A DNA stretch of 64,000 bases from an uncultured Dehalococcoidia bacterium (GTDB lineage Bacteria; Chloroflexota; Dehalococcoidia; UBA2247; RBG-13-53-26), in NCBI GenBank assembly GCA_964492335.1, contig CAZBJX010000006.1, positions 1,963 through 65,962 on the forward strand, read 5' to 3'. The translations under genes were made by a program, and so were the position numbers. The notes under the pieces were generated by a model, which saw only the letters and a list, made by a program, of their open reading frames with translations, had not been told where the DNA came from and ran no database searches. Positions 1 through 64,000 of this stretch are shown here, piece after piece (the first letter of the stretch is position 1; the number at the start of each line of letters is the position of its first letter).

Positions 1-2436
1 AAGGCGGTCCGCGATGCCCGCGGCATTGAGGACAGGGTCAAGGAGATACTGGAGAAGGACTTCGTTGAGAGCCGCTATGCCCAGTTCGGGGCCTCGCTTA
101 ACATAATGCCGGATGCAGCTGACCTCGAGGACTGGGACCGCGTTCTGCTGGAGAGGTACGAGCCTCTGTACGGGGCCGTACAGGACTCATGCACTGACTG
201 CGAGCTGGGCCCCTGCCGGCTGAAGGAAGGAGACGGCCGGTGCGGCCTCACCCTGGCGGCCTATCAGGGGAAGCTGAGCCTGCGGAAGGCCTGCCGGGGC
301 TGCGTCTCGCAGATGATGGTTACCCGGCAGCAGCTGAACCACGCTCTGAAGCTGTGGAACGAGGACACACCGGTCAGCATGGGTGACCTGCTCGGCATGT
401 CCGACGCCTGCCCGCCGGTGGGGCTGGTGAGCGGCATCTACGTGAAGACCCTGAAGGACCTGAACGTGGCGGTCTCCTATGGCGAGGACCAGCTGGCCAG
501 GCTCACCGAGGCAGCCTGGTCGGGCACCGGCGACAACCTCAACTTCGAGAGCATGGCCATGCATGCCGGGTCCATCCTGCTTCTGGCCATGGGGGCCTCC
601 GAGATGCTCAAGGTCTCCTGCTTCGGCTGCATGTCGGCTGCCAAGCAGAGGATCGATGAGCTGGAGAACTTCCCCCCGGCGAAGGTGTCCGGGGGATGGG
701 CCTCGGTAGAGCCGGGCAAGCCCGTAATCGCCTTTGCCGGCGATGACTTCCTTCCGGCCTGGTGCGCCGTTGAATACCTCAAGCGGACCGAATCCCTGGA
801 CAAGGTGGAGATATGCGGCATCGGCCCGGCGGGCGACGACACCGCCCGCTTCTATGACAAGGTCCACATCATGGCCCCGATGGTGCGGGCCGGCAAGGCC
901 GTCCGCAACGGGGTGTTCGATGTGCTGGTGGCCGGGACGGCCTGCCTGCCGCTGGACCTGGCCGCCGAGGCGGCCAGGGTGGACACGCGGTTCATATGGG
1001 TGGCGCCGCGGGGCGTGGCGGGCCTGGTGGACCGGACCGAAGACCCTGTGGACGAGATAGTGGCGGGGATGGTGGGCAACGTGAAGTCGGCCTGGGTCCG
1101 GGATGTGGAGAAGGCGGCCGAGGTGGCGGTGAAGGTGGCGCAGGCGGTGAAGCGCAACAAGGTGGGCCTGCTGGACGATCAGGCGGCCGCGGCCGAGGCA
1201 GGGAAGTGCCTTCCTGACTGCGACCGCTGCTCCATGGCCTGTCCCAACAGCCTGCCCGTCTCCAGGGCCGTCAGGTCGCTGGTTGCCGGCCAGTGGGAAG
1301 GCTTCTTCGAAGTGGAGAAGGGGTGCTACTTCTGCGGGAAGTGCGAGGCGGCCTGCCCGGCCGGGGTTAAGCTGCGAGATATCATCGTGGCGGCGGAGCG
1401 CAAGCAGGCTGAGAAGGACAAGTTCGTGATGAGGCCCGGCCGGGGACCGCTGCCGCTGACCGAGATCCTGCAGTCGGCGTTCTCCATGGTCTGGGGCAAC
1501 GCCCCCGGCATCGTGATCATAGCGGGCTGCGGCGACGCCCCCAGGGAGGAGATCGGCTGGCTGGCCTATGAGCTGACCAGGAGGAACTGCATCGTCTTCA
1601 CCGCCGGGTGCGGCGCCGGGGAGCTGGCCCGGCACTACATCGACAGCAAGGGCAAGTACCTGTTCGAGCCATACCTGGCCTCGATTGAGCCCCGCTCCCT
1701 GATCAACTGCGGCGGGTGCACCGCCATCAGCCTGGCCAACAACATGTACATGTACTCGCGGGCGGCCGGCGGCATCCCCCTGTATGGCGGCATACCGGAG
1801 GTGGGTGAAGGCTCTCTCTACACCACCTTCTCCCTGCTGCTCTGGGGGGCCGTGCCCGACCGGATGTACGCGGCGGCGGCGGCCTACGCCCGCCTGGGGA
1901 TCAGGGTGGTGGTGGGCCCGGCCTCCGGATGGGGCTGGGGCCGCTACCTGCCGGGGGACCGCTACGACCGGAGCAAGTGGTGGGTCTACCACGGTGACGA
2001 CGGGCGGAAGAGGGAGGTGGAGCCGGTGCCGGAGCACCTGCTCATACCGGTGGAAACCAAGGAAGAGGCCCTCACCATGATACCGCGGATGTTCTTCAGC
2101 ACCTCCGAGATGCGGGAAGGGCGGGCCGCGCGCATGGACTTCTTCATGGAGCTGTACCGCATCTTCTACAACGAGATGCCCCAGGACTGGCATCTACTGG
2201 TGCGCTCTCACCTGGACATCCCCATGAGGCACCGCATCAAGCTGATCAAGGTGCTTCGAGAGGAGTTCGGCTGGGAAGGGGACGGGCTGACGGTCTCCAG
2301 GGCCCGGAACCGGGACGGCAAGCTGCTGACGCTTTCGGAGTTCAATACCAGCTACGGAATGGAGCTGGGCCGGTACCATGCCCGCCTGAAGAGGCTGCTG
2401 CCCAACAGCGTGAAGCAGAAGCTCGCGGAAACCTAG
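1..2436 (+). CDS. cdhA: Ni-dependent CO dehydrogenase catalytic subunit, archaeal CdhA-type with internal 2x[4Fe-4S] ferredoxin insert (5' partial; frame is open from nt 1, first ATG at 106)
   Basis: The N-terminal motif CTDCELGPCRL...RCG matches the CooS/CdhA B/D-cluster Cys motif (CxxCxxGPCR). Conserved blocks include VEICGIGP, IIAGCGDA, FTAGCGAGEL and INCGGCTAISLANN. The central CLPDCDRCSMACP and CYFCGKCEAACP are two ferredoxin CxxCxxCxxxCP motifs typical of CdhA. There is no SD before ATG 106 and frame 1 is open to the window edge. Confidence 0.7.
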   Translation, partial: KAVRDARGIEDRVKEILEKDFVESRYAQFGASLNIMPDAADLEDWDRVLLERYEPLYGAVQDSCTDCELGPCRLKEGDGRCGLTLAAYQGKLSLRKACRGCVSQMMVTRQQLNHALKLWNEDTPVSMGDLLGMSDACPPVGLVSGIYVKTLKDLNVAVSYGEDQLARLTEAAWSGTGDNLNFESMAMHAGSILLLAMGASEMLKVSCFGCMSAAKQRIDELENFPPAKVSGGWASVEPGKPVIAFAGDDFLPAWCAVEYLKRTESLDKVEICGIGPAGDDTARFYDKVHIMAPMVRAGKAVRNGVFDVLVAGTACLPLDLAAEAARVDTRFIWVAPRGVAGLVDRTEDPVDEIVAGMVGNVKSAWVRDVEKAAEVAVKVAQAVKRNKVGLLDDQAAAAEAGKCLPDCDRCSMACPNSLPVSRAVRSLVAGQWEGFFEVEKGCYFCGKCEAACPAGVKLRDIIVAAERKQAEKDKFVMRPGRGPLPLTEILQSAFSMVWGNAPGIVIIAGCGDAPREEIGWLAYELTRRNCIVFTAGCGAGELARHYIDSKGKYLFEPYLASIEPRSLINCGGCTAISLANNMYMYSRAAGGIPLYGGIPEVGEGSLYTTFSLLLWGAVPDRMYAAAAAYARLGIRVVVGPASGWGWGRYLPGDRYDRSKWWVYHGDDGRKREVEPVPEHLLIPVETKEEALTMIPRMFFSTSEMREGRAARMDFFMELYRIFYNEMPQDWHLLVRSHLDIPMRHRIKLIKVLREEFGWEGDGLTVSRARNRDGKLLTLSEFNTSYGMELGRYHARLKRLLPNSVKQKLAET

Positions 2437-2459
2437 ACGCGGCGTGGAGGACCTGTTGC

Positions 2460-2492
2460 GCGCCGGGCCCGCCGGGCCCGGCGCTTCTTCGT
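2460..2492 (+). terminator. Intrinsic terminator after cdhA-like gene: 10-bp GC stem (gcgccgggcc / ggcccggcgc), 5-nt loop, then TTCTTCGTGT
   Basis: Perfect inverted repeat at 2460-2469 / 2475-2484 followed by a T-rich tract, 24 nt after the stop at 2434-2436. Confidence 0.5.
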
Positions 2493-2516
2493 GTCCGGCG
2501 CCCCGGGGGATGCTCT

Positions 2517-2545
2517 TTGAGTATCAAACCGGAGTTGGGTAAACT
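2517..2545 (+). promoter_or_regulatory. Sigma70-like promoter for propeller surface protein: -35 TTGAGT (2517-2522), 17-nt spacer, -10 TAAACT (2540-2545); SD GGGAGG 8 nt before ATG 2564
   Basis: Hexamer spacing and position relative to the start codon; lower-GC island in an otherwise GC-rich region. Confidence 0.35.
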
Positions 2546-2563
2546 AGTCAGGGAGGAAATGCC

Positions 2564-5020
2564 ATGCTACGCATAAGGCCACAAGCGCCCTGGCTGGTCC
2601 TGGTAACGGTGTTTGTCCTGTCCCTGGCGGCCTTCCTGCCCCCGGCAGCGCCGGCGGGCGCGACGACCATCGTCAGCCCTGACGGATGGGGGTGGCAGAA
2701 CCCCCTGCCCCAGGGGAATGCCCTGCGCGGAGTCTGGGGCAGCGCTTCCGACAACATCTACGCCGTGGGAGCCGGCGGCACCATCATTCACTATGATGGC
2801 AGCGCTTGGGCGCCCATGGCCAGCGTCACCGGCCACCTGCTCTTCGGTCTGTGGGGCAGCTCGGCCACCGACATCTTCGCGGTGGGCAACGCCGGGACCA
2901 TCCTCCACTACGACGGCTCCGGCTGGAGCGCCATGACCAGCAGCACGGGCAGGGACCTGTACGGGGTCTGGGGCAGTGCTTCCGACAACGTCTACGCCGT
3001 GGGCGGCGGCGGCACCATACTCAACTACGATGGGGCGAAGTGGCTTACAGTGGCCAGCGGCACCTCCAGCTCCCTCAATGCCGTGTGGGGCAGCTCCTCC
3101 ACGGATGTCTTTGCCGTGGGCGCCGCCGGGACCATCCTCCACTACGACGGCTCCGGCTGGAGCGCCATGGCCGGCGACAGGCCGCCCTGCCTGCACGGGG
3201 TGTGGGGCCGGTCCCCCACGGATGTCTTCGCCGTGGGCTACCTCGGTGTCATCCTCCACTACGACGGCGTGGGCTGGAGCGCCATGGCCGGCGGCACGAC
3301 CGCCTATCTCCATGGCGTCTGGGGCGGCTCCTCCCCCGACGTCTACGCCGTGGGCAGCAATGGCACCATACTGCGCTACGACGGTGCCGGCTGGAGCGCC
3401 ATGACCAGCGTCGCCGCCGAAAGCATCTACGGGGTATGGGGCAGCTCGGCCGCGGATGTCTACGCGGTGGGGTACGAGGGGGCCGTGCTGCACTACGACG
3501 GCAGCGCCTGGGCCTCTGCGGGCGGGGTCACCCGGAACAACCTCTCCGGCGTCTGGTGGGCGGCATCGGACAATGTCTTCGCCGTCGGGGACGGCGGCAC
3601 CATCCTGCGCTACGACGGCATCTCCTGGAGCGGCATGAGCAGCGGCACGTCCAGCGGGCTGCACGGCATCTGGGGCGCTTCCACGGACAACGTCTTCGCC
3701 GTCGGGGACAACGGCACCATCCTGCGCTACGACGGCATCTCCTGGAGCGCCATGGCCAGCGGCACGTCCAGCGGGCTGCGGGGCATGTGGGGCGCTTCTC
3801 CGGACAACGTCTTCGCCGTCGGGGACAACGGCACAGCTCTCCGCTTCGACGGGAGCACCTGGAGCGCCACGGGGGACAATGCCACCGTGGCGGGCCTGCA
3901 CGGGGTCTGGGGCGCTTCCCCGGATAGCGTCTGGGCCGTCGGCGCGAGCGGCGTCATACTCCGCTACGACGGCACCTCCTGGAGCGCCATGACCAGCGGC
4001 ACGGGCGAGGACCTGCACGGGGTCTGGGGCGCTTCCTCGGACAACATCTATGCCGTGGGCGGCCGGGGCACCATTCTGAACTACGATGGCACCGCCTGGA
4101 CCCGGATGACCGGCGATTCCGAGGGCGACCTGTACGGGGTCTGGGGCAGCGCCCCCGACAACGTCTGGGCCGTCGGCGGGAGCGGCGCCATACTCCGCTA
4201 CGACGGCAGCGCCTGGAGGGCCGTGACCAGCGGCGCGGCCAGTGACCTGCGCTCCGTTCAGGGCGGCGCCTCGCCGGATGTCTTCGTGGTGGGTGAAGGC
4301 GGCACCATCCTGCACTACCCGGAGGCCTCGGCCGTGCCGCCGGCAATCGCCTCCGTCAGCCCTGCCGAGGCCACCCTGGACTCGGAGAACATCACCGTGA
4401 CCATCTCGGGGGCCTATCTGCTGGGGGCCACGGCGGTGGACCTGGGTGCGGGAGTGACCGTGGAGAACTTCACTGTGGAGGACAGCAGCTGGATAGCGGC
4501 CGTAATAGATATTGACAGCTCGGCGGCGGTCGGCAGCCGGGACGTGGTGGTCACCACGGCCGCCGGCACCGGTAGGCTGCCGGGGGGGTTCAACGTGAAG
4601 CTGCCCTCGCCGGCGCTATCGATCGTTGATCCGCAGGAAGGCCACCCGGGGCAGTCGCTGACGGTGGAGATCACCGGCATGCGCCTGTCAGGCGCCACGG
4701 CGGTCAGCCTCGGCACCGGCATCACCGTGGACAACTTCACGGTGGCCGGCGACACCCTGGTACAGGCCAGCATCACCATCGACGGCTCGGCCGGTTACGG
4801 GGTGAGGAACGTCTCGGTGACGACGCCGGCCGGCAATGGCACCCTGGCCAGCGGCTTCAGCGTTGTCCGCGAGGCGGGGGGTGGTGCGGGCAGCCGCACC
4901 CGGGTCTGGATCGTGGTCGGCGTGGCTGCGGCCGCGCTGCTGGCAGGCGGTGCGGGGGCCTTCGTCGTCAAGAAGAAGCGGTCTCAGCAGAAGGCGGCCC
5001 GGCGTCTGAAGAGAAGGTAG
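2564..5020 (+). CDS. Secreted, C-terminally membrane-anchored surface protein. It has a signal peptide, 14 tandem ~39-40 aa Asp-box/BNR-like beta-propeller blades (probably two 7-bladed propellers), two ~90 aa Ig-like (IPT/TIG-like) domains, a TM helix and a basic KKKRSQQKAARRLKRR tail
   Basis: N-terminal hydrophobic signal MLRIRPQAPWLVLVTVFVLSLAAF. Repeat consensus L-x-G-V-W-G-s-s-x-D-V-F-A-V-G-x-x-G-T-I-L-H-Y-D-G-S-G-W-S-A-M occurs 14 times; YDGSxW resembles the S-x-D-x-G-x-T-W Asp-box. Two repeated segments (ATAVDLGAGVTVENFTV... / ATAVSLGTGITVDNFTV...) precede VWIVVGVAAAALLAGGAGAFVV plus a poly-basic tail. GGGAGG SD lies 8 nt upstream. Confidence 0.85.
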   Translation: MLRIRPQAPWLVLVTVFVLSLAAFLPPAAPAGATTIVSPDGWGWQNPLPQGNALRGVWGSASDNIYAVGAGGTIIHYDGSAWAPMASVTGHLLFGLWGSSATDIFAVGNAGTILHYDGSGWSAMTSSTGRDLYGVWGSASDNVYAVGGGGTILNYDGAKWLTVASGTSSSLNAVWGSSSTDVFAVGAAGTILHYDGSGWSAMAGDRPPCLHGVWGRSPTDVFAVGYLGVILHYDGVGWSAMAGGTTAYLHGVWGGSSPDVYAVGSNGTILRYDGAGWSAMTSVAAESIYGVWGSSAADVYAVGYEGAVLHYDGSAWASAGGVTRNNLSGVWWAASDNVFAVGDGGTILRYDGISWSGMSSGTSSGLHGIWGASTDNVFAVGDNGTILRYDGISWSAMASGTSSGLRGMWGASPDNVFAVGDNGTALRFDGSTWSATGDNATVAGLHGVWGASPDSVWAVGASGVILRYDGTSWSAMTSGTGEDLHGVWGASSDNIYAVGGRGTILNYDGTAWTRMTGDSEGDLYGVWGSAPDNVWAVGGSGAILRYDGSAWRAVTSGAASDLRSVQGGASPDVFVVGEGGTILHYPEASAVPPAIASVSPAEATLDSENITVTISGAYLLGATAVDLGAGVTVENFTVEDSSWIAAVIDIDSSAAVGSRDVVVTTAAGTGRLPGGFNVKLPSPALSIVDPQEGHPGQSLTVEITGMRLSGATAVSLGTGITVDNFTVAGDTLVQASITIDGSAGYGVRNVSVTTPAGNGTLASGFSVVREAGGGAGSRTRVWIVVGVAAAALLAGGAGAFVVKKKRSQQKAARRLKRR
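2720..4320 (+). repeat. In-frame tandem array of 14 x ~117-120 bp units encoding the propeller blades
   Basis: Periodic recurrence of ggggtctggggc...gacggc...tggagcgccatg motifs at 117-120 bp spacing throughout the segment. Confidence 0.8.
3596..3829 (+). repeat. Near-identical direct duplication of one 117-bp blade unit (copies 3596-3712 and 3713-3829, ~92% identical; other blades are far more diverged)
   Basis: Both copies read ggcaccatcctgcgctacgacggcatctcctggagc...aacgtcttcgccgtcggggacaac. They encode GTILRYDGISWSGMSSGTSSGLHGIWGASTDNVFAVGDN and GTILRYDGISWSAMASGTSSGLRGMWGASPDNVFAVGDN. Confidence 0.8.
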
Positions 5021-5101
5021 CGCAGGCGCCTTCGGCCGCCGCGGCAGGATTGCCCGTCAGGCCGCACCCATTGATGTGTCACAGGTTGCCGGCGGGACGC
5101 C

Positions 5102-5779
5102 TCAGGATGCGCGGAAGGCGCCCACTTCGTCCCGGAGCCAACCGGTCCAGGCGTCCAGGCCCTCGCCCGTCTTGCAGGATACGGCCAGGATGCGGATGCC
5201 GGAGTTCAGGGCCCGCACCCTCTCCTCGACGGCGTTGAAGTCGAAATCGAACAGGCCCAGCGCGTCTATCTTGTTGAGCACCAGGACATCGCACACGCTG
5301 AACATCAGGGGGTACTTCAGGGGCTTGTCATCCCCCTCCGGTATGCTGAGGATCATGGCGCTCCTGGCGGCCCCGGTATCGAACTCCGCCGGGCAGACCA
5401 GGTTCCCCACGTTCTCTATGATGACCAGGTCCAGGTCCTGCGGCCCCATAGCATCCAGGCCCTCCGCCACCATGGCGGCGTCGAGGTGGCAGAAACCCCC
5501 AGTCCGGAGCTGCACCACCTTCACGCCGCGGGCGGCCACCTTCTCGGAGTCCACGGTGGAGGCGATGTCGGCCTCGATGATGCCGATGCGGAGCTCATCG
5601 CGGAGCGCGTCGATGGTCCGCAGCACCAGGCTGGTCTTGCCGGATCCCGGAGAAGACATCAGGTTGAGCATGAAGGTCCCCGTCCCACGGAGCCTCTCCC
5701 TCAGCCTGGCGGCTAATGCCTGGCTCTCGGAGAGTATGCCCTCCTTGACCTCGATCATCCGTATTTCCCTGGCGTCCAT
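5102..5779 (-). CDS. hypB: Hydrogenase/nickel-enzyme maturation GTPase HypB (start trimmed to ATG at 5777-5779, overlapping the hypA stop in TGATG)
   Basis: GSPGSGKT P-loop and ENVGNLVCP motif typical of HypB/UreG-family G3E GTPases. The track ORF 5102..5857 has a spurious N-extension; the internal Met sits at the translationally coupled TGATG junction with hypA. Confidence 0.9.
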   Translation of the reverse strand: MDAREIRMIEVKEGILSESQALAARLRERLRGTGTFMLNLMSSPGSGKTSLVLRTIDALRDELRIGIIEADIASTVDSEKVAARGVKVVQLRTGGFCHLDAAMVAEGLDAMGPQDLDLVIIENVGNLVCPAEFDTGAARSAMILSIPEGDDKPLKYPLMFSVCDVLVLNKIDALGLFDFDFNAVEERVRALNSGIRILAVSCKTGEGLDAWTGWLRDEVGAFRAS

Positions 5780-6129
5780 CAGACCACCTCCATGCTGTCC
5801 ACAGTGTACTCGCGCCCGGAGACATAGGCGAACTCGGTGGCCCGGCACCCGGGGCATTCCACCTTCCCCCCCCGGCGGAGGTCAACCGGGAACACCTCCG
5901 AGCATTTCTGGCAGCGGACCATCAGCGGCACCCTCTCTATCCTGAGGCGGGCGCCTTCCGCGACGGTCCCCCTGGCCACGAAGTCGAAGTAGCGCTGTAT
6001 CCACTCGTCCTGCAGGTCGGAGGCCTCGCCCACCTTGAGATTGACGGCGATGATCTTCTTAGCGCCGTTGGCGGTGGCGTGCCTCATGCAGATATCGAAC
6101 ATGCTCTGGACTATGGGCAGCTCATGCAT
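5779..6129 (-). CDS. hypA: Hydrogenase nickel incorporation protein HypA (zinc finger CxxC...CxxC)
   Basis: MHELPIVQSMFDI N-terminus; CQKCSEVF...CPGC zinc motif; length 116 aa; stop overlaps the hypB start. Confidence 0.9.
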   Translation of the reverse strand: MHELPIVQSMFDICMRHATANGAKKIIAVNLKVGEASDLQDEWIQRYFDFVARGTVAEGARLRIERVPLMVRCQKCSEVFPVDLRRGGKVECPGCRATEFAYVSGREYTVDSMEVV

Positions 6130-6152
6130 GGGTGGACCTCATGGGTGGACCT
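6127..6152. repeat. Tandem duplication of a 13-mer (CATGGGTGGACCT x2) that, on the minus strand, duplicates the hypA SD-spacer-ATG module (GAGGTCCACCC-ATG twice)
   Basis: The sequence catgggtggacct recurs immediately at 6127-6139 and 6140-6152, between the AOR stop (6152-6154) and the hypA start (6127-6129). Confidence 0.6.
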
Positions 6153-8071
6153 CATGGCCGGGCCAGGCCGCGGGAGGCCAGGTCTGCGGCCACATCCGCC
6201 AGCCCCAGCGCCCTGAGCCCGGCCACGGTCGGCAGGCCGCTGGGCACGTCCCAGCCACGCAGGGCGTAGAACTGGCTCTTCATGTCCTCGAACTTCTGCC
6301 GGTCGAGCACCTGCCCCTTCCGCGAAAGCACCTCCCCGTTCTTCCCGGGGACAAGGCATTCCTTGACGGTCCAATCGTTCTTGAGGGGCGTCGTGAAGTA
6401 GAACTGGGCCAGGTTGTCGGTCTGGCGGCCGCGCCCTCCCTCGCGCAGCAGCACCGCCCGCTGCAGATTGGCAATTCTCTCGCCGACGCGGTCCAGGTCC
6501 TGCTCACTGAAGGGCTTTCCCACTATGGCCGAGAGCAGCCGGCTCTCGATGGCCGGGTCGCCAACGTGGTCTTCGGTGTATTCGCTGTCGGAAATGGGGA
6601 ACATCCACAGGCAGAGGACCAGGCAGTCGCTGCTGTAGGCGCGGTCCTGCACTATCCTGGCCGCCAGCGCCTTGCCATCGTACGTGGAGAAGTCCACCGC
6701 CTGCTCACCGCCCCAGAACCGGCGGCCGATGGCACGCATCACCTCCCCGTTCAGGTAGGCTCCCGGCTTGCCGGTGGCGAAGTCCGACCAGAGGCACCCG
6801 CCATGCCCCAGTACCTGCGATGTCTGCGACGGGCAGTACCTGGGCTCCATGATGTATGTGAGGCCGGTGTAGAGCAGCAGCCTGGGATCGAGGCTCATGA
6901 CGTGCCCCAGGCTGTCGCAGACCGAGGCCTCCAGGACCCGGCTGGCCCCCAGCCTCTCGGCGGCCCTGACCGGGCCCAGGGCCAGGGCCTGGCCGATCCC
7001 CTCCTTCATCACCACCTTCCGCAGCAGGGTCTGCATGAACTCCAGGCTCCCGATCCTGGATATGGGGACCCCCGCCTCCTTCTCCGAGATGAGCCCGGCG
7101 GCTGCGCCGCGCCCCAGCAGCGTGATGGTGGTGGTCACGCTGTGCACGTCGACACCATAGTCATCGCAGAGCCTGTTGACCAGAAAGGGCACATCGGTGG
7201 GCCGGCCGTAGTACTTCCTGGCCACCGCCTGGTAGAAGGCCCCTCCCGCGCAGGCGAACTTGCCGCTGGTCCCATCCTTGATCTGGTGGGTCAGCCTCAT
7301 GTCGCAGCCTATGCAGGCGTAGCAGGGATCGCGCATGGCCTCCGGGGGCGCTTCCAGCATGGGGTCGACCCGGGGGGTGGTCCCCAGCAGGTGCTTCATC
7401 CGGGCGGTTATTCCCCTCAGCGCCTGGCGGTCCGCAGGCCCGGGGTGCCGGCTGCCGGACACCGCTATGGCCTTGAGCTTCTTGGACCCCATGACGGCGC
7501 CGAAGCCGGCGCCGCCGAATGCATCGCCGTCGGCCAGGATTCCGGCAAAGAGCACCTGGCTCTCGCCGGCCTGGCCTATGGCCGCCACCCTGGCAGCCTG
7601 CCCCAGCTCCCCTTTCAGCAGGCTGCGGGTTTCTACAGCCCCCCTCCCCCACAGCGATGAGGCATCCCTGATCCGGGCGGCGCCGTCCTGCACGAAGAGG
7701 TAGACCGGCCTTTCCGACTGACCATAGACTATGACGCCGTCGAAGCCGGCGGCTTTCAGGAATGCCCCCCAGCTCCCGGCCATGGTGGCGTAGGAGAACC
7801 CCTGGGGGCTTCCCGCCGGCGACCGGCCGTTGACCCACCAGCGCGCCCCGGCCGGGGCGATCCCTGTGGCCGGCCCGGTCATGAAGACGAGGCGGTTGCC
7901 GGGGTCGAAGGGGCCGACATCGGGCCCCACCTCGTCCCAGTAGACCTTGGTGCCGATGCCCCTGCCGCCCACGAACTTCTCCGCGTAGTCGCTGGTGGGT
8001 ACGACCGTGGTGACGCCCGACGACAGGTCCACCCGGAGAAGCCTTCCCGCGTACCCGTTGTCCACTTCCAT
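6152..8071 (-). CDS. aor: Tungsten-containing aldehyde:ferredoxin oxidoreductase (AOR family); start trimmed to MEVDNGYAGRLLRVDLSSG (ATG 8069-8071)
   Basis: N-terminus M-x-x-x-x-GY-x-G-R-L-L-R-V-D-L-S typical of AOR. Full-length (~639 aa) similarity pattern to the AOR/FOR family, including the CYACIGCDM-type 4Fe-4S Cys block. Track ORF 6152..8254 is over-extended by 61 codons. Confidence 0.85.
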   Translation of the reverse strand: MEVDNGYAGRLLRVDLSSGVTTVVPTSDYAEKFVGGRGIGTKVYWDEVGPDVGPFDPGNRLVFMTGPATGIAPAGARWWVNGRSPAGSPQGFSYATMAGSWGAFLKAAGFDGVIVYGQSERPVYLFVQDGAARIRDASSLWGRGAVETRSLLKGELGQAARVAAIGQAGESQVLFAGILADGDAFGGAGFGAVMGSKKLKAIAVSGSRHPGPADRQALRGITARMKHLLGTTPRVDPMLEAPPEAMRDPCYACIGCDMRLTHQIKDGTSGKFACAGGAFYQAVARKYYGRPTDVPFLVNRLCDDYGVDVHSVTTTITLLGRGAAAGLISEKEAGVPISRIGSLEFMQTLLRKVVMKEGIGQALALGPVRAAERLGASRVLEASVCDSLGHVMSLDPRLLLYTGLTYIMEPRYCPSQTSQVLGHGGCLWSDFATGKPGAYLNGEVMRAIGRRFWGGEQAVDFSTYDGKALAARIVQDRAYSSDCLVLCLWMFPISDSEYTEDHVGDPAIESRLLSAIVGKPFSEQDLDRVGERIANLQRAVLLREGGRGRQTDNLAQFYFTTPLKNDWTVKECLVPGKNGEVLSRKGQVLDRQKFEDMKSQFYALRGWDVPSGLPTVAGLRALGLADVAADLASRGLARP

Positions 8072-8343
8072 AGCACCTGGCCCGCCGGCGGCCCGGCCTG
8101 CTGAAGGCCCGAGCCGCCCGGTCCTCCATTGTACCCGAATACAGGCGGGGGTGATCAAGCCCTGAGGGCAGCGGCCCATCATCCTACGCGATCGATTCCG
8201 GCCTTGATTGACGCTGGTTTGGCGGCGATGGTAGTCTGGGAAACGCCCCGCCACCGCGAGTTGAGCTTGCCGTACAGCGATGGAAGGGCCCCGGCCTGAG
8301 CACGTATGTTGTACCGCCGGTTCCGGCGGAGAGGAGGCAGACC

Positions 8344-8838
8344 ATGTCCGAGTCTACAGAGGTCCAGGCGGTTGTCAGGCGGCTGGAGGACCTGGAAGCC
8401 ATCAAGCGCCTGAAGCACCGCTACATGCGCTGCGTGGACACCAAGCAGTGGGACGAGCTGGCCGGATGCTTCTGTCCGGACGCCACCACCGATTATGGCG
8501 GGAGGCACAAGCTCACCGGCGTGGAAGCGATCATCGGGTTCCTCAAGACCATGGAGTCGCCCGATATCATAACCATGCACCAGGTGCACCACCCGGAGAT
8601 CGAGCTGACCGGGCCCGGGAAGGCCAGCGCCACGTGGACGCTGGAGGACTACGTTATCAACCTGTCCAGGGGATGGTCGCTTCACGGGACCGCCCTGTAC
8701 CACGACATGTATGCCAAGGTGAACGGTGAGTGGAAGATCGAGCACACCGGGTACAAGCGCATCTTCTCGGAGACCTGGACGCGCTCGGACATCAAGAGTC
8801 TGAAGCTGACTGAGAGCATGTTCGGGCCGGTGAAGTAG
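8344..8838 (+). CDS. NTF2-like / SnoaL-like fold protein (BaiE 7-alpha-dehydratase-like / ketosteroid-isomerase-like superfamily)
   Basis: Size (164 aa) and pattern (RLEDLEAIKRLKHRYMRCVDTKQWDELAGCFCPDAT...) match SnoaL_2/NTF2-like domains. SD GAGAGGAGG precedes the ATG. Confidence 0.55.
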   Translation: MSESTEVQAVVRRLEDLEAIKRLKHRYMRCVDTKQWDELAGCFCPDATTDYGGRHKLTGVEAIIGFLKTMESPDIITMHQVHHPEIELTGPGKASATWTLEDYVINLSRGWSLHGTALYHDMYAKVNGEWKIEHTGYKRIFSETWTRSDIKSLKLTESMFGPVK

Positions 8839-9016
8839 CCGCCTCGGGAGAGACTGCCCCCGGGCCGAAACGCGGGCCGGGGCAAGCTGCCAGATCAGAC
8901 CAGACCATGCCCTTGCCCGGGCAGGGGATCCATCGGCCCGCGCGTGCGCCGGGGGGTGTGTCGGTCGTGCGGAGCGGCGCCTCCGATGCCGGCGCCGAGA
9001 GAGAGAGGGGGACAAT

Positions 9017-9775
9017 ATGGGACGACTCGATGGGAAGGTAGCCATCGTGACCGGGTCCGGCCAGGGTGTCGGCCGGGGCATTGCCCTGGCCCTGGCCGGG
9101 GAGGGCGCCAGGGTGGTGGTCGTGGGGAGGACGCTCTCCAAGTGTGAGCGGACAGCGGCCGAGATCGGGGCGGCGGGCGGGACCGCCATGCCCCTGGCCT
9201 GCAATGTGACGCACAGGAATGAGGTGGACGCCGTGGTGGCCGAGACGGTGAAGGCCTTCGGCACGGTGGACATCCTGGTGAACAACGTCGCCCAGTCGCG
9301 CGTCGGCATCTCCGTGGAGAACACCAGCGACGACGACATCTCCCTGGCCTTCTCCTCAGCGGTGCTGGCCACGCTCTATTTCATGCAGGCCTGCCTTCCG
9401 CACCTGAAGAAGCGCGGCGGGAAGGTGGTCAACCTGGGGTCCACCGCCGGGATCGTCGGCCAGGCCGGCCAGATGGGCTACGCCATTGCCAAGGAAGGGG
9501 TCAGGGCCCTGAGCCGGGTGGCCGCCCGGGAGTGGGGGCGGTACGGGATCACCGTCAATGTCCTTTGCCCCTTCGCCGATTCCCCCGGCAACAAGGAGTG
9601 GGCCGAGACCTATCCGCAGAAGGTCGACAAGACCCTGGCCACCATGCCCATCAAGCGCATCGGCAGCTGTGAAGAGGACATCGGGCGGGTGGCGGTGTTC
9701 CTGGCCTGCCGGGATTCCGACTATGTGACCGGCCAGACCATCATGGCGGACGGCGGGGCGCACATCATGGCGTGA
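9017..9775 (+). CDS. SDR family NAD(P)-dependent oxidoreductase
   Basis: TGSGQGVGRG Rossmann motif, NNVAQ, and the catalytic S...YxxxK (GYAIAKEG) signature. Confidence 0.85.
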   Translation: MGRLDGKVAIVTGSGQGVGRGIALALAGEGARVVVVGRTLSKCERTAAEIGAAGGTAMPLACNVTHRNEVDAVVAETVKAFGTVDILVNNVAQSRVGISVENTSDDDISLAFSSAVLATLYFMQACLPHLKKRGGKVVNLGSTAGIVGQAGQMGYAIAKEGVRALSRVAAREWGRYGITVNVLCPFADSPGNKEWAETYPQKVDKTLATMPIKRIGSCEEDIGRVAVFLACRDSDYVTGQTIMADGGAHIMA

Positions 9776-9979
9776 TTACGGGGCGCCGCGGTTGCCTGGC
9801 GGGCGGCTCCGCCCCCGCGGGCCCGGGCTACGCGGCGGCCGCGGCCAGGCCGCTTTCCACCGCGACATCTACAGCGGCCACGCCCACGCCCCGTGGGTGG
9901 AAGAAGGCGGCGAACTCGCTGTCCTCGAGGGTTTTGTTTGTGTAGCTAAACATTGCTGGGGGCCCCTTGCGAGGTGCGC

Positions 9980-10207
9980 TCATAGTAGGCGGCGACCCGG
10001 GAGACAGCCCTGGCGGCCTGGCCGAAGGTGAAGTAGACCGGTGTCGCCTGCCGGAAGCAGTGCATCTGCAGCCCCCAGGACCAGGTCTCCGTCAAGGAGT
10101 TGCTGCAGGAAGGTTACGTTGGTGACCGACCGGGGGTTGGAGGTAGCCCCTATGACTGCAATGGACTTCGGCTCGAAGATGATGCTCAGGTCGCGCAGTC
10201 TCCCCAT
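9980..10207 (-). pseudogene. Decayed fragment of a CoA-binding-domain protein (ADP-forming acyl-CoA synthetase / CoA-binding family N-terminus)
   Basis: The 75-aa ORF begins MGRLRDLSIIFEPKSIAVIGATSNPRSVTNVTFLQQLLDG, matching the LFxPKSVAVIGAS...V...L CoA-binding N-terminal consensus. It then loses similarity and stops. It sits alone in a ~500-bp gene-free gap (9776-10279). Confidence 0.35.
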
Positions 10208-10279
10208 TCCTTTCTCAGTGTGCGCCCGTCGGGCGCGTCTTTCCAGTCCCGCCGCAATGAGCGGCGGGGCCGCGGCGCC

Positions 10280-10861
10280 TTAGGCCGATGCCGCAGCATC
10301 GCAGTCTGATGCCGCGGCCTCCCGCAGCTTCCGGATGTACTGAACGAAGTAGTCTCGCACCATCGCCTGGTCGATCCACTCGCCGGTCCACAGGGCCTGC
10401 TTGTCGCTCAGTGGACCCCTGGCCCTGGCCGGCACGCCGGCCAGGAACGACCGGGGCGGGACATGCTCTCCCTCGGGGACAACCGCCCCGGCGGCGATGA
10501 CGCAGTAGTCCCCTATGTCGGCATCCTGCAGCACGGTGGCATTCATGCCCACCATGACCCGGTTTCCGATCCGAGTACCGTGAACCACGGCCCCGTGCCC
10601 CAGGATCACGTCATCACCTATGGTCAGGGGCGTCCTCACCCCCCGCTGCCAGTCTTGGTACCCCCCGGCGTGGACCACGCAGTTGTCCTCCACCATGACC
10701 CGCTTGCCGATCCTGATCTGGGACAGGTCGGCATTGATCACGGCGCCTGCATGGACCACCGAGAGCTCGCCGATCTGCACGTCCCCGCGGACCACGGCCA
10801 GCGGGTGCACGAACGCGGAAGGGTCGATCAGGGGCGTCATGCCATCGAAGGTCTCTATCAT
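10280..10861 (-). CDS. Gamma-carbonic-anhydrase-like / left-handed beta-helix (hexapeptide repeat) protein
   Basis: Hexapeptide repeat pattern (VHPLAVVRGDVQIGELSVVHAGAVI...IGKRVMVEDNCVVHAG...IGDDVILGHGAVVHG) typical of the gamma-CA/PaaY family. Confidence 0.8.
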   Translation of the reverse strand: MIETFDGMTPLIDPSAFVHPLAVVRGDVQIGELSVVHAGAVINADLSQIRIGKRVMVEDNCVVHAGGYQDWQRGVRTPLTIGDDVILGHGAVVHGTRIGNRVMVGMNATVLQDADIGDYCVIAAGAVVPEGEHVPPRSFLAGVPARARGPLSDKQALWTGEWIDQAMVRDYFVQYIRKLREAAASDCDAAASA

Positions 10862-10943
10862 CCCTTCCTCTTCGCTGCCGATGCCGGGTGGCCGGGGCGC
10901 CGCCCGCCGGAGCGGCCGGCCGGGGGGCTTGACATAATTCTGT

Positions 10944-11726
10944 TCACGCCGGCTTCTTCGGCTTCAGCTTCGGTATGCCGGCCGTGTAGCCGCCATCCAC
11001 CACCGTGTTGGTGCCGGTCACGAACGAGGAGTCATTCGACGCCAGGAAGAGCGCCACGGCGGCTACCTCGTCGGGCTGGGCGAACCTCCTCATGGCCTGC
11101 GATTGATGGAAGGGGGGAACGTTCTCCGGGTCAATGGTGCCCGGGCTCATGGCCGTCATGATGGTCCCGGGGGAGATGCAGTTGACCCTGATGTTGCGGT
11201 CGGCATACTCCAGGGCCATGGTCCTGGTCAGGTGAATGATCCCCGCCTTGGAGGCGCCGTAGGCCCCCGTCCCCGGCAGTCCGATCACCCCGGCCGCCGA
11301 GGCGGTGCTGATGATGACGCCGCCGCCCTGCTCGAGCATCTGCGGGATGGCGTGCTTCGATCCCAGGAAGACACTCTTCAGGTTGGTGGCGAAGACCCTG
11401 TCCCAGACCTCCTCGGGCGTGTCGGCCGTCATGGCGAACTTGCCCTGGATGCCGGCGTTGTTGAACAGGATGTCCAGCCTGCCGAAGGCCTCCACCGTCC
11501 GGGTGACCATCATCCGGACATCGGCGGGCTTCGAGACGTCGGCCTCGACGAAGGCCCCTTCCCCTCCGGCCTCCCTGATCATCTTCACCGTTTCGTGCCC
11601 CCCCGCGGGCACGAAATCCGCCACCATGACCCTGGCCCCTTCTCTGGCGAAGAGGAGGGCGGTGGCCCGGCCGATCCCCGCACCGGCCCCGGTGATCAGG
11701 GCTGCCTTTCCTTCAAGCCTGCCCAT
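10944..11726 (-). CDS. SDR family oxidoreductase
   Basis: TGAGAGIGRA motif, NNAG, S...YGASK catalytic motif. Confidence 0.85.
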   Translation of the reverse strand: MGRLEGKAALITGAGAGIGRATALLFAREGARVMVADFVPAGGHETVKMIREAGGEGAFVEADVSKPADVRMMVTRTVEAFGRLDILFNNAGIQGKFAMTADTPEEVWDRVFATNLKSVFLGSKHAIPQMLEQGGGVIISTASAAGVIGLPGTGAYGASKAGIIHLTRTMALEYADRNIRVNCISPGTIMTAMSPGTIDPENVPPFHQSQAMRRFAQPDEVAAVALFLASNDSSFVTGTNTVVDGGYTAGIPKLKPKKPA

Positions 11727-11943
11727 GTTCTCCTTCCTGGTTGCGAAACCAGCAGTGCATTCCTGCCGCTCAGTCTACCCGGTTGCCGCCGGCCAGTCCA
11801 GTTGGACGCGGCCACGCGTGTTCTGCGATTGCGGCACGGGGCGAGCGTGGGCGGAAAGGGCCACCGTGAAGCAGCCGGTGGCCGGCATGCCGCACGCTGC
11901 CGCAGCAGGGCGGGGTCCAGGCCCGGACCCCGGATGCCGGCAG

Positions 11944-12150
11944 TCACATGGCCAGGGCCTTCTCCCGGAACTCGGCCACCAGCGGGCACTCCGGCCACCG
12001 GCAGCCCTCGAGCTTCTTCTTGCCCTCTCTGGTCTTGCTATGCCGGTTCACGTAGGCGCACTTCGCCGACCCGTCCGGGTAAACCATGACCGTCGCCAAG
12101 TCCCCCGTGTGGTGGCACTTGATCGTGGTGACTGTTACCTGCCATTCCAT
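11944..12150 (-). CDS. Small (68 aa) Cys-rich hypothetical protein at the end of the liv/ligase operon (start trimmed to MEWQVTV)
   Basis: The internal ATG at 12148-12150 has a GAGG motif 9 nt upstream. Four Cys (C-x18-C-x18-C-x3-C) suggest a metal-binding mini-protein. The upstream part of the track ORF overlaps the livF 3' end. Confidence 0.4.
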   Translation of the reverse strand: MEWQVTVTTIKCHHTGDLATVMVYPDGSAKCAYVNRHSKTREGKKKLEGCRWPECPLVAEFREKALAM

Positions 12151-12193
12151 GCATCTTGCCTCGCAGTCATATTCCCTCAAACAGCGACCGGAA

Positions 12194-12994
12194 TCAGCCC
12201 AGCCAGCGTTTCCGCCTCTTGTAGTGCTTGATGTTCCGGTAGCTCTTGGTCTCTCCCCGTGCGCTGAGACCCATGTAGAACTCGCGGATGTCGGCATTGC
12301 CTCTCAGCTTCTCGGCAGTGTCATCGAGGACGATCCGGCCGCTCTCCATGACGTAGCCGTGATGCGCCAGGGACAGCGCCGCCCTGGCATTCTGCTCCAC
12401 CAGGAGTATGGAGACGCCCTCCTCCTCATTGATCCTCCTGAGTATGCGGAAGATCTCATCCACCAGCAGGGGCGCCAGACCCAGGGAGGCCTCGTCCACC
12501 AGCATCAGCTTGGGGCTGGCCATCAGGGCCCGGCCGACGACCAGCATCTGCTGCTCGCCGCCGGACAGGTACCCGCTGGTCTGCCGCTGCATCTGCTTGA
12601 GGACGGGGAAGTACTGGTAGACCATGTCCAGGTTCCTGTTCAGCCGGCCCCCGCCTCCCGAGATATAGGCGCCCGCCCTGAGGTTCTCGTCCACCGTGAG
12701 GTGCTCCAGGACCAGCCTCCCCTCCATGATCTGGATGATCCCCATGCGGGCGATCTTCTGCGCGTCCCCGTTCTCGATGCGGCGGCCCTCGAACTCGATG
12801 CTGCCGTCGGTGACCCTTCCCTCCTCGGCCCGCAGGAGACCGGAGACGGCCTTCAAGGTGGTGCTCTTGCCCGCGCCGTTGTTGCCTAGAAGCGCGACGA
12901 CGCTGCCCTTCTCCACCTCGAGCGAGACGCCCCTGAGGACAAGGATGACGCCCAGGTACTTCACTTCAACGTTGGTTAGCTGCAGCAGTGGCAT
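12194..12994 (-). CDS. livF: Branched-chain amino acid / Liv-type ABC transporter ATP-binding protein (LivF-like)
   Basis: Walker A GNNGAGKST, signature LSGGEQQML, Walker B LMLVDEASLGL. Confidence 0.85.
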   Translation of the reverse strand: MPLLQLTNVEVKYLGVILVLRGVSLEVEKGSVVALLGNNGAGKSTTLKAVSGLLRAEEGRVTDGSIEFEGRRIENGDAQKIARMGIIQIMEGRLVLEHLTVDENLRAGAYISGGGGRLNRNLDMVYQYFPVLKQMQRQTSGYLSGGEQQMLVVGRALMASPKLMLVDEASLGLAPLLVDEIFRILRRINEEEGVSILLVEQNARAALSLAHHGYVMESGRIVLDDTAEKLRGNADIREFYMGLSARGETKSYRNIKHYKRRKRWLG

Positions 12995-13007
12995 ATGTCG
13001 TATCTCC

Positions 13008-13805
13008 TTAGGCCGGTACGGCCGCCTCGTCGCCCAGGTAGGCTTTGATGACCACCGGGTCGCTCTTGACCTGGGCAGGGGTGCCCTCGGCGATCTTTCG
13101 TCCGAAGTCCAGGACCATGATCCTGTCGGTGATGTCCATCACCACCCCCATATCGTGCTCGATGATGATGACGGTCATCCCCTTCTCCTCCTGGACATCG
13201 AGTATGTAGCGGGCCATGTCCTCCTTCTCCTCCGCGTTCATGCCGGCCATGGGCTCATCCAGGAGCAGCAGCGTCGGCTCCTGGGCCAGGGCACGGCCCA
13301 GGTCGATGCGCTTGCGGATGCCGTACGGCAGGGTGCCCACCACGGCCTTCCTGTGGCGCTCCAGCTCCAGGAAGTCGATGATGTCCTCCACCACCGCCCG
13401 CTCCCTGACATCCTGGCGGTGCGGCCGGCCGTAGTAGAAGGCCTGCTCTACCCAGGTGGAAGTGAAGCGGAAATGCCGTGCCGCCATGAGGTTGTCCACC
13501 ACGGTCAGCCCGGTGTAAAGCTGAATGTTCTGGAAGGTCCGGCTGATGCCCATCCTGGCTATCCTGTCGGGGCGCAGCCTGGTTATCCGGCTCCCCTTGA
13601 AGTAGATCTCCCCACTCTGCGGACGGTAGAAGCCGTTGATGCAATTGAGGGTGCTGGTTTTGCCGGCGCCGTTGGGCCCGATGATGCCGAAGACCTCGCC
13701 CTTGAGGACCTCACACGAAATGCCCTGGAGGGCCTTCACCCCTCCGAAGCTCAGGTGCACATCCTCGAACCGTATTTCGGCTTCTCTGCTTGGCGAACTC
13801 GACAT
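13008..13805 (-). CDS. livG: Liv-type ABC transporter ATP-binding protein (LivG-like); start at MSSSPSREAEIRF (ATG 13803-13805)
   Basis: Walker A GPNGAGKTS, Walker B LLLLDEPMAGM, C-terminal LivG extension. SD AAGGAG lies 7 nt before the internal ATG. Confidence 0.85.
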   Translation of the reverse strand: MSSSPSREAEIRFEDVHLSFGGVKALQGISCEVLKGEVFGIIGPNGAGKTSTLNCINGFYRPQSGEIYFKGSRITRLRPDRIARMGISRTFQNIQLYTGLTVVDNLMAARHFRFTSTWVEQAFYYGRPHRQDVRERAVVEDIIDFLELERHRKAVVGTLPYGIRKRIDLGRALAQEPTLLLLDEPMAGMNAEEKEDMARYILDVQEEKGMTVIIIEHDMGVVMDITDRIMVLDFGRKIAEGTPAQVKSDPVVIKAYLGDEAAVPA

Positions 13806-13823
13806 GGCTGATCTCCTTGTTTG

Positions 13824-13850
13824 CCCCGGCACCGCCCGGCGTGCCGGGGG
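13824..13850 (-). promoter_or_regulatory. Intra-operon GC hairpin (9-bp stem ccccggcac / gtgccgggg, 8-nt loop) between the paaK-like stop and the livG SD; no U-tract
   Basis: Perfect inverted repeat seen in the sequence. Position suggests mRNA processing/stability or partial attenuation. Confidence 0.25.
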
Positions 13851-13859
13851 CACCGTTTC

Positions 13860-15098
13860 TCAAGTCTGTCCCCACCTTCGGTCCGCGATCCTTTCGGCGC
13901 TGCCGCAGAGCGCTCCTGCGGGCAGGAGCTCGATGCTGTCAAAGCTCAGCTTGAGCATGTCCTGGCAGCGCCTGTCTACAGCCAACGTCAGGGCCTGGCG
14001 GTCAATGCCTTCCGGCACTTCGATCCTGAGTACTGCCCGGTCCCTGTAGCCATCGAGAGTGAGCAGCATCTGGTGCTTCAGGACCTGGGGGAAGGGGGCC
14101 ATGGCCTCAGCCAGGTCACCCTGGTGGACGAACACCCCCTTGACCCGGACATGCTGGGCGGCCATGCCCTTGATGCCTGTGATCCTGGGGGCGCTGCGGC
14201 CGCATGGGCAGGGCTCGTCGGTGTATGAGGCCAGGTCGCCGGTTCCGAAACGTACCAGTGGATAGACCCCGCTGAAGAGGGTGACCACTATCTGGCCCAC
14301 CTCGTGGGGACCGAGCTGCTGCCCGCTATCCGGGTCCACGATTTCCACGACGCATGCTTCGTCGTCATAGTGATAGCCATCGGCCCTTCCGCAGGAGTAG
14401 GCCACCTGTCCCAGGTCCGCCGTCCCGTAGGCGTCCCACACTACCAGGCCGTACTTCTCTTCGAAGACCCTCTTCAGGGTCCGAATCTGCCTCTCTCCAC
14501 CGCCGGAGACGAGCTTGAGGTTGAGGTCCCGGCGCACGTCATAGCCCAGTTCCTCGGCCTTCTGCAAGATGGTGATGGAGAAGGAAGGAGGGGCCAGCAG
14601 GGCGGTAGCCTGAAGGTCGTGCAGCAGCTTCACCTGGAGCTCAGTCTGCCCGGTGCCGGCGGGGACCACCGTGCAGCCCATCATATCCAGGGCGTCCGTC
14701 ATCCCCAGCCCGGCAGGGCCCATGTGGTAAGAGGCGGAAACCAGGGCCACATCGCCGAACCTGGGATAGCCCAGCCGGAGAAAGGACCGCACTGCGGCCC
14801 GGATTCGCTCCGGTCCCCACACTACGTATGCCGGCCCGGGAGAGACGTAGACCCGGTCCAGTCTCCCCAGGGGGATCGCCAGGAAGCCCCCGAAGGGAGG
14901 TCGGGAGCGCTGCATCTCCATCACGTCTTCCCTGGTGGTTACCGGCAGCTTCTCGAGGTCTCCCACCGTCCTTATGCTGGAGGGCGTGATCCCGGCGGTG
15001 ATGAGTATCTCCCTGATGGCCGCCGAGCTCTTGTAGGCGAAGCGGACCTGCTTCTCCAGTCTGCGGTTGAGGGTGTGCTGTCTCTCATGCACAGGCAT
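13860..15098 (-). CDS. paaK: Phenylacetate-CoA ligase family (PaaK-like / coenzyme F390 synthetase-like aryl/acyl-CoA ligase) embedded in the liv operon
   Basis: Start MPVHERQHTLNRRLEKQVRFAYKSSAAIREIL..., then the GTTGxPK-like motif, YGTAD..., and C-terminal ...VRFGTGDLA typical of PaaK-type adenylate-forming ligases. Track ORF 13860..15917 is a 273-codon over-extension into livH and was trimmed. Confidence 0.8.
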   Translation of the reverse strand: MPVHERQHTLNRRLEKQVRFAYKSSAAIREILITAGITPSSIRTVGDLEKLPVTTREDVMEMQRSRPPFGGFLAIPLGRLDRVYVSPGPAYVVWGPERIRAAVRSFLRLGYPRFGDVALVSASYHMGPAGLGMTDALDMMGCTVVPAGTGQTELQVKLLHDLQATALLAPPSFSITILQKAEELGYDVRRDLNLKLVSGGGERQIRTLKRVFEEKYGLVVWDAYGTADLGQVAYSCGRADGYHYDDEACVVEIVDPDSGQQLGPHEVGQIVVTLFSGVYPLVRFGTGDLASYTDEPCPCGRSAPRITGIKGMAAQHVRVKGVFVHQGDLAEAMAPFPQVLKHQMLLTLDGYRDRAVLRIEVPEGIDRQALTLAVDRRCQDMLKLSFDSIELLPAGALCGSAERIADRRWGQT

Positions 15099-15184
15099 CT
15101 TCTCCCTCTGCTCATCATGGGGGGCCGGCAGCACCTTGCGGCTCGGGGCTCTCCGCACGGACACTATCCTCAGTACCGTTCCCC

Positions 15185-16069
15185 TTAGATCCTTCTGATC
15201 TGCTTCAGGCCGAACAGGCCGTTGGGCCTCACCATCAGGATAACCACCATCAGGATGAAGGGCAGGACCTCCCTGAACCCGGTCACGTGCTGGTCGATAT
15301 AGGTCCCGCTCAAGGTCTCGACCAGCCCGATGATGATGGCCCCGATGAACGCCCCCGGGACCGACTCGATACCGCCCAGCAGCAATACCGGCAAGGCTCT
15401 CATGACACCGAAATCTCCCAGCGAACTGTCTAGGATGAACATGGAGGACAGCAGGATGCCGCCGACCGCCGCCGACACGCATCCGACGATCCAGGACACC
15501 ACAAAGACCGTCTTCACGTTTATGCCCAGGCTCTGGCTGACCACCTGGTTCTCCGCCACGCTTCTCATGGCCAGCCCGATCCTGGAGTACTGGAAGAAGA
15601 TGACGAAGGCAATGAACATGACGGTGGCCACCGCGAAGGAGAACAGCAGCGCCCAGGAGAAGGCAACACCCCCGGCACTGAACGAGCCACTGGGGAGGAT
15701 CTGGGGCATGGCCCGGGGGTCCCCACCCCACCAAAGCTGGCTGATACCCTTTATGGCCAGGCCCGCCACCAGAGTGGCCACGAAAGGTATGAGCATGGGG
15801 CGTCCCAGCAAGGGCCTGATGACCAACCGTTCCATGATCAGGGCGACCGCCGTGCTGAAAAGGACCGTCAGGACCAGGGCCAGCCACGTGGGGAGGCCGA
15901 TGTCGGATATCAGCCACCAGGTGAAGAAGGCGGTCATCATCATGATGTTACCGTGTGCGATGTTGAAGACCTTGGTGGCCTTGGCGATCACCAGCACGCC
16001 GAGCGCAATGAGCGCGTACACTCCTCCCAACAGGAGCCCCTGAACTATGGCCGAAAGCAGAGTATCCAT
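15185..16069 (-). CDS. livH: Liv-type ABC transporter permease (LivH-like)
   Basis: Polytopic hydrophobic profile; MDTLLSAIVQGLLLGGVYALIALGVLV N-terminus characteristic of LivH. Confidence 0.85.
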   Translation of the reverse strand: MDTLLSAIVQGLLLGGVYALIALGVLVIAKATKVFNIAHGNIMMMTAFFTWWLISDIGLPTWLALVLTVLFSTAVALIMERLVIRPLLGRPMLIPFVATLVAGLAIKGISQLWWGGDPRAMPQILPSGSFSAGGVAFSWALLFSFAVATVMFIAFVIFFQYSRIGLAMRSVAENQVVSQSLGINVKTVFVVSWIVGCVSAAVGGILLSSMFILDSSLGDFGVMRALPVLLLGGIESVPGAFIGAIIIGLVETLSGTYIDQHVTGFREVLPFILMVVILMVRPNGLFGLKQIRRI

Positions 16070-16212
16070 CTGATCACCAGCCTTTCCGGCGGGACCCTCT
16101 CGTTTCCGCCTGACCGAAGGTCTTGGGTGCCGCCCACAGGCCTCAAATCAGATGCCTGTGGGCGGCAGACTCCTGTGGCCAGGTAGTCCGGCCTGGCGGC
16201 TCTACGGTGCCG

Positions 16213-17466
16213 CTAGGCTGAGGGGACCTCCAGCCAGTCAGTGATGACGATCAGGTTCTGGTCCGCGGCGCTCCATCTCTGCACGTCGATGTAGCGGGCG
16301 CCCTGGCGCTCACCGTCAGGGTAGTTCACCGGGTAGTAGCCCGGCGCCTGAGCGGTCACCTGCTGCAGGGCCTCGTATATCTCCTGGCCGCTGAGGCCGT
16401 CCTCGCGGATATCGTCGAGGCCGACCTTCTTGACCACCTCCATCAGTAGCATGACGGTCATGTGGGCATCCATGCCACCCCCGACCACCCCCGACCCGAT
16501 CTTCATCAGGGCGGCAGCATCGTTCGGATGGTTCCTCTCCAGCAGTTCCTTGATCAGGTCGACCTGTGCGGACTCCAAGGTCCAGTAGCCCCAGTTTCCG
16601 AAGGTAAGCGTGCCGTCGACGGAATCCCATCCAGCCTTGTCCGTGACCGCTCCCACATAGGCATTGAACGCGTCACTGCCGACCAGCTTTGCCCTTCCCC
16701 CGGCTGCTCGATACTGTTCCACGAAGGTGGAGGCCATGGTCGCCCCGTTGGCCGCGATGAACAGGTAGTCGCAGTCCTTGTAGGTCTGTACCTCGGCGGA
16801 CCATGTCATCGTATTCATGGGGACCAGGGTGGTGCCCACCAGGGTGTACTTGTCGGTGTTCTTCGGGCAATAGGCCTGAATGGCAGCCTGCACATCAGGG
16901 CTGGGCGCCAAGGGATAGCCTACCAGTCCCAGCTTCGCCGGGCCCGTCCCCTCCCAGTCGTTTTCGTGCAGCCAGTCCAGGAAGAAGGGGACCCGGTACC
17001 GGTCAAGGTTGGCCAGGGTGAACACATATCCGACGTTGTCCACCATGTTCGCCGTTGAGGAGGCGCAGATCACCGGCATCTGGTCGATGTCCGCCCGGGC
17101 CTTAATGGCGTCAGCTATGGCCGGCGGGGCAGTGAAGATGATGTTCGCCCCCCGGGATTTGAGGTCTTCGTAGCCCGTCATGAACCGGGACGGATCGTAC
17201 TTGGTATCGTAGGCTACTACCCTGAAGGTCACGCCCTTGCAGAGACCCTCCTCGTTAACGTAGTCGCAGTAGTCCTGCAGGGCCCAGCTGATCGGTTTCA
17301 TGGCTGCGACCCCCGGACCAGACAGGTCCGTCAGGTCGCCGATAACGATGGTCACATCCTCGGCAGGCGTCTTGTCGCTGCTGCACCCTATGGACAGCAG
17401 TGACAGCGGAAGGGCTGTGCACAGAATCAGGAACATGCAAACCACGGCCATCCATTTGTACTTCAT
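16213..17466 (-). CDS. ABC transporter substrate-binding lipoprotein (LivK/Leu-Ile-Val-binding family); start trimmed to MKYKWMAVVCMF
   Basis: Signal peptide plus lipobox LSLLSIGCSS. Type I periplasmic-binding fold size (~417 aa). ATG at 17464-17466. Confidence 0.8.
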   Translation of the reverse strand: MKYKWMAVVCMFLILCTALPLSLLSIGCSSDKTPAEDVTIVIGDLTDLSGPGVAAMKPISWALQDYCDYVNEEGLCKGVTFRVVAYDTKYDPSRFMTGYEDLKSRGANIIFTAPPAIADAIKARADIDQMPVICASSTANMVDNVGYVFTLANLDRYRVPFFLDWLHENDWEGTGPAKLGLVGYPLAPSPDVQAAIQAYCPKNTDKYTLVGTTLVPMNTMTWSAEVQTYKDCDYLFIAANGATMASTFVEQYRAAGGRAKLVGSDAFNAYVGAVTDKAGWDSVDGTLTFGNWGYWTLESAQVDLIKELLERNHPNDAAALMKIGSGVVGGGMDAHMTVMLLMEVVKKVGLDDIREDGLSGQEIYEALQQVTAQAPGYYPVNYPDGERQGARYIDVQRWSAADQNLIVITDWLEVPSA

Positions 17467-17637
17467 TGGCTTCCTCCTATTATTGGTCGACTTCTTCGCC
17501 GTCCGGGCAGCAATGCGCCCCCGGATTCCGCCAGGGTCCCAGCCTGCGGTGTGCTGGTCAGCCGGACGGGCGCCATCTCTGATGTCGGGCCATGCTCCCC
17601 CCTTTCTGCTCTTCGCTCTTACTCCGGACCCCATCTG

Positions 17638-18678
17638 CTAACCCCCGCGGTAGGAGTACGGACGCAAGCGGTAGTAGGCTTTGAACTTCAGCCAGCGTGA
17701 GTAGAGGCCTCCGGGCTCGAGTATCAGGAAGGCCAGGATGACCACGGAAAACCCGACCAGGCTCAGGGCCACGTTCAGGTCGACCATGTTCGCCCGTTTG
17801 GTCACTTCGTCGATTATCATCTCCAGGCTCTTGAGGAATCCCACGCCCAGGAAGACCCCGGTGGTGCTGCCCATGCCGCCGATGGCCAGCATGCCGAAGT
17901 ACCATATAGAGTTGTTGATCTGATAGTGGTCCGGCGTGATCCAGAACTGGGAATAGGCCGAAAGCCAACCGGCCACGCCGGCGAACATGCAGCCGATGAA
18001 GAAGGCCAGCATCTTGTAGCGGAATATGTTGATGCCGCCGACCTCGGCAGCCAGCTCGTTGTCCCTGATGGCCACGAAGGCCCGACCAACGGGCATCCTC
18101 TGCAAGTTCTTGGCGAGGAACGTGCCTGCGAGCATCAAGGTGATGGCCACCAGGTAGATGCTTGCCCGGGATTTGAAGGCGTATCCGGCCACGGAAAGCG
18201 GGGCCACTGCCATCCCGTTGCCCCCGCCGGTCCAATCGGCGAAATACCGGATGATCCACAGGATGATGAAGTTGGCCGCCAGCGACGCGATGGCGATGTA
18301 GAACCCTTTCAGCCGGAAACTGGGGAGGCCGAAGATGACCCCCACCACTCCGGCGGCCACCGCCGCGATGGGCAGGCATACCAGGCCGGGAACGTCGTAC
18401 CGGCCGGCCAGGATGGCAGTGGTGTAGGCCCCCACCCCCACGAAAGCGGCCTGTCCGATGGAGAAGACGCCGCACAGCCCGGTCAGTATGTGCAGCCCCA
18501 GCACGGCCAGGACCACTATGGTCAGACCGGTAGCCCAGGTCACCCAGAAGTCTGCCACGAGCAGGGGCACTACGTAGAGGAACACGATAATCGCCGCCAG
18601 TATGACCCACTGGGTCTTTGTGCGCAGGATGGCCATGTCGCTCTCGTACTTGGTTGCGAAGATCCCGCTTGGTAGCAT
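17638..18678 (-). CDS. livM: Liv-type ABC transporter permease (LivM-like)
   Basis: Multiple TM segments; LivM-like conserved ...GYAGQLSLGQAAF... region (GVFSIGQAAFVGVGAY). Confidence 0.85.
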   Translation of the reverse strand: MLPSGIFATKYESDMAILRTKTQWVILAAIIVFLYVVPLLVADFWVTWATGLTIVVLAVLGLHILTGLCGVFSIGQAAFVGVGAYTTAILAGRYDVPGLVCLPIAAVAAGVVGVIFGLPSFRLKGFYIAIASLAANFIILWIIRYFADWTGGGNGMAVAPLSVAGYAFKSRASIYLVAITLMLAGTFLAKNLQRMPVGRAFVAIRDNELAAEVGGINIFRYKMLAFFIGCMFAGVAGWLSAYSQFWITPDHYQINNSIWYFGMLAIGGMGSTTGVFLGVGFLKSLEMIIDEVTKRANMVDLNVALSLVGFSVVILAFLILEPGGLYSRWLKFKAYYRLRPYSYRGG

Positions 18679-18717
18679 AGGTGCCTTCCTCTTGCCAGAT
18701 TCGGATGCGCGGGGGGA

Positions 18718-20589
18718 CTACACTCTGACCACCCTCACCTTCGTGCTGAGGAGCGCCGTGCGGCCATCCCGGTAGGTCACCCTGGTCTCCATTGTGATCT
18801 CCTCCTCCTCCCCGTAGATCGCCGCTATCAGGTCCCGGTACTTGTCCTCCACGAATCCCCGCCGCAGCTTCATGGTCCGAGTAAGCTCAGCGTCATCCGC
18901 ATCGAAGGGCTTGGGCGTGTTCACGAACCTCTTGACCCTCAGGCCCTCGGGGAGCCGCGCATTGACCTTCTCCACTTCCGTGCGCACGAGGGCGGTCACC
19001 TCCGGCTTCTGAGAGAGATCGGCGAAAGTGGTGAACGGTATCTTTCTCTTCTCAGCCCAAGTGCCGACGTTCTCGAAATCGATGTTCACCACCACGCCCA
19101 CGAATGGCCTGGTGTCATCGCCGACCACGAAGACATTAGTGATAAATGGGCTGAACTTGAGGCGGCCTTCCAGGTACTGTGGCGCATATCGATTGCCGTC
19201 GGCCAGTGCCTTCATGTACTCCATGCGATCCAGGTAGTGAAGGTGGCCATCATCGTCCATAAGGCCGGCGTCTCCCGTGTGGTACCAGCCTCCGGCGAAG
19301 GCCTTCCGGGTGGCTTCAGGGTTCTTGTAGTACCCGCTGGTGGTCACGTTGCCCCTGGCCAGGATTTCCCCATTATCCGTTATCCGGACGATGGTGCCGG
19401 GGTTGACGATGCCCACAGAGTCCACCTTGATGTTGCCCGAGCTATGCTGGGAGATGCCCATCTCGCTCATGCCGTACGTCTGCCTCAGGTCCACGCCAAT
19501 AGCCGTGATCAGACGGAAGATGTCCGGTCCCAGGGCGGCGCCGCCCGTGAAGGCGGACCTCACCTTGAGCAGACCATGACGGCCCCTGATAGCGTTGAAC
19601 AGGACCAGTGAGCACAGCCTGTAGGCGGCATTCCAGAAGAGGCCCAGCTCGCGGCCGGAGAAGTCGGCGTCGGCCTTCCTGTAGCCCACTGGCAGGCACA
19701 GCTTGTACGCCAGCCTGTCCAGCAGGGAGCTCTCAGTCATGCTGTTCTGGATGGAAGAGGCCATGTCCTCCCACAGCCTGGAAGGGTACCAGATGATGGG
19801 TGGGCTGATCTCGCGGATGTTCTCCTGCACGGTGGCCTGGGACTCGACGTAGTTGAGCCGGGAGCCGCGGTCCAGGCTGGTGAAGAGGCCCATGGCCTGC
19901 TCCAGCAGGTACCCTGGGAGCACGTACGATACCCAGTCGTCGGTCTCCCGGACCTCGTACATGGACATGGTCACCTGCATGGAAGAGTACAGGCCGGCAT
20001 GGGTTACCATGGCGGCCTTCGGAAGGCCGGTGGTCCCGGATGTGGGGACGAGAATGGCCATGTCCAGGGATTTGCCCTGGGCCACATTGTCTTCGAACAC
20101 GGTGGGTGACTTCAGGGCCGACTCCTGGCCCAGGGCCAGTACCTGGGTGAAACTCAGAAGAACGGGATCGTTGTAGCCCCGCATGCCCTTGGAATCCCAG
20201 TAGATGACCTTCTTGATCAGTGGCAGCTGGTCCAGGATGGACAGGACCTTGTCCACCTGTTCCTGATCCTGAGCGATCAGGAAGGTGGCATCGCAGAGCT
20301 CAACGAGGTGCTTCACCTCGTCCGGAGAGGCGCTGGAGAACACGCCCACGACGGCTGCGCCCCCTGCCTGGGCTGCCAGCTCGGCCCAGAACCAGTGAGG
20401 GTCATTGTCCCCCAGGATGGCAACCTTGTCGCCGCGCTGGAGGCCCAGGCTGAGCAGGCCCAGGCAGAGATGCTTGATCTGGTCGTGACAGAAGCGGTAG
20501 GTGTACTCATTCCAGATCCCCTTGTCCTTCTTCCTCATCCAGACGCGGTCGGGCCACTTCTGAACGTTCTGGAGCAGAAGCTGGGGCAT
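18718..20589 (-). CDS. Long-chain-fatty-acid/aryl acid-CoA ligase (AMP-dependent synthetase, FadD-like); start trimmed to MPQLLLQNVQKW (ATG 20587-20589)
   Basis: AMP-binding motif LVPTSGTTGLPKAAMVTH, YGMSEMG, GWYHTGDAG, and a C-terminal lid. The track ORF N-terminal 143 codons lack similarity. Confidence 0.85.
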   Translation of the reverse strand: MPQLLLQNVQKWPDRVWMRKKDKGIWNEYTYRFCHDQIKHLCLGLLSLGLQRGDKVAILGDNDPHWFWAELAAQAGGAAVVGVFSSASPDEVKHLVELCDATFLIAQDQEQVDKVLSILDQLPLIKKVIYWDSKGMRGYNDPVLLSFTQVLALGQESALKSPTVFEDNVAQGKSLDMAILVPTSGTTGLPKAAMVTHAGLYSSMQVTMSMYEVRETDDWVSYVLPGYLLEQAMGLFTSLDRGSRLNYVESQATVQENIREISPPIIWYPSRLWEDMASSIQNSMTESSLLDRLAYKLCLPVGYRKADADFSGRELGLFWNAAYRLCSLVLFNAIRGRHGLLKVRSAFTGGAALGPDIFRLITAIGVDLRQTYGMSEMGISQHSSGNIKVDSVGIVNPGTIVRITDNGEILARGNVTTSGYYKNPEATRKAFAGGWYHTGDAGLMDDDGHLHYLDRMEYMKALADGNRYAPQYLEGRLKFSPFITNVFVVGDDTRPFVGVVVNIDFENVGTWAEKRKIPFTTFADLSQKPEVTALVRTEVEKVNARLPEGLRVKRFVNTPKPFDADDAELTRTMKLRRGFVEDKYRDLIAAIYGEEEEITMETRVTYRDGRTALLSTKVRVVRV

Positions 20590-20996
20590 GGTCACACCGG
20601 TATCGGAGCTGGCCGCGGTGCCGGCCTTCCGGCAAGTGCCGTTGTACGGCGCTATCCTCGATCTCCGCTTCCCGCCAACGCGGGCCAGGGACCGGGCCAC
20701 TGCTCCAACTGATGCTCCCATAGGTACCCCCGAGATCGAAATCCCCGCCTTCCAGGGCGAGTGTAGGACATCCCCACCCCGTAGTGAATCCGCTGGAATG
20801 GCGAAGCCGGCTTCTACCAAATCGCAGACAAGGCGGCGCTGCCGCGCCGGGGGCCGGCGCCAAGGCGCCGAACCCTGGCGTACTTCATCCGGGCAGACAG
20901 CAGGAAGTTGACATGCGGGCCACCGCTGATTACTATCGGCATTTGGCAGGCCAGGCAATCGGATTATCCCTCTGGCGGACCAAGGAAGGGGATGAT

Positions 20997-21695
20997 GTGG
21001 GCTCGGAGAAGGCAGCACAGCACAGGATATCGGTGCTGATAGCCGACGACCACAAGGCCTTCAGGGAGGGGTTGGCCAGTCTCCTGGCCGAGGAGGCTGA
21101 CATAAGGATTGTGGGTGCGGCCAGCGACGGGGCTGAAGCCGCCCGGCTGGCCGGGGAACTGCGCCCGGATGTGCTGGTCACGGATGTGGCCATGCCCGGC
21201 ATCAACGGTATCGAGGCCATCCGGCAGTCCAGGACCGCCAGCCCGGGGACGGCCTTCGTGGTGCTGAGCGCCTTCTCCTATGATTCGTACGTGGTGGCCG
21301 CCGTTGATGCCGGGGCGTCGGCCTATCTGCTGAAGACCCAGGGCATCGAAGAGATCGCCGAGGCCATACGCTCCGTTCATGCCGGCCAGATGGTGTTCGG
21401 GCCGGAAGCCAATGCCGCCATCCGGAGGCGCCTGGGGGCGGGTTCATCCCGGTCCACCACGTCGCGCGCACAGCCCACTCCGCGGGAGCTGCAGCTCCTG
21501 ATAATGGCCGGCAAGGGGCTCTCCAACAAGGACATGGCGGCCAGGCTGGACATCGGGGAGCGCACGGTGCAGACCCACTTTCAGAATGTGCTGGCCAAGC
21601 TGGGGGCTACATCCAGGACGGAGGCAGTGGTGACCGCCCTGTCCGAGGGCTGGATCACCTTTGACGAAATCCAGGCAGTGACGCGGCCCGGATAG
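20997..21695 (+). CDS. NarL/FixJ-family response regulator (REC + LuxR-type HTH); probable GTG start at 20997 (alternative ATG 20913)
   Basis: REC domain ISVLIADDHKAFREG...DVLVTDVAMPGINGIE. C-terminal LuxR HTH TPRELQLLIMAGKGLSNKDMAARLDIGERTVQTHFQNVLAKLG. GGAAGGGG SD just before the GTG. Confidence 0.8.
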   Translation: MGSEKAAQHRISVLIADDHKAFREGLASLLAEEADIRIVGAASDGAEAARLAGELRPDVLVTDVAMPGINGIEAIRQSRTASPGTAFVVLSAFSYDSYVVAAVDAGASAYLLKTQGIEEIAEAIRSVHAGQMVFGPEANAAIRRRLGAGSSRSTTSRAQPTPRELQLLIMAGKGLSNKDMAARLDIGERTVQTHFQNVLAKLGATSRTEAVVTALSEGWITFDEIQAVTRPG

Positions 21696-21756
21696 GTGGC
21701 CGGGCGCACGCGGCATGACGTGCCGCTCGGACAGGTGACTGGCGGGGACGGACCAT

Positions 21757-23946
21757 ATGCCCTTTGGGGACCACGATTTCCTGGACCTGGTGTGCCGGCC
21801 GGCCATGGTTGTCGCCGGCGGGCGGATCCGTGCTGCCAACACCAGGCTGGCCCGCCTCGCTGGCCATAGCCGGGCAGCCCTGTCCGGCATGAGGGCCAGA
21901 GACCTTCTGGTTGCCGAGGAGCAGTCTGCACGGTCCAGGTCCATGCCAGGGCGTGGTCTCGCACCGGGGACCCACAACGGGGTCCTGTTCACAAAGGCCG
22001 GCGGACGAGTCGGAGCGCGAGTCGTCCGCCGGCCTCTGAAGAGCGGGCTCGGTCCTGGCGGCATGCTGGTGGTCCTGGACGAAGCGGCCGCGGACGACTC
22101 GGATCCGCTGGAAGTGGAGCGGCTGCTAGATGAATGCCTGAGGGTCGCGGAGGCCGGTGTGACGGTCATTGGCCGGAATGGCCTGGTGGCCATGGCCAAC
22201 AGGAGATGCTGTGAGATTCTGGGTTACCGGGAACTTGACGTCATCGGCCGGCACTGGGCCAGCATCTTCGTCATCCGGCGCGACCGTCAGCGGGCCAGCG
22301 AGGGCTTCGAGAAGCTCGTTTCGGGTGGAGGGCCACCGCAGGGCTACTACGAGAGCAGGGTGCCCACCAGGGGAGGGCAGAAGAGAGTAGTCGCCTGGCA
22401 GGGGGTGAAGCTGCTCAGGGACTCCTCCGGCCGCGTCCTGGGCGTCGTTTCCTCCGTCACGGACCTGACAGAGCAGAAGGAAGCTCTGAAAGCCGCGGAA
22501 GACAGGGACAGGCTGTACCGGCTGGTCTCCGAAAATGCCACGGCGGGCGTCTGGACCTATGACCTGGCCACGGGCTGCGTCACCTATATGAGTCCGTCGA
22601 TAGCTCAGATAACCGGCTTCACCGCCAAAGAGGTGACGGATATGGGCCTGGATGAGATCCTCACTGCGGATTCCCACGCCTTCGGCATGTTGGAGCTAGA
22701 GCGGCACCTGGCCCGGGACAGCGACTACGCCGGGCAGCCGCACACGTGGACCGTGGAGCTGGAGGAGTACCGCAAGGATGGGTCCACGGTCTGGGTAGAG
22801 GTGCGGACCTCCGTCATGCGCGACGCGGCGGGGAAGCCCACCGGCATCTTCGGCTTCACGCGCGACATAACCGAGCGCAAGCAGGCGGAGAAGGCGCTAC
22901 GGGAGAGCGAGAAGAGGTATCGCACCTTCTTCGAGGACTCCATGGACGCCATCTTCATCCTCGGCCGCAACGGCAGGGTCCTGGACGTGAACCGGGCGGC
23001 CCTGGCCCTGCTGGGCTACTCGCGGGAGGAGATGGCCACGCTGCCACTGGCCCACCATGTGCCCCGGGAGCTGAGGCTGCGGTTCCAGGCCCAGATCGAG
23101 AGGGACGGCTTTGTGCGCAACTACGAGATGCGGCTGCGCCGCAAGGACGGGGTGGAGCTCGACTGTGTGCTGACCTTCGACCTGCGCCGGGATGACTATG
23201 GAAACATCGTGGGCTATGAGGGCAGTATCCGCGACGTGACCGGCTACAAGCGCATGCAGCGCAACCTGCGGCTCTACGTGAATGAAGTGACCCGGGCCCA
23301 GGAGGACGAGAGGCTGCGCCTGTCCCGCGAGCTTCATGACGGGGCCCTGCAGGACCTGCTGGCCCTGGGGCTGGAGCTGGAGAAGGCCATCAGGGCAGGG
23401 AGGCGGGGGGGGCGCAGCCAGAAGGGGCAGCTGGAGAGCATCCGGGATGAGGTCCAGCGGCTGGCCGGGGAGATGAGGGTCTTGAGCCATGCCCTGCGGC
23501 CCAACGTGCTGGACGAGCTGGGCCTGGTGCCCGCGGTGCAGACCCTGCTTCGCGGCCTCGAGGAGACACAGGGCACGAAGACCGGGCTGCAGGTGGCGGG
23601 GGCGGAGAGCCGCCTGAAGCCCGAGATCGAGCTGGCCCTCTTCCGGATCGTGCAGGAGGCACTCAGCAACGTCAAGCGCCACTCCGAAGCCAGGTCGGTG
23701 CGGGTGCGCATCGAGTTCGGCGAAGGGGCAGTCAAAGCGGTGGTATCCGACGATGGCAAGGGCTTCAAGGCCCCGCGGCGGCTCAGCGACCTGGCCTCAG
23801 AGAAGAGGCTGGGCCTGGCCGGGATGGAGGAGCGGGCGAAGATGCTGGGAGGGCGGGTCAGCCTGGAGTCCGTGCCGGGCGGGGGCACAACGGTGGGTGT
23901 CCGGATCCCGTATTCCGGGCCCGGGCAGCCTGACGAAGGCCTGTAG
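21757..23946 (+). CDS. Multi-PAS sensor histidine kinase (HisKA_3 + HATPase_c, NarX/LiaS-type partner of the preceding regulator)
   Basis: Several PAS blocks (e.g. ...VTDLTEQKEALKAAEDRDRLYRLVSENATAGVWTYDL...). H-box LSRELHDGALQDL. ATP-binding GGTTVGVRIP at the C-terminus. Confidence 0.85.
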   Translation: MPFGDHDFLDLVCRPAMVVAGGRIRAANTRLARLAGHSRAALSGMRARDLLVAEEQSARSRSMPGRGLAPGTHNGVLFTKAGGRVGARVVRRPLKSGLGPGGMLVVLDEAAADDSDPLEVERLLDECLRVAEAGVTVIGRNGLVAMANRRCCEILGYRELDVIGRHWASIFVIRRDRQRASEGFEKLVSGGGPPQGYYESRVPTRGGQKRVVAWQGVKLLRDSSGRVLGVVSSVTDLTEQKEALKAAEDRDRLYRLVSENATAGVWTYDLATGCVTYMSPSIAQITGFTAKEVTDMGLDEILTADSHAFGMLELERHLARDSDYAGQPHTWTVELEEYRKDGSTVWVEVRTSVMRDAAGKPTGIFGFTRDITERKQAEKALRESEKRYRTFFEDSMDAIFILGRNGRVLDVNRAALALLGYSREEMATLPLAHHVPRELRLRFQAQIERDGFVRNYEMRLRRKDGVELDCVLTFDLRRDDYGNIVGYEGSIRDVTGYKRMQRNLRLYVNEVTRAQEDERLRLSRELHDGALQDLLALGLELEKAIRAGRRGGRSQKGQLESIRDEVQRLAGEMRVLSHALRPNVLDELGLVPAVQTLLRGLEETQGTKTGLQVAGAESRLKPEIELALFRIVQEALSNVKRHSEARSVRVRIEFGEGAVKAVVSDDGKGFKAPRRLSDLASEKRLGLAGMEERAKMLGGRVSLESVPGGGTTVGVRIPYSGPGQPDEGL

Positions 23947-24046
23947 CGGCCGTCGCGGGGGGAGCGCCCCGGGGAGCCCGGGGTTTGCCACCGGGGTGAA
24001 AAGACGATAGCATGGCTTCTGCAGCGGCTGTCGAAAGACGGAAGGG

Positions 24047-25060
24047 GTGACCATCATACGGGGATTCGAAGGCCTTGACCAGACCGACATCCGGTTGATC
24101 GCCGAGCTGGAGGCGAACCCCCGGCAACCGCACACGGAGATTGCTTCCAGGCTGGGGCTGAGCCGGGACACCGTCCGGGCCCGGCTCGAGAGGCTGCTGG
24201 AGACCCGGGCGGTGCGCATAGTGGGCGTGGCGGACCCCATATCGGTGGGGTACACCACCTCGGTGATCATGGGCATCAACGTCCGCTCGCACCGGCTGCT
24301 GGCCGTGGCCGACCGGCTGGCTTCCCTGGCCCCGGTGCAGCACCTGATGCTCTGCATGGGGCGGTTCGATATCATGGCCTACGGCCTCTTCCAGAGGCGG
24401 ACGGACTTCCTGGACTTCCTGGTGGGCCACATTGGCCGCGTGGCCGGAGTGCTGCATATCGAGACCATGCTGACCCTGCGCAACACCAAGATCTTCGGAC
24501 CGCTGCTGTCGGATGGGTCCGGCGCATATCCGGGGCAGACCCCCGTCTCGGCCCTGGACCCCCTGGATTTTGCCCTGATGAGGGAGCTGCAGACCGACGC
24601 CAGACAGAACAGCCGCCGGCTGGCGCAGAAGCTGGGCACCAGCCAGTCCACCGTGCTGCGGAAGATACAGGCGCTGCAGAGCGCCGGTGTCATGCGGATA
24701 GCGGCGCTGGCCAACCCTGTAGTCCTGGGCTACGAGGGAGTGGCGTCCATCGGCATGAAGTTCGACCCGGCCAGGCTTGAGGAGGGGGCCAGGGTGATCG
24801 GCTCGTGCCGCAACGTGCAGACGGTGGCCGTCTGCGCCGGGCGCTATGACATCGTGGCCTGGGCCATGTTCCGGGAGCTGGGAGACCTGTCGGATTTCAT
24901 CACGGTCGAGCTGGGTAGTGTGCCGGGGCTGCAGCACCTGGAGGCCATGACCAGCCTGAAGATCATCAAGGCCTCGCACGTCTACCTCGGCGAGGCGCCC
25001 GCCCCGGCGGTCACCGGGGCGGGGGGGGCGCAGGGGCCGGCCATGACCTCTGGCGATTGA
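24047..25060 (+). CDS. Tandem (duplicated) Lrp/AsnC-family transcriptional regulator, paralog 1 (GTG start)
   Basis: Two consecutive HTH_AsnC + RAM-like halves (DIRLIAELEANPRQPHTEIASRLGLSRDTVRARLERLLE... and DFALMRELQTDARQNSRRLAQKLGTSQSTVLRKIQALQ...). Confidence 0.8.
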   Translation: MTIIRGFEGLDQTDIRLIAELEANPRQPHTEIASRLGLSRDTVRARLERLLETRAVRIVGVADPISVGYTTSVIMGINVRSHRLLAVADRLASLAPVQHLMLCMGRFDIMAYGLFQRRTDFLDFLVGHIGRVAGVLHIETMLTLRNTKIFGPLLSDGSGAYPGQTPVSALDPLDFALMRELQTDARQNSRRLAQKLGTSQSTVLRKIQALQSAGVMRIAALANPVVLGYEGVASIGMKFDPARLEEGARVIGSCRNVQTVAVCAGRYDIVAWAMFRELGDLSDFITVELGSVPGLQHLEAMTSLKIIKASHVYLGEAPAPAVTGAGGAQGPAMTSGD

Positions 25061-25205
25061 CGGACACGCGCCTCTCTGCTACCATGGGGGGCGCAGGTGC
25101 GGAGTATCGTCCCGTAGAGTAAGACGCGCATGCACCATATGCACGGGTATAAGTGACGCGAACCGGTGACAGCCCGGCCGAAATAATGCGACGGAGGGAC
25201 GGCAG

Positions 25206-26825
25206 ATGATCAAACACATGGTGCCTGACAGATGGGACCTGGAAGTCGACCTGGTGGCAGTGGGATCCAGCGCCGGCGGCCTGACGGCGGCCATCATGGC
25301 GCGTGACCATGGCCTGAGCGCCGTGGTCCTGGAGAAGGGGGCGGTGCTGGGCGGAGGCACGGCCTATTCCGGCGGGGCCATCTGGATACCGCTCTCCCAC
25401 CACATGGCCGAGGTGGGGTGCAAGGACACGCGGGAGGGGGTGGTGCGCTACGTGCGCCAGTTGAGCATGGGGCACCATGATGAGGACATCCTGGGGGCGT
25501 ACCTGGACGCGGGGGCCCCGATGATGAAGTACCTGGAGGACCACACCCCGCTGCGCATGTGCGTGGAGGATGACAGCAGCGGCACCGAGTACTGCGCCGA
25601 TGTCCCCGGCGGCGTCACTCTGGGCCGCAAGCTGTGGCCGGACGCCAGGGTGATGCCCGGAGTCCTGGAGGAGGCCGAGAAGAAGCACCCCCTGGTCGCG
25701 AAGGTGTCGAAGGACCCGGTCAGGTACCTCATCGGCCCCCGGCCGCCATGGGTGCAGGGCCGGGCCCTCATCGGCGGCCTGGCGCTGGGCTGCGCGGACC
25801 GCGGCGTGGACGTGCTCACTGACACGCCTGGCAGGCAGCTTGTCGTGGACAACGGCCGGGTCATCGGCATCAGGGCCCAGCGGGAGGGCCGGGACTTCTT
25901 CGTCAGGGCAGCGAAGGGCGTTCTCCTGGCCACCGGCGGGTTCGAGTGGAACGAAGAGATGAACAGAAGGTTCATCTACTCGCCGCGCCTGGGCGCCTAC
26001 ACCTGCCCCACCAACGAGGGCGACGGCCACATCATGGGAATGGAAGTGGGGGCGGCACTGGCCCTGATGGGCCACAGCATATTCCAGCCGGGGCTGACCA
26101 TGCCCGGCGACGCCGTGGGGCACAACCAGATGCTCTGCCGCCCGTTCATCTACGGGTACCCGGGGTATATGATGGTCAACCGCGACGGCAGGCGCTGCTG
26201 CAACGAGTGCTTCTACCCGGACATGGGCCGGGCATTCCTGGAGTACGACCGGCAGAAGGGCGGCTTCCGGAACCTGCCCATATTCGCCGTCATGGACCAG
26301 GGGTTCCGGGACATGTTCCCCTTCGCCGGGCTCAAGCGGGGCGGCACCGAGGTGAACGATCTGGTCAAGAGGGGGGATACCCTGAAGGCCCTGGCCGAGA
26401 CCATCGGCATCTCCGGCGACAACCTGAGCCAGACCGTCGACCGGTTCAACCGCTTCGCGCGGGAGGGCAAGGACCCGGACTTCCATCGCGGCGAAAGCGC
26501 CTACGACCTGCGCTGGGCGGAGGCCATCTTCCCCAACCGCGGCCCCATGGCGGTGCTGGGCCCGCTGGAGAAGCCGCCGTTCTATGCCGTGAAGCTGGAG
26601 CTGACCACGGCCGGCAACCTGGGCGGGCTGGTGATCAACACCCATGCCCAGGTGATAGACGTGCGCGGCGAGGTCATCCCGGGGCTCTACGGGACCAGCA
26701 ACACCACCGCCATGCTGCCGCTGGGGTATCACTACGACAGCGGGGCGGCGCAGGGCAAGAGCATGGTGTTCGGCTACGTGGCAGCCAACCACATGGCGGG
26801 CAGCGGGCAGCAGCCCCGGAAGTGA
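25206..26825 (+). CDS. FAD-dependent oxidoreductase of the fumarate reductase / 3-ketosteroid-delta1-dehydrogenase (KstD) flavoprotein family
   Basis: N-terminal FAD-binding motif DLVAVGSSAGGLTAAIMARDHGLSAVVLEK. Size 539 aa. Internal ...GGFEWNEEM... and C-terminal ...GLYGTSN... blocks typical of the FAD_binding_2 family. Confidence 0.75.
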   Translation: MIKHMVPDRWDLEVDLVAVGSSAGGLTAAIMARDHGLSAVVLEKGAVLGGGTAYSGGAIWIPLSHHMAEVGCKDTREGVVRYVRQLSMGHHDEDILGAYLDAGAPMMKYLEDHTPLRMCVEDDSSGTEYCADVPGGVTLGRKLWPDARVMPGVLEEAEKKHPLVAKVSKDPVRYLIGPRPPWVQGRALIGGLALGCADRGVDVLTDTPGRQLVVDNGRVIGIRAQREGRDFFVRAAKGVLLATGGFEWNEEMNRRFIYSPRLGAYTCPTNEGDGHIMGMEVGAALALMGHSIFQPGLTMPGDAVGHNQMLCRPFIYGYPGYMMVNRDGRRCCNECFYPDMGRAFLEYDRQKGGFRNLPIFAVMDQGFRDMFPFAGLKRGGTEVNDLVKRGDTLKALAETIGISGDNLSQTVDRFNRFAREGKDPDFHRGESAYDLRWAEAIFPNRGPMAVLGPLEKPPFYAVKLELTTAGNLGGLVINTHAQVIDVRGEVIPGLYGTSNTTAMLPLGYHYDSGAAQGKSMVFGYVAANHMAGSGQQPRK

Positions 26826-26892
26826 GCGCCGGGGGCAGAGTGAACGATGCAGGCGCGCCAGAGCGCGCCGGTGAAACGGGAGGGCACCAGCT

Positions 26893-27957
26893 ATGGCGGC
26901 ACACGAAGCTTATGTGAAACTGGCGGAGCTGTCGGGACACAAGGACTCAGAGATCCTGCACCGGATCCTGGAGACGGCCATGAAGCCGGAGGAGGCCTAC
27001 TTCCTGCTGGCGCTGCCGGCCTCCAATACCGACCTGGCGGCCAGGTTCAAGATGACCGAGAAGGAGGTCGAGGACGAGCTGCTCCAACTGGCCCGGCGGG
27101 GCCTGGTGGTGACCTCGCGCAAGGGCATCCGCTTCCCCCGGGACCTGGGGACGCTGCACGACAACATCCTGGCCAGCGTGCCGGAGCTCATACCGGAGGG
27201 GATGGGCCAGCTGTGGATGGACCTGTACGATGAGGGCTGGTGGAAGGAGATCGTGGCCGGCCTGACCCAGCTGCCCGTCCCGGCCCTGCGGGTCATCATG
27301 CCCATGAAGGCCATGCCGGCCGGCTTCCAGCCCCTGCCTCACGAGAGCGCCGAGGCGATCATCATGGCGCACAAGGACCTCATCAGCATCCGGCGCTGCT
27401 GCTGCCGGGTGGGGATGCAGTCGTGCCGACAGGGGGAGTGCCATCACCCCACATTCACCTGCACCCAGTTCGGGCGGAGGGCGGAATACGACCTGTACCG
27501 TGGTAGCGGCACGAGAGTCTCGGCGGATGAGGCTATCGCCGTCCACCATCAGGCCACTGAAGCGGGCCTGACTCCCACGGTGACCAACATCTCCGCCATG
27601 CAGAGCCTGGAGTTCATCTGCTACTGCTGCACCGACGCCTGCCTGGTGTTCCACCCCCTCCTGCGGGGAGACAAGGTCATGGCGGCCGTGCGGCCCAGCC
27701 GCTTCCTACCCCGGGTCGATGAGAAGCTCTGCCGCGAGGGGTGCCAGGAGTGCGTGCAGGTCTGCGGCTTCGGCGCCATCGAGATCAAGAGCGGCCCGGG
27801 CGGCAAGGGGCAGGTGGCCGTGATCAACAAGGAGAAATGCGTGGGCTGCGGGCTGTGCGCCATCAAGTGCGGGCCCGGGGCCATCGTCATGGAACTGGTG
27901 CATCCCCCGGAATTCATCCCGGAGACGCTCACCGGCCCGTCATCCATCGTTCATTAG
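26893..27957 (+). CDS. Fe-S protein: N-terminal winged-helix-like region, central Cys-rich block (RRCCCRVG...C...C; CYCCTDAC) and C-terminal 2x[4Fe-4S] ferredoxin domain
   Basis: Two CxxCxxCxxxCP motifs (CREGCQECVQVCGFGA; CVGCGLCAIKCGPGA) plus unusual CCC and CYCC clusters. Directly follows the flavoprotein gene. Confidence 0.6.
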   Translation: MAAHEAYVKLAELSGHKDSEILHRILETAMKPEEAYFLLALPASNTDLAARFKMTEKEVEDELLQLARRGLVVTSRKGIRFPRDLGTLHDNILASVPELIPEGMGQLWMDLYDEGWWKEIVAGLTQLPVPALRVIMPMKAMPAGFQPLPHESAEAIIMAHKDLISIRRCCCRVGMQSCRQGECHHPTFTCTQFGRRAEYDLYRGSGTRVSADEAIAVHHQATEAGLTPTVTNISAMQSLEFICYCCTDACLVFHPLLRGDKVMAAVRPSRFLPRVDEKLCREGCQECVQVCGFGAIEIKSGPGGKGQVAVINKEKCVGCGLCAIKCGPGAIVMELVHPPEFIPETLTGPSSIVH

Positions 27958-27979
27958 CGGGACGTCCGGCGCGCCGGCC

Positions 27980-28501
27980 TCATGGCGCCGCCCGCGCGCG
28001 GTCACGGCAGCGCCGGACGATGCCGCGCAGCGCTGCTGCTGCTGCGGCCGCTCCGGTGGCCCCGGCCTCCAGGGCGGCCACGGTGGCGGCCACCTCCTCT
28101 TCGATGCCGAGCGGCGCCAGCCAGCTCCTGTCCCCGATCTTGAGCGGGGGCTCGATGAAGATGCCCAGGCCCCAACCCCGCCGCAGCGCCTCGGAGATCT
28201 CCACCGCCGGCTTGTTGAGCAGGGCGCGCTCTTCGGCGCTGAGCGCCTCGCTCTCCAGGATGCGTTCGCAGAAGTAGAGGCGGCACTTGGCCGGACGGAA
28301 CTCGAATATGGGGCAAGCGGAGAAGCGCGGGGAGTAGAGCTCGCACCCGATGCGGCGGCAGCACTCGCCGCCGCAGTCCCCGCAGATACCCCCGGCATGC
28401 CGGCCCAGCATGCGAACGGCCCCGGCGGCCTGAGCTCCGAAGCCGGCCTCGAACTCGGCGTCGGTGTAGAAGACCCGTGGATGACTGCTCGGCGCCTGCA
28501 T
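27980..28501 (-). CDS. YkgJ/UPF0153-like cysteine-cluster protein (putative Fe-S/Zn oxidoreductase); start trimmed to MQAPSSHP (ATG 28499-28501)
   Basis: CGDCGGECC...C...C...C resembles the CxxCxxCC YkgJ-family motif. The rest of track ORF 27980..29593 is an over-extension overlapping the next gene. Confidence 0.4.
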   Translation of the reverse strand: MQAPSSHPRVFYTDAEFEAGFGAQAAGAVRMLGRHAGGICGDCGGECCRRIGCELYSPRFSACPIFEFRPAKCRLYFCERILESEALSAEERALLNKPAVEISEALRRGWGLGIFIEPPLKIGDRSWLAPLGIEEEVAATVAALEAGATGAAAAAAALRGIVRRCRDRARAAP

Positions 28502-28578
28502 GGCCCCAATACCTCGTCCAACGATCGGGAGGGCCCGATATCGCGCTCGAGCCCTCCCGATATTGATCTGGGAAGTCG

Positions 28579-30699
28579 CTATATCTTCATGCCGATCCGG
28601 GCGCCGTCCTCGATGGCCCCCAGTATCAGGCGGACATCGGCGCAGTCGCCGGCCTGGTAGAGCTCCGGCAGCTGGCCTTCCAGCGCCTGGTAGAGCCCCG
28701 GGTTGTTCTTGATGCCCTCGGCGATGACCACTGTATCGCACTCGATGGTCCGGGCCTTCTTCTCCTTGTCGGTGAAGACCACGCCCTTCTCGGTGAACTT
28801 CCCGTACACGGCCTTGTTGTGCATGACGACGCCGTGCCGGCGCAGCTGGCCTAGGACCCTCCAGCGTCTGGCGATGGACATCTCCGGCGCCATCGATCTC
28901 TCGGTGGAGACCACGGTCACCTTCCGGCCCCTTTCCACCAGGAACTCGGCCAGCTCCACGGCCACCAAGTCGCCGCCGATGACCACCACGTTCCTGCCCA
29001 CGGGCATCCAGCGGCGGGTGAGCGCGGCTGCCTGCGAGGGTCTCAGGCGCTGCAGCACCGGCTTGGCCAGCGGCAGCCCCAGCTTCATCCACCAGGCCAT
29101 CTTGCCGGAGTGGTCCCGCCCGTTCATCATCTCCCGGAGGTCCTTGCCGGTCATCACATTGCGCCGCTCGTCGCCGGGGATCCGGGGCGCGTCGATGTTG
29201 GGCCCGACGGCCACGATGGTCACGTCGTGCCCGGCCGCCTTGATGGACTCCGGGGTGACCTCCACCCCCATCCTGATGTCGATGGGCAGCTTCTTCATCT
29301 GCGCCACCATCCAGTCCAGCAGGGCCTCGTTGTCCTCGCTGACCACCGAGGCGAAGACCAGCGAGCCGCCCAGACGCTTGTTCTTCTCGTAGAGGGTCAC
29401 CTTGTGACCGCGCAGGGCCGCGATGCGGGCGGCCTCCATCCCGGCCGGGCCGCTGCCGATGACGGCCACGCTGCGGGGCTTCTGGGCCGCCGAGGACCGG
29501 AACTCGGCCTCCCGGCCGCAGGCCACGTTCACGGAGCAGATGGTGGAGCTGTCCTCGACGTGAGCGCTGGCGCACTCGTAGCAGCGGATGCACGGCCGCG
29601 CGTCGTCCCTCCTGCCCGCGGCCAGCTTGTTGGGCAGCTCGGGGTCGGCCAGCAGGGGCCGGCCCATGGCGATGAAGTCGGCCTTGCCCAGGCGCAGCAT
29701 CTCCTCACCCAGCTCCGGGCTGATGCGGCCCACCGCTATCACCGGTATCCTGACGGCCTGCTTGACGTTCCAGGCGTCGGCCACCAGGCGGCCGGGCAGG
29801 TAGGGGATCGGGGCGTCGATGAAGGTGGTGGGGACGGGCCCGTAGCCGCTGACGTGGATGGCGTCGACCCCGGCCTCCTGCAGCATGACGGCCAGCGCCC
29901 GGCTGTCTGCCGGGGCGATGCCCCCCTCGATCTCCCATTCCCGGCCGTCGATGCGGCACCAGACGGGGTAGTCCCGGCCCACCTTCTCCCTGATGGCCTC
30001 TATGATCTCCAGCAGGAAGCGGGCGCGGTTGGCCAGCTCGCCGCCGTACTGGTCGGTCCGCCGGTTGGCGCTGGGGGACAGGAAGGAGTCTATGAGGTAG
30101 CCGTGGGCGGCATGGACCTCCACCCCGTCGAAGCCGCTCGCCCGGGCCCGCTCCGCGGCCCGGGCGAAGAGGGCCACGTAGTGCGGTATCTCCTCGAGGG
30201 CCAGCGCCCTGGTCTTGAAATCCTTGGGCATCTTGCTGAACCGCTGCGCCATCCGCACGATTTCCTCGAGGTTCATGTCCGCGGCCGCATTGGCGTCGGC
30301 GGCCGCCATCTCCGAGGCGGTCACCGGCTGAACGGCCAGGCACACGTCCACCGTGGCTATCTTGCCCGCGTGCTGCAGCTGTGCTGCGATCCTGGCGCCG
30401 TGCCGGTGCACCGCCTCGGTCAACTCCCTGAGGCCCGGAATGTGCCTGTCGTCCGCGATAGACAGCTGCTCCGTCTCGCAGCGGCCCCCGGTGGGATCGA
30501 CCGAGAGCACCCCCGGTATGATGAGGCCGGCCCCACCCCTGGCGCGCTCCTCGTAGTAGTCCTTGAGGCGCTGGGTTACCATGCCTTCGTCGGTGGCATA
30601 GCCGGTCCCCATGGGGGCCATGATGATGCGGTTGCGCAGCTCCATCCGGCCGATGCGGCCGGGCTCCAGAAGCTTGGCATACCCTGGATCAGTAGCCAT
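28579..30699 (-). CDS. Two-domain NADH:flavin oxidoreductase (OYE-like TIM barrel + FAD/NAD(P)-binding domain; 2,4-dienoyl-CoA reductase / enoate reductase / BaiCD-BaiH family), paralog 1
   Basis: Start MATDPGYAKLLEPGRIGRMELRNRIIMAPMG. HAAHGYLIDSFLSP and RCIRCYECA (4Fe-4S Cys cluster). C-terminal GSGPAGMEAA Rossmann motif. Confidence 0.85.
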   Translation of the reverse strand: MATDPGYAKLLEPGRIGRMELRNRIIMAPMGTGYATDEGMVTQRLKDYYEERARGGAGLIIPGVLSVDPTGGRCETEQLSIADDRHIPGLRELTEAVHRHGARIAAQLQHAGKIATVDVCLAVQPVTASEMAAADANAAADMNLEEIVRMAQRFSKMPKDFKTRALALEEIPHYVALFARAAERARASGFDGVEVHAAHGYLIDSFLSPSANRRTDQYGGELANRARFLLEIIEAIREKVGRDYPVWCRIDGREWEIEGGIAPADSRALAVMLQEAGVDAIHVSGYGPVPTTFIDAPIPYLPGRLVADAWNVKQAVRIPVIAVGRISPELGEEMLRLGKADFIAMGRPLLADPELPNKLAAGRRDDARPCIRCYECASAHVEDSSTICSVNVACGREAEFRSSAAQKPRSVAVIGSGPAGMEAARIAALRGHKVTLYEKNKRLGGSLVFASVVSEDNEALLDWMVAQMKKLPIDIRMGVEVTPESIKAAGHDVTIVAVGPNIDAPRIPGDERRNVMTGKDLREMMNGRDHSGKMAWWMKLGLPLAKPVLQRLRPSQAAALTRRWMPVGRNVVVIGGDLVAVELAEFLVERGRKVTVVSTERSMAPEMSIARRWRVLGQLRRHGVVMHNKAVYGKFTEKGVVFTDKEKKARTIECDTVVIAEGIKNNPGLYQALEGQLPELYQAGDCADVRLILGAIEDGARIGMKI

Positions 30700-30802
30700 G
30701 GTCAATCTCCCTTCAGCTTTCTCTGTCGCTTGCCCTTGGTAACCGTCAGCCGCCTTGCGGCGGCGGCCCATCCCGTATCCGGCATCCCCCGTCTCCGCCT
30801 CA

Positions 30803-32824
30803 TCAGATCCTGCATCCCGCGTCGTAGCCGGTGGCGATGGCGGCCATGATGGTCCCCTGCTCCCGATCGTCGACGCCAGCGGCGTCCCCCACTATCCTGA
30901 CCTCTATGTTCTTTGCTTCCGCCACCTCGGCCAGGAAGACGTTGGGCCTCCTCTCGCCGGCCAGCACGATGGTGTCTATCCCGGGCAGCTTCTGCCTTGC
31001 GGCGGCGCCCGCCGGGGGCTGGCCGGCGCCTGCCGGCGTCCGGCCGGAGGCCACCACCCAGACCTCGCCCCCGGGAAGGATCTCCACCTTGGCCACCTTC
31101 TTGTACTGCTTCACGCCTTTGGCCGCCAGCCGCGACATCAGGTAGCGCCGGTCATTGGTGGCCAGCTTCGTGGCGAAATGAGGACCGGCCTCCACCACGT
31201 ACACGGCCTTGCCCTGCTCGGCCAGGTAGTGGGCCGTCTGCATCCCTATCTGGTCGCCGCCCACCACCAGCACCGTGTCTGCGGTGGCCCGGCGGTCCTC
31301 CAGCAGCTCGTCCACGGTCATCAGGTCGATCTGCCCGATGTGTTCCAGGCCTTCCACGAACCCCAGGGAGGCCTCAGGCAGGCTGCCGGTGGCCAGCACC
31401 AGGACATCCGGCCGGAGCCGGTCCAGCAACTCCCCGTCGACCAGCGTGTTCAAGCGGACCTCCACCCCCAGCCGGTGCAGTTGCCGCTCATACCAGGGGA
31501 GGATGTCCGCCATCTCCACCCTTTCGGGTATCATGGCCGCCAGGCGCAGCTGCCCGCCCACGTGTCCCCTGCCTTCGCACAGCGTCACCCGGTGGCCGGC
31601 AAAGGCCGCCCTCCTGGCCGCCTCCAGCCCGGCCACCCCGGCCCCCGCCACCAGCACCCGCCGGGGCGAGCCGCTCTTCTCGCCCGCCACTTCCCGGAGG
31701 GCGTGCTCCCGCCCCACCCGAGGGTTGACGGCGCAGCTGGCCGCGGCGTGGCGGAAGATCCCTTCGATGCAGCCCAGGCACTCGGCCAGGCAGGGCCGGA
31801 TGTCGGCCAGGTTGCCTTTCCTGGCCTTCTCCACCAGCTCCGGGTCGGCCAGCTGGGCCCGGGCCATGCAGACGAAGTCGGCCTGGCCGTCCCTGACGAT
31901 GCGGTCGGCCATGGCGGGGTCCTTGATCCGCCCCACCGTGCCCACGGGGATGGAAACGTGCTTCTTGACCTCCTCGGCGAACCTGATGAAGGCCCCCTGG
32001 GGCTCGTACATGGGGGCAATGTTGACCTGTATGGTGCCGTACGAGAAGCCGCCCTGGGTGATATTGAGGTAGTCTACCCCTTCCTGCTCCAGGATGGGCG
32101 CCAGGCGGCAGAGCTCGGGCAGCTGCCATCCGCCCTCGCCGATGAAGTCGTCGCCACCGAGCCGCACGCCCACCGGGGTCTCCGCCCCCACCCTGCTCCT
32201 CACCTCGCGGACCACCTCCAGCAGGAAGCGGACCCTGTTCTCGAAGGGCCCCCCGTACTCGTCGGTGCGCTGGTTGTAGCGCGGCGTGAGGAACTCGTTG
32301 ATGAGGTAGGCATGCGCGCCGTGGACCTCGATGAAGTCGAAGCCGATGCCGATGCAGCGCTGCGCAGCCAGCCCGAAGGCGTGGACGAACTCCCGGATTT
32401 CCTCGCGGGTGGCGGCCGTGGTGGGGCCTATCTCTGTGCCCGGCGGGCGTTCCGAGGGGACGATCGCCAGGGCGGGGAGGTGCCCCAGGCCGCAATGGGT
32501 AAGCTGCGCGCCGAAGGGGACCTCATGCTGGTGCACCGCCCTGACCAGGCCCTCCAGGCTGGGCAGCATGCTCTCGTCAGAAACCAGCAGCATGTGGACG
32601 GTGGCCGGGTCGGCGATGCCCGTGGGGTGGACGGCCATGGCGGGAGACACGATCATCCCCGGCCGGCTCCGGGCCCTTTCGACCAGAAAGGCGATGAACT
32701 CCTCCGTCACCCGGCCCTCGTCGTCTATGCCGAAGCTGGGGTCCATCCCCGGCACGACGATGCGGTTGGCCAGCTGCATGGAGCCTATCTTCAGCGGCTG
32801 GAAGACGTGCCTCAGTCTCTCCAA
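30803..32824 (-). CDS. Two-domain NADH:flavin oxidoreductase (OYE-like + FAD/NAD-binding), paralog 2; probable TTG start coupled to the upstream FAH stop (TGA-GGAG-caagcc-TTG)
   Basis: LKIGSMQLANRIVVPGM, HGAHAYLINEFLTP, RPCLAECLGCIEG, GAGVAGLEAA. The ATG at 32899 overlaps the FAH gene by 60 nt, so the TTG at 32822-32824 with an adjacent GGAG is preferred. Confidence 0.75.
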   Translation of the reverse strand: MERLRHVFQPLKIGSMQLANRIVVPGMDPSFGIDDEGRVTEEFIAFLVERARSRPGMIVSPAMAVHPTGIADPATVHMLLVSDESMLPSLEGLVRAVHQHEVPFGAQLTHCGLGHLPALAIVPSERPPGTEIGPTTAATREEIREFVHAFGLAAQRCIGIGFDFIEVHGAHAYLINEFLTPRYNQRTDEYGGPFENRVRFLLEVVREVRSRVGAETPVGVRLGGDDFIGEGGWQLPELCRLAPILEQEGVDYLNITQGGFSYGTIQVNIAPMYEPQGAFIRFAEEVKKHVSIPVGTVGRIKDPAMADRIVRDGQADFVCMARAQLADPELVEKARKGNLADIRPCLAECLGCIEGIFRHAAASCAVNPRVGREHALREVAGEKSGSPRRVLVAGAGVAGLEAARRAAFAGHRVTLCEGRGHVGGQLRLAAMIPERVEMADILPWYERQLHRLGVEVRLNTLVDGELLDRLRPDVLVLATGSLPEASLGFVEGLEHIGQIDLMTVDELLEDRRATADTVLVVGGDQIGMQTAHYLAEQGKAVYVVEAGPHFATKLATNDRRYLMSRLAAKGVKQYKKVAKVEILPGGEVWVVASGRTPAGAGQPPAGAAARQKLPGIDTIVLAGERRPNVFLAEVAEAKNIEVRIVGDAAGVDDREQGTIMAAIATGYDAGCRI

Positions 32825-32834
32825 GGCTTGCTCC

Positions 32835-33638
32835 TCAGTCGTGGTCCACCACGTAGTTGCGCAATGTGCCGATCTTCTCGATCTTGATCTCGACGACATC
32901 GCCGGGCCTCATCGGGCCGATGCCGGACGGCGTTCCGGTGGCGATGACGTCCCCCGGCAGCAGGGTCATGATGCAGGATACGAAGCTGACGATCTGGTCC
33001 ACGCCGAAGATGAGGTCGCTGGTGCGCGCCGACTGGCGCAGTTCCCCATTGACGAAGGACTCCACGGCCAGGTCTTCGGGATCGGCCTCGATCTCGATCC
33101 ACGGGCCTATCGGCGCGAAGGTGTCGTGCCCCTTGGCCCTGGTCCACTGCCCATCTGACTTCTGAGAGTACCGCTCCGACACGTCGTTGAAGCAGGTGTA
33201 TCCCAGGACGTATCGCCTGGCCTGTTCCCGCGTGACCCCCCGGGCCTGCCGGCCGATGACCACGGCCAGCTCCGCCTCGTAGTCCACCCGGCGCCGGTCC
33301 TGCCGGGGCAGGACGATCCGGTCCTCCGGCCCGATGACCGCCGTGGGGGGCTTGAGGAAGAGGAGCGGAACAGCAGGAATAGGCAGGCCCGTTTCGATGG
33401 CGTGGCTGCGGTAGTTGACCCCCAGGCAGACGATCTTGGAAGGGGTGCAGGGGGCCAGCAGCTTCACCTCGTCCAGGCGGTGCTCCCGGCCGTCGAGCTG
33501 GTACTGCAACCCGTGCTGGCGGCGGGATGAAAACGGGCTGTTTTGGAAGGCCCAGACATGGTCGCCATCGATCATCCCGTACCGCGGCCGGCCGCCGCTC
33601 CTGAAGCGTACGATGCGCAAGCTCACCTCCCTGGCCAA
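32835..33638 (-). CDS. Fumarylacetoacetate hydrolase (FAH) family protein (2-keto-4-pentenoate hydratase / HpcE-like)
   Basis: CLGVNYRSHAIE, the metal-binding E/D pattern, GDVIATGTPSGIG near the C-terminus. Confidence 0.8.
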   Translation of the reverse strand: MAREVSLRIVRFRSGGRPRYGMIDGDHVWAFQNSPFSSRRQHGLQYQLDGREHRLDEVKLLAPCTPSKIVCLGVNYRSHAIETGLPIPAVPLLFLKPPTAVIGPEDRIVLPRQDRRRVDYEAELAVVIGRQARGVTREQARRYVLGYTCFNDVSERYSQKSDGQWTRAKGHDTFAPIGPWIEIEADPEDLAVESFVNGELRQSARTSDLIFGVDQIVSFVSCIMTLLPGDVIATGTPSGIGPMRPGDVVEIKIEKIGTLRNYVVDHD

Positions 33639-33773
33639 CTAACCGCGACGGCCGTGTCTCCCGGTCCGGCGTGCATGCATGATGTTGACTCGGAAGCAAT
33701 TGTGTGACAGAATACACTTGTCCAGATGTAAAGGATTATAGCATCCAGCGTAGCCAGATGCAAGAGAGCAGGC

Positions 33774-34760
33774 GTGACAAAAGAGCCATCTGTATCCAAG
33801 CGCATTGATCTCAGTGACCTGGACCTGCGGCTCATCAGGCTGCTGGAGTCCGACTCGCGGAGCACCCAGTCGGGGCTGGCGGCCAAGCTGGGCATCAGCC
33901 GCCCCACGGTGGGCGCCGTCATGCAGAAGCTGACGGAGGCCCGGGTGATACGGCCGGTGTGCCTGGCAGACCACGTGGCCCTGGGGTACACGGACAGCGT
34001 GGTCTTCGGCATCAACACCATGCCGGGGAAGATGCTCAAGGTGGCCGGGGCCCTGGCATCCATGGCCCCCGTTCACTGGGTCGCCGTCTGCGCCGGGCCC
34101 TTCGACATCATGGCCTGGGGCCTCTTCAAGGGGAGGGGCGAGGTGCTGGAGTTCCTGACAGGCGAGCTGGGCAGGGTGCGGGGCATGTCGCGGTTCGAGA
34201 CGGTGATGTGCCAGGAGGTCAAGATATCCCCGGCGCTCCTCTCCGCGGACGAGGGCTACCGGCCGGGCGGGAGGCAGGTCCCGCTGGACCGGCTGGACGT
34301 GGCCCTCATCGGCACGCTGCAGCGGGACAGCCAGCAGACCGCCGCCGACCTGGCCCTGAAGCTGCGCACCAGCAAGCCCACCATCCTGCGCCGGATGAAG
34401 CGGCTCCATGACGAGGGCGTCATCAGGCTGGTGACCATGGTCGATCCCCGGGCCCTGGGATACAGCCTGGTGGTCTCCTCGGGCCTCAAGGTGGCCCCCG
34501 ACAGGATCGACGAGGTGGTGGAGGCGGTGGGGAACCACCGCAGCGTGCACAGTGTGGCGCTGTGCACCGGGCGGTACGACGTGCTGGCCTGGATGATCTT
34601 CCGGGACCGGCCGGAGATGATGGACGTGCTGAGCGGCCAGCTGGGCAAGATCCATGGCATCAGGAGCATGGAGACCGTCACCTGTCTGAAGATAGTGAAG
34701 GCTTCGTTCATGTACGTGAACTGGCAAGGGGATCTCTGGGAGAGTCTGAAGGAGGAGTGA
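33774..34760 (+). CDS. Tandem (duplicated) Lrp/AsnC-family transcriptional regulator, paralog 2 (GTG start)
   Basis: Two AsnC-type halves (DLRLIRLLESDSRSTQSGLAAKLGISRPTVGAVMQKL...; DVALIGTLQRDSQQTAADLALKLRTSKPTILRRMKRL...). Confidence 0.8.
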   Translation: MTKEPSVSKRIDLSDLDLRLIRLLESDSRSTQSGLAAKLGISRPTVGAVMQKLTEARVIRPVCLADHVALGYTDSVVFGINTMPGKMLKVAGALASMAPVHWVAVCAGPFDIMAWGLFKGRGEVLEFLTGELGRVRGMSRFETVMCQEVKISPALLSADEGYRPGGRQVPLDRLDVALIGTLQRDSQQTAADLALKLRTSKPTILRRMKRLHDEGVIRLVTMVDPRALGYSLVVSSGLKVAPDRIDEVVEAVGNHRSVHSVALCTGRYDVLAWMIFRDRPEMMDVLSGQLGKIHGIRSMETVTCLKIVKASFMYVNWQGDLWESLKEE

Positions 34761-34768
34761 GCAGGCCA

Positions 34769-36691
34769 ATGAACTATGATCGTCTGTTTGAGCCCGGCAA
34801 GATCGGGAAGATGGACCTGAAGAACCGGATAGTGATGCCCGCCATGGGCGTCTCCCTGTCAGACGCCAGGGGGTCGGCCACTGACAGGGAGATCGCCTAC
34901 TATGCGGCCAGGGCCAGGGGAGGGGCGGCCCTCATCACGCCGCACTACGCCTCGGTCAGCGCCGATTCCTCGCTGCCGTACACCATCGTCATCAGCGACG
35001 ACGGGCAGGTGAAGCACTGGAAGGCCCTGGCCGATGCCGTCCATGCGGCCGGGTCCAAGCTGTCGGTGCAGCTGATGCACATCGGCATGATCTACCTGTA
35101 CTCGGGGTTCGTTCCTGAAGGCATGGCCATCAAGGTGCCCAGCACCACCCTGTGGCTGAAGAGCACCTACAGCTACCACGTGCTCAACGAAAAGGAGATC
35201 GAGGGGTACATCGAGGACTTCGGCCAGGCCGCCCGGCGGGCCAGGGAGGCCGGGGCTGACGCCGTCGAGCTGCATGCCTGCCACGGCTGCCTGGTCAGCA
35301 CCTTCATGTCCCCCCTGACCAACAAGCGGACGGACCAGTGGGGTGGGAGCGTGGAGAACCGGGCCCGGTTCGCCCGCCGGATACTGGAGCGCATGAGGGA
35401 GGTGGTGGGGCCGGAGTTCCCCATCATCGTGCGCATGAATGCCAGTGATGATATCGAAGGCGGCGTCAGCATAGAGGAGGCCATGGAGCAGGCCTCCATC
35501 ATGGAGAAGGCCGGCGCGGATGCCATCAGCGTGTCCTCCGGCATGGAGTTCTGGACGCCCCAGGGGATCCCGGCCTACCCCTTCCCGGAGGGGGCCATGG
35601 TCCCGCTGGCGGAGAAGATCAAGCAGGCGGTCAAGGTCCCGGTCATCGCCGCGGGCAAGATCACCCCCGAGGTGGCCGTCAGGGTCCTGGAGGAAGGCCA
35701 GGCCGATTTCGTAGCCCTGGGGCGGCCCCTGCTGGCGGACTCCGACCTGCCGAACAAGATCCGCGAAGGGCGCCGGGAGGACGTGCGGAACTGTCTCTAC
35801 TGCAACAACTGCCTGCGGATGGAGACGGGCACTCCGTCCTGCACCGTCAACCCCTTCCTCTTCCGGGAGTCCCGGTATCCGCTGAAGCCGGCGGAGAAGG
35901 CGAAGAAGGTCATGGTTGTCGGGGGAGGCCTGGCCGGGATGGAGACGGCCGTGCTCCTGGCCGAGCGGGGCCACAAGGCGACCATCTACGAGATGACCGG
36001 CGAGCTGGGCGGCCAGTGGAACGTGGCCTGCGCCTCGCCGGGGAAGGGCAGCTACCGGCACCTCACCGACTACCTGAACAAGCAGATAGCCCGGCTGAAG
36101 ATACCGGTGGAGCTCCACCAGCAGGTCACCCGCGACACGGTGATCAAGGCGGCGCCGGACACCGTGGTCCTGGCCACCGGCGCGGTGCCCATCGGCCTGA
36201 GAGTGCCGGGGGCTGACAAGAAGCATGTCATCCAGGGGCATGACGTCCTGGCGGGCAAGGTCGGCGTCCAGGGCCGGTCCGTGGTGGTCGGTGGCCGCTT
36301 CATCGGCATGGAGGTGGCCATCAAGCTGGCCGAAGAGGGCCAGCCGGTCTCCATCATCACCCGCGGGGGGCTGGGGGAGAACGGAGTGAAGCTGGAGAAG
36401 TTCACCTTCCAGTCCATCGCCAACAGGCTTATCGAGCTGGGGGTGCCCCTCTATCTGAACGCCACCGTGGTGGAGATCAACGACAAGTCGGTGATCATAA
36501 TGATGAACGGCGAGATATACCCGGTGCCGGCCGACACGGTGATCTTCTCCGTGGGCATGCGGTCGGTGGCCGGCCTGGCCAGGGAGCTGGAGGGGACCGG
36601 CATCGAGTATCACCTGGTGGGGGACTGCGTCAAGCCCAGGGATGCCTGCGAGGTCCACACCCAGGCGGCCAAGATCGCCGCGCTGATCTAG
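34769..36691 (+). CDS. Two-domain NADH:flavin oxidoreductase (OYE-like + FAD/NAD-binding), paralog 3; start ATG 34769 (MNYDRLFEPGKIGKM)
   Basis: HACHGCLVSTFMSP, NCLYCNNCL Cys cluster, VVGGGLAGMETAV Rossmann. GGAGGAG SD is embedded in the last codons of the upstream Lrp gene. The track ORF start at 34562 is an over-extension overlapping the Lrp gene. Confidence 0.85.
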   Translation: MNYDRLFEPGKIGKMDLKNRIVMPAMGVSLSDARGSATDREIAYYAARARGGAALITPHYASVSADSSLPYTIVISDDGQVKHWKALADAVHAAGSKLSVQLMHIGMIYLYSGFVPEGMAIKVPSTTLWLKSTYSYHVLNEKEIEGYIEDFGQAARRAREAGADAVELHACHGCLVSTFMSPLTNKRTDQWGGSVENRARFARRILERMREVVGPEFPIIVRMNASDDIEGGVSIEEAMEQASIMEKAGADAISVSSGMEFWTPQGIPAYPFPEGAMVPLAEKIKQAVKVPVIAAGKITPEVAVRVLEEGQADFVALGRPLLADSDLPNKIREGRREDVRNCLYCNNCLRMETGTPSCTVNPFLFRESRYPLKPAEKAKKVMVVGGGLAGMETAVLLAERGHKATIYEMTGELGGQWNVACASPGKGSYRHLTDYLNKQIARLKIPVELHQQVTRDTVIKAAPDTVVLATGAVPIGLRVPGADKKHVIQGHDVLAGKVGVQGRSVVVGGRFIGMEVAIKLAEEGQPVSIITRGGLGENGVKLEKFTFQSIANRLIELGVPLYLNATVVEINDKSVIIMMNGEIYPVPADTVIFSVGMRSVAGLARELEGTGIEYHLVGDCVKPRDACEVHTQAAKIAALI

Positions 36692-36711
36692 CCAGTACTG
36701 GCGGTAAGCAA

Positions 36712-36737
36712 AGGGGAGGGCCGCGCGGCCCTCCCCT
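36712..36737. terminator. Bidirectional intrinsic terminator between convergent OYE paralog 3 and htrA (12-bp perfect stem aggggagggccg / cggccctcccct)
   Basis: Perfect palindrome 21 nt after the stop at 36691, followed by cttctg on the plus strand. Confidence 0.55.
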
Positions 36738-36788
36738 CTTCTGCGCCCCGGGGTGTTGCGCAGCGAGCGCGTCCGGTGGCCCGCCGCC

Positions 36789-37892
36789 CTAGCCGGCGGG
36801 AGCTTGGCCCAGGGTGACCTCGGCGGTCCTGGTGGTCTGCCCCCGCATGAAGGTGGTCACGACCTTGTCGCCGGGAGAGCGGTCCTGAACAGCCGCCGCC
36901 AAGTCCTGGTTGGTGGCGATGTCCGTGTCGCCCAGCCGGACGATGACATCGAAGCGTATGAGGCCCGCCTCATGCGCCGGGCTGCCCGGGACCACCAGCC
37001 ACACCATCGCCCCCGAGTCCACCGGCAGGCGATACTGGGCTTGAATGGCGGCGGTGACGGTGTAGGTGCTCACCCCCATCCAGGCCGAGGACTCGTGCCC
37101 CCTCGTCACCAGTGAATGGATGGTGTCGATGGCGGTGTTGGTGCTTATGGCGAACCCGATATTCTCGGCGCCCGAGGCGATGGCGGTGTTGATGCCCACC
37201 ACCTGGCCGGCCATGTTCACCAGGGGGCCGCCGCTGTTGCCCGAGTTGATGGCGGCGTCGGTCTGGATGAGGTCGTCAAGCACCGCGCCGTTGGACTGCC
37301 CGATGGAGCGGCCCAGGTAGCTGATCACACCCTCAGTCCACGTGGGGCCGCCGGGCAGGGCCAGGGCATTGCCTACTGCCACCACATTTTCGAGCAGGGT
37401 CAGGTTCCCCAGGGAGTCGCTCAGGAAATGGGCATAGGGCAGGTCGGAGTCAGACCGGATCTGGACCACTGCCAGGTCCGTGGCCTCGTCCCCGGCCCAC
37501 TTGACGGCCTGGAGACTGCGGCCGTCGTTCAAGGTGACGGTGAGGCTGTTGGCATCCGCCACCACGTGGTTGTTGGTGACCACGATGCCCTCAGGATCGA
37601 TGATGATGCCGCTGGCGGCCCCGCTGGATGGGACTGCCCGGTAGAACATGTCGTAGGCCACGCCCTCCGTGGTGATGGAGACCACCGACGGCGCCAGCCG
37701 CGCCACCAGGTCAGTCTTGGAAAGGGCCGTTCCCACCTGGCCATCCACGTAGACGGGGCTCCAGTCGGCATTGATGGGCGTGTTGGCGGCATTGGCCGCG
37801 TTGTCGGGCGAGCCGCCCAGGCCGCAGGCCAGGCCGGCCCCCACCAGGCCCAGCACCAGAAGTGCTATCAGGACGTACTTTGCTCTCCGCAT
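36789..37892 (-). CDS. htrA: HtrA/DegP-family trypsin-like serine protease with PDZ domain (lipoprotein-type signal)
   Basis: Signal + LACGLGG lipobox-like. Catalytic H (VTNNHVV), D, and GNSGGPL Ser motif. C-terminal PDZ. Confidence 0.85.
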   Translation of the reverse strand: MRRAKYVLIALLVLGLVGAGLACGLGGSPDNAANAANTPINADWSPVYVDGQVGTALSKTDLVARLAPSVVSITTEGVAYDMFYRAVPSSGAASGIIIDPEGIVVTNNHVVADANSLTVTLNDGRSLQAVKWAGDEATDLAVVQIRSDSDLPYAHFLSDSLGNLTLLENVVAVGNALALPGGPTWTEGVISYLGRSIGQSNGAVLDDLIQTDAAINSGNSGGPLVNMAGQVVGINTAIASGAENIGFAISTNTAIDTIHSLVTRGHESSAWMGVSTYTVTAAIQAQYRLPVDSGAMVWLVVPGSPAHEAGLIRFDVIVRLGDTDIATNQDLAAAVQDRSPGDKVVTTFMRGQTTRTAEVTLGQAPAG

Positions 37893-38031
37893 GTCTCCTC
37901 CCTCTTCCAGAAAAGGGTCCTATCCAACAGGCTAGGCCAATTCCGCCTCCGTCGCAAGTTGGCCCGGCCGCATTTCTTCACCGCCTGGCGGTGGATCCCG
38001 CATCGCAGCTCATGTCATCGGAGTCGTCTGG

Positions 38032-38289
38032 TCATCGCCGGCGGTCTCGGCCGCTGTCAGGGCGGGGGGCGATGGTCACCTTGCCGTCCTCCATCTCCAG
38101 GACCATGTCCGCCCTGATAGCTATCTCCGGGGCGTGGGTGGCCACGATGACAGTCTTCCCGTCCCTGGTAAGGCTGTACAGGAGGTCCACGATGCGTCGG
38201 CTGGTCTTGGAGTCCAGGTTGCCGGTGGGCTCATCCCCCAGGACAATGGACGGGTCGTTGGCCAGGGCCCGGGCGATGGCCACCCGCTG
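38032..38289 (-). pseudogene. Truncated ABC-transporter ATP-binding protein remnant (MacB/LolD/FtsE type): retains only the end of the signature motif, Walker B and the H-loop; Walker A and Q-loop are missing
   Basis: Immediately after the permease TAG stop, the same frame continues [26 protein letters not shown]...IVATHAPE, i.e. the distal part of [14 protein letters not shown], Walker B and H-loop. No upstream N-terminal portion exists in any frame. Confidence 0.6.
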
Positions 38290-39615
38290 CTATTCATTGC
38301 GCAGTACCTCCGCGGGTCTGACTCGGGCGATGTACCAGGCGGGCAGCACGCTGGCTAGCACCGCCAGGAGGGCGGCCACGGCCAGGGCCCAGAGGAAGAT
38401 GGTCGGCGAGACCGTCACGTTGAGCCCGGCGACCCTCCCGCCCACCTCGGCGAACATGCCGCCCGGCCCGCCGGGGCCTCCTCCCGTGCCCGGTCCGGCG
38501 GCGCCCGTCGAGCTGCCGCCGGTCATCAGGTCAGCCACCTTCTGGGCCAGCGGATAGGTGATCAGGGCGCCGATGACGGCCCCCACCACGCTCACCACCA
38601 GCGTCTCCAGACTGAACTGCAGCCCGATACGCCAGTTTGAGGCCCCGATGGCCTTCATGATGCCGATCTCCTTCACCCTCTGCCGGATCATCAGGACCAC
38701 GGAGAAGAGGACCACCACCCCCGCCACGACGAAGGCCACTATCATGCCTATGTTGCTGGCGCTCTCGGTCGCGTCCACCGATCCGCCGATCTGCCGGTAC
38801 ATATCCTCGGCTGTGGTGACGTCGGCGGTCTCCTCATCGAAGACCTCCCGGATGCCCTGGACCACCGCTTCCACGTTGTCCACGTCGTCGGCCACGACGA
38901 TGACCGAGGTGACGCCGTCCAGATCGAATACCCGCTCCGCCGCCTGGATCGGCATGACAATGGTGTTGTTGGCGAAGACCGTGCCGCTGTCGTAGATGCC
39001 GACCACCACAAGCTCCGTGCCCTCCATATCCACCGTGGAGCCCACCGTCAGGCTGTTGGCCTCAGCCAGCGCCTGGCCGACCACCATTTCGTCCGCGTAG
39101 TCCGAGGTGAGGTAGCTGCCCTCCACCAGTTCGAACGTGCCGCCGCCCATCAGCGTCGGGCTGTCGGCAGCGGCACTGACTCCCATGACCTGGATGCCCA
39201 TGGTGAACCGGCCCGATGGAGGGGCAGGCATGCCGGAGGAGTCGCTTCCCTTGGGCCTCTGGCCGGGGGGCGTCCCTATGGTGCCCGCATCCACCCCTGA
39301 CTCCAGGCTGTCGCCGGTATACTGCGTCTGCACGGTGGCCTGCACCGAGGCCACGTGCTCAATGCCGCTCAACTGGTCCACGCTATCCGCATCCAGGGGT
39401 TCGCCGCCGCCCATGCCTCCGAAGGACCCCGCCGACCGTACGGTGATCTCGGTGCCGATCTGGCCCCCTATCTTCCCCAGTTCGCTCCGGGTGGCGGCGT
39501 GAACGGTGGCCATTGTCAGGGCCAGCCCGATACACGCGGCCAGCAGCACCACCATCAGGATGGTGCGCAACGGGCTGCGAACCAGGTTGCGCAGTGACCT
39601 CAACAGCAGACTCAT
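38290..39615 (-). CDS. FtsX-like ABC transporter permease (MacB-type, large periplasmic domain); start trimmed to MSLLLRSLRNLVRSPLRT
   Basis: N-terminal TM, ~250-aa extracytoplasmic domain, three C-terminal TM helices with the FtsX signature (MIRQRVKEIGIMKAIGASN). Confidence 0.8.
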   Translation of the reverse strand: MSLLLRSLRNLVRSPLRTILMVVLLAACIGLALTMATVHAATRSELGKIGGQIGTEITVRSAGSFGGMGGGEPLDADSVDQLSGIEHVASVQATVQTQYTGDSLESGVDAGTIGTPPGQRPKGSDSSGMPAPPSGRFTMGIQVMGVSAAADSPTLMGGGTFELVEGSYLTSDYADEMVVGQALAEANSLTVGSTVDMEGTELVVVGIYDSGTVFANNTIVMPIQAAERVFDLDGVTSVIVVADDVDNVEAVVQGIREVFDEETADVTTAEDMYRQIGGSVDATESASNIGMIVAFVVAGVVVLFSVVLMIRQRVKEIGIMKAIGASNWRIGLQFSLETLVVSVVGAVIGALITYPLAQKVADLMTGGSSTGAAGPGTGGGPGGPGGMFAEVGGRVAGLNVTVSPTIFLWALAVAALLAVLASVLPAWYIARVRPAEVLRNE

Positions 39616-39870
39616 GCCTTGGACCTTTCTGTCCCGCCTGACATTGCCCTGGGTGTCCCCTCTTGACGTTCTCCCCATGGCTGAAGCCAAGGGGCTTGCG
39701 GCCTTCGTTCTCCTGGTCAATGCGGGACGACGGGCGTGCCTTCTTCTCCCTCGCTCCAGACTATAGCATCCTGCTTCACCTTCTTCCTCCGCAGCATTGT
39801 GCCTGGTCATAATGGAAGGCTAGCACGCCGCAGGTGAAGTGGCGGCAAAGGAGGTCGGCCTGCCGGCACG

Positions 39871-40986
39871 TCAGGGCCGGGGGATGAGCGGCAGGGTCAC
39901 CCGGAAGGTGCTCCCGGCGCCGAGGGTGCTCTCCACGGAGACGGCGCCGCCGTGCTCCTCAACGATCTTCTTGACTATGGCCAGGCCCAGGCCGCTGCCT
40001 CCCTGGGCCCGGGACCGGGACTTGTCGACGCGGTAGAAGCGGTCGAAAACGTGCTGCCTGTCGCTGGCCGAGATGCCCACGCCGGTGTCCCTGATCTCGA
40101 GGACCGCGCTGGATCCCTCGGCCCGGGCCGAGATCTCGATCATCCCTTCGGGGCGGTTGTACTTGATGGCGTTGTCCACCAGGTTGGTGATAACCTGCTT
40201 GATGGCGATGGCGTCGCCTCTGACCTGGAGGCCCTGCGGGACGCCGGCGGCCTCCAGGCTGACCCGGGCGGCAGCGGCCGCGGGCTGGGACTCTGCCACC
40301 ACCTCGTCAACGAGCGATGCCAGGTCCAGCTCCGCCCACCTGATCTGCGGCTGGCTCCCCTGCGACAGCAGCAGCAGCCCCTGGCTGAGGAAATCGAGCC
40401 GTTCCAGGCTGCGCTTGACCACCCCCGTCGTGAGCCGGTAGTCCTCCACCGTGGCGTCCTGGTCCATCTCCAACACCTCGATGTTGGTCTGGGCGGTGGC
40501 AATGGGCGTCTTCAGCTCGTGCGAGGCATCCTGGACGAACTGCTTCTGGGACTCGAAGGCGCTGTCCAGCCGCTCCAGCATGTCGTCGAAGGTGTCCGCC
40601 AGGCGCTTCATCTCATCCTGCGGCCCCTGGCGGTTGATTCTCTCTTTGAGGTTGGTGTGGGAAATGCGTGCCGCCAGGGAGGAAACGCGATCCACAGGCT
40701 CCAGCATTATGCCCGAGATGATGTAGCCGGCCACCGCGCCCAGGACCAGGATGGCGCCAACGGCAATATAGGAGTAGGTGCGCAGGTCGGACAGGCTGCG
40801 TTCTCTCTCTTCCAGGCGGGGATCGCTGCCGGGGAAGTTGCCCGGTCCCGGCGGCTCACGCCCGGCCATGGCCAGGTTGATGGCGAACAGCAGCGCCAGC
40901 AAGAGGACCACCAGCATCCCTGAGTACCACAGAGTGAGCCGGAAGCGGATCGTCTTGAAGAAAGCGGGGATTTGCATGCTCTTCAC
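39871..40986 (-). CDS. Sensor histidine kinase (2 TM + HAMP + HisKA + HATPase_c)
   Basis: H-box [14 protein letters not shown]; N/G1/G2 boxes ([27 protein letters not shown]). Overlaps the upstream regulator gene by 4 nt. Confidence 0.85.
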
Positions 40987-41648
40987 CCGATCATGTAGCC
41001 TTTCCCCTTAATGGTCGCGATCAGGCCCTCCCCGCCGGCGGCGTCCAGCTTCTTGCGCAGGTTGTTGATGTGCACCTTGATCGACTGGGTGAAGAGGTTG
41101 GCATCCTCGCTCCAGACGTGCTCCAGCAGGTCTTCCTGGCTCACCACGCAGCCGGCGTGGCGCATCAGGTACTCCAGTATCCCGAACTCCTTGGCGGTGA
41201 GGGGCACCAGGTTGTCCCCGAGCGACACCCGGTGCGCATTGGGGTCGAGCACCAGGTCGCCGACCCTCAGTATGACCTTGCGCTGTTCCCCTTCGCGGCG
41301 CAGGATGGCCCTCACCCGGGCCAGCAGCTCGGGGAAGTGGAACGGCTTGAGCAGGTAGTCGTCAGCGCCCTGGTCCAGCCCCTCCACGCGGTCGGTCACC
41401 GCCGTGCGGGCCGTGAGCATCAGTATCCCGACGGATGACCCGGTGCCCCGGATCCTGCGGCAGACCTCCACCCCGTCGACCTTCGGCAGGTTCAGGTCAA
41501 GGACCAGGAGATCGTATTCGTTGATCTCGGCCACCCGCAGGGCCTCCTCTCCGTCGTAGACCACGTCGACGGCGTAGCCCTGCCGCCCCAGCCCCCTGGC
41601 CAGGGCGTCGGCCAGGTCCTTCTCGTCCTCCACCACCAGGATGCGCAT
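40983..41648 (-). CDS. OmpR/PhoB-family response regulator
   Basis: MRILVVEDEKDLADAL...DLLVLDLNLP receiver; C-terminal winged-helix LTAKEFGILEYLM. Confidence 0.9.
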   Translation of the reverse strand: MRILVVEDEKDLADALARGLGRQGYAVDVVYDGEEALRVAEINEYDLLVLDLNLPKVDGVEVCRRIRGTGSSVGILMLTARTAVTDRVEGLDQGADDYLLKPFHFPELLARVRAILRREGEQRKVILRVGDLVLDPNAHRVSLGDNLVPLTAKEFGILEYLMRHAGCVVSQEDLLEHVWSEDANLFTQSIKVHINNLRKKLDAAGGEGLIATIKGKGYMIG

Positions 41649-41718
41649 GGCTTCGCCGCCGATTATAGCACCGGGAAGTTAAGCCAAAGTAAAGAGGTCT
41701 TTGGGAGGGCCGGAGAGC

Positions 41719-42597
41719 TCAGGCCAGGCCCTTCTTCTCAAAGTACATGGCATACGCAGCGACGAACATCTCCGACCCCGCCGGGCCGAACTCCAGGCCG
41801 AAGCGGCGCCGGGCATCGGCGGCGAAGCGCTGTGCGATCTCGGAATGGGAGCCGCCCCTCCGGAGGCCATCGAGGACCATCGCGGAGCAGAGACGGGTAT
41901 TCTCCACCGCCCTCGAGAAGGCGGATTCGATTTCGGTGTCCGCGCCTCCATGGGAGCAGAAGAGCACCCGCGGATGGAGCCGGCGCAGCGTCTCGATGGT
42001 CGACAGGTAGTCCTCTTCGTCGAAGCTGTAGGGGGCCACGCTGGGCAGCAGGTGCGGCGGCACGCCCAGGGCTTCACCGCAGAAGAGGCCCTGCTGACTT
42101 CTGTCCAGGATGGCCAGGTGGTGCGAGGCATGCCCCGGCGCGTGGATGAACTGCAGCTCCCGGCCTCCGAGGGTGACGGCCTCACCGTCCGCAACGCCCC
42201 TCAGGCGGGACTCGGGAACGGGGAGCACCGTTCCCGAACGTTTCTCGAAGTCGCTGCCGTAGATCCTCCCGGTGACCTCGATGAGGCGGGCTGGGTGGGC
42301 CAGGTGCCTGACCCCGACCGGATGCACCAGCACCATGGCGGTCGGGTAGAGCGCCGCCAGCGCCCCCGTGCCGCCGGCGTGGTCCACATGGACATGGGTA
42401 AGGATGATATAGCCCAGGCGGCCCAGGCCGAGGTGCTCCAGGGCCTGTCTCACGAATGGGAGGGCGGCGGCCGGGCCCGGCTCGATCAGTGCGCCATCGC
42501 CATCTGCCACGAAGTACGAGACCGCCGGCACCAGCTCATCGGCCAGCGGGGCTTCCAGCCTGTAGGTCCTGTCTCCCACCTCGGTCAAGCCATCCAT
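41719..42597 (-). CDS. MBL-fold metallo-hydrolase
   Basis: THVHVDHAGG (HxHxDH) motif. Start chosen at MDGLTEV so it does not overlap the upstream Lrp gene. Confidence 0.75.
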   Translation of the reverse strand: MDGLTEVGDRTYRLEAPLADELVPAVSYFVADGDGALIEPGPAAALPFVRQALEHLGLGRLGYIILTHVHVDHAGGTGALAALYPTAMVLVHPVGVRHLAHPARLIEVTGRIYGSDFEKRSGTVLPVPESRLRGVADGEAVTLGGRELQFIHAPGHASHHLAILDRSQQGLFCGEALGVPPHLLPSVAPYSFDEEDYLSTIETLRRLHPRVLFCSHGGADTEIESAFSRAVENTRLCSAMVLDGLRRGGSHSEIAQRFAADARRRFGLEFGPAGSEMFVAAYAMYFEKKGLA

Positions 42598-42607
42598 CAA
42601 ATCCCCT

Positions 42608-43576
42608 TCACTTCCTGCCATCCCCGGCGGGCGGCTGCGCCCCGAAGCCCCAGTCGGCCCCGAGGTTGTCCTTGGTCACCTTCATCAGCACCATCACCTC
42701 ATGGCTGACCACCCCGGGCACCGTGCCGAGGTACTCCCTGACGAACCTGGACAGGTCCTCCCGGGTCTTGAGGAAGATGGTGAAGAGCAGATCGAAGGAC
42801 CCGGTGGTAATGACCACGTGGTGCGTCTCCGGCGATGCGGAGAGGGTGGCGGCGGCCTGGTCGATCATGCCCGGCCGCATGCTGAGGCCGATGTTGGCCC
42901 TGATGGTGTAGCCCAGGCGGACCGGGTCGGCCACGGCGATGACCTGCAGGACCTGGTCCTCGATCAGGCGCTCGATCCGCCGCCGGGCCGTGGCCTTGCT
43001 GCACCCGGCGGGGCCGGCCAGGCTGGTGTAGGCGCTGCGGGGGCTGGCGCGGAGCTGCCGCAGCAGGCGGTAGTCCAGCTCGTCGAGCCGCCGCCGGGGA
43101 GGCCTGCCCCCGCCGGCGGATATGCTCCTGTTGGCCAGCATGGAGAGAGAGAACTTGGCCACCTTGAGGCTGACCATGGTCTCGGCCCTGGTGATGTCCT
43201 TGATGGGCGCCAGGCTGGAGCTGACGAAATCCCACAGGTCCACCGTCTCCGGCAGGGACACCGAGGCGAAGATGTCGTAGCGCCCGGTGTGCATGGACAC
43301 GTGGTACACCTCGCGGATGTCCGCCAGCCGGCGGGCCACGGAATCGATCCGGCTGGGCGGCGCATTGATGGCCACCAGCAGCTGCCGGGTGTGGCCGATG
43401 GCCAGCGGGTCGACCAGCGTCAGGAAGCGGATGACCCTGTGCCGCTCCAGCCGCTCGAGCCGGTCGGCGATGGTGGACCAGCTCAGCCGCAGGTTGCCCG
43501 CCAGATCGGTGACGCTCTGCCGCCCGTCCCGCTCCAGCTCGGCGATGAGGCGCAGGTCAAGCTCGTCCAGTAGCAC
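42608..43576 (-). CDS. Tandem (duplicated) Lrp/AsnC-family transcriptional regulator, paralog 3
   Basis: Two AsnC-type halves (LDLRLIAELERDGRQSVTDLAGNLRLSWSTIADRLERL...; DYRLLRQLRASPRSAYTSLAGPAGCSKATARRRIERL...). Confidence 0.8.
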   Translation of the reverse strand: MLLDELDLRLIAELERDGRQSVTDLAGNLRLSWSTIADRLERLERHRVIRFLTLVDPLAIGHTRQLLVAINAPPSRIDSVARRLADIREVYHVSMHTGRYDIFASVSLPETVDLWDFVSSSLAPIKDITRAETMVSLKVAKFSLSMLANRSISAGGGRPPRRRLDELDYRLLRQLRASPRSAYTSLAGPAGCSKATARRRIERLIEDQVLQVIAVADPVRLGYTIRANIGLSMRPGMIDQAAATLSASPETHHVVITTGSFDLLFTIFLKTREDLSRFVREYLGTVPGVVSHEVMVLMKVTKDNLGADWGFGAQPPAGDGRK

Positions 43577-43653
43577 AGGCTGCCACCTTGATGATCTCTT
43601 TCACGCCGATAAGGGATGTCAATGACATAGTTCTGGTTTCTTCTAGCATATTG

Positions 43654-43683
43654 TTGACACGATTGTCAACCGCACGGTAGAAT
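43654..43683 (+). promoter_or_regulatory. Strong sigma70-type promoter for the VOC-GRE operon (-35 TTGACA 43654-43659, 18-nt spacer, -10 TAGAAT 43678-43683). A perfect inverted repeat TTGACA-CGAT-TGTCAA overlaps the -35 (candidate Lrp operator). A second TGTCA-A-TGACA inverted repeat lies ~40 nt upstream
   Basis: Hexamers, spacing and palindromes read directly. ATG 43708 is preceded by GGGGAGG. Confidence 0.5.
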
Positions 43684-43707
43684 GGGCGAAAAAGGCGGGG
43701 AGGTCGC

Positions 43708-44262
43708 ATGCCAACGCAGATTCCGCACCTGGTCAAGGTGAACGAGCTCTTCCAGACGGGCATCGTGGTGCGCGATGTGGAGAAGGGGATCCGGGAGTAC
43801 GGCCGCCTGTTCGGGACAGCCCCTGACGAGTGGTGGGTGGTCACCATAGACGACAGCCTGTGCCGGCTGACCTATCGGGGACGGCCCTCAAGCCACAGCT
43901 TCAAGGCGGCCATGGTCATGGTGGGGGACCTCATGATAGAGCTCCTGCAGCCGCTGGAGGGGATGGGCACCTACCGCGAGTTCCTGGAGCAGCGGGGGGA
44001 GGGGGTCCATCACCTGGGCCACGTGATCGTTCCGGACCTGGAGGCGGTGATGGAGAAGATGGAGAAGGAGGGCTTTCCCGTCGTGGAGACCGGACAGCCC
44101 CGGGGCCCCGCGCAGGGAGGCGGCCACAAGTGGGCCTACATCGACACCTCTGCCGCGCTGGGGTACATCACGGAGTACTCCCAGGGGACCGACCCCAGGG
44201 TTTCCCTGCGGATGTACCACGAGTACCGGAAGAAGAAGGCGGAGGGCAAGTCAGGGCGTTGA
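43708..44262 (+). CDS. VOC (glyoxalase/bleomycin-resistance/extradiol dioxygenase) superfamily protein
   Basis: Two beta-alpha-beta-beta-beta modules with His/Glu positions (VHHLGHVI...) typical of VOC; 184 aa. Confidence 0.65.
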   Translation: MPTQIPHLVKVNELFQTGIVVRDVEKGIREYGRLFGTAPDEWWVVTIDDSLCRLTYRGRPSSHSFKAAMVMVGDLMIELLQPLEGMGTYREFLEQRGEGVHHLGHVIVPDLEAVMEKMEKEGFPVVETGQPRGPAQGGGHKWAYIDTSAALGYITEYSQGTDPRVSLRMYHEYRKKKAEGKSGR

Positions 44263-44295
44263 GGCGCGGCTTCATGCCAGGGAGGATAAACCGGG

Positions 44296-46737
44296 ATGGT
44301 CATGGAAGCCAGTGAAGCGAAGGCGGCCGGGGGCAGGCCCTGCCGGCCCAGCACTCCCCGGACCCGCAGGCTGAAGGAAGTCTACATGGGGCACAGGCCC
44401 GGCATCTGTGTCGAACGCAGCGTGCTGGTCACCGATTCCTACCGGAAGACGGAGGCCCTCCCGCCGGTGCTGCGGCAGGCCATGGCCTTCGACCGGGTGC
44501 TGTCGGAGATGCCCATCTGGGTCCAGGACGGCGAGCTTATCGCGGCCAACATCGCCTCGAGGCCCAGGGGGGCCTTTCTCTTCCCGGAATACGACGACAC
44601 CTGGCTGAAGAGGGAGCTGGACACCATCTCCACCAGGAAGGATGACCCCTGGCTTCTGAGCGATGAGGACAAGGCCCGGGTCAGGGGCTGCATGGACTAC
44701 TGGCGGGGCCGCAGCCTCTCCGCGGTGTGCGACGCGCTGACCGTGGACGAGGTGCGGCAGGCGGAGAGGAACTCCTTCATCGACATCCGCATGGGCAAGC
44801 AGGGCGGCATCGGGCACATCGTGCCCGATATCGAAACGGTCATAGAGCGGGGCCTGAACTCGTTGATAGAAGCGGCCGAGGACCATATCCGGCGCCTGGA
44901 CCTGGCCAACCCCGAGGGATTCGCCAGGCTGCCCTTCCTGCGGGCGGTGGTGATAGCGGACAGGGCGGTGATCAAGTGGGCCGGGCGGTTCGCCGCGCTG
45001 GCCAGGGAGAGGGCGGCGGCGGAGCCGGACCCCGGGAGGAAGCGGGAGCTCGAGCAGATGGCCGAGGCCTGCGAGCGGGTGCCGGCCCATCCGGCCCGCA
45101 GCTTCCACGAGGCCCTGCAGGCGGTGGCCCTCATCATGGCCTCGGTCCAGATAGAGACCAACGGGGTCTCCATCGGGACGGGACGGCTGGACCAGTACTG
45201 CTTCCCACATTATGAGAGGGACATCAGGGCGGGGGCGATCACCCGGGAGCAGGCGCTGGAGCTGCTGGAGTGCCTGTGGCTCAAGCTGGCCGAATCGAAC
45301 CGGGTGGTGAGCGAGGGATTCACCCACACCCAGAGCGGCTATCCCTTCTGGATCCAGGTGCCGATAGGGGGGCAGACCGTGGACGGCTACGATGCCACCA
45401 ACGATCTGTCCTACCTCCTGTTGGAGGTGTCCAGCAACATGCAGCTCCACGAGCCCACGGTGTCGGCCAGGATACACAAGAGGACGCCGGACGTCTTCCT
45501 CATGAAATGCTGCGAGGCCATCAGGGCCCATGGGGGAGGCAACCCCGCCCTGTTCAACGACGAGGTCATCATCCCCAGCCAGCTGGCCTGGGTCCCCGGA
45601 ATCACCAAGGAGGACGCCTATGACTACTCGGTGATCGGCTGCTCCGAGATCGCCTTCGCCGGCAAGGGGACCGAGGGCATCGCCTACCACGCCATGAGCC
45701 TGGGCCGGGTCCTGGAGCTGATGCTCCAGGGGAAGGACCCGGTGACCGGGGCGCCGCTGGCGTCAGGCCCGGGCGGCATGCTGCAGTGGCGGACCTTCGA
45801 CGACATGATGGAGGCCTTCACTGAGAAGGTGCGGGCCCTCTCCCGGGCCATGTTCCTGCAGCAACTGCCGCTGATCGAGGCCCACGTGGCCCACCGGCCC
45901 TGCCCGCTCCTCTCCTCCCTGACCAGGGACTGCATCAGCCGGGGCCGCAGCTACTATGACGGCGGGGCCCTGTACGGGAACCGCGCGGCCAACGCGTGCA
46001 TCGTCGGCCTGGCCACCCTGGCCAACTCGCTGGCGGCGGTCAGGAGGCTGGTCTTCGACGACCGGGCCATCACCATGGACCAGCTGAAGCATGCCCTGGA
46101 GACCAACTTCGAGGATACGGCCACCAGCCCCACGGGCCCGGCCATCCGCCAGATGTGCCTGCGCGCCCCGAAGTACGGCAACGACGACCCATACGTGGAC
46201 CGCCTGGCCAAGGACAGCCTGAACATCGTGGTGAGGGAGATGCGCAGGCACCAGACCCGGCCGGGCCAGGGCTACGGGGCCACCATCTCCCCGGTGACGG
46301 CCCACATGAGCTACGGGGCCATCTGCGGCGCCACGCCCGACGGGCGGAGGGCGGGGGAGCCCCTCAGCGACTCCTGCTCGCCGGCCCAGGGCACCGATGT
46401 CAACGGCCCGACGGCGGCCATCAAGTCGGTGGCCGGACTGGAGCACATGAACCTGGTGCAGGGGACGATCTTCAACATGAAGATGCACCCCGGGCCCCTG
46501 GAGACCCGGGCGGGAATGCGCAAGTGGGCGGACCTGGTCCGCACCTACTTCGACCTGGGGGGGTGGGAGGTCCAGTTCAACGTGGTCAGCTCAGACACCC
46601 TGAGGGAGGCGCAGCGGCGCCCCGAGGAGCACCGGGACCTGGTGGTCCGGGTGGTGGGCTACAGCGCCTTCTTCGTGGAGCTGGAGAAGGTGGTCCAGGA
46701 CGACATCATCGCCAGGACGGAGCACTGCGGGGCGTAG
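44296..46737 (+). CDS. Glycyl radical enzyme, PFL-like fold, eliminase class (Cys-x-Glu active loop), substrate unknown
   Basis: C-terminal glycine-radical motif RVVGYSAFF. Active-site loop VIGCSEIAF (Cys-x-Glu as in glycerol/propanediol dehydratase, CutC and HypD, not the Cys-Cys of PFL). N-terminal ICVERSVLVTDSYRKTE...IWVQDGELIAAN typical of GRE dehydratases/lyases. 813 aa. Confidence 0.9.
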   Translation: MVMEASEAKAAGGRPCRPSTPRTRRLKEVYMGHRPGICVERSVLVTDSYRKTEALPPVLRQAMAFDRVLSEMPIWVQDGELIAANIASRPRGAFLFPEYDDTWLKRELDTISTRKDDPWLLSDEDKARVRGCMDYWRGRSLSAVCDALTVDEVRQAERNSFIDIRMGKQGGIGHIVPDIETVIERGLNSLIEAAEDHIRRLDLANPEGFARLPFLRAVVIADRAVIKWAGRFAALARERAAAEPDPGRKRELEQMAEACERVPAHPARSFHEALQAVALIMASVQIETNGVSIGTGRLDQYCFPHYERDIRAGAITREQALELLECLWLKLAESNRVVSEGFTHTQSGYPFWIQVPIGGQTVDGYDATNDLSYLLLEVSSNMQLHEPTVSARIHKRTPDVFLMKCCEAIRAHGGGNPALFNDEVIIPSQLAWVPGITKEDAYDYSVIGCSEIAFAGKGTEGIAYHAMSLGRVLELMLQGKDPVTGAPLASGPGGMLQWRTFDDMMEAFTEKVRALSRAMFLQQLPLIEAHVAHRPCPLLSSLTRDCISRGRSYYDGGALYGNRAANACIVGLATLANSLAAVRRLVFDDRAITMDQLKHALETNFEDTATSPTGPAIRQMCLRAPKYGNDDPYVDRLAKDSLNIVVREMRRHQTRPGQGYGATISPVTAHMSYGAICGATPDGRRAGEPLSDSCSPAQGTDVNGPTAAIKSVAGLEHMNLVQGTIFNMKMHPGPLETRAGMRKWADLVRTYFDLGGWEVQFNVVSSDTLREAQRRPEEHRDLVVRVVGYSAFFVELEKVVQDDIIARTEHCGA

Positions 46738-46761
46738 CCGGTGGGCCACGGAGCGGGCACC

Positions 46762-47697
46762 ATGAGCGTGGCGATCTCCGGGCAGGTCTTCAACATCCAG
46801 CGCTACTCCATTCACGACGGCGCCGGGATCAGGACCCTGGTCTTCCTCAAGGGCTGCCCGCTGCGGTGCCTGTGGTGCTGCAACCCGGAGTCCCAGAAGG
46901 GCGGCCCGGAGCTGGGCTTCATCGCCTCCCGCTGCGTCGGGGACAGGGGGTGCGGGGCGCCCTGCGTCCCCGCCTGCCCCATCAGCGCCATCCGGCTGGG
47001 CCCGGAGGGCCGGCCGGAGATCGACCGGGCGGCCTGCGACGCCTGCGGCCGGTGCGCCGCGGCCTGCGGCCCAGAGGCGCTCAGGGTGGTCGGCCGGGAG
47101 ATGACCGTCGCCGGGGTGATGGCGGAGGTGGAGAAGGACCGCCCCTTCTACCGGCGGTCCGGCGGGGGTATGACGGTGGGGGGCGGCGAGCCTCTGGCGC
47201 AGCACCGCTTCGCCGCGGCGCTGCTGGAGGCGGCCCGGGACGCCTACCTGCACACGGCGCTGGAGACCTGCGGCCACGGCCCGTGGGCCCATCTTGAAGG
47301 GCTGCTCAGGCATGTCGACCTGCTGCAGTTCGATATCAAGCACATGGACGCCGCCAGGCACCGGGAGCTGACCGGGCAGTCCAACGACCTGGTGCTGGCC
47401 AACCTCAAGAGGGTGCCGGCCGTGAAGCCCCCCGGAGAGGTGATCATCAGGGTCCCGGTGGTCCCGGGGTGCAATGACTCGGCGGACAACGTGCGGGAGA
47501 CGGCGGCGCTGGTGGCCGGGCTGGGCTTCCGGCAGGTGGAGCTGGTGCCCTACCACCGGCTGGGGGCCCCCAAGTACGTCCAGTACGGCATCCCGGACCC
47601 GCTGCCGGACTGCCCTTCAGCCTCTGGGGGCCGCCTGGAGGAGCTCAGGAGGATTGTAGAAGAGGCCGGCCTGACGGAGACAGGCGGGACCATCTGA
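46762..47697 (+). CDS. Glycyl-radical enzyme activating protein (radical SAM, with additional 2x[4Fe-4S] ferredoxin-type inserts)
   Basis: CPLRCLWCCNPE (CxxxCxxC radical SAM). Ferredoxin Cys blocks CVGDRGCGAPCVPACP and CDACGRCAAACGP. Typical of activases for eliminase-class GREs. Confidence 0.9.
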   Translation: MSVAISGQVFNIQRYSIHDGAGIRTLVFLKGCPLRCLWCCNPESQKGGPELGFIASRCVGDRGCGAPCVPACPISAIRLGPEGRPEIDRAACDACGRCAAACGPEALRVVGREMTVAGVMAEVEKDRPFYRRSGGGMTVGGGEPLAQHRFAAALLEAARDAYLHTALETCGHGPWAHLEGLLRHVDLLQFDIKHMDAARHRELTGQSNDLVLANLKRVPAVKPPGEVIIRVPVVPGCNDSADNVRETAALVAGLGFRQVELVPYHRLGAPKYVQYGIPDPLPDCPSASGGRLEELRRIVEEAGLTETGGTI

Positions 47698-47726
47698 CGG
47701 CCGTCAGCGGGCAAAGGAGCGAAGGA

Positions 47727-48665
47727 ATGCGCGGCGTGTTCTTCAGGGACGGTGAAGTGGAGCTGAGGGAGATCGAGGAGCCTTCCGGCGAAGGGGCCCG
47801 GGTCCGGGTGCGGTCCATCGGCATCTGCGGCTCGGACCTGCACATGCTGGAGGCGAGGTCTCCCCTGGAGTTCGTGGCCGGCCATGAGGTGGCCGGGGTG
47901 CTGGACGACGGGACCCCGGTGGCGGTGGAGCCCTCCATGCCCTGCGGGGAATGCCCCCTCTGCCGGTCGGGCGACTACAACCTCTGCCCCTCGGGGGCGG
48001 GGAAGTCGCTGGGCATCGGCCGGAACGGGGGGATGGCCGACGTGGTCCGGGTGCCTCCGGGCTGCCTGGCATATCTCCCATCGAACGTGGACGTGCGCGA
48101 CGCATGCCTCGTCGAGCCGCTGGCGGTGGCGGTGCACGGCCTGCAGCGCGCGGGGCTGGAGGGCGGCCAGCGGGTGGCGGTGATCGGGGGAGGCGCCATC
48201 GGCCTCTGCGCGGTGGCGGCGGCCAGGGCCGCCAGTGCCGCCACCGTGGGGCTCGCGGCCCGCTACGAGCACCAGGTGGCCGCGGGGCGGTCCCTGGGGG
48301 CTGAGGCCATCGACGGGCGGTACGACCTGGTCGTCGAGTGCGCCGGGACCGAGAAGGCGGTGAACACCGCGGTCAGGCTGTGCCGGCCGAAGGGCAGGGT
48401 CCTGGTCCTGGGGACGCACTGGAGCGGGCTGCCCTTGCCCCAGGTGCTGGTGATGATGAAGGAGGTGACGGTCGTCTCCTCTTTCATGTATGCCGTCAGC
48501 GGCGCGGTGCGCGACTTCGACGTGGCGGCGATGCTTCTCTCCAGGCAGCCCGCCATAGCCAGGGCCCTGATCACCCACCGGTTTCCCCTGGCGCAGGCCG
48601 GGCAGGCCTTCGCGGCGGCCCGGGACCGCAAGGCGGGTGCCATCAAGGTGGTGCTGGAGCCGTAG
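47727..48665 (+). CDS. Zn-dependent alcohol dehydrogenase (MDR superfamily)
   Basis: GICGSDLH and GHEVAGVL zinc motifs, structural Zn Cys cluster CGECPLCRSGDYNLC, GGGAIGL Rossmann. Confidence 0.85.
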   Translation: MRGVFFRDGEVELREIEEPSGEGARVRVRSIGICGSDLHMLEARSPLEFVAGHEVAGVLDDGTPVAVEPSMPCGECPLCRSGDYNLCPSGAGKSLGIGRNGGMADVVRVPPGCLAYLPSNVDVRDACLVEPLAVAVHGLQRAGLEGGQRVAVIGGGAIGLCAVAAARAASAATVGLAARYEHQVAAGRSLGAEAIDGRYDLVVECAGTEKAVNTAVRLCRPKGRVLVLGTHWSGLPLPQVLVMMKEVTVVSSFMYAVSGAVRDFDVAAMLLSRQPAIARALITHRFPLAQAGQAFAAARDRKAGAIKVVLEP

Positions 48666-48702
48666 CGGCCCGCGCGGGAGTCCCAGCCCTCGAGCATCAG
48701 TC

Positions 48703-48711
48703 TGATATAAT
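48703..48711 (+). promoter_or_regulatory. Extended -10 promoter TGATATAAT (TGn + perfect TATAAT) 34 nt upstream of the cyt-b5-like membrane protein gene
   Basis: Exact match to the extended -10 consensus; no recognisable -35, as is common for TGn promoters. Confidence 0.4.
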
Positions 48712-48744
48712 CCGGAGTAGGCCCCGCGCCGTGATCCGGGAAAG

Positions 48745-49452
48745 ATGGAGGGAGCGATGGACCGGCAGATCACCGAGGACGAACTGATCAGCAACGACGG
48801 CCAGGACGGGCGCCCGGCATGGGTGGCCTACCGGGGGAAGGTGTACGACGTCTCCGCCAGCCGGCTGTGGCGGGGGGGCGCCCACATGAAGCGCCACCAG
48901 GCGGGGAAGGACCTCACGGCGGAGTTCGGGGCAGCCCCTCACGACGAGGTTGTTCTGCAGGACATGCCCGTGGTGGGCAGGCTGGCGGCCGCGGAGAAGA
49001 AGGGCCTGCCGCCGCTGGTGCAGATCTATCTGGACCAGCACCCGCACCCCGTCTCGGTCCACTTCCCCATCGCCCTGACGCTGGCCTCGGCGGCTTTCCT
49101 GGCCGCCCACCTGGTCACCCGGGCCGGTGGCCTGGCGGATGGCGCGTACTACCTGCTTCTGGGGGTGGCCGTGATAGCCCCGCTGTCCGCGCTGGCCGGG
49201 GTGTCCAGCTGGTGGTTCAACTACGGGCACCGGCGGACGGGGACGTTCGTGGGCAAGGCCGTCCTCTCGGCGGCTCTCTTCGTGACGGGGGTAGTGACGG
49301 CGGTCGTGTGGTCCCTCCAGCGCCAGGCGGTGGTGGACCGGGAGGCGGTGGCCTGGGTCTGCCTGGCGCTGCTGCTGGTGATGTCCGTGCTGGTGCTGTC
49401 ACTGGGGCACCTGGGCGGGTCCCTGGTGTTCCCGCCGCGGAAGAAGCCCTGA
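48745..49452 (+). CDS. Cytochrome b5-like heme/steroid-binding domain fused to a 4-TM membrane domain
   Basis: YRGKVYDVSASRLWRGGAHMKRHQAGKDLTAEFGAAPHDE aligns with the cyt b5 core (YDVTKFLEEHPGGEEVL...AG.DATE.F...H). It is followed by four hydrophobic helices. Confidence 0.55.
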   Translation: MEGAMDRQITEDELISNDGQDGRPAWVAYRGKVYDVSASRLWRGGAHMKRHQAGKDLTAEFGAAPHDEVVLQDMPVVGRLAAAEKKGLPPLVQIYLDQHPHPVSVHFPIALTLASAAFLAAHLVTRAGGLADGAYYLLLGVAVIAPLSALAGVSSWWFNYGHRRTGTFVGKAVLSAALFVTGVVTAVVWSLQRQAVVDREAVAWVCLALLLVMSVLVLSLGHLGGSLVFPPRKKP

Positions 49453-49575
49453 CGGCGGTGCGCCATCACCGGACGATGTCCCTTGAGGCGGACCACGCCC
49501 GGTGCGATGGTCTCGACGGCAACCCGGCATCCGCGGGGTGCCCCGGGCACTTCACGGGGGAAGGAGCGTGAAGCG

Positions 49576-50085
49576 ATGACAGGCAAGGGCAAGGAGGCCC
49601 CGGATTTCTCCGCTGCCGACAGCGAAGGCCGCAATGTGAGGCTCTCCGACTTCAAGGGGCGCAAGAACGTCGTGCTGGTGTTCAACCGGGGCTTCTCCTG
49701 ACCCCACTGCCGGAAGCACATGGCGCAGTTGCGTCATGACTACCAGGGGTTCGTGGACCGGCAGACGGAGGTCATCGCCATCGGCCCGGAGACCCCGGAG
49801 GCCTTCGCCCGCTGGTGGCGCAGAAACCGGATGCCCTTCATCGGCATCGGTGATCCCCGGCATGTCATCGCCGGGCTCTTCGGCCAGCAGGTGAAGCTGC
49901 TGAAGCTGGGGCGCATGCCGGCGCTGTTCGTGATCGATAGAGAGGGGCGGATGCGCAACGTGCATCGCGGGACGTCCATGGGGGACATCATGGCCAACGA
50001 GGAGGTACTGGCCCTGCTGGACGATATCAACCTGGAGCGGCCCACAGGGGGGGCCTCCCCCGGCGCTCCCGGGCAGAGTAGATGA
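49576..50085 (+). CDS. Selenocysteine-containing peroxiredoxin (PrxU-like, AhpC/TSA-redoxin fold); UGA at 49699-49701 decoded as Sec at the peroxidatic position
   Basis: Track ORFs 49483..49701 and 49720..50085 are in the same frame, separated only by TGA. Read-through gives ...RKNVVLVFNRGFS-U-PHCRKHMAQLRHDYQGF...IAIGPETPE...PALFVIDREGRM.... FS-U-P aligns with Prx FVCP/FTPxC. GGGGAAGGAG SD precedes ATG 49576. Confidence 0.65.
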
Positions 50086-50102
50086 GAAAGGAGAGCACCA
50101 CA

Positions 50103-50540
50103 ATGAAGGTCCCGGAGTACGTAACCAAGGCTGAAGTGAAGAAGGTATGCAAGGAGCTGGGCCTCAAGGACTGGTCGGCCCGCAGGGGCACCGACGTCAC
50201 CGAGAAGGAGGCGGCCATCATCCTCAAGGCTGTTGATACCGACGGCATGCCCGTACCGGTGGAGACCATGAGGAAGGGGCTGGAGGTGGAGCTGGAACAT
50301 GGCACCATGTACCCGTTTGCCAACGTGACCAACAACCACCCCATTCTCACCGCCAAGATCGTGCTGGCCCACCTCAAGGAGACCCTGGACTACTACGAGC
50401 GCCTGGAGGTCATGGAGATCGAGGGGGACCTGCTCCACGCGGTCAAGGCCAGGGACCTCAAGAAGATCGAGCAGAAGTACCGCAAGCTGGTGGCGGCCCA
50501 GGAGCTTCTCTGGCGGGAAGCGGGCAAGGAACTCGGGTAG
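50103..50540 (+). CDS. Hypothetical protein (146 aa), co-transcribed downstream of the selenoperoxiredoxin
   Basis: AAAGGAGAG SD 7 nt before ATG 50103. No recognisable catalytic motif. Charged, soluble. Confidence 0.5.
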   Translation: MKVPEYVTKAEVKKVCKELGLKDWSARRGTDVTEKEAAIILKAVDTDGMPVPVETMRKGLEVELEHGTMYPFANVTNNHPILTAKIVLAHLKETLDYYERLEVMEIEGDLLHAVKARDLKKIEQKYRKLVAAQELLWREAGKELG

Positions 50541-50589
50541 CCCTGGCCCCGGGCCGGGACCGGCCCCCTGCCCAGCGTGGTCCAGCCGG

Positions 50590-51816
50590 TCATTTCAAGT
50601 TCAGGCGGAAGAGAGGCTCGAACGAGCTGAACAGGTCCAGGTACTGCTCCAGGTAGCGGGACAGCAGGAAGTTCTGGCGGACCTTCTCCCTGGCGCGGCG
50701 CCCCATGGCGTCGCGCAGCCCCCTGTCCTTGACCAGTTGAACGATCCTCAGGGCCGCCTCTTCCACGGAAGAGACCAGGAAGCCGTTGACCTCGTCGTCG
50801 ATCTGGAAGCGGATGCCCCCCGCATTGCCCCCGATGACCGGGGTGCCCTTCCACATGGCTTCGGACACCGTCAGCCCGAACCCCTCGCGCAGCGATTTCT
50901 GCAGCACCACGGCTGCCTTCCGCTGGAGCGCGTTCACCAGGTAGCTGTCCTGGATGCTGTGTATTATGATCCGCTCCTCCCGGCTCTCCAGTAGGGAGTC
51001 GTAGACCTCTTCACCCTCCGGGTCGTCGGAGGCCACGTTTCCCACCAGGACCAGGGTGCAGTCGACCTCCCTGCGGGCGATCTTGAACGCCTCGATGACC
51101 CCCTTCGGGTCCTTCCAGGTGTCGAAGCGCGAGATCTGCACCACCAGCGGCAGGTCGGTGGGGATGCCGTAGTGGCGGAGCCGCTCGTCTATCTCCGCTT
51201 CGGTGAGGTCCCTGTTGATAATGGAGAAGGGGTCAATCGCCGGTACGAAGACCACCTGCGGAGGCCCGATTTCCTGAACATAGTCCGGGCTGCTCACGAT
51301 GACCGCGTCGTACTGCTCGATGAAGCGGACCAGGTACTCCCAGAGCTCCGGGTTGGGGTGGGTCAGGTCTATGTGGCAGCGCCAGACCCAGGGCACTCGC
51401 TTCCGGTAGTGCTCAATCAAGGGCAGGGGCTGGGGGTCGTGAACGATGATGATGTCATGGTTGTTCAGGTGGTTGCGGATGGAGTTCTCGAAGACCACCT
51501 CCTCGTACAGCTCCATCTTGCGCTGGCTGAGGTTGATCTCTCCGCCCTGGAGGGCATTGTGCATCTTCTTGGTCACCGTGAAGAAGTCCGGGGGGCCGTG
51601 GATGGCCCGCCACCCGACCCTTATCCCCAGGCTGTTCATCAGGAGGGTCATGGAAGACAGCAGCTGGGCCACGCCGCCGCCATAATAGGTGGAGTTGATG
51701 TTGGTGATGTGGAAGTCGTGCAGCGGCCTGGCCTTGCGGATGATGCGCTCCACGCTCTCGGCCCCGATCAGGGGCTCGTAGTCTTCGATGGTAGTGGTCC
51801 GGAAAGCTCTCGTCAT
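50590..51816 (-). CDS. treT: Trehalose synthase TreT (NDP-glucose:glucose glycosyltransferase, GT4); start trimmed to MTRAFRTTTIEDYEPLIG (ATG 51814-51816)
   Basis: Characteristic TreT N-terminus (...EDYEPLIGAESVERIIRKARPL...HITNINSTYYGGGVAQLLSSM...FFTVTKKMHNALQG). GT4 C-terminal EGFGLTVSEAMWKGTPVIGG. GGAAGGAG SD. Confidence 0.8.
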   Translation of the reverse strand: MTRAFRTTTIEDYEPLIGAESVERIIRKARPLHDFHITNINSTYYGGGVAQLLSSMTLLMNSLGIRVGWRAIHGPPDFFTVTKKMHNALQGGEINLSQRKMELYEEVVFENSIRNHLNNHDIIIVHDPQPLPLIEHYRKRVPWVWRCHIDLTHPNPELWEYLVRFIEQYDAVIVSSPDYVQEIGPPQVVFVPAIDPFSIINRDLTEAEIDERLRHYGIPTDLPLVVQISRFDTWKDPKGVIEAFKIARREVDCTLVLVGNVASDDPEGEEVYDSLLESREERIIIHSIQDSYLVNALQRKAAVVLQKSLREGFGLTVSEAMWKGTPVIGGNAGGIRFQIDDEVNGFLVSSVEEAALRIVQLVKDRGLRDAMGRRAREKVRQNFLLSRYLEQYLDLFSSFEPLFRLNLK

Positions 51817-51857
51817 CGTGCTTCGGTCTCCTTCCATTGGCCCATCCCCGCCCCGGC

Positions 51858-52859
51858 TCATCCGGGCAGGCCCCGCATGAAGCGCGCCGTTTCCTCGGGC
51901 AGCGCGCTGTTGATGAACATCCCGGAGCCGATCTCGAACCCGGCGACCTCGGTGGTCCGGGGCACTATCTTCACGTGCCACTGGTAGAAGTCGGCGCGCT
52001 CTTCTCCCACCGGGGCGCTGTCAATGACCAGGTTGAAATCGGGGTCGTCGAGGCCGCGGTACAGCTTCTGCAGGGTGGTCCGCAGCACCCGCGCCAGGTG
52101 CTCGATGTCCTCCGCCGTGGCCTGGCTGAAGCTGGCCTGGCCGGCCTTCGGCACTATCCAGGTCTCGAAGGGCCGGTGGGAGGCGAAGGGGTGGAAGACA
52201 ACGCATCCGGGGGTGTCCATCACCACCCTGGTCCCGGCTGCCAGCTCGCGCGCGGCCAGGTCGGCGCAAAGGCAACGGCCGTGGTCGTCGTAGTAGCTGA
52301 CGGCCACCGCGAGTTTGTTCCTGATATGCCCGGGGACGACGGCCGTGGCCACCAGCTGCGAGTGCGGATGCTCCAGCGAGGTGCCGGCCGCGGGGCCGTG
52401 GTTCTTGAAGATAATGATGGACTTGATGGCGGGGGCCCGGGTCAGGGCCTGATATCTCTGCTGCCATGCCTGCAGAACGGCCCTCACCTCCTCCTCTTCC
52501 ATCCCGGCCAGGTGCCTGTTGTGCACCGGCGTCTCCACGATCACCTCGTGAATCCCCGTGCCCGCCATGCTCAGGAAGAGCCCGCCGTCGATCTTCCGGG
52601 AGGTATCGCCGCCGGGGCTGACCGCAGGGTACTTGTTGGGGATGACCTTGACCTTCCAGGGGCCGCCCGCGGGTCCCGCAATGGTCAGGGATGCCGGGGG
52701 CGTCAGGCCCTCGTTGCCGGGGCAGAACGGGCACGAGCTGACGAAGGCGGGCTTCTCGGACCGCGGCGCCCTGCGGGCATGCTCTGAAGGCCGCTTTCCC
52801 CTTTCTGCGGCCATGATCACCCATTCTTTGGTTGTGGGGTCCTGTCTCATCTCCGACAT
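51858..52859 (-). CDS. galT: Galactose-1-phosphate uridylyltransferase (GalT, HIT superfamily)
   Basis: Zn motif SSCPFCPGNE and HIT-like EHPHSQL (HxHxQ). 333 aa. SD GAAGGA. Confidence 0.8.
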   Translation of the reverse strand: MSEMRQDPTTKEWVIMAAERGKRPSEHARRAPRSEKPAFVSSCPFCPGNEGLTPPASLTIAGPAGGPWKVKVIPNKYPAVSPGGDTSRKIDGGLFLSMAGTGIHEVIVETPVHNRHLAGMEEEEVRAVLQAWQQRYQALTRAPAIKSIIIFKNHGPAAGTSLEHPHSQLVATAVVPGHIRNKLAVAVSYYDDHGRCLCADLAARELAAGTRVVMDTPGCVVFHPFASHRPFETWIVPKAGQASFSQATAEDIEHLARVLRTTLQKLYRGLDDPDFNLVIDSAPVGEERADFYQWHVKIVPRTTEVAGFEIGSGMFINSALPEETARFMRGLPG

Positions 52860-53056
52860 GGTTCCTTCTCGACGAGCGCGGCAGGCTGCGGACTTCCGGG
52901 CTGGCGGTCATCGTTGCCTGCAAGCGGCCCGGAGGCGGGGAAGGGGGCCCAGTCCGGCGGCCCCGTCAGGACTCTGCTCGTATTTGTCACGAGTATTATA
53001 CCGTCGCCGGCGCCAGGTCGGCCAACTCGCTGCCCGTCCGGCGCCGGCAGGCCCGG

Positions 53057-53065
53057 CGTCCCTCT
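53057..53065 (+). promoter_or_regulatory. Candidate extended -10 promoter TGATATACT that would give a ~340-nt GC-rich leader before the thioesterase gene
   Basis: TGnTATACT motif in a 550-bp intergenic region. Downstream lie a possible leaderless 57-codon ORF (53078-53251) and a tandemly duplicated SD 11-mer CAAGGAGGGCA (x2) at 53377-53402. Confidence 0.3.
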
Positions 53066-53410
53066 GTGATATACTCTGAAGCATACGATGGGCGCTGCGC
53101 CCGAGGCTGACGCTGCGCTCCGACCGTGGCCGCTGCGGCGCACGGCCGGCATCTTCAGGAGGCAGGCCCCGGGGATGGAGGGCACACGATCGTACGACGC
53201 GGAGGATGACGGAGCCGCCGTCATGCTGGAACGCTCGGTGGGGGGATCGTGACCGGCGCGGGAGTGCACGGGATGTGCGGCTATCACGCGGCGGTGGCCG
53301 AGTTGCGCCGCCTGTCGGGAGCCCGGCGGAGAGAGCGGGAGGAGCGGGCCATCTGGGAGTCGCCAGGTTGACATAACTCCAAGGAGGGCAAAGACAAGGA
53401 GGGCAGGGAC

Positions 53411-53911
53411 ATGGAAGGGCGGGATGTAGCGCACTCCACGGTGACGCTGGCGCAGATGGTCTGGCCGGCCATGGCCGGCCGGGCTGGCTTTGCCCACGGG
53501 GGCGAGATCATGAAGCTGATGGACGGGGCCGCGGCCGTCGCCGCCGTCAAGCACTGCCACCGGGACTCGGTGACGGCCCGGGTGGATGGGATCAACTTCT
53601 ACCGGCCGGTGAGGCTGTACGACTTCGTCACCGTCACTGCCTGCCTCACCTTCGTGGGCCGATCGTCCATGGAGGTGCTGGTGGAGGTGTGGACGGAGGA
53701 CATCGCCAGGGAGACGAAGGAGCATGCGCTGACGGCCTATTTCATCATGGTGGCGGTGGATGAGACGGGCCGGCCGGCCGAGGTGCCGCCGCTGCTCGTG
53801 ACCACGGACAGCGAGAAGGCGCTGTGGGAGCAGGGGAAGCGCCGGTACCATGCCTGCAAGGCGGACATCCTCTCCGATGATGACAGCTACAGGGTGTGCC
53901 GCGAGGGATAA
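53411..53911 (+). CDS. Acyl-CoA thioesterase (hotdog fold, YciA/Acot-like)
   Basis: TLAQMVWPAMAGRAGFAHGGEIMKLMDGAAAVAA matches the YciA-type N-terminus; 166 aa. Confidence 0.75.
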   Translation: MEGRDVAHSTVTLAQMVWPAMAGRAGFAHGGEIMKLMDGAAAVAAVKHCHRDSVTARVDGINFYRPVRLYDFVTVTACLTFVGRSSMEVLVEVWTEDIARETKEHALTAYFIMVAVDETGRPAEVPPLLVTTDSEKALWEQGKRRYHACKADILSDDDSYRVCREG

Positions 53912-53982
53912 CCGGCAGCTGCGTGCAGCGGCCCTGTCAGCGGGCAGGTGGGGGCGGTCCTCTCAATGGTCAGCCCCTCAGG

Positions 53983-54534
53983 CTACACCACGGCCTCGGT
54001 CTGCATCCTGTGCTCGCCCCGCAGGAACCCCACGGTCAGCCGGTGGCCCGGCGCCAGCCCGGCCAGCACCCGGGCCAGGTCGTCCGCGGTGCTGATGGGG
54101 CGCAGGTTGACCTCGATGATGATATCACCCTGCTGCAGGCCGGCGCTCTCCGCCGGCGAGCCGGGCCTGACGCTGCCCACGAAGGCCCCGAAGAGTGGCA
54201 CGGCCCCCGCCTTCCTGGAGACCCTGCTGGCGTCGGCGATCTTGAGGCCGAAGGACACCCTCGGAGGGGCCTTGGCCCCGCCCGGCCCGGTCCCCGGCCC
54301 GCCCCGGGCGGCCAGCAGCTCTTCCAGCCGCTGCCGGTCGAACCCGATGACGTGCTCGTCGCCCACCGCGATCACGGGGACGCCCATCTGGTTGGTCCTG
54401 CGCACCATTTCCTCGGCGGCCACACGGTCCTTCGAGACGTCCTTCTCGATGTAGGGGATGCCCTTCTGCGAAAGGAACTCCTTCGCGTAGACGCAATACG
54501 GTCAAGTCGGGGTCGTGTAGAGCGTGATTTCCAT
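53983..54534 (-). CDS. Selenocysteine-containing glutaredoxin-like domain fused to a C-terminal PDZ domain; UGA at 54502-54504 decoded as Sec in a U-P-Y-C redox motif
   Basis: The minus strand from ATG 54532-54534 reads MEITLYTTPT-U-PYCVYAKEFLSQKGIPYIEKDVSKDRVAAEEMVRRTNQMGVPVIAVGDEHVIGFDRQRLEELL, a canonical glutaredoxin/NrdH layout with TGA replacing the first Cys of CPYC. It is in frame with track ORF 53983..54423 (PDZ-like GSPAESAGLQQGDIIIEVN). GAAGGGAGAAGG SD precedes the ATG. Confidence 0.6.
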
Positions 54535-54571
54535 TGCCTTCTCCCTTCAGGACTTGTCCCGGCCGGCAACC

Positions 54572-54599
54572 CCGGGCCGGGCCCGCGCGCCCGGCCCGG
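54572..54599 (-). terminator. GC-rich hairpin (11-bp stem ccgggccgggc / gcccggcccgg, 6-nt loop) after clpB, lacking a U-tract (possible I-shaped terminator)
   Basis: Perfect inverted repeat 16 nt downstream of the clpB stop, upstream of the Grx gene SD. Confidence 0.35.
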
Positions 54600-54614
54600 A
54601 CCCGATGAGCGCGG

Positions 54615-57266
54615 CTACGGCCCGCGGCGGCCGGCTGCGGACTTGTTGTCGGCCTTCCCGGCCGGCTTCTCTTCAGCCTCCCGGGCCTTCTCAAACATGA
54701 TGCCGTCATCCCCGGCGTCGATGGTCACCCGGTCGCCGTCCTTGAACGTGCCGTCCAGCACCTTGAAGGCCAGCGGGTCCAGCATGCGCCGCTGGATGGT
54801 CCGCTTCAGGGGCCTGGCCCCGTAGTTCGGGTCGAAGCCTTCGCTCACCAGGAACTCCCGGGCGGCGTCGGTCAGCTCCACCGTCATGTGGCGCTCCTCC
54901 AGCCTCCGCTGCAGGCCCCTCATCTGGATGTCGACGATCTGCATGATCTGGTCGCGGCTAAGGGTGTGGAAGATGATGATCTCGTCCACCCGGTTGAGGA
55001 ACTCCGGCCGGAAGTGCGAGCGCAGCTCCTCGGTGACGCGCTGGCGGACCTCGTCCTCGCGGTCCGGGCCCAGGTCGGTGAACCAGTGACTGCCCAGGTT
55101 GCTGGTCATGATGACCACGGTGTTCTTGAAATCGACGGTGCGGCCGTGGCCGTCGGTCAGCCGGCCGTCCTCCAGTATCTGCAGCAGGGTATTGAAGACA
55201 TCCGCGTGGGCCTTCTCGATCTCGTCGAAGAGCACCACGGAGTACGGGCGCCGCCGCACGGCCTCCGTAAGCTGCCCCCCCTCGTCGTAGCCGATGTACC
55301 CCGGCGGAGCGCCGATGAGCCGGGACACGGTATGCTTCTCCATGTACTCAGACATGTCCAGCCTTATCATGGCCTGCTCGTCGTCGAACAGGAACTCCGC
55401 CAGCGCCCGGGCCAGCTCCGTCTTGCCCACGCCCGTGGGGCCCAGGAAGATGAAGCTCCCCAGGGGGCGGTTGGGGTCCTGGAGCCCCGCCCTGGCGCGC
55501 CGGATGGCATTGCTCACGGCGCTCAGGGCCTCGTCCTGCCCCACCACGCGCTGGTGAAGGCGGTCCTCCATCGTCAGCAGCTTGTGGACCTCGCCCTCCA
55601 CCAGCTTGCTGACGGGGATGCCGGTCCAGTGGCTCAAGACCTCGGCGATGTCCTCTTCGTCCACCTCTTCCTTGAGCATCCTCTCGCCGTGGCCGGTGTC
55701 GGCCAGGCCGTCCTCCATTTCCTTCAGGCTCTTGATCAGATCCACCAGGCTGCCGTACTTGAGGCGGGCCGCCCTCTCCAGGTCTCCGGACTGCTCGGCC
55801 TGCGCCACTTCCACCTTGGCCTGCTCGATCTGCTCCTTGAGCCTCTGCATGCCGCCGATGGACTCCTTCTCCTGCTGCCACTGCGCCCGCAGGCGGTTGC
55901 CCCGCTCCTTCAGGTCGGCCAGCTCCTTGTCGATGTTGGCCAGCCTCTCCTTCGACGTGCTGTCGGTCTCCCTCATGAGCGCCTGTCGCTCGATCTCCAG
56001 CTGCATGGTGCGCCGCTGCACTTCGTCGAGATTGGCGGGCACGCTGTCGATCTCCATGCGCAGCCGGCTGGCCGCCTCGTCCACCAGGTCGATGGCCTTG
56101 TCCGGCAGGAAACGGTCGCTGATGTAGCGGTGGGACAGCACGGCGGCGGCCACCATGGCGGCGTCCTTGATGCGCACGCCGTGGTGCACCTCGTAGCGCT
56201 CCTTCAGGCCGCGCAGGATGCTGATGGTGTCCTCCACCGAGGGCTCCACCACCATCACCGGCTGGAAACGGCGCTCCAGGGCGGCATCCTTCTCGATGTG
56301 CTTGCGGTACTCGTTGAGAGTGGTGGCCCCCACGCAGTGCAGCTCCCCTCGGGCCAGCATGGGCTTAAGCATGTTGGAGGCGTCCATGGCGCCCTCGGCG
56401 GCGCCGGCGCCGATCACCGTGTGCAGCTCGTCGATGAAGAGGATGGTCCGGCCCTCGGACTCGGTGATCTCGCGGAGCACCGCCTTGAGCCTCTCCTCGA
56501 ACTCCCCCCGGTACTTGGTGCCGGCCACCATGGAGCCCAGGTCCATGGCCACCAGGCGCTTGTCCTTCAGCCCTTCGGGCACGTCCCCCTTCACGATGCG
56601 CTGGGCCAGCCCCTCGACGATGGCCGTCTTGCCCACGCCCGGCTCGCCGATGAGGACCGGGTTGTTCTTGGTGCGCCGCGACAGGACCTGGATCACGCGG
56701 CGGATCTCCTTGTCGCGCCCGATCACCGGGTCGAGCTTGCCGCGGCGGGCGATCTCCGTCAGGTCCCGGCCGTATTTCTCCAGGGCCTGGTACTTCCCCT
56801 CGGGGTTGAGGTCCGTCACCCGCTGGCCCCCGCGGATGGTAGTCAGCGCCTGGTAGATGCTGTCCCTGGTGACGCCGTGGCTGTCGAGCAGCCGGGTGGC
56901 CGGGCCCTTTTCGCCGTCGGCGACAATGGCCGTCAGCAGGTGCTCGGTGCTGACATAGTCGTCCCTGAGCCGCTCGGCTTCCTGCCGGGCGTTGTCCAGG
57001 GCCCTCTTCAAACGGGGGGACATGACCAGCTGCACCGGGCCGTATGCCTTCGGCTGCCGGTCCAGCTCGGCCTTCATCTGCTGCCTGACCTGCCGCAGGT
57101 CCACACCCAGCTTCAGCAGCAACTGCGGGACCACGCCGTCGGCCTGCTCCAGCAGGGCCGTCAGCAGGTGCTCCACGTCCAGCTGACTGTGATTGGCGTT
57201 CTCGGCGATCTGCTGGGCCGCCAGGATGGCCTCCTGGGCCTTCTCAGTGAACTTGTTCAGGTCCAT
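54615..57266 (-). CDS. clpB: ATP-dependent chaperone ClpB
   Basis: N-domain [18 protein letters not shown]. Two AAA+ modules ([15 protein letters not shown]; [15 protein letters not shown]). Long middle coiled-coil. 883 aa. Confidence 0.95.
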
Positions 57267-57310
57267 GCCTCCTCACCTCTCATTCCGGGGGTTGTCGGCG
57301 CGCCGCCGCA

Positions 57311-58324
57311 TCATCCGCGCAGCCGGGCCAGCTCCTCGAAGAGCTTGCGCTCCTTGTCCGAGAGCTTGTCCGGAAGCACGACCGATACCTCCGCGAGGAG
57401 GTCGCCGTGCTGTGCCGGCTCGCCCAGCCGCGGCATGCCCTTGCCCTTGAGCCGGAACACCCGCCCGTTCTGCGTCTCGGCCGGGATCTTCAGCGCCACC
57501 TTGCCGTTCAGGTTGGGGACGGTCACCTCACCTCCCAGCACCGCCGTCGTCAGGGGCACTTTGAGCCTGGAGTGGAGGTCGTCCCCCTTGCGCTCGAAGG
57601 TGCTGTGCGGCAGGATGTGCACCACCAGGTAGAGGTCGCCGGCCGGGCCGCCTCCCATCCCCGGCCCTCCCTGCCCCGCCAGCCGCACCTTCGACCCCTC
57701 CTGCACGCCGGCCGGGATCCTGGCCTCTATGCGGCGGGACTTCCCGCTGCCGCCCTCCATCTGGAACATGCGGGTGGTCCCGCTGTATGCCTCCTCCAGG
57801 GTGATCTCTATGGGCTGCTCGAAGTCCTGGCCCCGCCGCGCCCGCCCGGCGGTGCGGTAGCGCCCGCCGGCGCCCGGGCCCGCACCGGGTTGGTCGCCGA
57901 AGAAGGTGTGGAAGAAGCTGGAGAAGGGGCTCTCACCGCCGCCGCCGAAGAGGTCCTGCAGGTCCTCCTCGGTCATGGTCTGGTAGTGGACGCCGCCGCC
58001 GCCGCGGCTGCCTGGCTGGCCGGCGCCGGCGAAACCGTAGCGGCTCCAGTCGAACGGCTGCCCGCCGGCCCCGCCGCCGGCCTTCTGCCACTGCTCGTAC
58101 TCCTTCCAGTGGGCCCCGAGCTCGTCGTACTTCTTGCGCTTCTCCTGGTCTCCGAGGACCTCGTAGGCTTCGTTGATCTCCTTGAACCTGGCCTCGGCTT
58201 CCTTGTTGCCGGGGTTCACGTCCGGATGGTGCTGGCGGGCGAGCTTGCGGTAGGCCGCCTTGATTTCCTTGGCGGTGGCCTTCTTGTCCACGCCCATTAT
58301 CTTGTAGTAGTCCTTGTAGTCCAT
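57311..58324 (-). CDS. J-domain co-chaperone (DnaJ/CbpA-like, no zinc-finger domain; Gly-rich linker)
   Basis: DYYKIMGVDKKATAKEIKAAYRKLARQHHPD with the HPD motif. Gly-rich region. C-terminal substrate-binding domains. No CxxCxGxG repeats. Confidence 0.85.
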   Translation of the reverse strand: MDYKDYYKIMGVDKKATAKEIKAAYRKLARQHHPDVNPGNKEAEARFKEINEAYEVLGDQEKRKKYDELGAHWKEYEQWQKAGGGAGGQPFDWSRYGFAGAGQPGSRGGGGVHYQTMTEEDLQDLFGGGGESPFSSFFHTFFGDQPGAGPGAGGRYRTAGRARRGQDFEQPIEITLEEAYSGTTRMFQMEGGSGKSRRIEARIPAGVQEGSKVRLAGQGGPGMGGGPAGDLYLVVHILPHSTFERKGDDLHSRLKVPLTTAVLGGEVTVPNLNGKVALKIPAETQNGRVFRLKGKGMPRLGEPAQHGDLLAEVSVVLPDKLSDKERKLFEELARLRG

Positions 58325-58491
58325 GCTCTCACCTCAGTCCGGCGTATGGCCTCCGGAGTCATCATGACCGCAACCGGTCCCTCCAGTCAATAGCTTCAGC
58401 CAGATCACTCGGGAAGCCCCGGCGGCCCTCTTCCCGCCGGCGGTCTCCAGCCTTCCCCGGCCGTTGCCCCGATCGGTCCGCCATGCCGGCT

Positions 58492-58740
58492 TCAGTTGTT
58501 GCTCAGAGCCACCTCCCGCCGCTGCCGGTGCTTCTCCGGCGCCCTCACCGTGATACAGCCGATGAGCCGGTCCGCCAGGTCCTGGCAGTCATCGTAGAGC
58601 GGGCAGTCCCGGCATCCGTTGTTCTGCCGGCTGCAGGCCTCGGCCCATCGCTCGATGATGGAATCGTCCTGTTTCTTAGGGTACCACCGGGCTCCCTTGC
58701 GGCGTCTGGGTGTTCCTTCTCTGGGTTGCCTCATTGCCAT
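58492..58740 (-). CDS. Small Cys-rich protein B (~82 aa; C-x6-C-x2-C-P-x4-C)
   Basis: ATG 8 nt after the stop of gene A. AEACSRQNNGCRDCPLYDDC resembles the C-terminal CxxCPxxxxC of WhiB-like Fe-S proteins, but the first Cys spacing is atypical. The upstream part of track ORF 58492..58950 overlaps gene A and is rejected. Confidence 0.4.
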   Translation of the reverse strand: MAMRQPREGTPRRRKGARWYPKKQDDSIIERWAEACSRQNNGCRDCPLYDDCQDLADRLIGCITVRAPEKHRQRREVALSNN

Positions 58741-58748
58741 CAACCTGC

Positions 58749-59018
58749 TCAGTTCTCGTGCGGAGAGCCGGCGCTCTTCCCGGCGCGCCGGCGGCCTTCG
58801 CGGGCCAGCCATTGCTCGAACTTCTCCATGTCGTTGTCTATCAGGCAGTCGGACAGGTAGTTGGGGAACTCGCGGCGCGCCCGGCACAACAGGCACACCC
58901 CGTGACTGGTGCGGGACTGGGCCGGGTCGATCATCCAGTGGTGTCGGCACCCGACCGCCTTGGCCGCGGCCCCCGTCGAGGGGTCTTGCTTCTCCGTCGT
59001 CGCTGCTATGTTGACCAT
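58749..59018 (-). CDS. Small Cys/His-rich protein A (89 aa; C-x19-C-x2-C-x12-C, CRHHW motif)
   Basis: Strong GGAGGG SD and high GC3 codon usage. Own TAGAAT -10 element. Zinc-ribbon-like Cys spacing. Confidence 0.55.
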   Translation of the reverse strand: MVNIAATTEKQDPSTGAAAKAVGCRHHWMIDPAQSRTSHGVCLLCRARREFPNYLSDCLIDNDMEKFEQWLAREGRRRAGKSAGSPHEN

Positions 59019-59076
59019 TGCCTCTTCCCTCCGTTCGGGATCAAGGTATTCTATCGGTGCGGGTGCCGGGGTGTAT

Positions 59077-59090
59077 GCGACTTAAGTCGC
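59077..59090. promoter_or_regulatory. Perfect 14-bp palindrome GCGACTTAAGTCGC in the divergent promoter region between small protein A and pfk (candidate operator; overlaps the -35 region of the gene-A promoter, whose -10 TAGAAT is at 59048-59053 on the minus strand)
   Basis: Exact self-complementarity read from the sequence. Confidence 0.4.
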
Positions 59091-59150
59091 CGCGAGGACC
59101 TTCCCGCCGGCCGGAGCAGGCTTGCCGGAGGTCAGCCCGGCCCGAGGACG

Positions 59151-59179
59151 TTGACACTCGGCCCCGGTATCAATAGAAT
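59151..59179 (+). promoter_or_regulatory. Consensus sigma70 promoter for pfk: -35 TTGACA (59151-59156), 17-nt spacer, -10 TAGAAT (59174-59179). Predicted TSS ~59186, giving a ~6-nt leader (near-leaderless mRNA, no SD)
   Basis: Hexamers and spacing read directly; no purine-rich SD before ATG 59192. Confidence 0.5.
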
Positions 59180-59191
59180 TTACCCACTGCG

Positions 59192-60304
59192 ATGAAAAAG
59201 AGCCGGATCGGAATCCTCACCGGGGGAGGCGACTGCGCCGGCCTCAACCCGGCCATCAAGTGGGTGGTGAAGACGGCCACGGATGACCGCCTTCAGGCGG
59301 AGCGCGGCATCGAGTGCCAGGTGGTCGGCATCCGCGACGGCTGGAAGGGGCTGGTGCGGGCCGGGGCGCCGGGCAATGACGGAGAGGGATGGCTGGTGCC
59401 CCTGGACCAGGGCATCGTGCGCACCTGGGACCGGTTCGGCGGCACCATGCTGGGCACCTCCCGGACCAATCCCTACGCCCCCGGGAACGACCAGTCGAAG
59501 AAGGTCCTGGAGAATATCGAGAGGCTGCGGCTGGACGCGCTGGTGGCCATCGGAGGCGAAGATACCCTGGGAGTGGCTGCCCGGCTGGTCCGGGAAGGCG
59601 TGAATCTGGTGGGCATCCCCAAGACGATCGACAAGGACCTCTGGGGCACCGACTACACGCTGGGCTTCGAGTCGGCGGTGAACGTCATCGTCGAGGAGAT
59701 CGACCGGCTGCGCACCACCGCGGGCTCCCACAAGAGGATATTCGTGGTGGAGACGATGGGGAGGACAGCCGGGTGGCTGGCCCTCGAAGGCGGGGAGTCC
59801 GCCGGCGCCTACATCATCCTCATCCCCGAGCACGACTTCTCCATTGACAGGGTGAACGAGCTGGTGCTTGAGGGCAGGAAGCGGGAATCCAGGTACGAGA
59901 TCATCGTGGTGGCGGAGGGGGCCAAGCCCGCCGGCTGCGGAGAGTTTGTCCGGGATGGCGGCGTGGACGCCTTCGGCCACAAGGTCCTGGGCGGCATCGG
60001 TGAGGCGCTGGCCAAGCAGATCATGGAGGCGACCAGTGTGGAGACCCGCAGCGTGGTGCTCAGCCATCTCCAGCGCGGCGGTGCGCCGTGCGCCTACGAC
60101 CGCAGGATGGGGCGGTACTTCGGCATCGCGGCGGTGGACCTCCTGGTCAAGGGCGATTTCGGCAGGCTGGTCAGCTACCGGAACGGGCGGATCACATCGG
60201 TGCCCATCAGCGAGGTGGCGGGCAGGCTCAGCCTGGTCGACGTCAGGACACAGTACGACACTGAACGGTATAATGGTCGCAGGACCATCCTGCCCGGCGG
60301 CTAG
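59192..60304 (+). CDS. pfkA: 6-phosphofructokinase (GGDC-motif type; ATP- or PPi-dependent)
   Basis: RIGILTGGGDCAGLN, GGEDT, MGR (VVETMGRTAG) and PKTIDKD motifs. Confidence 0.9.
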   Translation: MKKSRIGILTGGGDCAGLNPAIKWVVKTATDDRLQAERGIECQVVGIRDGWKGLVRAGAPGNDGEGWLVPLDQGIVRTWDRFGGTMLGTSRTNPYAPGNDQSKKVLENIERLRLDALVAIGGEDTLGVAARLVREGVNLVGIPKTIDKDLWGTDYTLGFESAVNVIVEEIDRLRTTAGSHKRIFVVETMGRTAGWLALEGGESAGAYIILIPEHDFSIDRVNELVLEGRKRESRYEIIVVAEGAKPAGCGEFVRDGGVDAFGHKVLGGIGEALAKQIMEATSVETRSVVLSHLQRGGAPCAYDRRMGRYFGIAAVDLLVKGDFGRLVSYRNGRITSVPISEVAGRLSLVDVRTQYDTERYNGRRTILPGG

Positions 60305-60426
60305 GGGCACAAAGGTCGCCGTGGCCCGGGCCTCGATGCAGAGGCCCCGGCCGTGGCGCAGAAGCTGACCCCCGCCCCCGGCCGGGGCCGGGGGCAACGC
60401 CGAATACACAACGATGGAGAGAGAGA

Positions 60427-61704
60427 ATGGGTATTACAAGAGACAAGATCGATTCGGCCATAGAGGGGGCCATCTTCGCCCCTGAAGAGGAGGCCAGGCA
60501 GCAGCATCGGCGGGACATCAAGGAACTGGCGGCATCCCTGGGGGCCTGGCCGGCCAGCATCCAGGGCCTCTACGAGGCCGCGGGCAAGGGCCAGTACCAG
60601 AACAAGACGGTGCCGGCCATCAACCTGCGGGGGCTGACGTACCAGGCAGCCCGGGCCGTCTTCCGCGCGGCCCTGGCGAACAAAGTGGGGGCGTTCATCT
60701 TCGAGATCGCCCGCTCCGAGATCGGCTACACCAAACAGAGCCCGGGCGAGTACACCGCCGCCGTCCTGGCGGCGGCCGTCAAGGAAGGCTTCGCGGGGCC
60801 GGTGTTCCTTCAGGGTGACCACTACCAGGTCAATGCCGGCAAGTACGGCGCCGAGCCCGGCAAGGAGCTGGCGGCCATTGAGGCCCTTATCCGCGAGTCG
60901 GTGGAAGCAGGGTTCCTGAACATAGACATCGATGCCTCGACGGTAGTGGACCTGGCGCATGAGTCCCTGGAGAAGCAGCAGGAGAGAAACTACACCATCA
61001 CGGCCGGCATGACGCGGTTCATCCGCGGCATGGAGCCCGGCGGGGTCACCGTATCGGTGGGCGGAGAGATCGGCGAGGTGGGGGGCAGGAACAGCACCGT
61101 GGAGGACCTGCGGGCGTTCATGGGTGGCTACGGGAGACTGCTGGGGACGGAGGTGAAGGGCATCTCCAAGATCAGTGTCCAGACCGGCACGACGCACGGT
61201 GGAGTGGTGCTCCCGGACGGGTCCCTGGCCGAGGTGACGCTCGATTTCGACGTGCTGGAGCAGATCTCCAGGGTGGCCCGGGAGGAGTACGGCATGGCGG
61301 GAGCGGTGCAGCACGGCGCATCGACGCTGCCGGAAGCGGCGTTCTCCCTCTTCCCCAAGGCCGGCACGGCTGAAGTGCACCTGGCAACGGGGTTCCAGAA
61401 CATCATCTACGACAGCGAATACTTCCCCAGGGGGCTCACGGACAAGATCGCCGCCCGCCTGGTCAACAACTACAGCCACGAGGCCAAGAAGGGTGAGACC
61501 CGGGAGCAGTTCCTGTACAAGACCAGGAAGAAGGCCTTCGGCGATTTCAAGAGGGAGATCTGGGACCTGCCCGAGGACAGCGTGCAGGCCATCGGCGAGG
61601 CCCTGGAGGAGCGTTTCTCCCTGCTGTTCCGGGAGCTCAATGTGGTGGACACGATGGACCTGGTCGCCAGGTTCGTGGGCGGCCCCCGGCCGTCCGGTGC
61701 CTGA
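60427..61704 (+). CDS. fba: Class II (metal-dependent) ketose-bisphosphate aldolase family protein (long form; fructose/tagatose-bisphosphate aldolase)
   Basis: VPAINLRG (PAVN-like), LQGDHYQ (HxDH-like metal site), GEIGEVGG, QHGAST (HGGSG-like). Directly downstream of pfk. Confidence 0.6.
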   Translation: MGITRDKIDSAIEGAIFAPEEEARQQHRRDIKELAASLGAWPASIQGLYEAAGKGQYQNKTVPAINLRGLTYQAARAVFRAALANKVGAFIFEIARSEIGYTKQSPGEYTAAVLAAAVKEGFAGPVFLQGDHYQVNAGKYGAEPGKELAAIEALIRESVEAGFLNIDIDASTVVDLAHESLEKQQERNYTITAGMTRFIRGMEPGGVTVSVGGEIGEVGGRNSTVEDLRAFMGGYGRLLGTEVKGISKISVQTGTTHGGVVLPDGSLAEVTLDFDVLEQISRVAREEYGMAGAVQHGASTLPEAAFSLFPKAGTAEVHLATGFQNIIYDSEYFPRGLTDKIAARLVNNYSHEAKKGETREQFLYKTRKKAFGDFKREIWDLPEDSVQAIGEALEERFSLLFRELNVVDTMDLVARFVGGPRPSGA

Positions 61705-61796
61705 GATCCCCTGTTCCCGGCGGACCCGGCCGGGCGGTCTCCCCTGCGAAGCGGTAGACTGTACCTGATGCTGCCCCCGGACAGCCCGTCACGAAG

Positions 61797-63587
61797 ATGA
61801 AGAACGTAAGGAACTTCTGCATCATTGCCCATATCGACCACGGCAAGTCGAGCCTGGCGGACCGCATCCTGGAGATGGCCGGCATCATCCAGACCTCGGC
61901 CATGGAGCAGGTGCTGGACAGCATGGACCTGGAGCGGGAGCGGGGCATCACCATCAAGGCCAAGCCGGTGCGGATCCCCTACCGGGCGAGGGACGGAGGC
62001 CAGTACATCCTGAACCTGATCGATACGCCGGGGCATATCGACTTCAACTACGAAGTCTCCCGCAGCCTCAAGGCCTGCGAGGGGGCGGTGCTCCTGGTGG
62101 ATGCCTCGCAGGGCGTGGAGGCGCAAACCATCGGAAACGCCTACTTCGCGGTTGACGCCGGGCTGGAGATCATACCGGTCATCAACAAGATCGATCTGCC
62201 CAACGCCATGATCGACGAGTGCCGGCTGCAGTTCGATGAGCTCCTGGGGCTGTCGGCCTTCGACGCGCTGCTGGTCTCAGCCAAGGAGGGCACCGGCGTG
62301 CCGGACCTGCTGGAGGCGATCGTGGCCCGGGTGCCGCCCCCCGGGGACGATCCCGATGCGCCTTTAAGCTGCCTCATCTTCGACTCCCACTACGATGCCT
62401 ATCGAGGAGTCATCGCCCACGTTCGCCTGTTCGCCGGCGCCCTGGCGCCGGGCGACAGGGTGATGGTGAAATCGACCGGCAAGGCCTTCGACGTCACCGA
62501 GGTAGGGTACTTCACCCCGCAGGAGTCGCCGGTGGGGAAGCTGGAGGCCGGAGACGTGGGCTACGTCGGGGCCATGATCCGGGAGGTCGCCGATATCAGG
62601 GTGGGGGATACCATCATATCCCCCGAGCACCCCGATACCCCGGCCATTCCGGGCTTCCGGCGGCTGCAGCCCATGGTGTTCTGCGGCCTCTACCCCATCA
62701 ACACCAGCGACTACGGGAAGCTCATGGCGGCGCTGGAGAAGTTCCAGCTCAACGACTCTGCCATCGTGTACGAGAAGGAGAGCTCGGCGGCCCTGGGCCA
62801 CGGGTTCCGCGTGGGGTTCCTGGGCATGCTGCACATGGAGGTGACCATTGAGCGGCTGCGCCGGGAGTATGAGCAGGACCTGATCGCCACCATGCCGTCG
62901 GTAGTGTACCGGGTGGTGACCACCAGGGGCGAGACGCTGATGATCGACAACCCCTCCAGGTTCCCCAAACCCCAGGAGATCGAACGCATCGAGGAGCCCA
63001 TGATCCGGGCGCACATCGTCCTGCCGCTGGAGCACGTGGGGCCGGTCATGGAGCTCTCCAACAACCGGCGGGGGACGCTGGTGGGCATGGAGCATCCCGA
63101 CCCCCGCAGGGTCATCATGACCTACGATTTTCCGCTGGTGGAGACCATAGCGGACTACTTCGACCGGCTCAAGAGCGTCAGCCGCGGCTATGCCAGCATG
63201 GACTACGAGTTCACCGGCTATCGGCCGGGAGACCTGGTCAAGGTGGACATCCTGGTCAACGGGGAACCGGTGGACGCCTTCTCCTACATCGCCACGCGGG
63301 AGAGCGCCGTGTCCAGGGGAAGGGCCATGGTGAGCAAGCTGAGGAGGCTGATCCCCCGGCAGCAGTTCAAGGTCCCTCTGCAGGCGGCCATCGGCGGAAA
63401 CGTGATTGCCCGGGAGGACATAGCCCCCATACGGAAGGACGTCCTGGCCAAGTGCTACGGGGGCGATATCACCCGCAAGAGGAAGCTCCTGGAGAAGCAG
63501 CGGGAGGGAAAGAGGCGGATGAAGATGGTGGGGGCGGTCGAGGTGCCCCAGGAGGCCTTCCTGTCCCTGCTCAAGCTGGAAGAGTAG
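61797..63587 (+). CDS. lepA: Translation elongation factor 4 (LepA)
   Basis: NFCIIAHIDHGKSSLADR G1, DTPGH, NKID, LepA-specific C-terminal domain; 596 aa. Confidence 0.95.
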   Translation: MKNVRNFCIIAHIDHGKSSLADRILEMAGIIQTSAMEQVLDSMDLERERGITIKAKPVRIPYRARDGGQYILNLIDTPGHIDFNYEVSRSLKACEGAVLLVDASQGVEAQTIGNAYFAVDAGLEIIPVINKIDLPNAMIDECRLQFDELLGLSAFDALLVSAKEGTGVPDLLEAIVARVPPPGDDPDAPLSCLIFDSHYDAYRGVIAHVRLFAGALAPGDRVMVKSTGKAFDVTEVGYFTPQESPVGKLEAGDVGYVGAMIREVADIRVGDTIISPEHPDTPAIPGFRRLQPMVFCGLYPINTSDYGKLMAALEKFQLNDSAIVYEKESSAALGHGFRVGFLGMLHMEVTIERLRREYEQDLIATMPSVVYRVVTTRGETLMIDNPSRFPKPQEIERIEEPMIRAHIVLPLEHVGPVMELSNNRRGTLVGMEHPDPRRVIMTYDFPLVETIADYFDRLKSVSRGYASMDYEFTGYRPGDLVKVDILVNGEPVDAFSYIATRESAVSRGRAMVSKLRRLIPRQQFKVPLQAAIGGNVIAREDIAPIRKDVLAKCYGGDITRKRKLLEKQREGKRRMKMVGAVEVPQEAFLSLLKLEE

Positions 63588-63588
63588 G

Positions 63589-64000
63589 GTGAGAGGGCTC
63601 TACGTTCACATCCCCTTCTGCATCTCCAGGTGCGCCTACTGCGACTTCTACTCATTGCCCGGCCGGCTGGACCTTCTGCCCTCCTATGTGGAGGCGGTCC
63701 TGGCCGAGGCCCGGCGGCACGCCGGCCTGTCCTTCCGGACGCTGTACCTCGGAGGGGGAACGCCCAGCCTCCTGGAGGCGGGCGCTCTGCGCCGGCTGGT
63801 GAAAGGACTGGGCCAGGCCTTCGACCTCTCCCGGATGGAGGAGGCCACCATCGAGGTCAACCCCGAGTCGGCCTCCGAGGGCCGGCTCTGCGCGGCGCTG
63901 GAGATGGGGTTCAGCCGGGTATCGGTCGGGGTGCAGTCCCTTTGCGACGCGGAGCTTGCGAGCGTCGGCCGGGCGCACAGCGCGCGCCAGGCCGTGGAGG
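63589..64000 (+). CDS. hemW: Radical SAM heme chaperone HemW / oxygen-independent coproporphyrinogen-III oxidase-like (3' partial; GTG start 2 nt after the lepA stop)
   Basis: LYVHIPFCISRCAYCDF radical-SAM CxxxCxxC in the HemN/HemW context. Classical lepA-hemW synteny. Not in the ORF track because of the non-ATG start and truncation. Confidence 0.75.
   Translation, partial: MRGLYVHIPFCISRCAYCDFYSLPGRLDLLPSYVEAVLAEARRHAGLSFRTLYLGGGTPSLLEAGALRRLVKGLGQAFDLSRMEEATIEVNPESASEGRLCAALEMGFSRVSVGVQSLCDAELASVGRAHSARQAVE

Follow-up and report, generated by a model that had tools for sequence, protein, structure and literature searches.

Three tandem Lrp/AsnC proteins as probable local regulators of adjoining catabolic operons in an uncultured Dehalococcoidia bacterium

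The presence, in a metagenome-derived Dehalococcoidia (Chloroflexota) genome, of three genes for double-unit Lrp/AsnC proteins within a 64-kb window (the whole stretch of DNA analyzed here), each beside a different set of catabolic genes, raises the question of what these proteins regulate and whether they form one family of switches. Dehalococcoidia abound in sediments and aquifers, most of them are uncultured, and to our knowledge almost nothing is known about the regulation of their catabolism beyond the reductive-dehalogenase genes. We consider it probable that the three proteins are fused double-unit transcription factors, each acting as a local one-component regulator of its adjoining catabolic operon. 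The three proteins are a useful lead rather than a new kind of system, and they do not overturn current understanding.

The three open reading frames described in an earlier note are present: Lrp1 (24047–25060, plus strand, 337 aa), Lrp2 (33774–34760, plus strand, 328 aa) and Lrp3 (42608–43576, minus strand, 322 aa). Pfam and NCBIfam searches assign each of them the order HTH-RAM-HTH-RAM, with two matches per protein to PF13404/PF13412 (HTH_AsnC-type/HTH_24; Pfam E-values 1e-16 to 1e-24) and two to PF01037 (AsnC_trans_reg, the RAM domain). Thus, two complete HTH-RAM units lie in one chain of about 300–360 aa, the tandem architecture. A profile made of the six half-proteins detected no further AsnC-like reading frame in six frames of the window. 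The whole-chain monomer model of Lrp3 (pLDDT 91, pTM 0.86) displays RAM units of the form beta-alpha-beta-beta-alpha-beta, and a G-R-[YF]-D motif is conserved in both RAM domains. Conservation among orthologs extends to all four domains and is weakest in the linker. The two recognition helices of Lrp3 are unlike each other (SWSTIADR in the N-terminal, SKATARRR in the C-terminal unit).

The three proteins had been described as specifically related paralogs, which holds for two of them. Lrp1 and Lrp2 share 43% identity, pairing N-terminal with N-terminal and C-terminal with C-terminal half, and a neighbor-joining tree of the halves unites their N-terminal halves with a bootstrap value of 100; by these sequence comparisons they are true paralogs. 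Lrp3 shares only 30–34% identity with either, and its sequence places it as a deeper, distant relative. As the deep nodes of the tree have support below 40, one origin of the tandem fusion in all three is no more than a possibility. In some other tandem Lrps the N-terminal half is most similar to its own C-terminal half, which suggests that duplication has taken place repeatedly. The data support the view that all three are regulators from one Chloroflexota-specific tandem-Lrp radiation.

The pairing of each regulator with its cassette was borne out, and in orthologous loci each pairing persists where other flanks differ. Directly upstream of Lrp1 lies a two-component system consisting of a GerE-type response regulator (20997–21692, plus strand; 85% identical in tblastn to its counterpart in L001 and in the same position in L012–L014) and a PAS-PAS-PAS HisKA_3 histidine kinase (21757–23946, plus strand; Pfam), which precedes Lrp1 also in L001 and L012–L014. 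A promoter-like site, TTGCCA-17-TAGCAT (23985–24013, plus strand), was found by promoter scan in front of Lrp1, and both of its hexamers are kept in seven orthologous loci, two of which have a different upstream gene. Downstream follow a KstD-like FAD_binding_2 flavoprotein (25206–26825, plus strand; Pfam), whose nearest solved relatives are 3-ketosteroid dehydrogenases, and a protein of 354 aa whose C-terminal domain is of the 2x[4Fe-4S] type (26893–27957, plus strand). The flavoprotein gene has its own conserved promoter-like site, TTGACG-17-TACCAT with a TG element (25057–25085, plus strand), followed by a conserved leader of ~120 nt reaching 25205. In Lrp1 orthologs of at least 73% identity the FAD_binding_2 gene is always next downstream, even with a different upstream gene, and in relatives of 58–61% identity (L009, L017, L018) a homolog of the Fe-S protein follows directly. 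No clear conserved operator-like motif was seen for Lrp1.

At the Lrp2 locus, the OYE-type two-domain reductase mentioned in the earlier note is present in three copies rather than one. Two of these enzymes, copy 1 (28579–30771), a BaiCD/FadH-like OYE/pyridine-nucleotide-disulfide reductase, and copy 2 (30803–32899, true start probably near 32830), lie on the minus strand together with an FAA-hydrolase family (FAAH) gene (32835–33638), which is the first gene of this operon divergent from Lrp2, so that the three genes span 28579–33638. The last gene of the operon (27980–28495, minus strand) encodes a small Cys-rich protein without family match, conserved in L001, L002, L021, and L022. Copy 3 (34770–36691, plus strand; syntenic in L019, L021, and L022) starts 9 bp downstream of Lrp2 and is therefore probably co-transcribed with it. 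The order FAAH<-OYE<-OYE, Lrp2->OYE is kept in L021 and L022; in L019 the OYE genes stay beside the Lrp2 ortholog and no FAAH gene was called, and the L014 sequence stops inside the Lrp2 ortholog. A promoter-like site of Lrp2 (33685–33713, plus strand), found by promoter scan and ortholog alignment, contains 16 bp, TTGACTCGGAAG(C/T)AAT, that are near-invariant in five orthologs with the spacer included and therefore make a candidate asymmetric operator. It faces a perfect extended -10 element of the FAAH-OYE-OYE operon (TGCTATAAT; 33735–33743, minus strand), which lies in a conserved block.

Lrp3 is divergent from a set of plus-strand genes encoding a VOC/glyoxalase-fold protein (43708–44262), a glycyl radical enzyme (GRE) of the PFL2/glycerol-dehydratase family (44296–46737), which reaches no specific equivalog, its radical-SAM activase (46741–47697), and a Zn-dependent alcohol dehydrogenase (ADH; 47727–48665), which stays with the GRE in L003 and L005. 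The activase is the sole radical-SAM gene among the genes scanned from 18.7 to 49.5 kb. The divergent pairing of Lrp3 and GRE persists at 68%, 64%, and 56% identity while other neighbors vary. In the intergenic region lies a 16-bp palindrome of the form TTGACA-N4-TGTCAA (43654–43669), reading TTGACACGATTGTCAA, which at the same time coincides with the -35 hexamers, set back to back, of the two divergent promoters: the -10-like hexamer of Lrp3, TAGAAG (43640–43645, minus strand), stands 18 bp from the minus-strand TTGACA, and the VOC-GRE promoter has the -10 hexamer TAGAAT (43678–43683, plus strand; 11/12 matches including the -35). A further conserved box, CGTGAAAGAGATCAT, is located in the Lrp3 leader (43591–43605, minus strand), 65–66 bp from the palindrome wherever the box was matched. 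No riboswitch or other known RNA was found in the conserved leaders, as Rfam gave no match in the whole window.

This palindrome had been put forward as an operator, and comparison strengthens its standing as a candidate. It is exact and single-copy in all 12 loci that hold the upstream region of an Lrp3 ortholog, always at the VOC/GRE promoter, and the 16-mer is fixed while the -10 hexamers drift, even at 64–68% protein identity. The more general motif TTGAC-N5/6-GTCAA occurs at 21 sites in 752 kb, where about one is expected, and all but one of these sites adjoin tandem-Lrp genes from four different subfamilies, the motif being located upstream in three subfamilies besides that of Lrp3. At the site in L029 there is no divergent gene that could use the second half-site as its -35 hexamer. 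A second proposed operator, the palindrome ATGTCAATGACAT, is present as (A)TGTCAATGACA(T) at 43616–43628 and was rejected, since the palindrome is not kept in the alignment of Lrp3 orthologs. Likewise, the TGTCA-type inverted repeats expected at each cassette are absent from the control regions of Lrp1 and Lrp2, each of which holds at most one TGACA; within the window, no match other than TTGACACGATTGTCAA has fewer than two mismatches, and with up to two mismatches the palindrome occurs once in the region of the three regulators. An operator common to Lrp1, Lrp2, and Lrp3 was thus rejected.

The suggestion that the three proteins constitute switches for redox or alternative electron-acceptor modules found no support either: redox genes account for 39/141 genes within two genes of an Lrp gene versus 85/358 in the farther flanks, which is no enrichment. 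The loci contain CoA ligases, an ABC transporter, a hydratase-type FAA hydrolase, ene-reductases, and a dehydratase-type GRE with ADH, a content that reads more like substrate catabolism than like an electron-acceptor module. Lrp1 has matches at E<=1e-30 in at least 163 clusters (50% identity), and of the 150 best almost all have a length of 300–360 aa. Several tandem-Lrp paralogs occur per genome; the scan of genome contigs used a narrower alignment, and Lrp3-type loci were found there only if near Lrp2. More distant members adjoin CoA-transferases, dehydrogenases, hydrolases, and thiolases. The best explanation is that the family has expanded in Dehalococcoidia, and its members look like local regulators of catabolic clusters rather than redox-specific switches.

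Taking the observed domain architecture, fold, conserved synteny, and conserved cis-elements as a starting point, a working mechanism can be outlined. Each chain would fold into an intramolecular pseudo-dimer, in which the two winged-helix DNA readers are not identical and a pair of RAM domains serves for effector binding. Lrp1 would control the KstD-like flavoprotein and Fe-S genes, Lrp2 the transcript that it shares with OYE3 as well as the FAAH-OYE-OYE operon facing it, and Lrp3 the divergent VOC-GRE-activase-ADH operon and itself. Lrp3 would bind the 16-bp palindrome over both -35 hexamers, probably together with the phased box 65 bp away, and thereby occlude both promoters, until a small-molecule effector, possibly a pathway substrate or intermediate, binds at the RAM domains and ends the occlusion. 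For all these steps we infer DNA binding by the Lrps at these elements and repression rather than activation, and the oligomeric state and the kind of effector are likewise predictions.

The most serious rival explanation regards the palindrome merely as a back-to-back -35 pair, with Lrp3 binding elsewhere, e.g., at an asymmetric GTGA-N6-TCAT box, or with the GRE operon under another regulator. Both halves lie at the same 18-bp distance from a -10-like hexamer on their own strand, a geometry that is identical in L008, and -35 boxes of other promoters are likewise invariant among orthologs, so that part of the conservation of the two consensus -35 hexamers is owed to promoter function. Moreover, the N- and C-terminal recognition helices of Lrp3 differ, and one pseudo-dimer would thus not obviously be expected to target a near-perfect palindrome. 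The two-component systems adjoining Lrp1 and near Lrp3 could also be the real controllers. However, this type of palindrome is missing from the numerous other promoters and divergent regions that the 752 kb contain, it reappears next to four tandem-Lrp subfamilies, in one case without a divergent gene, and it stays constant where the -10 hexamers change. We therefore judge this explanation unlikely, while giving it appreciable weight.

Two further alternatives concern the nature of the proteins themselves. They might be global feast/famine-type or nucleoid-organizing Lrps whose proximity to the cassettes only mirrors which genes a catabolic island contains, as the even distribution of redox genes near to and far from Lrp genes would allow. 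Lrps of model organisms are often global regulators, and an lrp of Chloroflexi was treated as such in the literature (PMC9088039). This is improbable, given that specific regulator-operon pairs persist over 56–90% identity with other flanks replaced and that several paralogs per genome are typical of local regulators. More improbable by far is that they are fused AsnC-like enzymes in the manner of the siroheme decarboxylase NirDL/AhbAB, although among solved structures NirDL alone matches over the full length (TM 0.67–0.70) and weak matches to AhbA/AhbB profiles were obtained. The profile scores of 32–54 bits stay far below the NCBIfam cut-offs of 125–140, and a regex search found the HxYxR motif, which is conserved in the active site of siroheme decarboxylase (PMC4145669), in none of the three proteins; this identity was rejected on these grounds. 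Furthermore, identity to NirDL is 15% compared with 28–30% per half to true regulators, and no haem or haem d1 genes occur among the genes scanned from 18.7 to 49.5 kb.

Local regulation by the tandem Lrps thus remains the preferred reading. In a wider and rather doubtful form, it would make them the main one-component sensors of organic-substrate catabolism in non-dehalogenating Dehalococcoidia, i.e., covalent asymmetric dimers with a common TTGAC-N5/6-GTCAA operator type over back-to-back -35 boxes and with two different RAM pockets for ligands other than amino acids, for instance alicyclic or aromatic acids, diols, or CoA esters. An uncharacterized dehydratase-type GRE would in that case have its first regulator-operator pair in Lrp3 and the operator of Lrp3. 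If this sensor-family reading is true, ligand screening offers a route to the GRE substrate. The conserved triplet of regulator, candidate operator, and operon provides the handle, as a ligand screen with Lrp3 could reveal the substrate of the orphan GRE, and the motif can be used for regulon prediction in metagenomes. Moreover, fused Lrp units with non-identical DNA readers represent a structural variant, as yet unstudied, within a classic family of regulators.

Single-unit Lrp/AsnC regulators function as dimers, recognizing semi-palindromic boxes and responding to small ligands. Each half of the proteins described here shares the winged HTH and RAM fold of these FFRPs (FL11/PH1519 of Pyrococcus horikoshii, LrpA of P. 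furiosus, Lrp and AsnC of Escherichia coli, LrpA/AldR of Mycobacterium tuberculosis), and the halves superpose on solved single-unit Lrps, including the FL11-DNA complex 2e1c, with TM 0.8–0.89 and rmsd 1.5–2.3 at 22–30% identity; no tandem regulator was among the solved structures matched. Unlike in single-unit Lrps, two non-identical units reside in one chain, so that the "dimer" would be covalent and asymmetric, and because of the neighboring genes the effectors are unlikely to be only amino acids. Ss-LrpB of Sulfolobus solfataricus is a local Lrp whose own control region contains the regularly spaced 15-bp palindromes, TTGCAAAATTTGCAA, to which it binds (PMC1802622). Its sites resemble the candidate box of Lrp3 in size and form, in the TTG..CA/TG..CAA ends, in the A+T-rich center, and in the second phased conserved box, but Ss-LrpB is an archaeal single-unit homodimer, whereas the candidate box measures 16 bp and also supplies the -35 hexamers of two bacterial promoters. 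NirDL and AhbA-AhbB share the fused (or heterodimeric) double AsnC-like architecture, but they are enzymes, and their motif, above-cut-off profile scores, and genomic context are all lacking here. A literature search of incomplete coverage returned nothing relevant on characterized tandem Lrp regulators. Actinobacteria (Streptomyces, Nocardiopsis; P0066, P0118, P0121) possess tandem "Lrp/AsnC family transcriptional regulators" that have the same two units in about 335–350 aa. These annotated, uncharacterized proteins are 24–30% identical to those described here, and in the tree of the halves they stand outside the Chloroflexota proteins as an outgroup.

All three reading frames of the tandem Lrp/AsnC regulators, Lrp1 (24047-25060, plus strand), Lrp2 (33774-34760, plus strand) and Lrp3 (42608-43576, minus strand), translate cleanly, and Pfam places two AsnC-type helix-turn-helix (HTH) and two RAM domains in each. 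None of them scores above an equivalog cut-off in NCBIfam, where they resemble generic Lrp/AsnC proteins, and a profile built from the six half-proteins detected no further AsnC-like ORF when all six frames of the window were scanned. Among solved structures only NirDL, a fused siroheme decarboxylase, matches the confident AlphaFold model of Lrp3 (pLDDT 91, pTM 0.86) over its full length (TM 0.67-0.70, 15% identity), while each half fits bona fide Lrp regulators far more closely (TM 0.8-0.89, 28-30% identity), among them the FL11-DNA complex. A reading of the proteins as siroheme-decarboxylase enzymes was ruled out because the HxYxR motif of these decarboxylases (PMC4145669) was not found in Lrp1, Lrp2 or Lrp3 and the AhbA/B cut-offs were missed widely. 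By every sequence and fold criterion tested, the three proteins are members of the Lrp/AsnC family and not siroheme decarboxylases. Within each ortholog group conservation extends over all four domains and is lowest in the linker, an indication that both DNA readers and both effector domains of a chain are functional; the recognition helices differ within one chain (for example SWSTIADR and SKATARRR in Lrp3). In absolute numbers the double-unit architecture is no rarity, since a search with Lrp1 matched at least 163 clusters (50% identity) at E<=1e-30, and of the 150 best listed nearly every one has a length of 300-360 aa.

Lrp1 and Lrp2 share 43% identity, with 45% between their N-terminal and 42% between their C-terminal halves versus 31-39% for the cross pairs, and in a neighbour-joining tree of half-proteins their N-terminal clades are sisters with a bootstrap of 100, so that both descend from an already fused ancestor. 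Lrp3 is 30-34% identical to either of them; its halves show no clear pairing with N or C and are placed deeply without support in the same tree, in which actinobacterial tandem proteins form an outgroup. Since the N-terminal half is closest to its own C-terminal half in some other Chloroflexota tandems, and since closely related genes with one unit also exist, some of them as neighbouring pairs (loci L023, L024 and L036), the double architecture probably arose more than once. All loci in species-representative genomes (28/28), and the named homologs, belong to Chloroflexota/Dehalococcoidia MAGs, several of which carry two or three family members, and exact copies of Lrp2 and Lrp3 are found on one 92-kb metagenome contig.

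GC3-based gene calling and scans with profiles were used to redraw the gene map of the window (G+C about 67%). Lrp1 is preceded, in order, by an AMP-binding CoA ligase (minus strand), a GerE response regulator and a PAS histidine kinase, and is followed by a KstD-like FAD_binding_2 protein and a 354-aa 2x[4Fe-4S] protein. A minus-strand block then encodes a small Cys-rich protein, two two-domain OYE reductases and an FAA hydrolase (FAAH), and Lrp2 has a third OYE gene 9 bp downstream. HtrA, MacB/FtsX, a histidine kinase/response regulator and a metallo-beta-lactamase protein, all on the minus strand, separate Lrp2/OYE from Lrp3 (minus strand), after which come a VOC protein, a glycyl radical enzyme (GRE), its activase, a Zn-ADH and a cytochrome-b5/DUF2231 protein. 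The neighbouring cassettes were thus named correctly in the earlier note except at Lrp2, which is surrounded by three OYE enzymes and the hydrolase and not by one OYE.

Encoded directly upstream of Lrp1 and on its strand, the GerE response regulator and the histidine kinase, a triple-PAS protein (20997-23946), are kept in the closest orthologs, and similar two-component pairs occur near distant family members (L027 and the contig of P0111, a distant Lrp3 relative). The Cys-rich protein (27980-28495, minus strand) is CxxCxxxCC-like, has no match in Pfam or NCBIfam, and is kept in several loci as the last gene after two OYE genes. For the GRE (44296-46737) no family model more specific than the generic PFL2/glycerol-dehydratase one is passed, and the solved structures closest to it are those of choline TMA-lyase and glycerol/diol dehydratases; the VOC protein and Zn-ADH always accompany it, and directly after the ADH gene a cytochrome-b5-like domain is fused to a DUF2231 membrane domain (48745-49452). 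G+C is 0.61-0.63 at 12000-20000, where ABC transporter and CoA-ligase genes lie, versus 0.65-0.71 elsewhere in the window. In orthologous loci two SnoaL_4 (NTF2-like) genes stand between the flavoprotein and the Fe-S protein (L001 13012-14056, L002 4965-6009); both are absent from the window, which has a 67-bp gap there (26826-26892) and its sole SnoaL_4 homolog at 8344-8838.

Comparison with related loci shows that the specific Lrp-cassette pairings are real. Orthologs of Lrp1 (73-93% identity) always have the FAD_binding_2 gene directly after them, with a PAS kinase or a dehydrogenase gene upstream, and relatives at 58-61% are directly followed by a homolog of the 354-aa Fe-S protein. The FAAH<-OYE<-OYE / Lrp2->OYE arrangement is retained in L021 and L022, and L019 retains the OYE genes with no FAAH called there; L014 ends inside the Lrp2 ortholog. 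Lrp3 orthologs at 68%, 64% and 56% identity are still divergent from the (VOC-)GRE operon, with the other flank changed in all of them. More distant members (39-56%) adjoin genes for CoA-transferases, short-chain dehydrogenases, an epoxide hydrolase, aldehyde:ferredoxin oxidoreductases, thiolases and NTF2-like proteins. Redox-labelled genes, by an admittedly crude labelling, are not enriched within two genes of Lrp genes (39/141 versus 85/358 farther away). The members of the family are best seen as regulators that act locally on clusters of catabolic genes. Single-unit and split-pair relatives lie beside a conserved cluster (L033 10490-20626; also L023, L024, L030-L032 and L035) of a corrinoid (B12-binding) protein, an MtmB-like methyltransferase, a pterin-binding methyltransferase, DUF1638, two FAD_binding_2 proteins, an SRPBCC protein and OYE enzymes, which looks like a demethylation-plus-reduction pathway.

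Of all sigma-70-like sites in the 20-kb region, the best is TTGACA-18-TAGAAT (43654-43683), upstream of VOC, and its -35 box forms, together with a second TTGACA on the opposite strand, the 16-bp palindrome TTGACACGATTGTCAA (43654-43669); the minus-strand TTGACA lies 18 bp from a TAGAAG ahead of Lrp3. In all 12 loci that include the sequence upstream of an Lrp3 ortholog, the exact pattern TTGACA-N4-TGTCAA is present once, and without exception at the VOC/GRE promoter, also when the regulator gene stands 1 kb away because of an insertion. In a nine-locus alignment with a mean column identity of 51%, 13 of its 16 positions are invariant and both -10 hexamers drift. Between the Lrp3 -10 hexamer and the start codon lies a conserved box, CGTGAAAGAGATCAT (43591-43605, minus strand); this box, of the pattern CGTGA-N-GATCAT, is matched in the window and eight loci, and where both positions are available its distance to the palindrome is 65-66 bp, or about six turns of the helix. 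Of the two palindromes put forward as operators in the earlier note, the first stands as a conserved candidate, and the second (43616-43628) is specific to this window and not shared by orthologs.

As the palindrome contains two -35 boxes, promoter function surely adds to its conservation. A pure double -35 explanation is nevertheless unlikely, since the motif recurs beside tandem-Lrp genes: TTGAC-N5/6-GTCAA has 21 sites in the 752 kb compared versus about 1 expected, and 20 of the 21 precede a tandem-Lrp gene by no more than 190 bp or mark the orthologous promoter of the GRE; they include three other subfamilies (L008; L020 with a variant in L006; L029), and in L029 there is no divergent gene that the second half-site could serve. 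The candidate Lrp3 box also resembles the Ss-LrpB box TTGCAAAATTTGCAA (PMC1802622).

An operator common to all three cassettes, as had been envisaged, is not borne out, because the TTGAC-type palindrome was not found in the control regions of Lrp1 or Lrp2. In the Lrp2 control region (33639-33773), with its TTGACTCGGAAGCAAT box, a 16-bp stretch that takes in the -35 box and some of the spacer, TTGACTCGGAAG(C/T)AAT, is near-invariant in five loci and represents a candidate asymmetric operator. At 33685-33743 the Lrp2 promoter (plus strand) and a perfect extended -10, TGCTATAAT (minus strand), of the FAAH-OYE-OYE operon point towards each other across about 25 bp, an arrangement in which the 5' ends of both transcripts would overlap; it is kept in L014, L019 and L022, and the block is only partly retained in the more diverged L021. 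At Lrp1, nothing is conspicuous apart from promoter hexamers and a conserved leader. The leader ahead of the flavoprotein gene (25086-25205, about 120 nt) has two GACGCG boxes, a roughly 50-nt insertion in L002 and L015, and no Rfam match.

In the mechanism proposed, each Lrp protein would be a covalent pseudo-dimer that responds to a metabolite of the pathway and governs the operon beside it. For Lrp3 the most likely action is repression of the two divergent promoters, whose overlapping -35 boxes it would occupy, probably in cooperative contact with the phased box, although the matching of two different HTHs to a symmetric site is a weak point of this model. The two-component pairs beside Lrp genes suggest two layers of control, and the nearby two-component systems could be the real controllers. 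Structure comparison and the literature searched provided no characterised or solved tandem Lrp regulator, but the tandem architecture is common in databases and routinely annotated. An expansion specific to the lineage, pairings that stay stable and an operator type that recurs are the new details described here, and they do not amount to a new kind of system.

Follow-up and report, generated by a model that had tools for sequence, protein, structure and literature searches.

What became of the ATPase of an ABC transporter whose permease gene, on a contig from an uncultured Dehalococcoidia bacterium, is directly followed by the C-terminal third of an ATPase gene? The window, by which we mean the whole 64,000-nucleotide stretch of DNA analyzed here, carries a full-length MacB-like permease on the minus strand, and immediately past its TAG stop codon (38290 to 38292) the permease frame resumes as an ATPase fragment. 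The first-pass annotation left open whether this arrangement reflects a deletion, an incorrect assembly, or a transporter that borrows its ATPase from elsewhere. With a probability of roughly 93%, the best explanation is that the fragment is what remains, at its 3' end, of the ATPase gene of a type VII transporter after a 454-bp deletion between short direct repeats.

The remnant and the genes around it

The locus comprises the following features:

36789 to 37892 (-), intact HtrA/DegP-type serine protease of 367 amino acids, PDZ domain included (Pfam, NCBIfam)
38032 to 38289 (-), ATPase remnant of 258 bp, 85 codons (38289 to 38035) plus a TGA stop codon (38032 to 38034)
38134 to 38136 (-), H-loop histidine within the remnant, in an ATH motif
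38212 to 38226 (-), D-loop TGNLD within the remnant
38230 to 38247 (-), Walker B motif IVLGDE within the remnant
38290 to 39615 (-), type VII ABC permease, 441 amino acids, with MacB periplasmic core and FtsX domains (Pfam, orthologue lengths)
39871 to 41648 (-), two-component pair, both genes full length (Pfam)
39871 to 40986 (-), HAMP-HisKA-HATPase histidine kinase of this pair (Pfam)
40983 to 41648 (-), OmpR-type response regulator of this pair (Pfam)

Profile matches bear out the earlier observation that the C-terminal part of an ATPase lies in frame beyond the permease stop codon. Residues 1 to 22 of the remnant align to positions 115 to 136/137 of the Pfam ABC_tran model, and NCBIfam alignments cover positions 148 to 219/221 of LolD, 144 to 213/214 of FtsE, and 151 to 225 of MacB, with DevA and YbbA models also matched (E values of 1e-20 to 1e-21 for LolD, FtsE, and MacB and of 1e-19 to 1e-21 for the five models together). 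With NCBIfam alignments reaching E values as low as 1e-21, the homology of the remnant to ABC ATPases lies far beyond chance. The fragment has the Walker B motif (hhhhDE), D-loop, and H-loop histidine expected of an ABC nucleotide-binding domain (NBD; PF00005) and contains no internal stop codons, and its scores fall below the thresholds set for whole proteins of these families (20.4 bits versus a cutoff of 25 for ABC_tran; 75.7 versus 307.75 for LolD).

What precedes these motifs in a working enzyme is gone. The Q-loop and signature motif (LSGGQ/E) are missing, and the end of the signature that had been read into the sequence is likewise absent, as the first residues are the Q-R that follow LSGGE. 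The first-pass annotation was right that no Walker A or Q-loop exists upstream: a six-frame motif scan recovered no Walker A (GxxGxGK[ST]) within 20 kb of the locus and no signature motif near it, and a tblastn search with an intact 239-amino-acid orthologue matched the locus at residues 145 to 228 alone. The remnant thus resembles members of the LolD/MacB-NBD/FtsE clade in covering the last third of their models, Walker B, D-loop, and H-loop included, but differs from them in the absence of Walker A, Q-loop, and LSGGE and in its broken native-start frame; judged by its motifs, it is a pseudogene fragment incapable of functioning as a member of this clade. Gene callers render it as an 83-amino-acid open reading frame (ORF) starting at GTG 38283. 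A promoter and terminator scan of positions 37700 to 40000 returned no match.

The permease ORF spans 506 codons (38290 to 39810, minus strand), in which MacB_PCD (PF12704; E value, 1.2e-11) occupies residues 86 to 322 and FtsX (PF02687; E value, 2e-17) residues 354 to 497. Its start is likely ATG 39615 rather than the upstream ATG 39810; orthologues are 430 to 444 amino acids long and cover the 441-amino-acid version end to end (100% coverage), and exactly this protein has also been called in other assemblies. The protein ends in AEVLRNE directly before the TAG, and this end, YIARVRPAEVLRNE, is the usual C terminus of the family. A periplasmic core between transmembrane helices (TM) 1 and 2 and a C-terminal FtsX three-TM bundle are both present at full length, as befits a type VII permease, and what the window lacks for a complete type VII system is the cognate ATPase, present only as a frameshifted C-terminal third. 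The permease scores below every NCBIfam cutoff, and its best matches among solved structures (5xu1_M, YtrF, MacB, LolF, and also FtsX) are all weak.

The MacB_PCD and FtsX domains are shared with the MacB-like four-TM permeases, including Streptococcus pneumoniae Spr0694-0695 (PDB 5xu1), Bacillus subtilis YtrEF (PDB 9o9x), LolC/E/F, and FtsX, although similarity to the characterized proteins is low and confined to the C-terminal half (E values of 5e-8 or higher). In the Spr0694-0695, YtrEF, LolC/E/F, and FtsX systems a separate ATPase gene is paired with the permease, as it is in the relatives of the window, whereas in the window itself the partner ATPase is destroyed. The intact system is a type VII (MacB-like) ABC transporter whose neighbors are two-component genes and htrA, and these family associations make an envelope-related role of the module plausible, as is the envelope-stress or peptide-detox label of the first-pass annotation. 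The lengths and order of the response regulator and histidine kinase agree with those in relatives, and htrA occupies the equivalent position downstream of the ATPase gene in all of them.

Intact loci in relatives and the extent of the loss

Homologues of the permease number in the hundreds in uncultured Chloroflexota and Dehalococcoidia, and we retrieved loci of relatives whose permeases have 82 to 98% identity to that of the window. Five of these (L001 to L004 and L013) share the gene order of the window, which runs AsnC, metallo-beta-lactamase, response regulator, histidine kinase, permease, ATPase, HtrA, old yellow enzyme (OYE), AsnC, and FAA hydrolase, with an ATPase of 225 to 237 amino acids directly after the permease. 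In L039 and L040 the ATPase has 239 amino acids and is followed by HtrA. The ATPase start codon overlaps the permease stop codon as ATGAATAG in L001 to L003, L005, and L013, where, according to the gene calls, the ATPase gene begins 8 nt ahead of the end of the permease gene. A lineage with 98% identity (L005 to L009) has a normal ATPase beginning MNSSGTVVTVEKL, and L039 and L040 yielded the complete 239-amino-acid protein of this lineage (P0257). Structure matches link the intact orthologue from L013 to LolD, MacB-NBD, MJ0796, YtrE, and YbbA (1e-47 to 1e-57), those to the Escherichia coli LolD and MacB NBD structures being 1e-56 to 1e-57. The copy in the window has, as is expected of a pseudogene, a syntenic intact counterpart in close relatives (L039, L040, L013, L001, and L004), and among the orthologous loci compared there was none in which the truncated architecture occurs as a conserved variant. 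Neither of the two outcomes that the first-pass annotation had named as refuting came about. These full-length genes in five syntenic relatives, together with the lack of exactly 454 bp that the closest intact allele retains and the 8-bp repeat at the edges of the gap, decide for the deletion that had been listed among the possibilities.

To locate the breakpoints, we aligned the intact allele L040 to the window by pairwise BLAST, which returned two blocks around the junction:

L040 positions 1 to 149, corresponding to window positions 38432 to 38284
L040 positions 592 to 1945, corresponding to window positions 38295 to 36942
38284 to 38291 (-), deletion junction, the surviving single copy of the 8-bp direct repeat AGCAGCGG

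Since the two blocks overlap by the repeat, the segment missing from the window is exactly 454 bp, or 151 codons plus 1 nt, and not the approximately 140 codons estimated before; the Walker A motif of the intact orthologue (GSSGSGKS) falls inside it. The octamer occurs at offsets 6 and 460 of the ATPase gene, 454 bp apart, the 5' copy covering codons 3 to 5 (S-S-G) and the 3' copy the Q-Q-R after LSGGE. The 3' copy reads AGCAGCGC in L040 but AGCAGCGG in the outgroups L001, L004, and L013, and given these outgroups the progenitor most likely carried a perfect 8-bp repeat, or one matching at 11 of 12 positions over GAAyAGCAGCGG. The 5' copy is confined to the lineage whose ATPase begins MNSSGT, farther relatives having MNSNGT or MSNNGT, so the substitution creating it was recent and shortly preceded the deletion; a recent codon change from MNSN to MNSS thereby produced the repeat that enabled the loss.

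An 8-bp match begins at 6e-5 of the position pairs in the reconstructed ATPase gene, and because both breakpoints coincide with such a rare pair, the junction points to replication slippage or another microhomology-mediated process. As in slipped-strand, RecA-independent deletions, a perfect 8-bp repeat stands at both edges and one copy is kept, and known microhomology deletions are also a few hundred base pairs long, frameshifting, and variable among closely related strains. Compared with known pseudogenes of this origin the present case shows nothing unusual. We also weighed programmed excision and a mobile element but rejected both, as the junction has the 8-bp repeat but no recombinase, inverted repeats, or inserted sequence.

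The effect of the deletion on coding can be read from three further features:

38307 to 38311 (-), GGAGG, putative ribosome-binding site of the lost ATPase gene, within the 3' end of the permease gene (read from the sequence)
38295 to 38297 (-), native ATPase start codon ATG, overlapping the permease stop codon in ATGAATAG (alignment with intact orthologues)
38121 to 38297 (-), 58-codon out-of-frame ORF from the native ATPase ATG, with its stop codon at 38121 to 38123 (ORF list)

The GGAGG lies 9 nt upstream of the ATPase ATG. As division of 454 by 3 leaves a remainder of 1 (454 = 3 x 151 + 1), this ATG now opens a nonsense frame; in the intact arrangement the ATPase is read one base out of step with the permease, and the remainder of 1 therefore places the remnant in the permease frame. 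The first-pass annotation had taken the arrangement for an in-frame fusion, of which the shared frame stands and the fusion does not: the native ATG survives out of frame, and the common frame is a coincidence of arithmetic. A functional ATPase is no longer encoded at the locus. In the course of events as we reconstruct it, an ancestral gene of approximately 720 bp, encoding 239 amino acids and with its ATG overlapping the permease stop codon, lost 454 bp between the AGCAGCGG copies at codons 3 to 5 and at the Q-Q-R after LSGGE, a loss that took out the signature motif along with Walker A and Q-loop and shifted the frame. Ribosomes initiating at the retained ribosome-binding site and ATG would then make a 58-residue nonsense peptide, and in carriers the transporter, its permease still a perfect ORF, would be inactive unless another ATPase substitutes.

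The deletion allele across assemblies and strains

If the join were spurious, the full ATPase gene would exist in the organism and 454 bp would have been lost through misassembly or through PCR or chimera jumping between the repeats; the window evidently comes from a metagenome-derived contig, and template switching in vitro can also leave short direct repeats at a junction. The same junction is nevertheless present in at least seven assemblies (Logan, ENA, and NCBI) from different runs, projects, and assemblers, SPAdes-type ENA assemblies among them, and the incorrect assembly suspected earlier does not withstand this recurrence. Over 11,430, 6,099, and 1,458 bp, respectively, Logan contigs of the runs SRR15734598, SRR15734601, and SRR15734604 match the window at 100% identity with the junction included, and Logan junction contigs are common to further samples. 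Logan assembles at k = 31 (PMC12424806), so an 8-bp repeat is unable to cause a false join in its De Bruijn graph, and the 31-mers across the junction must occur at least twice in the reads. Both the 83-amino-acid ORF and the junction recur in ENA assemblies ERZ28615095 and ERZ15184953 and in an NCBI contig bearing the exact proteins of the window, while the contigs L041 (ENA ERZ25038380) and L038 (NCBI GCA_046128295.1) have the same junction with one extra single-nucleotide polymorphism (SNP) each. These make three sequence variants, indicating that the deletion allele has been replicating and diverging in nature. An artifact of assembly or sequencing is thus extremely improbable, and the deletion allele is real and heritable. 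Scans for exact matches to the junction among contigs of GTDB species-representative genomes and JGI metagenomes returned no match. One Logan contig (L012, found in five samples) stops at position 38262, the last junction-specific 31-mer, which is expected if the assembly graph merges there with an intact allele bearing AGCAGCGG at the 3' repeat; the known intact allele, with AGCAGCGC, predicts a stop at 38254 instead, and we give this hint no weight as evidence.

The two alleles occur side by side. Low-coverage assembled contigs in ERZ25038380 represent an intact allele (NODE_27502; coverage, 2.7) and a deleted one (NODE_217423; coverage, 2.4), and because several linked SNPs separate them, they represent two co-occurring strains rather than a fresh polymorphism within one clone. 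Between the window and L040 there is 1 difference in the final 149 bp of the permease gene, and beyond the repeat there are 6 in the remnant. Across the remnant as a whole, 7 of 261 nt differ from the intact allele, including a synonymous CGC/CGG difference inside the repeat, and 82 of 85 residues are identical to the C terminus of P0257, the changes being I16V, T58I, and L75P and the other 4 nucleotide differences synonymous. The permease gene has diverged from the intact lineage by a similar margin (approximately 1.7%). This low divergence of the remnant and its freedom from internal stop codons suggest that the deletion is recent.

Two SNPs within the deletion clade fall in adjacent codons:

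L041, remnant residues Thr58 and Arg59
Window, remnant residues Ile58 and Arg59
L038, remnant residues Ile58 and Met59

The changes form a nested series, both are nonsynonymous, and both residues belong to an ATRAD motif that is invariant in five intact relatives. Outside the repeat, the ratio of nonsynonymous to synonymous differences between the remnant and the intact allele is 3:3, on small numbers. The substitutions at residues 58 and 59, two SNPs in all, hint faintly at a loss of constraint. We discarded a further sign of rapid evolution, the 81 to 82% amino acid identity of the remnant to distant relatives (versus approximately 90% among intact genes), as the intact P0257 shares most of the changes, which means that most of this low identity predates the deletion.

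Two candidate parallel truncations were also rejected. A protein search with the 85-amino-acid remnant returned only short fragments with 65 to 85% identity, P0246 (80 amino acids) and P0221 (133 amino acids) among them, and in L036 and L037 the corresponding ATPase genes proved to be full length and split by frameshifts, as are the histidine kinase and response regulator genes. The three contigs L004, L036, and L037 (ENA ERZ2503xxxx, "contig_N") share this condition, with an 89-amino-acid response regulator, the histidine kinase and OYE each in two pieces, and the ATPase called as 166 plus 80 or 133 plus 80 amino acids over full-length DNA, most likely owing to frameshift errors of long-read assembly. 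Contigs of this kind can mimic truncated ATPases in protein databases. An apparent secondary decay of the permease in L043, where the gene is split, is a scaffold gap of 10 N.

Fate of the transporter and neighboring observations

Whether the module is dead or rewired depends on the permease, which could still function with a MacB/LolD-type ATPase encoded elsewhere. Its ORF is complete, with 441 amino acids and 100% coverage of orthologues, the flanking histidine kinase, response regulator, and HtrA are intact, and relative to the 98% relative the permease has a dN/dS ratio of 0.22, though the greater part of this divergence may be older than the deletion. The deletion looks recent, however, and an intact permease ORF would be expected even without selection; in every intact relative examined, moreover, the cognate ATPase is translationally coupled to the permease. 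The intact paralogue that the first-pass annotation proposed looking for did not turn up in the 64-kb window, where no other MacB/LolD-type ATPase is encoded and the sole complete ABC ATPases are two adjoining LivG/LivF-like genes (12326 to 13757, minus strand; Walker A motifs GPNGAGKT and GNNGAGKS) with 26 to 28% identity to the lost protein. We therefore regard continued service with a borrowed ATPase as unlikely. A somewhat different view, which we hold to be a little less probable still, is that loss of the ATPase was itself selected, the transporter being costly or targeted, or that the orphan permease is kept with another ATPase. The presence of both alleles in one metagenome, the recurrence of the deletion in at least seven assemblies, and its SNP variants are compatible with a selected loss-of-function allele, and equally so with the simple coexistence of strains.

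The remnant might instead have been recruited to a new role, either as the 83-amino-acid protein translated by reinitiation at GTG 38283 or, through readthrough of the TAG, as a permease carrying an NBD tail. It does share the permease frame, beginning two codons past the permease stop, and it is reported as an ORF by gene callers, but the shared frame follows from the remainder of 454 divided by 3, no GGAGG-type ribosome-binding site precedes the GTG, and the strong site nearby serves the out-of-frame ATG. A fragment without Walker A, Q-loop, and signature cannot bind or hydrolyze ATP, the SNPs of the deletion clade are all nonsynonymous and affect residues invariant in intact orthologues, and no conserved family of short proteins was found, the other short matches being fragments at contig ends or from frameshifts. 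A new role for the remnant is accordingly very unlikely.

Taken as the product of a 454-bp deletion, the remnant is an ordinary recent pseudogene that varies among co-occurring strains; it advances no open question, and its main value is for annotation. The 83-amino-acid "ABC ATP-binding protein" should be flagged as a pseudogene fragment, and reconstructions of metabolism or transport in this Chloroflexota lineage should count the transporter as incomplete. The locus also provides a clean, base-resolved natural case of a deletion across 8 bp of microhomology.

Several features of the surrounding sequence are worth recording. Between the histidine kinase and permease genes lies a spacer of 255 bp (39616 to 39870) without an alignable counterpart in L001 or L004; the three Logan contigs from the deleted lineage all begin at 39719 and the five from the 98% lineage all begin at 39690, and the spacer appears to vary among strains and to interrupt assembly from short reads. 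L004 and L036 have an extra ORF of 111 to 147 amino acids in this spacer, with no Pfam match. Downstream, the 5' half of htrA differs from that of L039 and L040 by approximately 2% and the 3' half (36870 to 37285) by approximately 20% (about 410 nt with some 85 differences), whereas the next gene is again 99% identical, and the distance between htrA and that gene is approximately 700 bp in L039 versus approximately 34 bp in the window (36771 to 36805). The pattern at the 3' end of htrA looks like a recombination mosaic or an indel between strains.

Two regulators of approximately 325 amino acids (33774 to 34760, plus strand, and 42608 to 43576, minus strand) each consist of two tandem HTH_AsnC and AsnC_trans_reg modules, and these AsnC-type regulators flank the locus along with several genes for OYE-type flavoenzymes (Oxidored_FMN plus Pyr_redox_2). 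In relatives, a PFL-like glycyl-radical enzyme is encoded upstream of the locus. Farther away, a single minus-strand frame of the window (approximately 55440 to 56650) contains the AAA+ Walker A motifs GEPGVGKT and GPTGVGKT at a distance of about 1.2 kb, an arrangement resembling that of ClpB/ClpC-type chaperones.

Follow-up and report, generated by a model that had tools for sequence, protein, structure and literature searches.

The 64,000-nucleotide stretch of DNA analysed here (the window) encodes a glycyl radical enzyme (GRE) which, judged by its sequence, belongs to no characterised family. It has about an even chance of being a C-O-cleaving radical 1,2-eliminase of a new family, either a dehydratase or a lyase of beta-hydroxy-ether or ring C-O bonds, acting on a hydroxylated substrate. 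In its predicted structure the GRE most resembles the B12-independent diol dehydratases. The family represents an oxygen-sensitive radical enzyme that is widespread, and unstudied, in sediment bacteria.

Gene order and the activating enzyme

The first-pass annotation had proposed a four-gene operon at positions 43708-48665, and open reading frames for a VOC protein, the GRE, its activase and a Zn-dehydrogenase (Zn-ADH) were found at exactly these coordinates, separated in that order by 33, 3 and 29 bp. The features of the region are as follows.

42608..43576, minus strand: tandem Lrp/AsnC-family regulator (Pfam HTH_AsnC-type and AsnC_trans_reg, two stretches each)
43616..43632, no strand: conserved box ATGACA(C/T)AGTT, possible second regulator site (inverted repeat I2; alignment of syntenic loci)
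43653..43670, no strand: inverted repeat GTTGACA-cgat-TGTCAAC, candidate operator (sequence)
43654..43683, plus strand: predicted sigma-70-type promoter, TTGACA, 18-nt spacer, TAGAAT (consensus match)
43697..43703, plus strand: ribosome-binding site GGGGAGG, 4 nt 5' of the VOC start codon (sequence)
43708..44262, plus strand: VOC / Glyoxalase_4 protein, 184 aa (PF13669, E 3.6e-17)
44296..46737, plus strand: GRE, 813 aa (Pfam PFL-like and Gly_radical)
44797..44817, plus strand: GRE segment K168...H174 (family alignment)
45631..45657, plus strand: GRE Cys loop VIGCSEIAF with Cys449 and Glu451 (sequence)
46648..46674, plus strand: GRE glycyl radical motif RVVGYSAFF with Gly788 (sequence; Pfam Gly_radical at residues 691-794)
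46741..47697, plus strand: GRE-activating radical SAM enzyme, 318 aa (TIGR02494)
46855-46878, plus strand: activase CX3CX2C motif (Cys pattern in sequence)
46933-47067, plus strand: activase two-cluster ferredoxin-like insert (Cys pattern; Fer4 matches)
47727..48665, plus strand: Zn-dependent MDR dehydrogenase, 312 aa (Pfam ADH_N, ADH_zinc_N, Glu_dehyd_C)
48745..49452, plus strand: Cyt-b5-like domain fused to a DUF2231 membrane domain (Pfam Cyt-b5 and DUF2231)

Both motifs previously noted in the GRE were located, VIGCSEIAF at residues 446-454 and RVVGYSAFF, which is invariant in the family, at residues 785-793. The additional ferredoxin clusters claimed for the activase were also borne out: besides its radical SAM motif (C39-x3-C43-x2-C46), the protein carries eight further cysteines in two ferredoxin-like motifs (C65/71/75/79 and C99/102/105/109), with Fer4 matches at residues 70-110. 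It scored 332 bits with TIGR02494, above the cutoff of 174, while its best equivalog, HpsH (344 bits), fell below the cutoff of 430. The activase directly follows the GRE in 55 of 61 loci, and the module formed with activase, Zn-ADH, VOC and Lrp genes is conserved across three phyla.

Hallmark partners of known GRE families had been reported as missing, and this was confirmed within the window. A tblastn search of the window with PduA and EutN queries gave no microcompartment shell homologue, no small-subunit open reading frame lies between the GRE and the activase, and the activase scored below the cutoff of the CutD model (278 against 360). Neither a CoA-acylating aldehyde dehydrogenase, a 1,3-propanediol-type Fe-ADH nor a microcompartment shell was found in the window or in annotated related loci, and the operon context held no P5C reductase.

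The Cyt-b5/DUF2231 gene lies on the same strand and starts 79 bp past the dehydrogenase gene, with no terminator-like site found between the two. It is possibly co-transcribed with the operon, its membership of the unit being uncertain. Such a gene occurs downstream of the operon only in the close relatives L007, where it follows the ADH gene, and L127, where it follows the activase and one more gene and no ADH was detected at the locus.

Family, fold and active site of the glycyl radical enzyme

The earlier view that the specificity of the GRE is uncharacterised was confirmed. The protein is 37-38% identical to glycerol dehydratase (GD), 1,2-propanediol dehydratase (PD), YbiW and PflD; it missed every NCBIfam equivalog cutoff by a wide margin and passed only that of the generic model TIGR01774. 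When 1.84 billion representatives clustered at 50% identity were searched exhaustively, a single one exceeded 752 bits (1223 bits, 64% identity). The next representative was 45% identical, and the drop from 1223 to 752 bits leaves a gap of 470 bits to other GRE clusters. The enzyme did not cluster tightly with a characterised family, the outcome that had been named as refuting the claim. About 78 relatives (62-86% identity), all from MAGs or metagenomes, were found in Dehalococcoidia/Chloroflexota, Desulfobacterales and marine Gammaproteobacteria MAGs.

C449 was present in all 120 family sequences and S450 in 110, and position 451 was occupied by Glu in 98 and by Asp in 22 (18%). K168 was retained in 118 and H174 in 119 of these sequences; among 22 outgroup representatives, position 168 held one basic residue (Arg) and no Lys. 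H174 aligns with GD H164, PD H166 and the His of 9rco, YbiW and PflD at the beta1 'common site', so that every C-O-cleaving GRE compared carries a beta1 His. This site is also His in HypD, and is Asp216 in CutC and Gln193 in IslA (PMC8473560). The catalytic set Cys449/Glu451/His174/Ser292 aligns with C433/E435/H164/S282 of GD, and V667 aligns with PD V696. An AF2 model of the GRE was obtained with a pLDDT of 91.7 and a pTM of 0.92, and the top Foldseek matches were GD (1r8w) and PD (9rco/5i2g), with TM scores of 0.93-0.96 and rmsd of 1.8-2.0 A, their lead over CutC, YbiW and HpzG being small.

The first-pass annotation had assigned the enzyme to the eliminases, breaking a C-O, C-N or C-S bond. 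The eliminase class remains the best supported, by the GD/PD fold and the beta1 His, but Cys-x-Glu alone is not diagnostic of it because GRE decarboxylases and isomerases also carry CxE (PMC13450708). The choice of bond could be narrowed towards C-O, since GD and PD are the fold neighbours and the beta1 His is common to the C-O-cleaving GREs compared.

The remaining pocket is family-specific (M166, K168, V291, W352, Y464, H670). Basic or polar residues (K168, H/Q346, H/Q465, H670) are mixed with hydrophobic ones (M166, V291, F351, W352, V667), which suggests that the substrate may be an amphipathic, possibly anionic, hydroxy compound. That K168 faces the pocket is an assumption, because residues 165-169 form a short helix of lower confidence in the AF2 model.

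Partner proteins, control region and proposed mechanism

The best NCBIfam matches of the dehydrogenase were L-idonate 5-DH, galactitol-1-P 5-DH, scyllo-inosose 3-DH and threonine 3-DH, all far under cutoff, and its nearest solved structures were ketose reductase 1e3j, xylitol DH and sorbitol DH. Zinc ligands are seen in the sequence (catalytic C34 and H53/E54; structural C73/76/79/87). These matches place the protein in the sorbitol-dehydrogenase/ketose-reductase/threonine-dehydrogenase branch of the MDR superfamily. Enzymes of this branch act on secondary alcohols and ketones. Since an enzyme of the sorbitol-dehydrogenase type would handle the carbonyl partner of the GRE, a ketone is likelier than an aldehyde. 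The proposal that the ADH reduces an aldehyde product of the GRE could therefore not be kept as written; moreover, the ADH may act before the GRE, and an SDR substitutes for it in one GRE sub-family. A Zn-ADH ortholog was found in 32 of 48 loci, and its identity tracks that of the GRE (r = 0.86, 32 loci). In relatives without one, an SDR gene usually stands directly after the GRE or activase gene, and these GREs constitute the 'CxD' sub-family. Because the SDR usually stands in where the Zn-ADH is missing, some dehydrogenase is a constant partner of the GRE.

The VOC protein matched the methylmalonyl-CoA epimerase model weakly (43 bits against a cutoff of 115), and its nearest solved structure, 3gm5, is of a protein without assigned function. 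E78, H101/H102 and E156, the putative metal ligands, are invariant in 36 co-located VOCs. The protein is probably a metal-dependent proton-transfer isomerase or epimerase. Of the 30 loci whose flanks were long enough, 19 have a VOC gene no more than 7 kb from the GRE, and in some relatives an EthD-fold protein joins or replaces the VOC protein.

Upstream of the VOC gene, TTGACA (43654-43659), an 18-nt spacer and TAGAAT (43678-43683) match 11 of 12 promoter consensus positions, and transcription from this site is predicted. In 5.6 kb there were two promoter-like sites, where shuffled sequences led us to expect 0.3. The -35 hexamer is part of the left arm of the inverted repeat at 43653-43670. 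A consensus promoter with an overlapping perfect palindrome had been described; the promoter and the overlap stand, but the repeat is perfect only in its 7-bp arms (GTTGACA/TGTCAAC), the 4-bp centre cgat being non-palindromic. TTGACA-N4-TGTCAA was observed once in the window against 0.04 expected, and recurs far above chance, in the same place and with the same spacing, in 12 other related loci (11 distinct, as L096 and L007 are one contig), where this 16-bp repeat always lies within the Lrp/operon intergenic region. The seventh arm pair is G..C in the window and A..T in some relatives (e.g. L001, L005, L007), with pairing kept, and is non-complementary in several others. Across the 13 loci the -35 is invariant and the flanking sequence diverges; the -10, at fixed spacing, is TAGAAT in 10 and TACAAT, TAAATT or TAGATT in the rest. 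The ribosome-binding site GGGGAGG is kept in syntenic loci.

The divergently transcribed tandem Lrp protein contains two HTH_AsnC and ligand-domain modules in one chain. Among the 41 family loci with sufficient upstream sequence, 26 have a tandem Lrp gene beside the GRE unit, and so do all 12 of the other repeat-bearing loci (57-88% identity to the protein of the window). This protein is likely to be the regulator of the operon, and the repeat is probably the operator to which it binds. About 39 bp from the main repeat, a further box overlaps a short inverted repeat, ATGTCA-a-TGACAT, in the window and is retained as (G)ATGA(C/T)A..(G)TT in the aligned syntenic loci, where it could possibly serve as a second regulator site.

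In the mechanism we propose, the activase, with one radical-SAM cluster and two auxiliary clusters, would place a radical on Gly788, from which it would pass to Cys449. The Cys449 thiyl radical would take a hydrogen atom from the carbinol carbon, Glu451 would deprotonate the carbinol hydroxyl, and His174 would protonate the oxygen leaving group on the adjacent carbon, allowing it to leave; the alpha-carbonyl radical would regain a hydrogen atom from Cys449, giving a carbonyl compound. The Zn-dehydrogenase would interconvert ketone and secondary alcohol, either on the GRE product or in preparing or stereo-inverting the substrate, and the VOC protein would carry out a proton-transfer isomerisation or epimerisation beside the dehydrogenase's carbonyl. 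Expression would proceed from the near-consensus promoter, whose -35 box lies inside the conserved repeat probably bound by the tandem Lrp/AsnC protein.

Alternative reactions and known systems

We consider it unlikely that the GRE is an isomerase like YbiW/PflD (anhydroglucitol/anhydromannitol-6-phosphate) or HplG. In such an enzyme a radical at a carbinol carbon would cause a ring C-O (or C-N) bond of the substrate itself to break, yielding a keto isomer for reduction by the Zn-dehydrogenase. These isomerases cleave a C-O bond beside a carbinol to give a ketone, have the same catalytic needs and share CxE and the beta1 His with the GRE; identity to YbiW (36.8%) and PflD (37.3%) equals that to the dehydratases, and the polyol-type ADH fits a ketone product. 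In one relative the GRE and activase genes are separated by a gene for a Gfo/Idh/MocA dehydrogenase of the sugar or cyclitol type, and two loci contain AP_endonuc_2 sugar-isomerase-like genes. However, known isomerases are encoded among PTS, kinase, aldolase and sugar-phosphatase genes, and this context does not recur: the E. coli genes lie with a PTS, or with a sugar phosphatase and fructose-6-phosphate aldolase, which are absent here, and L087 is the sole family locus with PFK and a class-II aldolase further downstream. The score with the PflD model PRK09983 was 523 against a cutoff of 1109, the pocket residues of YbiW and PflD are not those of the GRE, and GD and PD rank slightly above in Foldseek. 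Formally, an isomerase is a sub-case of C-O cleavage and is inseparable from it by sequence.

Less probable still is cleavage of a C-N or C-S bond as by CutC or IslA/HpsG, in which an amine or sulfite would be freed from a beta-hydroxy compound with an amine or sulfonate group, for example an osmolyte. The Desulfovibrio-type sulfopropanediol models HpsG and HpsH were the best-scoring equivalogs for the GRE and activase, Trp W374 of IslA corresponds to W352, and the host bacteria are from sediments and the sea. The regulator belongs to the amino-acid Lrp type, about six loci encode Liv-type binding proteins, and the conserved Lys and several His residues could bind an anion. Yet the scores for HpsG/HpfG and IslA/IseG (597 and 495 against 1000) are far under cutoff, PDB sequence scores are below those of GD/PD, and the Arg/Gln/Arg sulfonate triad is replaced by G170, H174 and S665. 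A long CutC (9f3w) was the top PDB phmmer match (590 bits summed over three stretches), and CutC gave a TM score of about 0.93 with the GRE model, but TIGR04394 scored 562 against a cutoff of 1050, and Asp216, Tyr208 and Thr334 of CutC are His174, Met166 and Val291 in the GRE, which places the His typical of C-O cleavage at the leaving-group site. The operon lacks a microcompartment and CutF/CutO-type partners, and no sulfite reductase or TMA-handling genes were found nearby.

That the GRE is only a GD or PD from a distant lineage, sharing the substrate of the characterised enzymes, is improbable. GD (C. butyricum, 1r8w) and PD (5i2g, 9rco) are the closest folds and have the same Gly and Cys loops, Glu base, beta1 His and Ser, and PD-like Val, as well as an activase with the two-cluster ferredoxin insert. 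Against this, the identity is low, the gap to all other GRE clusters is large, and N156, Y158, H281, D447 and Y640 correspond to M166, K168, V291, Y464 (with a one-residue insertion after the Cys loop) and S/A665, the alternatives to N156, H281, D447 and Y640 being family-invariant. Since these substrate-binding positions are replaced, the analogy to diol dehydratases may fail in detail. The GRE is accompanied by a VOC protein and a Zn-ADH of the polyol or secondary-alcohol type instead of an aldehyde dehydrogenase, Fe-ADH and microcompartment. It is highly improbable that the GRE is an IAD/AAD-type decarboxylase that lacks a small subunit and takes an aryl- or alkyl-acetate as its substrate: CxE is found in decarboxylases too, invariant K168 could bind a carboxylate, and aromatic-acid-type binding proteins, corrinoid methyltransferases and a 4HBT thioesterase lie near some relatives, but IAD (464 bits) and HPAD (349 bits) score lowest of the PFL2-type equivalog families, the structures of decarboxylases rank last by score in the PFL2-type sequence matches from the PDB and are not among the 50 Foldseek matches listed, and the tightly co-inherited dehydrogenase would have no role in decarboxylation.

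For the preferred reading, C-O cleavage by a new family, HypD, HpyG and HpzG offer a further comparison. The GRE scored 525 with the HypD model NF043068, against a cutoff of 1100, and by numbering offset D278, R156 and T645 of HypD would correspond to S292, G170 and A669. All three dehydrate their substrates by C-O cleavage and carry CxE and the beta1 His (HypD H160), and a basic residue on beta1 (HypD R156) contributes to binding of the anionic substrates; by analogy, K168 of the GRE might play a similar role.

Operon layout and separation of its glycyl radical enzyme

Four ORFs with a strong third-position GC bias were found on the plus strand of the window (67% G+C), exactly where the first-pass annotation had placed them. 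ORF and domain searches gave the following gene set, with intergenic gaps of 33, 3 and 29 bp.

Genes of the operon
43708-44262, + strand: VOC/Glyoxalase_4 protein, 184 aa
44296-46737, + strand: glycyl radical enzyme (GRE), 813 aa
46741-47697, + strand: GRE activase, 318 aa
47727-48665, + strand: Zn-dependent MDR dehydrogenase (Zn-ADH), 312 aa

The GRE shows the hallmarks of its superfamily, namely the radical motif RVVGYSAFF at residues 785-793 (Gly788; Pfam Gly_radical, E = 5.6e-29), the catalytic Cys in the loop VIGCSEIAF (Cys449, Glu451), a ten-stranded barrel fold and an adjoining cognate radical-SAM activase. The motif RVxG[FWY] is invariant in 119 of 120 relatives, and C449 is invariant in the family. 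The activase, 3 bp downstream of the GRE, scored 332 bits against the TIGR02494 cutoff of 174; it carries C39-x3-C43-x2-C46, and eight more Cys at residues 65-109 form two ferredoxin-type motifs that match Pfam Fer4. A tblastn search with PduA and EutN detected no microcompartment shell homologues in the window, and the operon has neither a small-subunit gene nor room for one, with no small ORF adjoining the GRE. The earlier gene description, including the motifs and the lack of shell and small-subunit genes, was thus borne out. Just 3' of the operon (48745-49452), a cytochrome-b5-like (haem/steroid-binding) domain is fused to a DUF2231 membrane domain, as it is at two closely related loci, L007 (12804-13511) and L127.

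The only NCBIfam cutoff passed by the GRE was that of the generic PFL2/glycerol-dehydratase subfamily (691 versus 678 bits), and its score was well under the cutoff of every equivalog model.

Scores of the GRE against NCBIfam models (score; cutoff, bits)
HpsG (NF048011): 597; 1000
CutC (TIGR04394): 562; 1050
HypD (NF043068): 525; 1100
PflD: 523; 1109
HpfG: 495; 1000
IAD: 464; 1100
HPAD: 349; 1150
PFL (TIGR01255): 121; 994

More than 120 unnamed metagenomic proteins matched the GRE at 1171-1849 bits (63-98% identity), and the solved GREs (PDB sequences) all gave 590 bits or less. B12-independent glycerol dehydratase (GD, 1r8w) and GRE 1,2-propanediol dehydratase (PD, 5i2g and 9rco) reach 579 and 552 bits, compared with >1170 bits among family members, and belong to a separate 50%-identity cluster. 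MAFFT identities to GD (37.6%), PD (37.9%), PD 9rco (37.7%), YbiW (36.8%) and PflD (37.3%) make these enzymes equidistant. Since pattern-based locus scans might have made the gap artificial, an exhaustive phmmer search was run over 1.84 billion 50%-identity representatives. The best representative, P0106, had 64% identity (1223 bits), followed by one at 45% (752 bits) and then by others at 44%, 42% and lower. The ten outgroup representatives closest to the family likewise stayed under every equivalog cutoff. The closest clusters outside the family, P0121 and P0122, were discarded as a functional clue, as their neighbourhoods (multiple GRE paralogues and an FGGY kinase; a transketolase and an aminotransferase) are unrelated to the operon.

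A June 2026 review lists GD, PD, HpfG, HypD, HpyG, HpzG, CutC, IslA/IseG and HpsG as GRE eliminases and HplG, YbiW and PflD as isomerases, and describes whole GRE clades as still functionally unvalidated (PMC13450708). The GRE family of the window matched none of the families in that review, and literature searches for GREs clustered with VOC/ADH genes, for Dehalococcoidia GREs and for ether-cleaving GREs returned nothing relevant. The first-pass annotation had given the GRE an unknown specificity, a view that tight clustering with a characterised family would have overturned; the identities of 37-38% and the drop from 1223 to 752 bits uphold it.

Active site and reaction class

An AF2 model of the GRE (pLDDT 91.7, pTM 0.92) was compared with solved structures by Foldseek. 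The top matches were GD 1r8w and PD 9rco/5i2g (TM 0.93-0.96, rmsd 1.8-2.0 Å), with CutC, HpzG and YbiW close behind. Residue equivalences were taken from HMMER and MAFFT alignments. Several GD/PD substrate contacts are swapped for residues that hardly vary in the family and are seldom or never found in the 22 outgroup representatives.

Active-site equivalences (counts are family sequences carrying the residue)
Cys449: GD C433
Glu451: GD E435
His174: GD H164, PD H166
Ser292: GD S282
Val667: PD V696
M166: replaces GD N156, 109/120
K168: replaces GD Y158, 118/120
V291: replaces GD H281
W352: replaces GD Y339, 119/120
Y464: replaces GD D447, past a one-residue insertion
H670: replaces GD N645, 120/120
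Position 346: His, Gln or Leu in the family

The CxE motif, whose Glu would hydrogen-bond to the hydroxyl of the substrate, is C449-S450-E451; among the 120 family sequences, 98 have Glu and 22 have Asp at position 451. This motif also occurs in GRE decarboxylases and isomerases (PMC13450708), and CxE alone is therefore undiagnostic for eliminases. His174 occupies the beta1 'common site', where it would donate a proton to the departing oxygen, and is present in 119/120 family sequences; in known eliminases this site holds His in HypD (H160), Asp216 in CutC and Gln193 in IslA (PMC8473560). In our alignment all five C-O-cleaving comparators have the beta1 His, which favours an oxygen leaving group (OH or OR). 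The proposal that the GRE is an eliminase thus survives as the main interpretation on its GD/PD fold neighbours and the beta1 His, and loses CxE as an independent argument. Among the C-O, C-N and C-S cleavages originally allowed, C-O is favoured; neither the IslA/HpsG sulfonate triad nor the choline-binding residues of CutC are present. The conserved basic and polar residues, together with hydrophobic ones, suggest that the substrate is an amphipathic, possibly anionic, hydroxy compound.

Partner genes, neighbourhood and regulation

The Zn-ADH has the catalytic ligands C34 and H53/E54 and the structural ligands C73/76/79/87. Its nearest PDB entries (1e3j, 7y9p and 1pl6) are ketose reductase and xylitol and sorbitol dehydrogenases, and its NCBIfam relatives are L-idonate 5-, galactitol-1-P 5-, scyllo-inosose 3- and threonine 3-dehydrogenases, all scoring well under equivalog cutoffs. 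By its sequence relatives, the enzyme is assigned to the polyol, secondary-alcohol/ketone branch of the MDR superfamily, and the suggestion that it reduces an aldehyde product was not sustained. The VOC protein is weakly methylmalonyl-CoA epimerase (MMCE)-like, and its TIGR03081 score of 43 against a cutoff of 115 indicates that it is not an MMCE equivalog. Its sole close PDB relative is 3gm5 (function not known), and by sequence it groups with MMCE/GlxI-like proteins. All 36 co-located homologues share E78, H101/H102 and E156, as expected for a metal-dependent proton-transfer enzyme, with Gln16 possibly the first metal ligand. At times the VOC protein is paired with or replaced by an EthD-fold protein, which points to a possible role in isomerisation or epimerisation. 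Behind the Lrp gene, at 41719-42621 (minus strand), lies a gene for an MBL-fold hydrolase that weakly resembles GloB (44 bits). It holds this place in five syntenic loci but is not kept family-wide; taken with the VOC protein, it is reminiscent of a glyoxalase I/II pair.

Relatives of the GRE were found at 30 genome loci (62-86% identity) in Dehalococcoidia/Chloroflexota MAGs, Desulfobacterales/Desulfosarcina and Gammaproteobacteria (Halieaceae, Aestuariirhabdus and others). Addition of about 45 metagenome loci gave 78 family loci after deduplication, and synteny was counted only where flanking DNA sufficed. The activase lies directly 3' of the GRE in 55/61 loci, an orthologous Zn-dehydrogenase is present in 32/48, one of two paralogous VOC types in 19/30, and the tandem (double-module) Lrp regulator in 26/41. 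Dehydrogenase and GRE identities covary (r = 0.86, n = 32), indicating joint inheritance of the genes. A sub-family with Asp451 (Cys-Ser-Asp), I/A/S351 and usually M169 (loci L002, L004, L018, L024, L025, L026 and L111) never has the Zn-ADH and lacks the VOC/Lrp context; an SDR usually comes right after its GRE or activase. This non-orthologous replacement of the Zn-ADH by an SDR argues that the dehydrogenase step is integral to the pathway. The substrate of this sub-family is probably different but related. At L002, its GRE lies among corrinoid methyltransferase and RACo genes.

Other companions recur less often. An EthD-fold protein lies directly 5' of the GRE in 11/60 loci, and an exported DUF3604 protein follows the ADH in 6/32 (L010, L091, L097, L101, L119 and L135). 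The latter, seen in a Dehalococcoidia sub-group together with an NmrA/HpnA-like NAD-binding protein, is a 673-aa exported lipoprotein with an HSHT-type metal motif; it may be an extracellular hydrolase that frees the substrate, and our search found no literature on DUF3604 function. BaiCD/FadH-like Fe-S ene-reductases occur at nine loci, lying inside the operon in L034, L086 and L011. SDRs were found in 12 loci, Peripla_BP_6 (Liv-type binding) proteins in about six and KstD-like flavoproteins in four; further companions are SnoaL_4, P450, amidase, corrinoid methyltransferases, thiolase/DUF35, Gfo/Idh/MocA and a FadL/TodX channel. At L174, a Gammaproteobacteria MAG locus, a FadL/TodX outer-membrane channel, an Amino_oxidase-type FAD enzyme and a TetR regulator, within 516-3328 and 13465-14088, flank the VOC-GRE-activase-ADH unit, and at L175, from a Desulfobacterales MAG, a Gfo/Idh/MocA dehydrogenase (11656-12768) lies between GRE and activase. 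No CoA-acylating aldehyde dehydrogenase or microcompartment gene was seen in any annotated locus. We considered a small-subunit or GrcA-like ORF between GRE and activase, but the 200-500 bp inserts found there in some relatives lack coding bias; those at L006 (10375-10875), L098 (6313-6630), L121, L118 (3109-3375) and L125 (3026-3310) have translations resembling REP-like repeats. Nor did the accessory genes establish a single substrate, as they diverge towards alicyclic/steroid/terpenoid compounds, aromatic acids, and sugars or cyclitols. Several companions have multiple paralogues in these genomes, the window itself holding three OYE-like and three tandem Lrp genes.

A predicted promoter precedes the operon, with TTGACA (43654-43659), an 18-nt spacer and TAGAAT (43678-43683) agreeing with 11 of the 12 sigma-70 consensus positions; a scan of 5.6 kb gave two promoter-like sites, against 0.3 expected. 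Its -35 hexamer lies in the left arm of the inverted repeat GTTGACA-cgat-TGTCAAC. The 'perfect palindrome' reported over this promoter is perfect in its 7+7 bp arms, but its 4-bp centre is non-palindromic. TTGACA-N4-TGTCAA occurs once in the window (0.04 expected) and in 12 other loci among 173 fetched (11 distinct, L096 being the L007 contig). All 12 are family loci with a tandem Lrp/AsnC regulator of 57-88% identity to that of the window, and the repeat always lies in the divergent intergenic region heading an operon whose first gene encodes a VOC protein or an OYE-type flavoenzyme. Across these loci the -35 and inverted repeat are invariant, the -10 nearly so, and the spacing is fixed amid divergent flanks, which is good comparative evidence that promoter and operator are functional. 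The seventh arm pair is G..C in the window and A..T in some relatives, with pairing kept, and is non-complementary in several others. The tandem Lrp (42608-43576, minus strand) would bind this repeat as its candidate operator.

Each of the three tandem Lrp/AsnC regulators of the window has a redox gene set beside it: a KstD-like FAD_binding_2 enzyme with a Fer4 protein in the region 24047-27957, an OYE/Fe-S flavoenzyme in 33834-36691, and the GRE operon next to 42608-43576. The arrangement resembles an enlarged family of regulators matched to catabolic modules. Three paralogous Oxidored_FMN/Pyr_redox_2 Fe-S flavoenzymes are encoded at 28579-30771 (-), 30803-32899 (-) and 34562-36691 (+); their in-operon homologue at L086 is BaiCD/FadH/bilirubin-reductase-like, and the start called at 34562 probably lies too far upstream, inside the Lrp gene before it. 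Aldehyde oxidation is represented in the window by a single observed enzyme, a tungsten-type aldehyde:ferredoxin oxidoreductase (6152-8254, minus strand), about 35 kb upstream of the operon and unlinked to it; near it lie a SnoaL_4 protein (8344-8838) and an SDR (9017-9775), and 10944-11726 looks like a second SDR from its N-terminal motif. A region of lower G+C (12194-21018; 61-63% versus 67%) encodes a Liv-type ABC transporter (two ATPases, permease and Peripla_BP_6 binding protein) and a long AMP-binding ligase, and includes an ORF with weak coding bias (13860-15917). A trehalose-synthase-type glycosyltransferase ORF (50590-51981, minus strand) and a 333-aa ORF that looks like galactose-1-phosphate uridylyltransferase (51858-52859, minus strand) overlap by about 120 bp as called, so that one start codon is probably wrong.

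Proposed pathway and comparison with characterised enzymes

In our model the GRE would act as a radical C-O 1,2-eliminase that yields a carbonyl adjoining the cleaved bond. The ketone/secondary-alcohol dehydrogenase and the VOC isomerase or epimerase would act on this carbonyl compound or prepare the substrate, and the tandem Lrp would control expression through the conserved inverted repeat. Four alternatives are judged less probable than this model: a ring-opening isomerase, a divergent glycerol/propanediol dehydratase, a C-N/C-S lyase and a decarboxylase.

We consider it unlikely, yet worth stating, that the GRE catalyses a reaction not yet described, either radical C-O cleavage with a leaving group other than water or removal of a hydroxyl from a polyol acid of alicyclic or hydroaromatic type. 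The first could act on beta-hydroxy ethers, e.g. glycol ethers, alkyl-glycerol ethers or the beta-aryl ethers of lignin, and the second on a quinate- or shikimate-type compound. Weak hints come from a His proton donor in a remodelled pocket, from genes near the GRE in one relative or another (BaiCD-like ene-reductase, KstD-like, SnoaL/EthD, P450, corrinoid methyltransferase and FadL/TodX), and from the lack of aldehyde-handling genes. If so, the Zn-ADH and VOC/EthD isomerases would form a stereochemical funnel into a stereospecific radical enzyme, in which the carbinol is oxidised, the neighbouring carbon epimerised and the carbonyl reduced again, so that all stereoisomers feed one enzyme, and sediment Chloroflexota would gain an oxygen-independent route into recalcitrant plant or lipid carbon. 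Threonine, aminopropanol, carnitine, sulfolactate, 2,3-butanediol/acetoin, quinate, ether lipids and lignin beta-O-4 compounds are paper-only, speculative substrates.

The sharply delimited clade, whose hosts are uncultured Dehalococcoidia/Chloroflexota of sediments, Desulfobacterales and marine Gammaproteobacteria, and the compact partner set kept across three phyla (activase, secondary-alcohol dehydrogenase, VOC protein and a dedicated regulator with a defined candidate operator) make this a tractable target. Were the substrate identified, a step in carbon cycling would be credited to organisms not yet grown, and biocatalysis might gain a further radical dehydratase or lyase.

Several named GRE families were weighed against the operon. 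Of the GD/PD binding set (N156, H281, S282, D447, Y640 and S642/V696), the operon GRE keeps only S292 and the PD-type V667, with GD Y640 replaced by Ser. GD and PD are accompanied by a CoA-acylating ALDH, a 1,3-PD/propanol ADH and often a microcompartment, whereas none of these partners was found in the window or in annotated related loci. Binding residues, clustering and partner genes all spoke against membership of the glycerol/1,2-propanediol dehydratase family. Hydroxyproline dehydratase HypD was rejected on its NF043068 score (525 versus 1100 bits) and on Asp278, whose position, inferred by numbering offset, is S292 in the operon GRE. CutC, the choline TMA-lyase, failed on score (562 versus 1050 bits) and on its choline-binding residues, Asp216, Tyr208 and Thr334 corresponding to H174, M166 and V291. 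The Arg/Gln/Arg sulfonate triad of the C-S lyases IslA/IseG/HpsG is replaced by G170, H174 and S665, and the NF048011 score was 597 versus 1000. Against the GRE decarboxylases (HPAD, IAD, AAD and PAD) speak the HPAD and IAD scores (349 versus 1150 and 464 versus 1100 bits) and the lack of an HPAD-type small ORF. Unlike pyruvate formate-lyase, which has an adjacent Cys-Cys pair, the operon GRE has a single Cys (G448-C449), and its TIGR01255 score was 121 versus 994 bits.

Characterised GRE families carry out distinctive anaerobic chemistry of ecological or medical weight: CutC makes trimethylamine, HypD breaks down hydroxyproline from collagen, IslA and HpsG supply sulfide formation, and YbiW and PflD give entry to an anhydro-sugar glycolysis. 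Orphan GRE clades are not rare. On present evidence the GRE described here is an orphan within the known eliminase/isomerase class, and it belongs to a well-defined, phylogenetically broad module with a clear regulatory handle.
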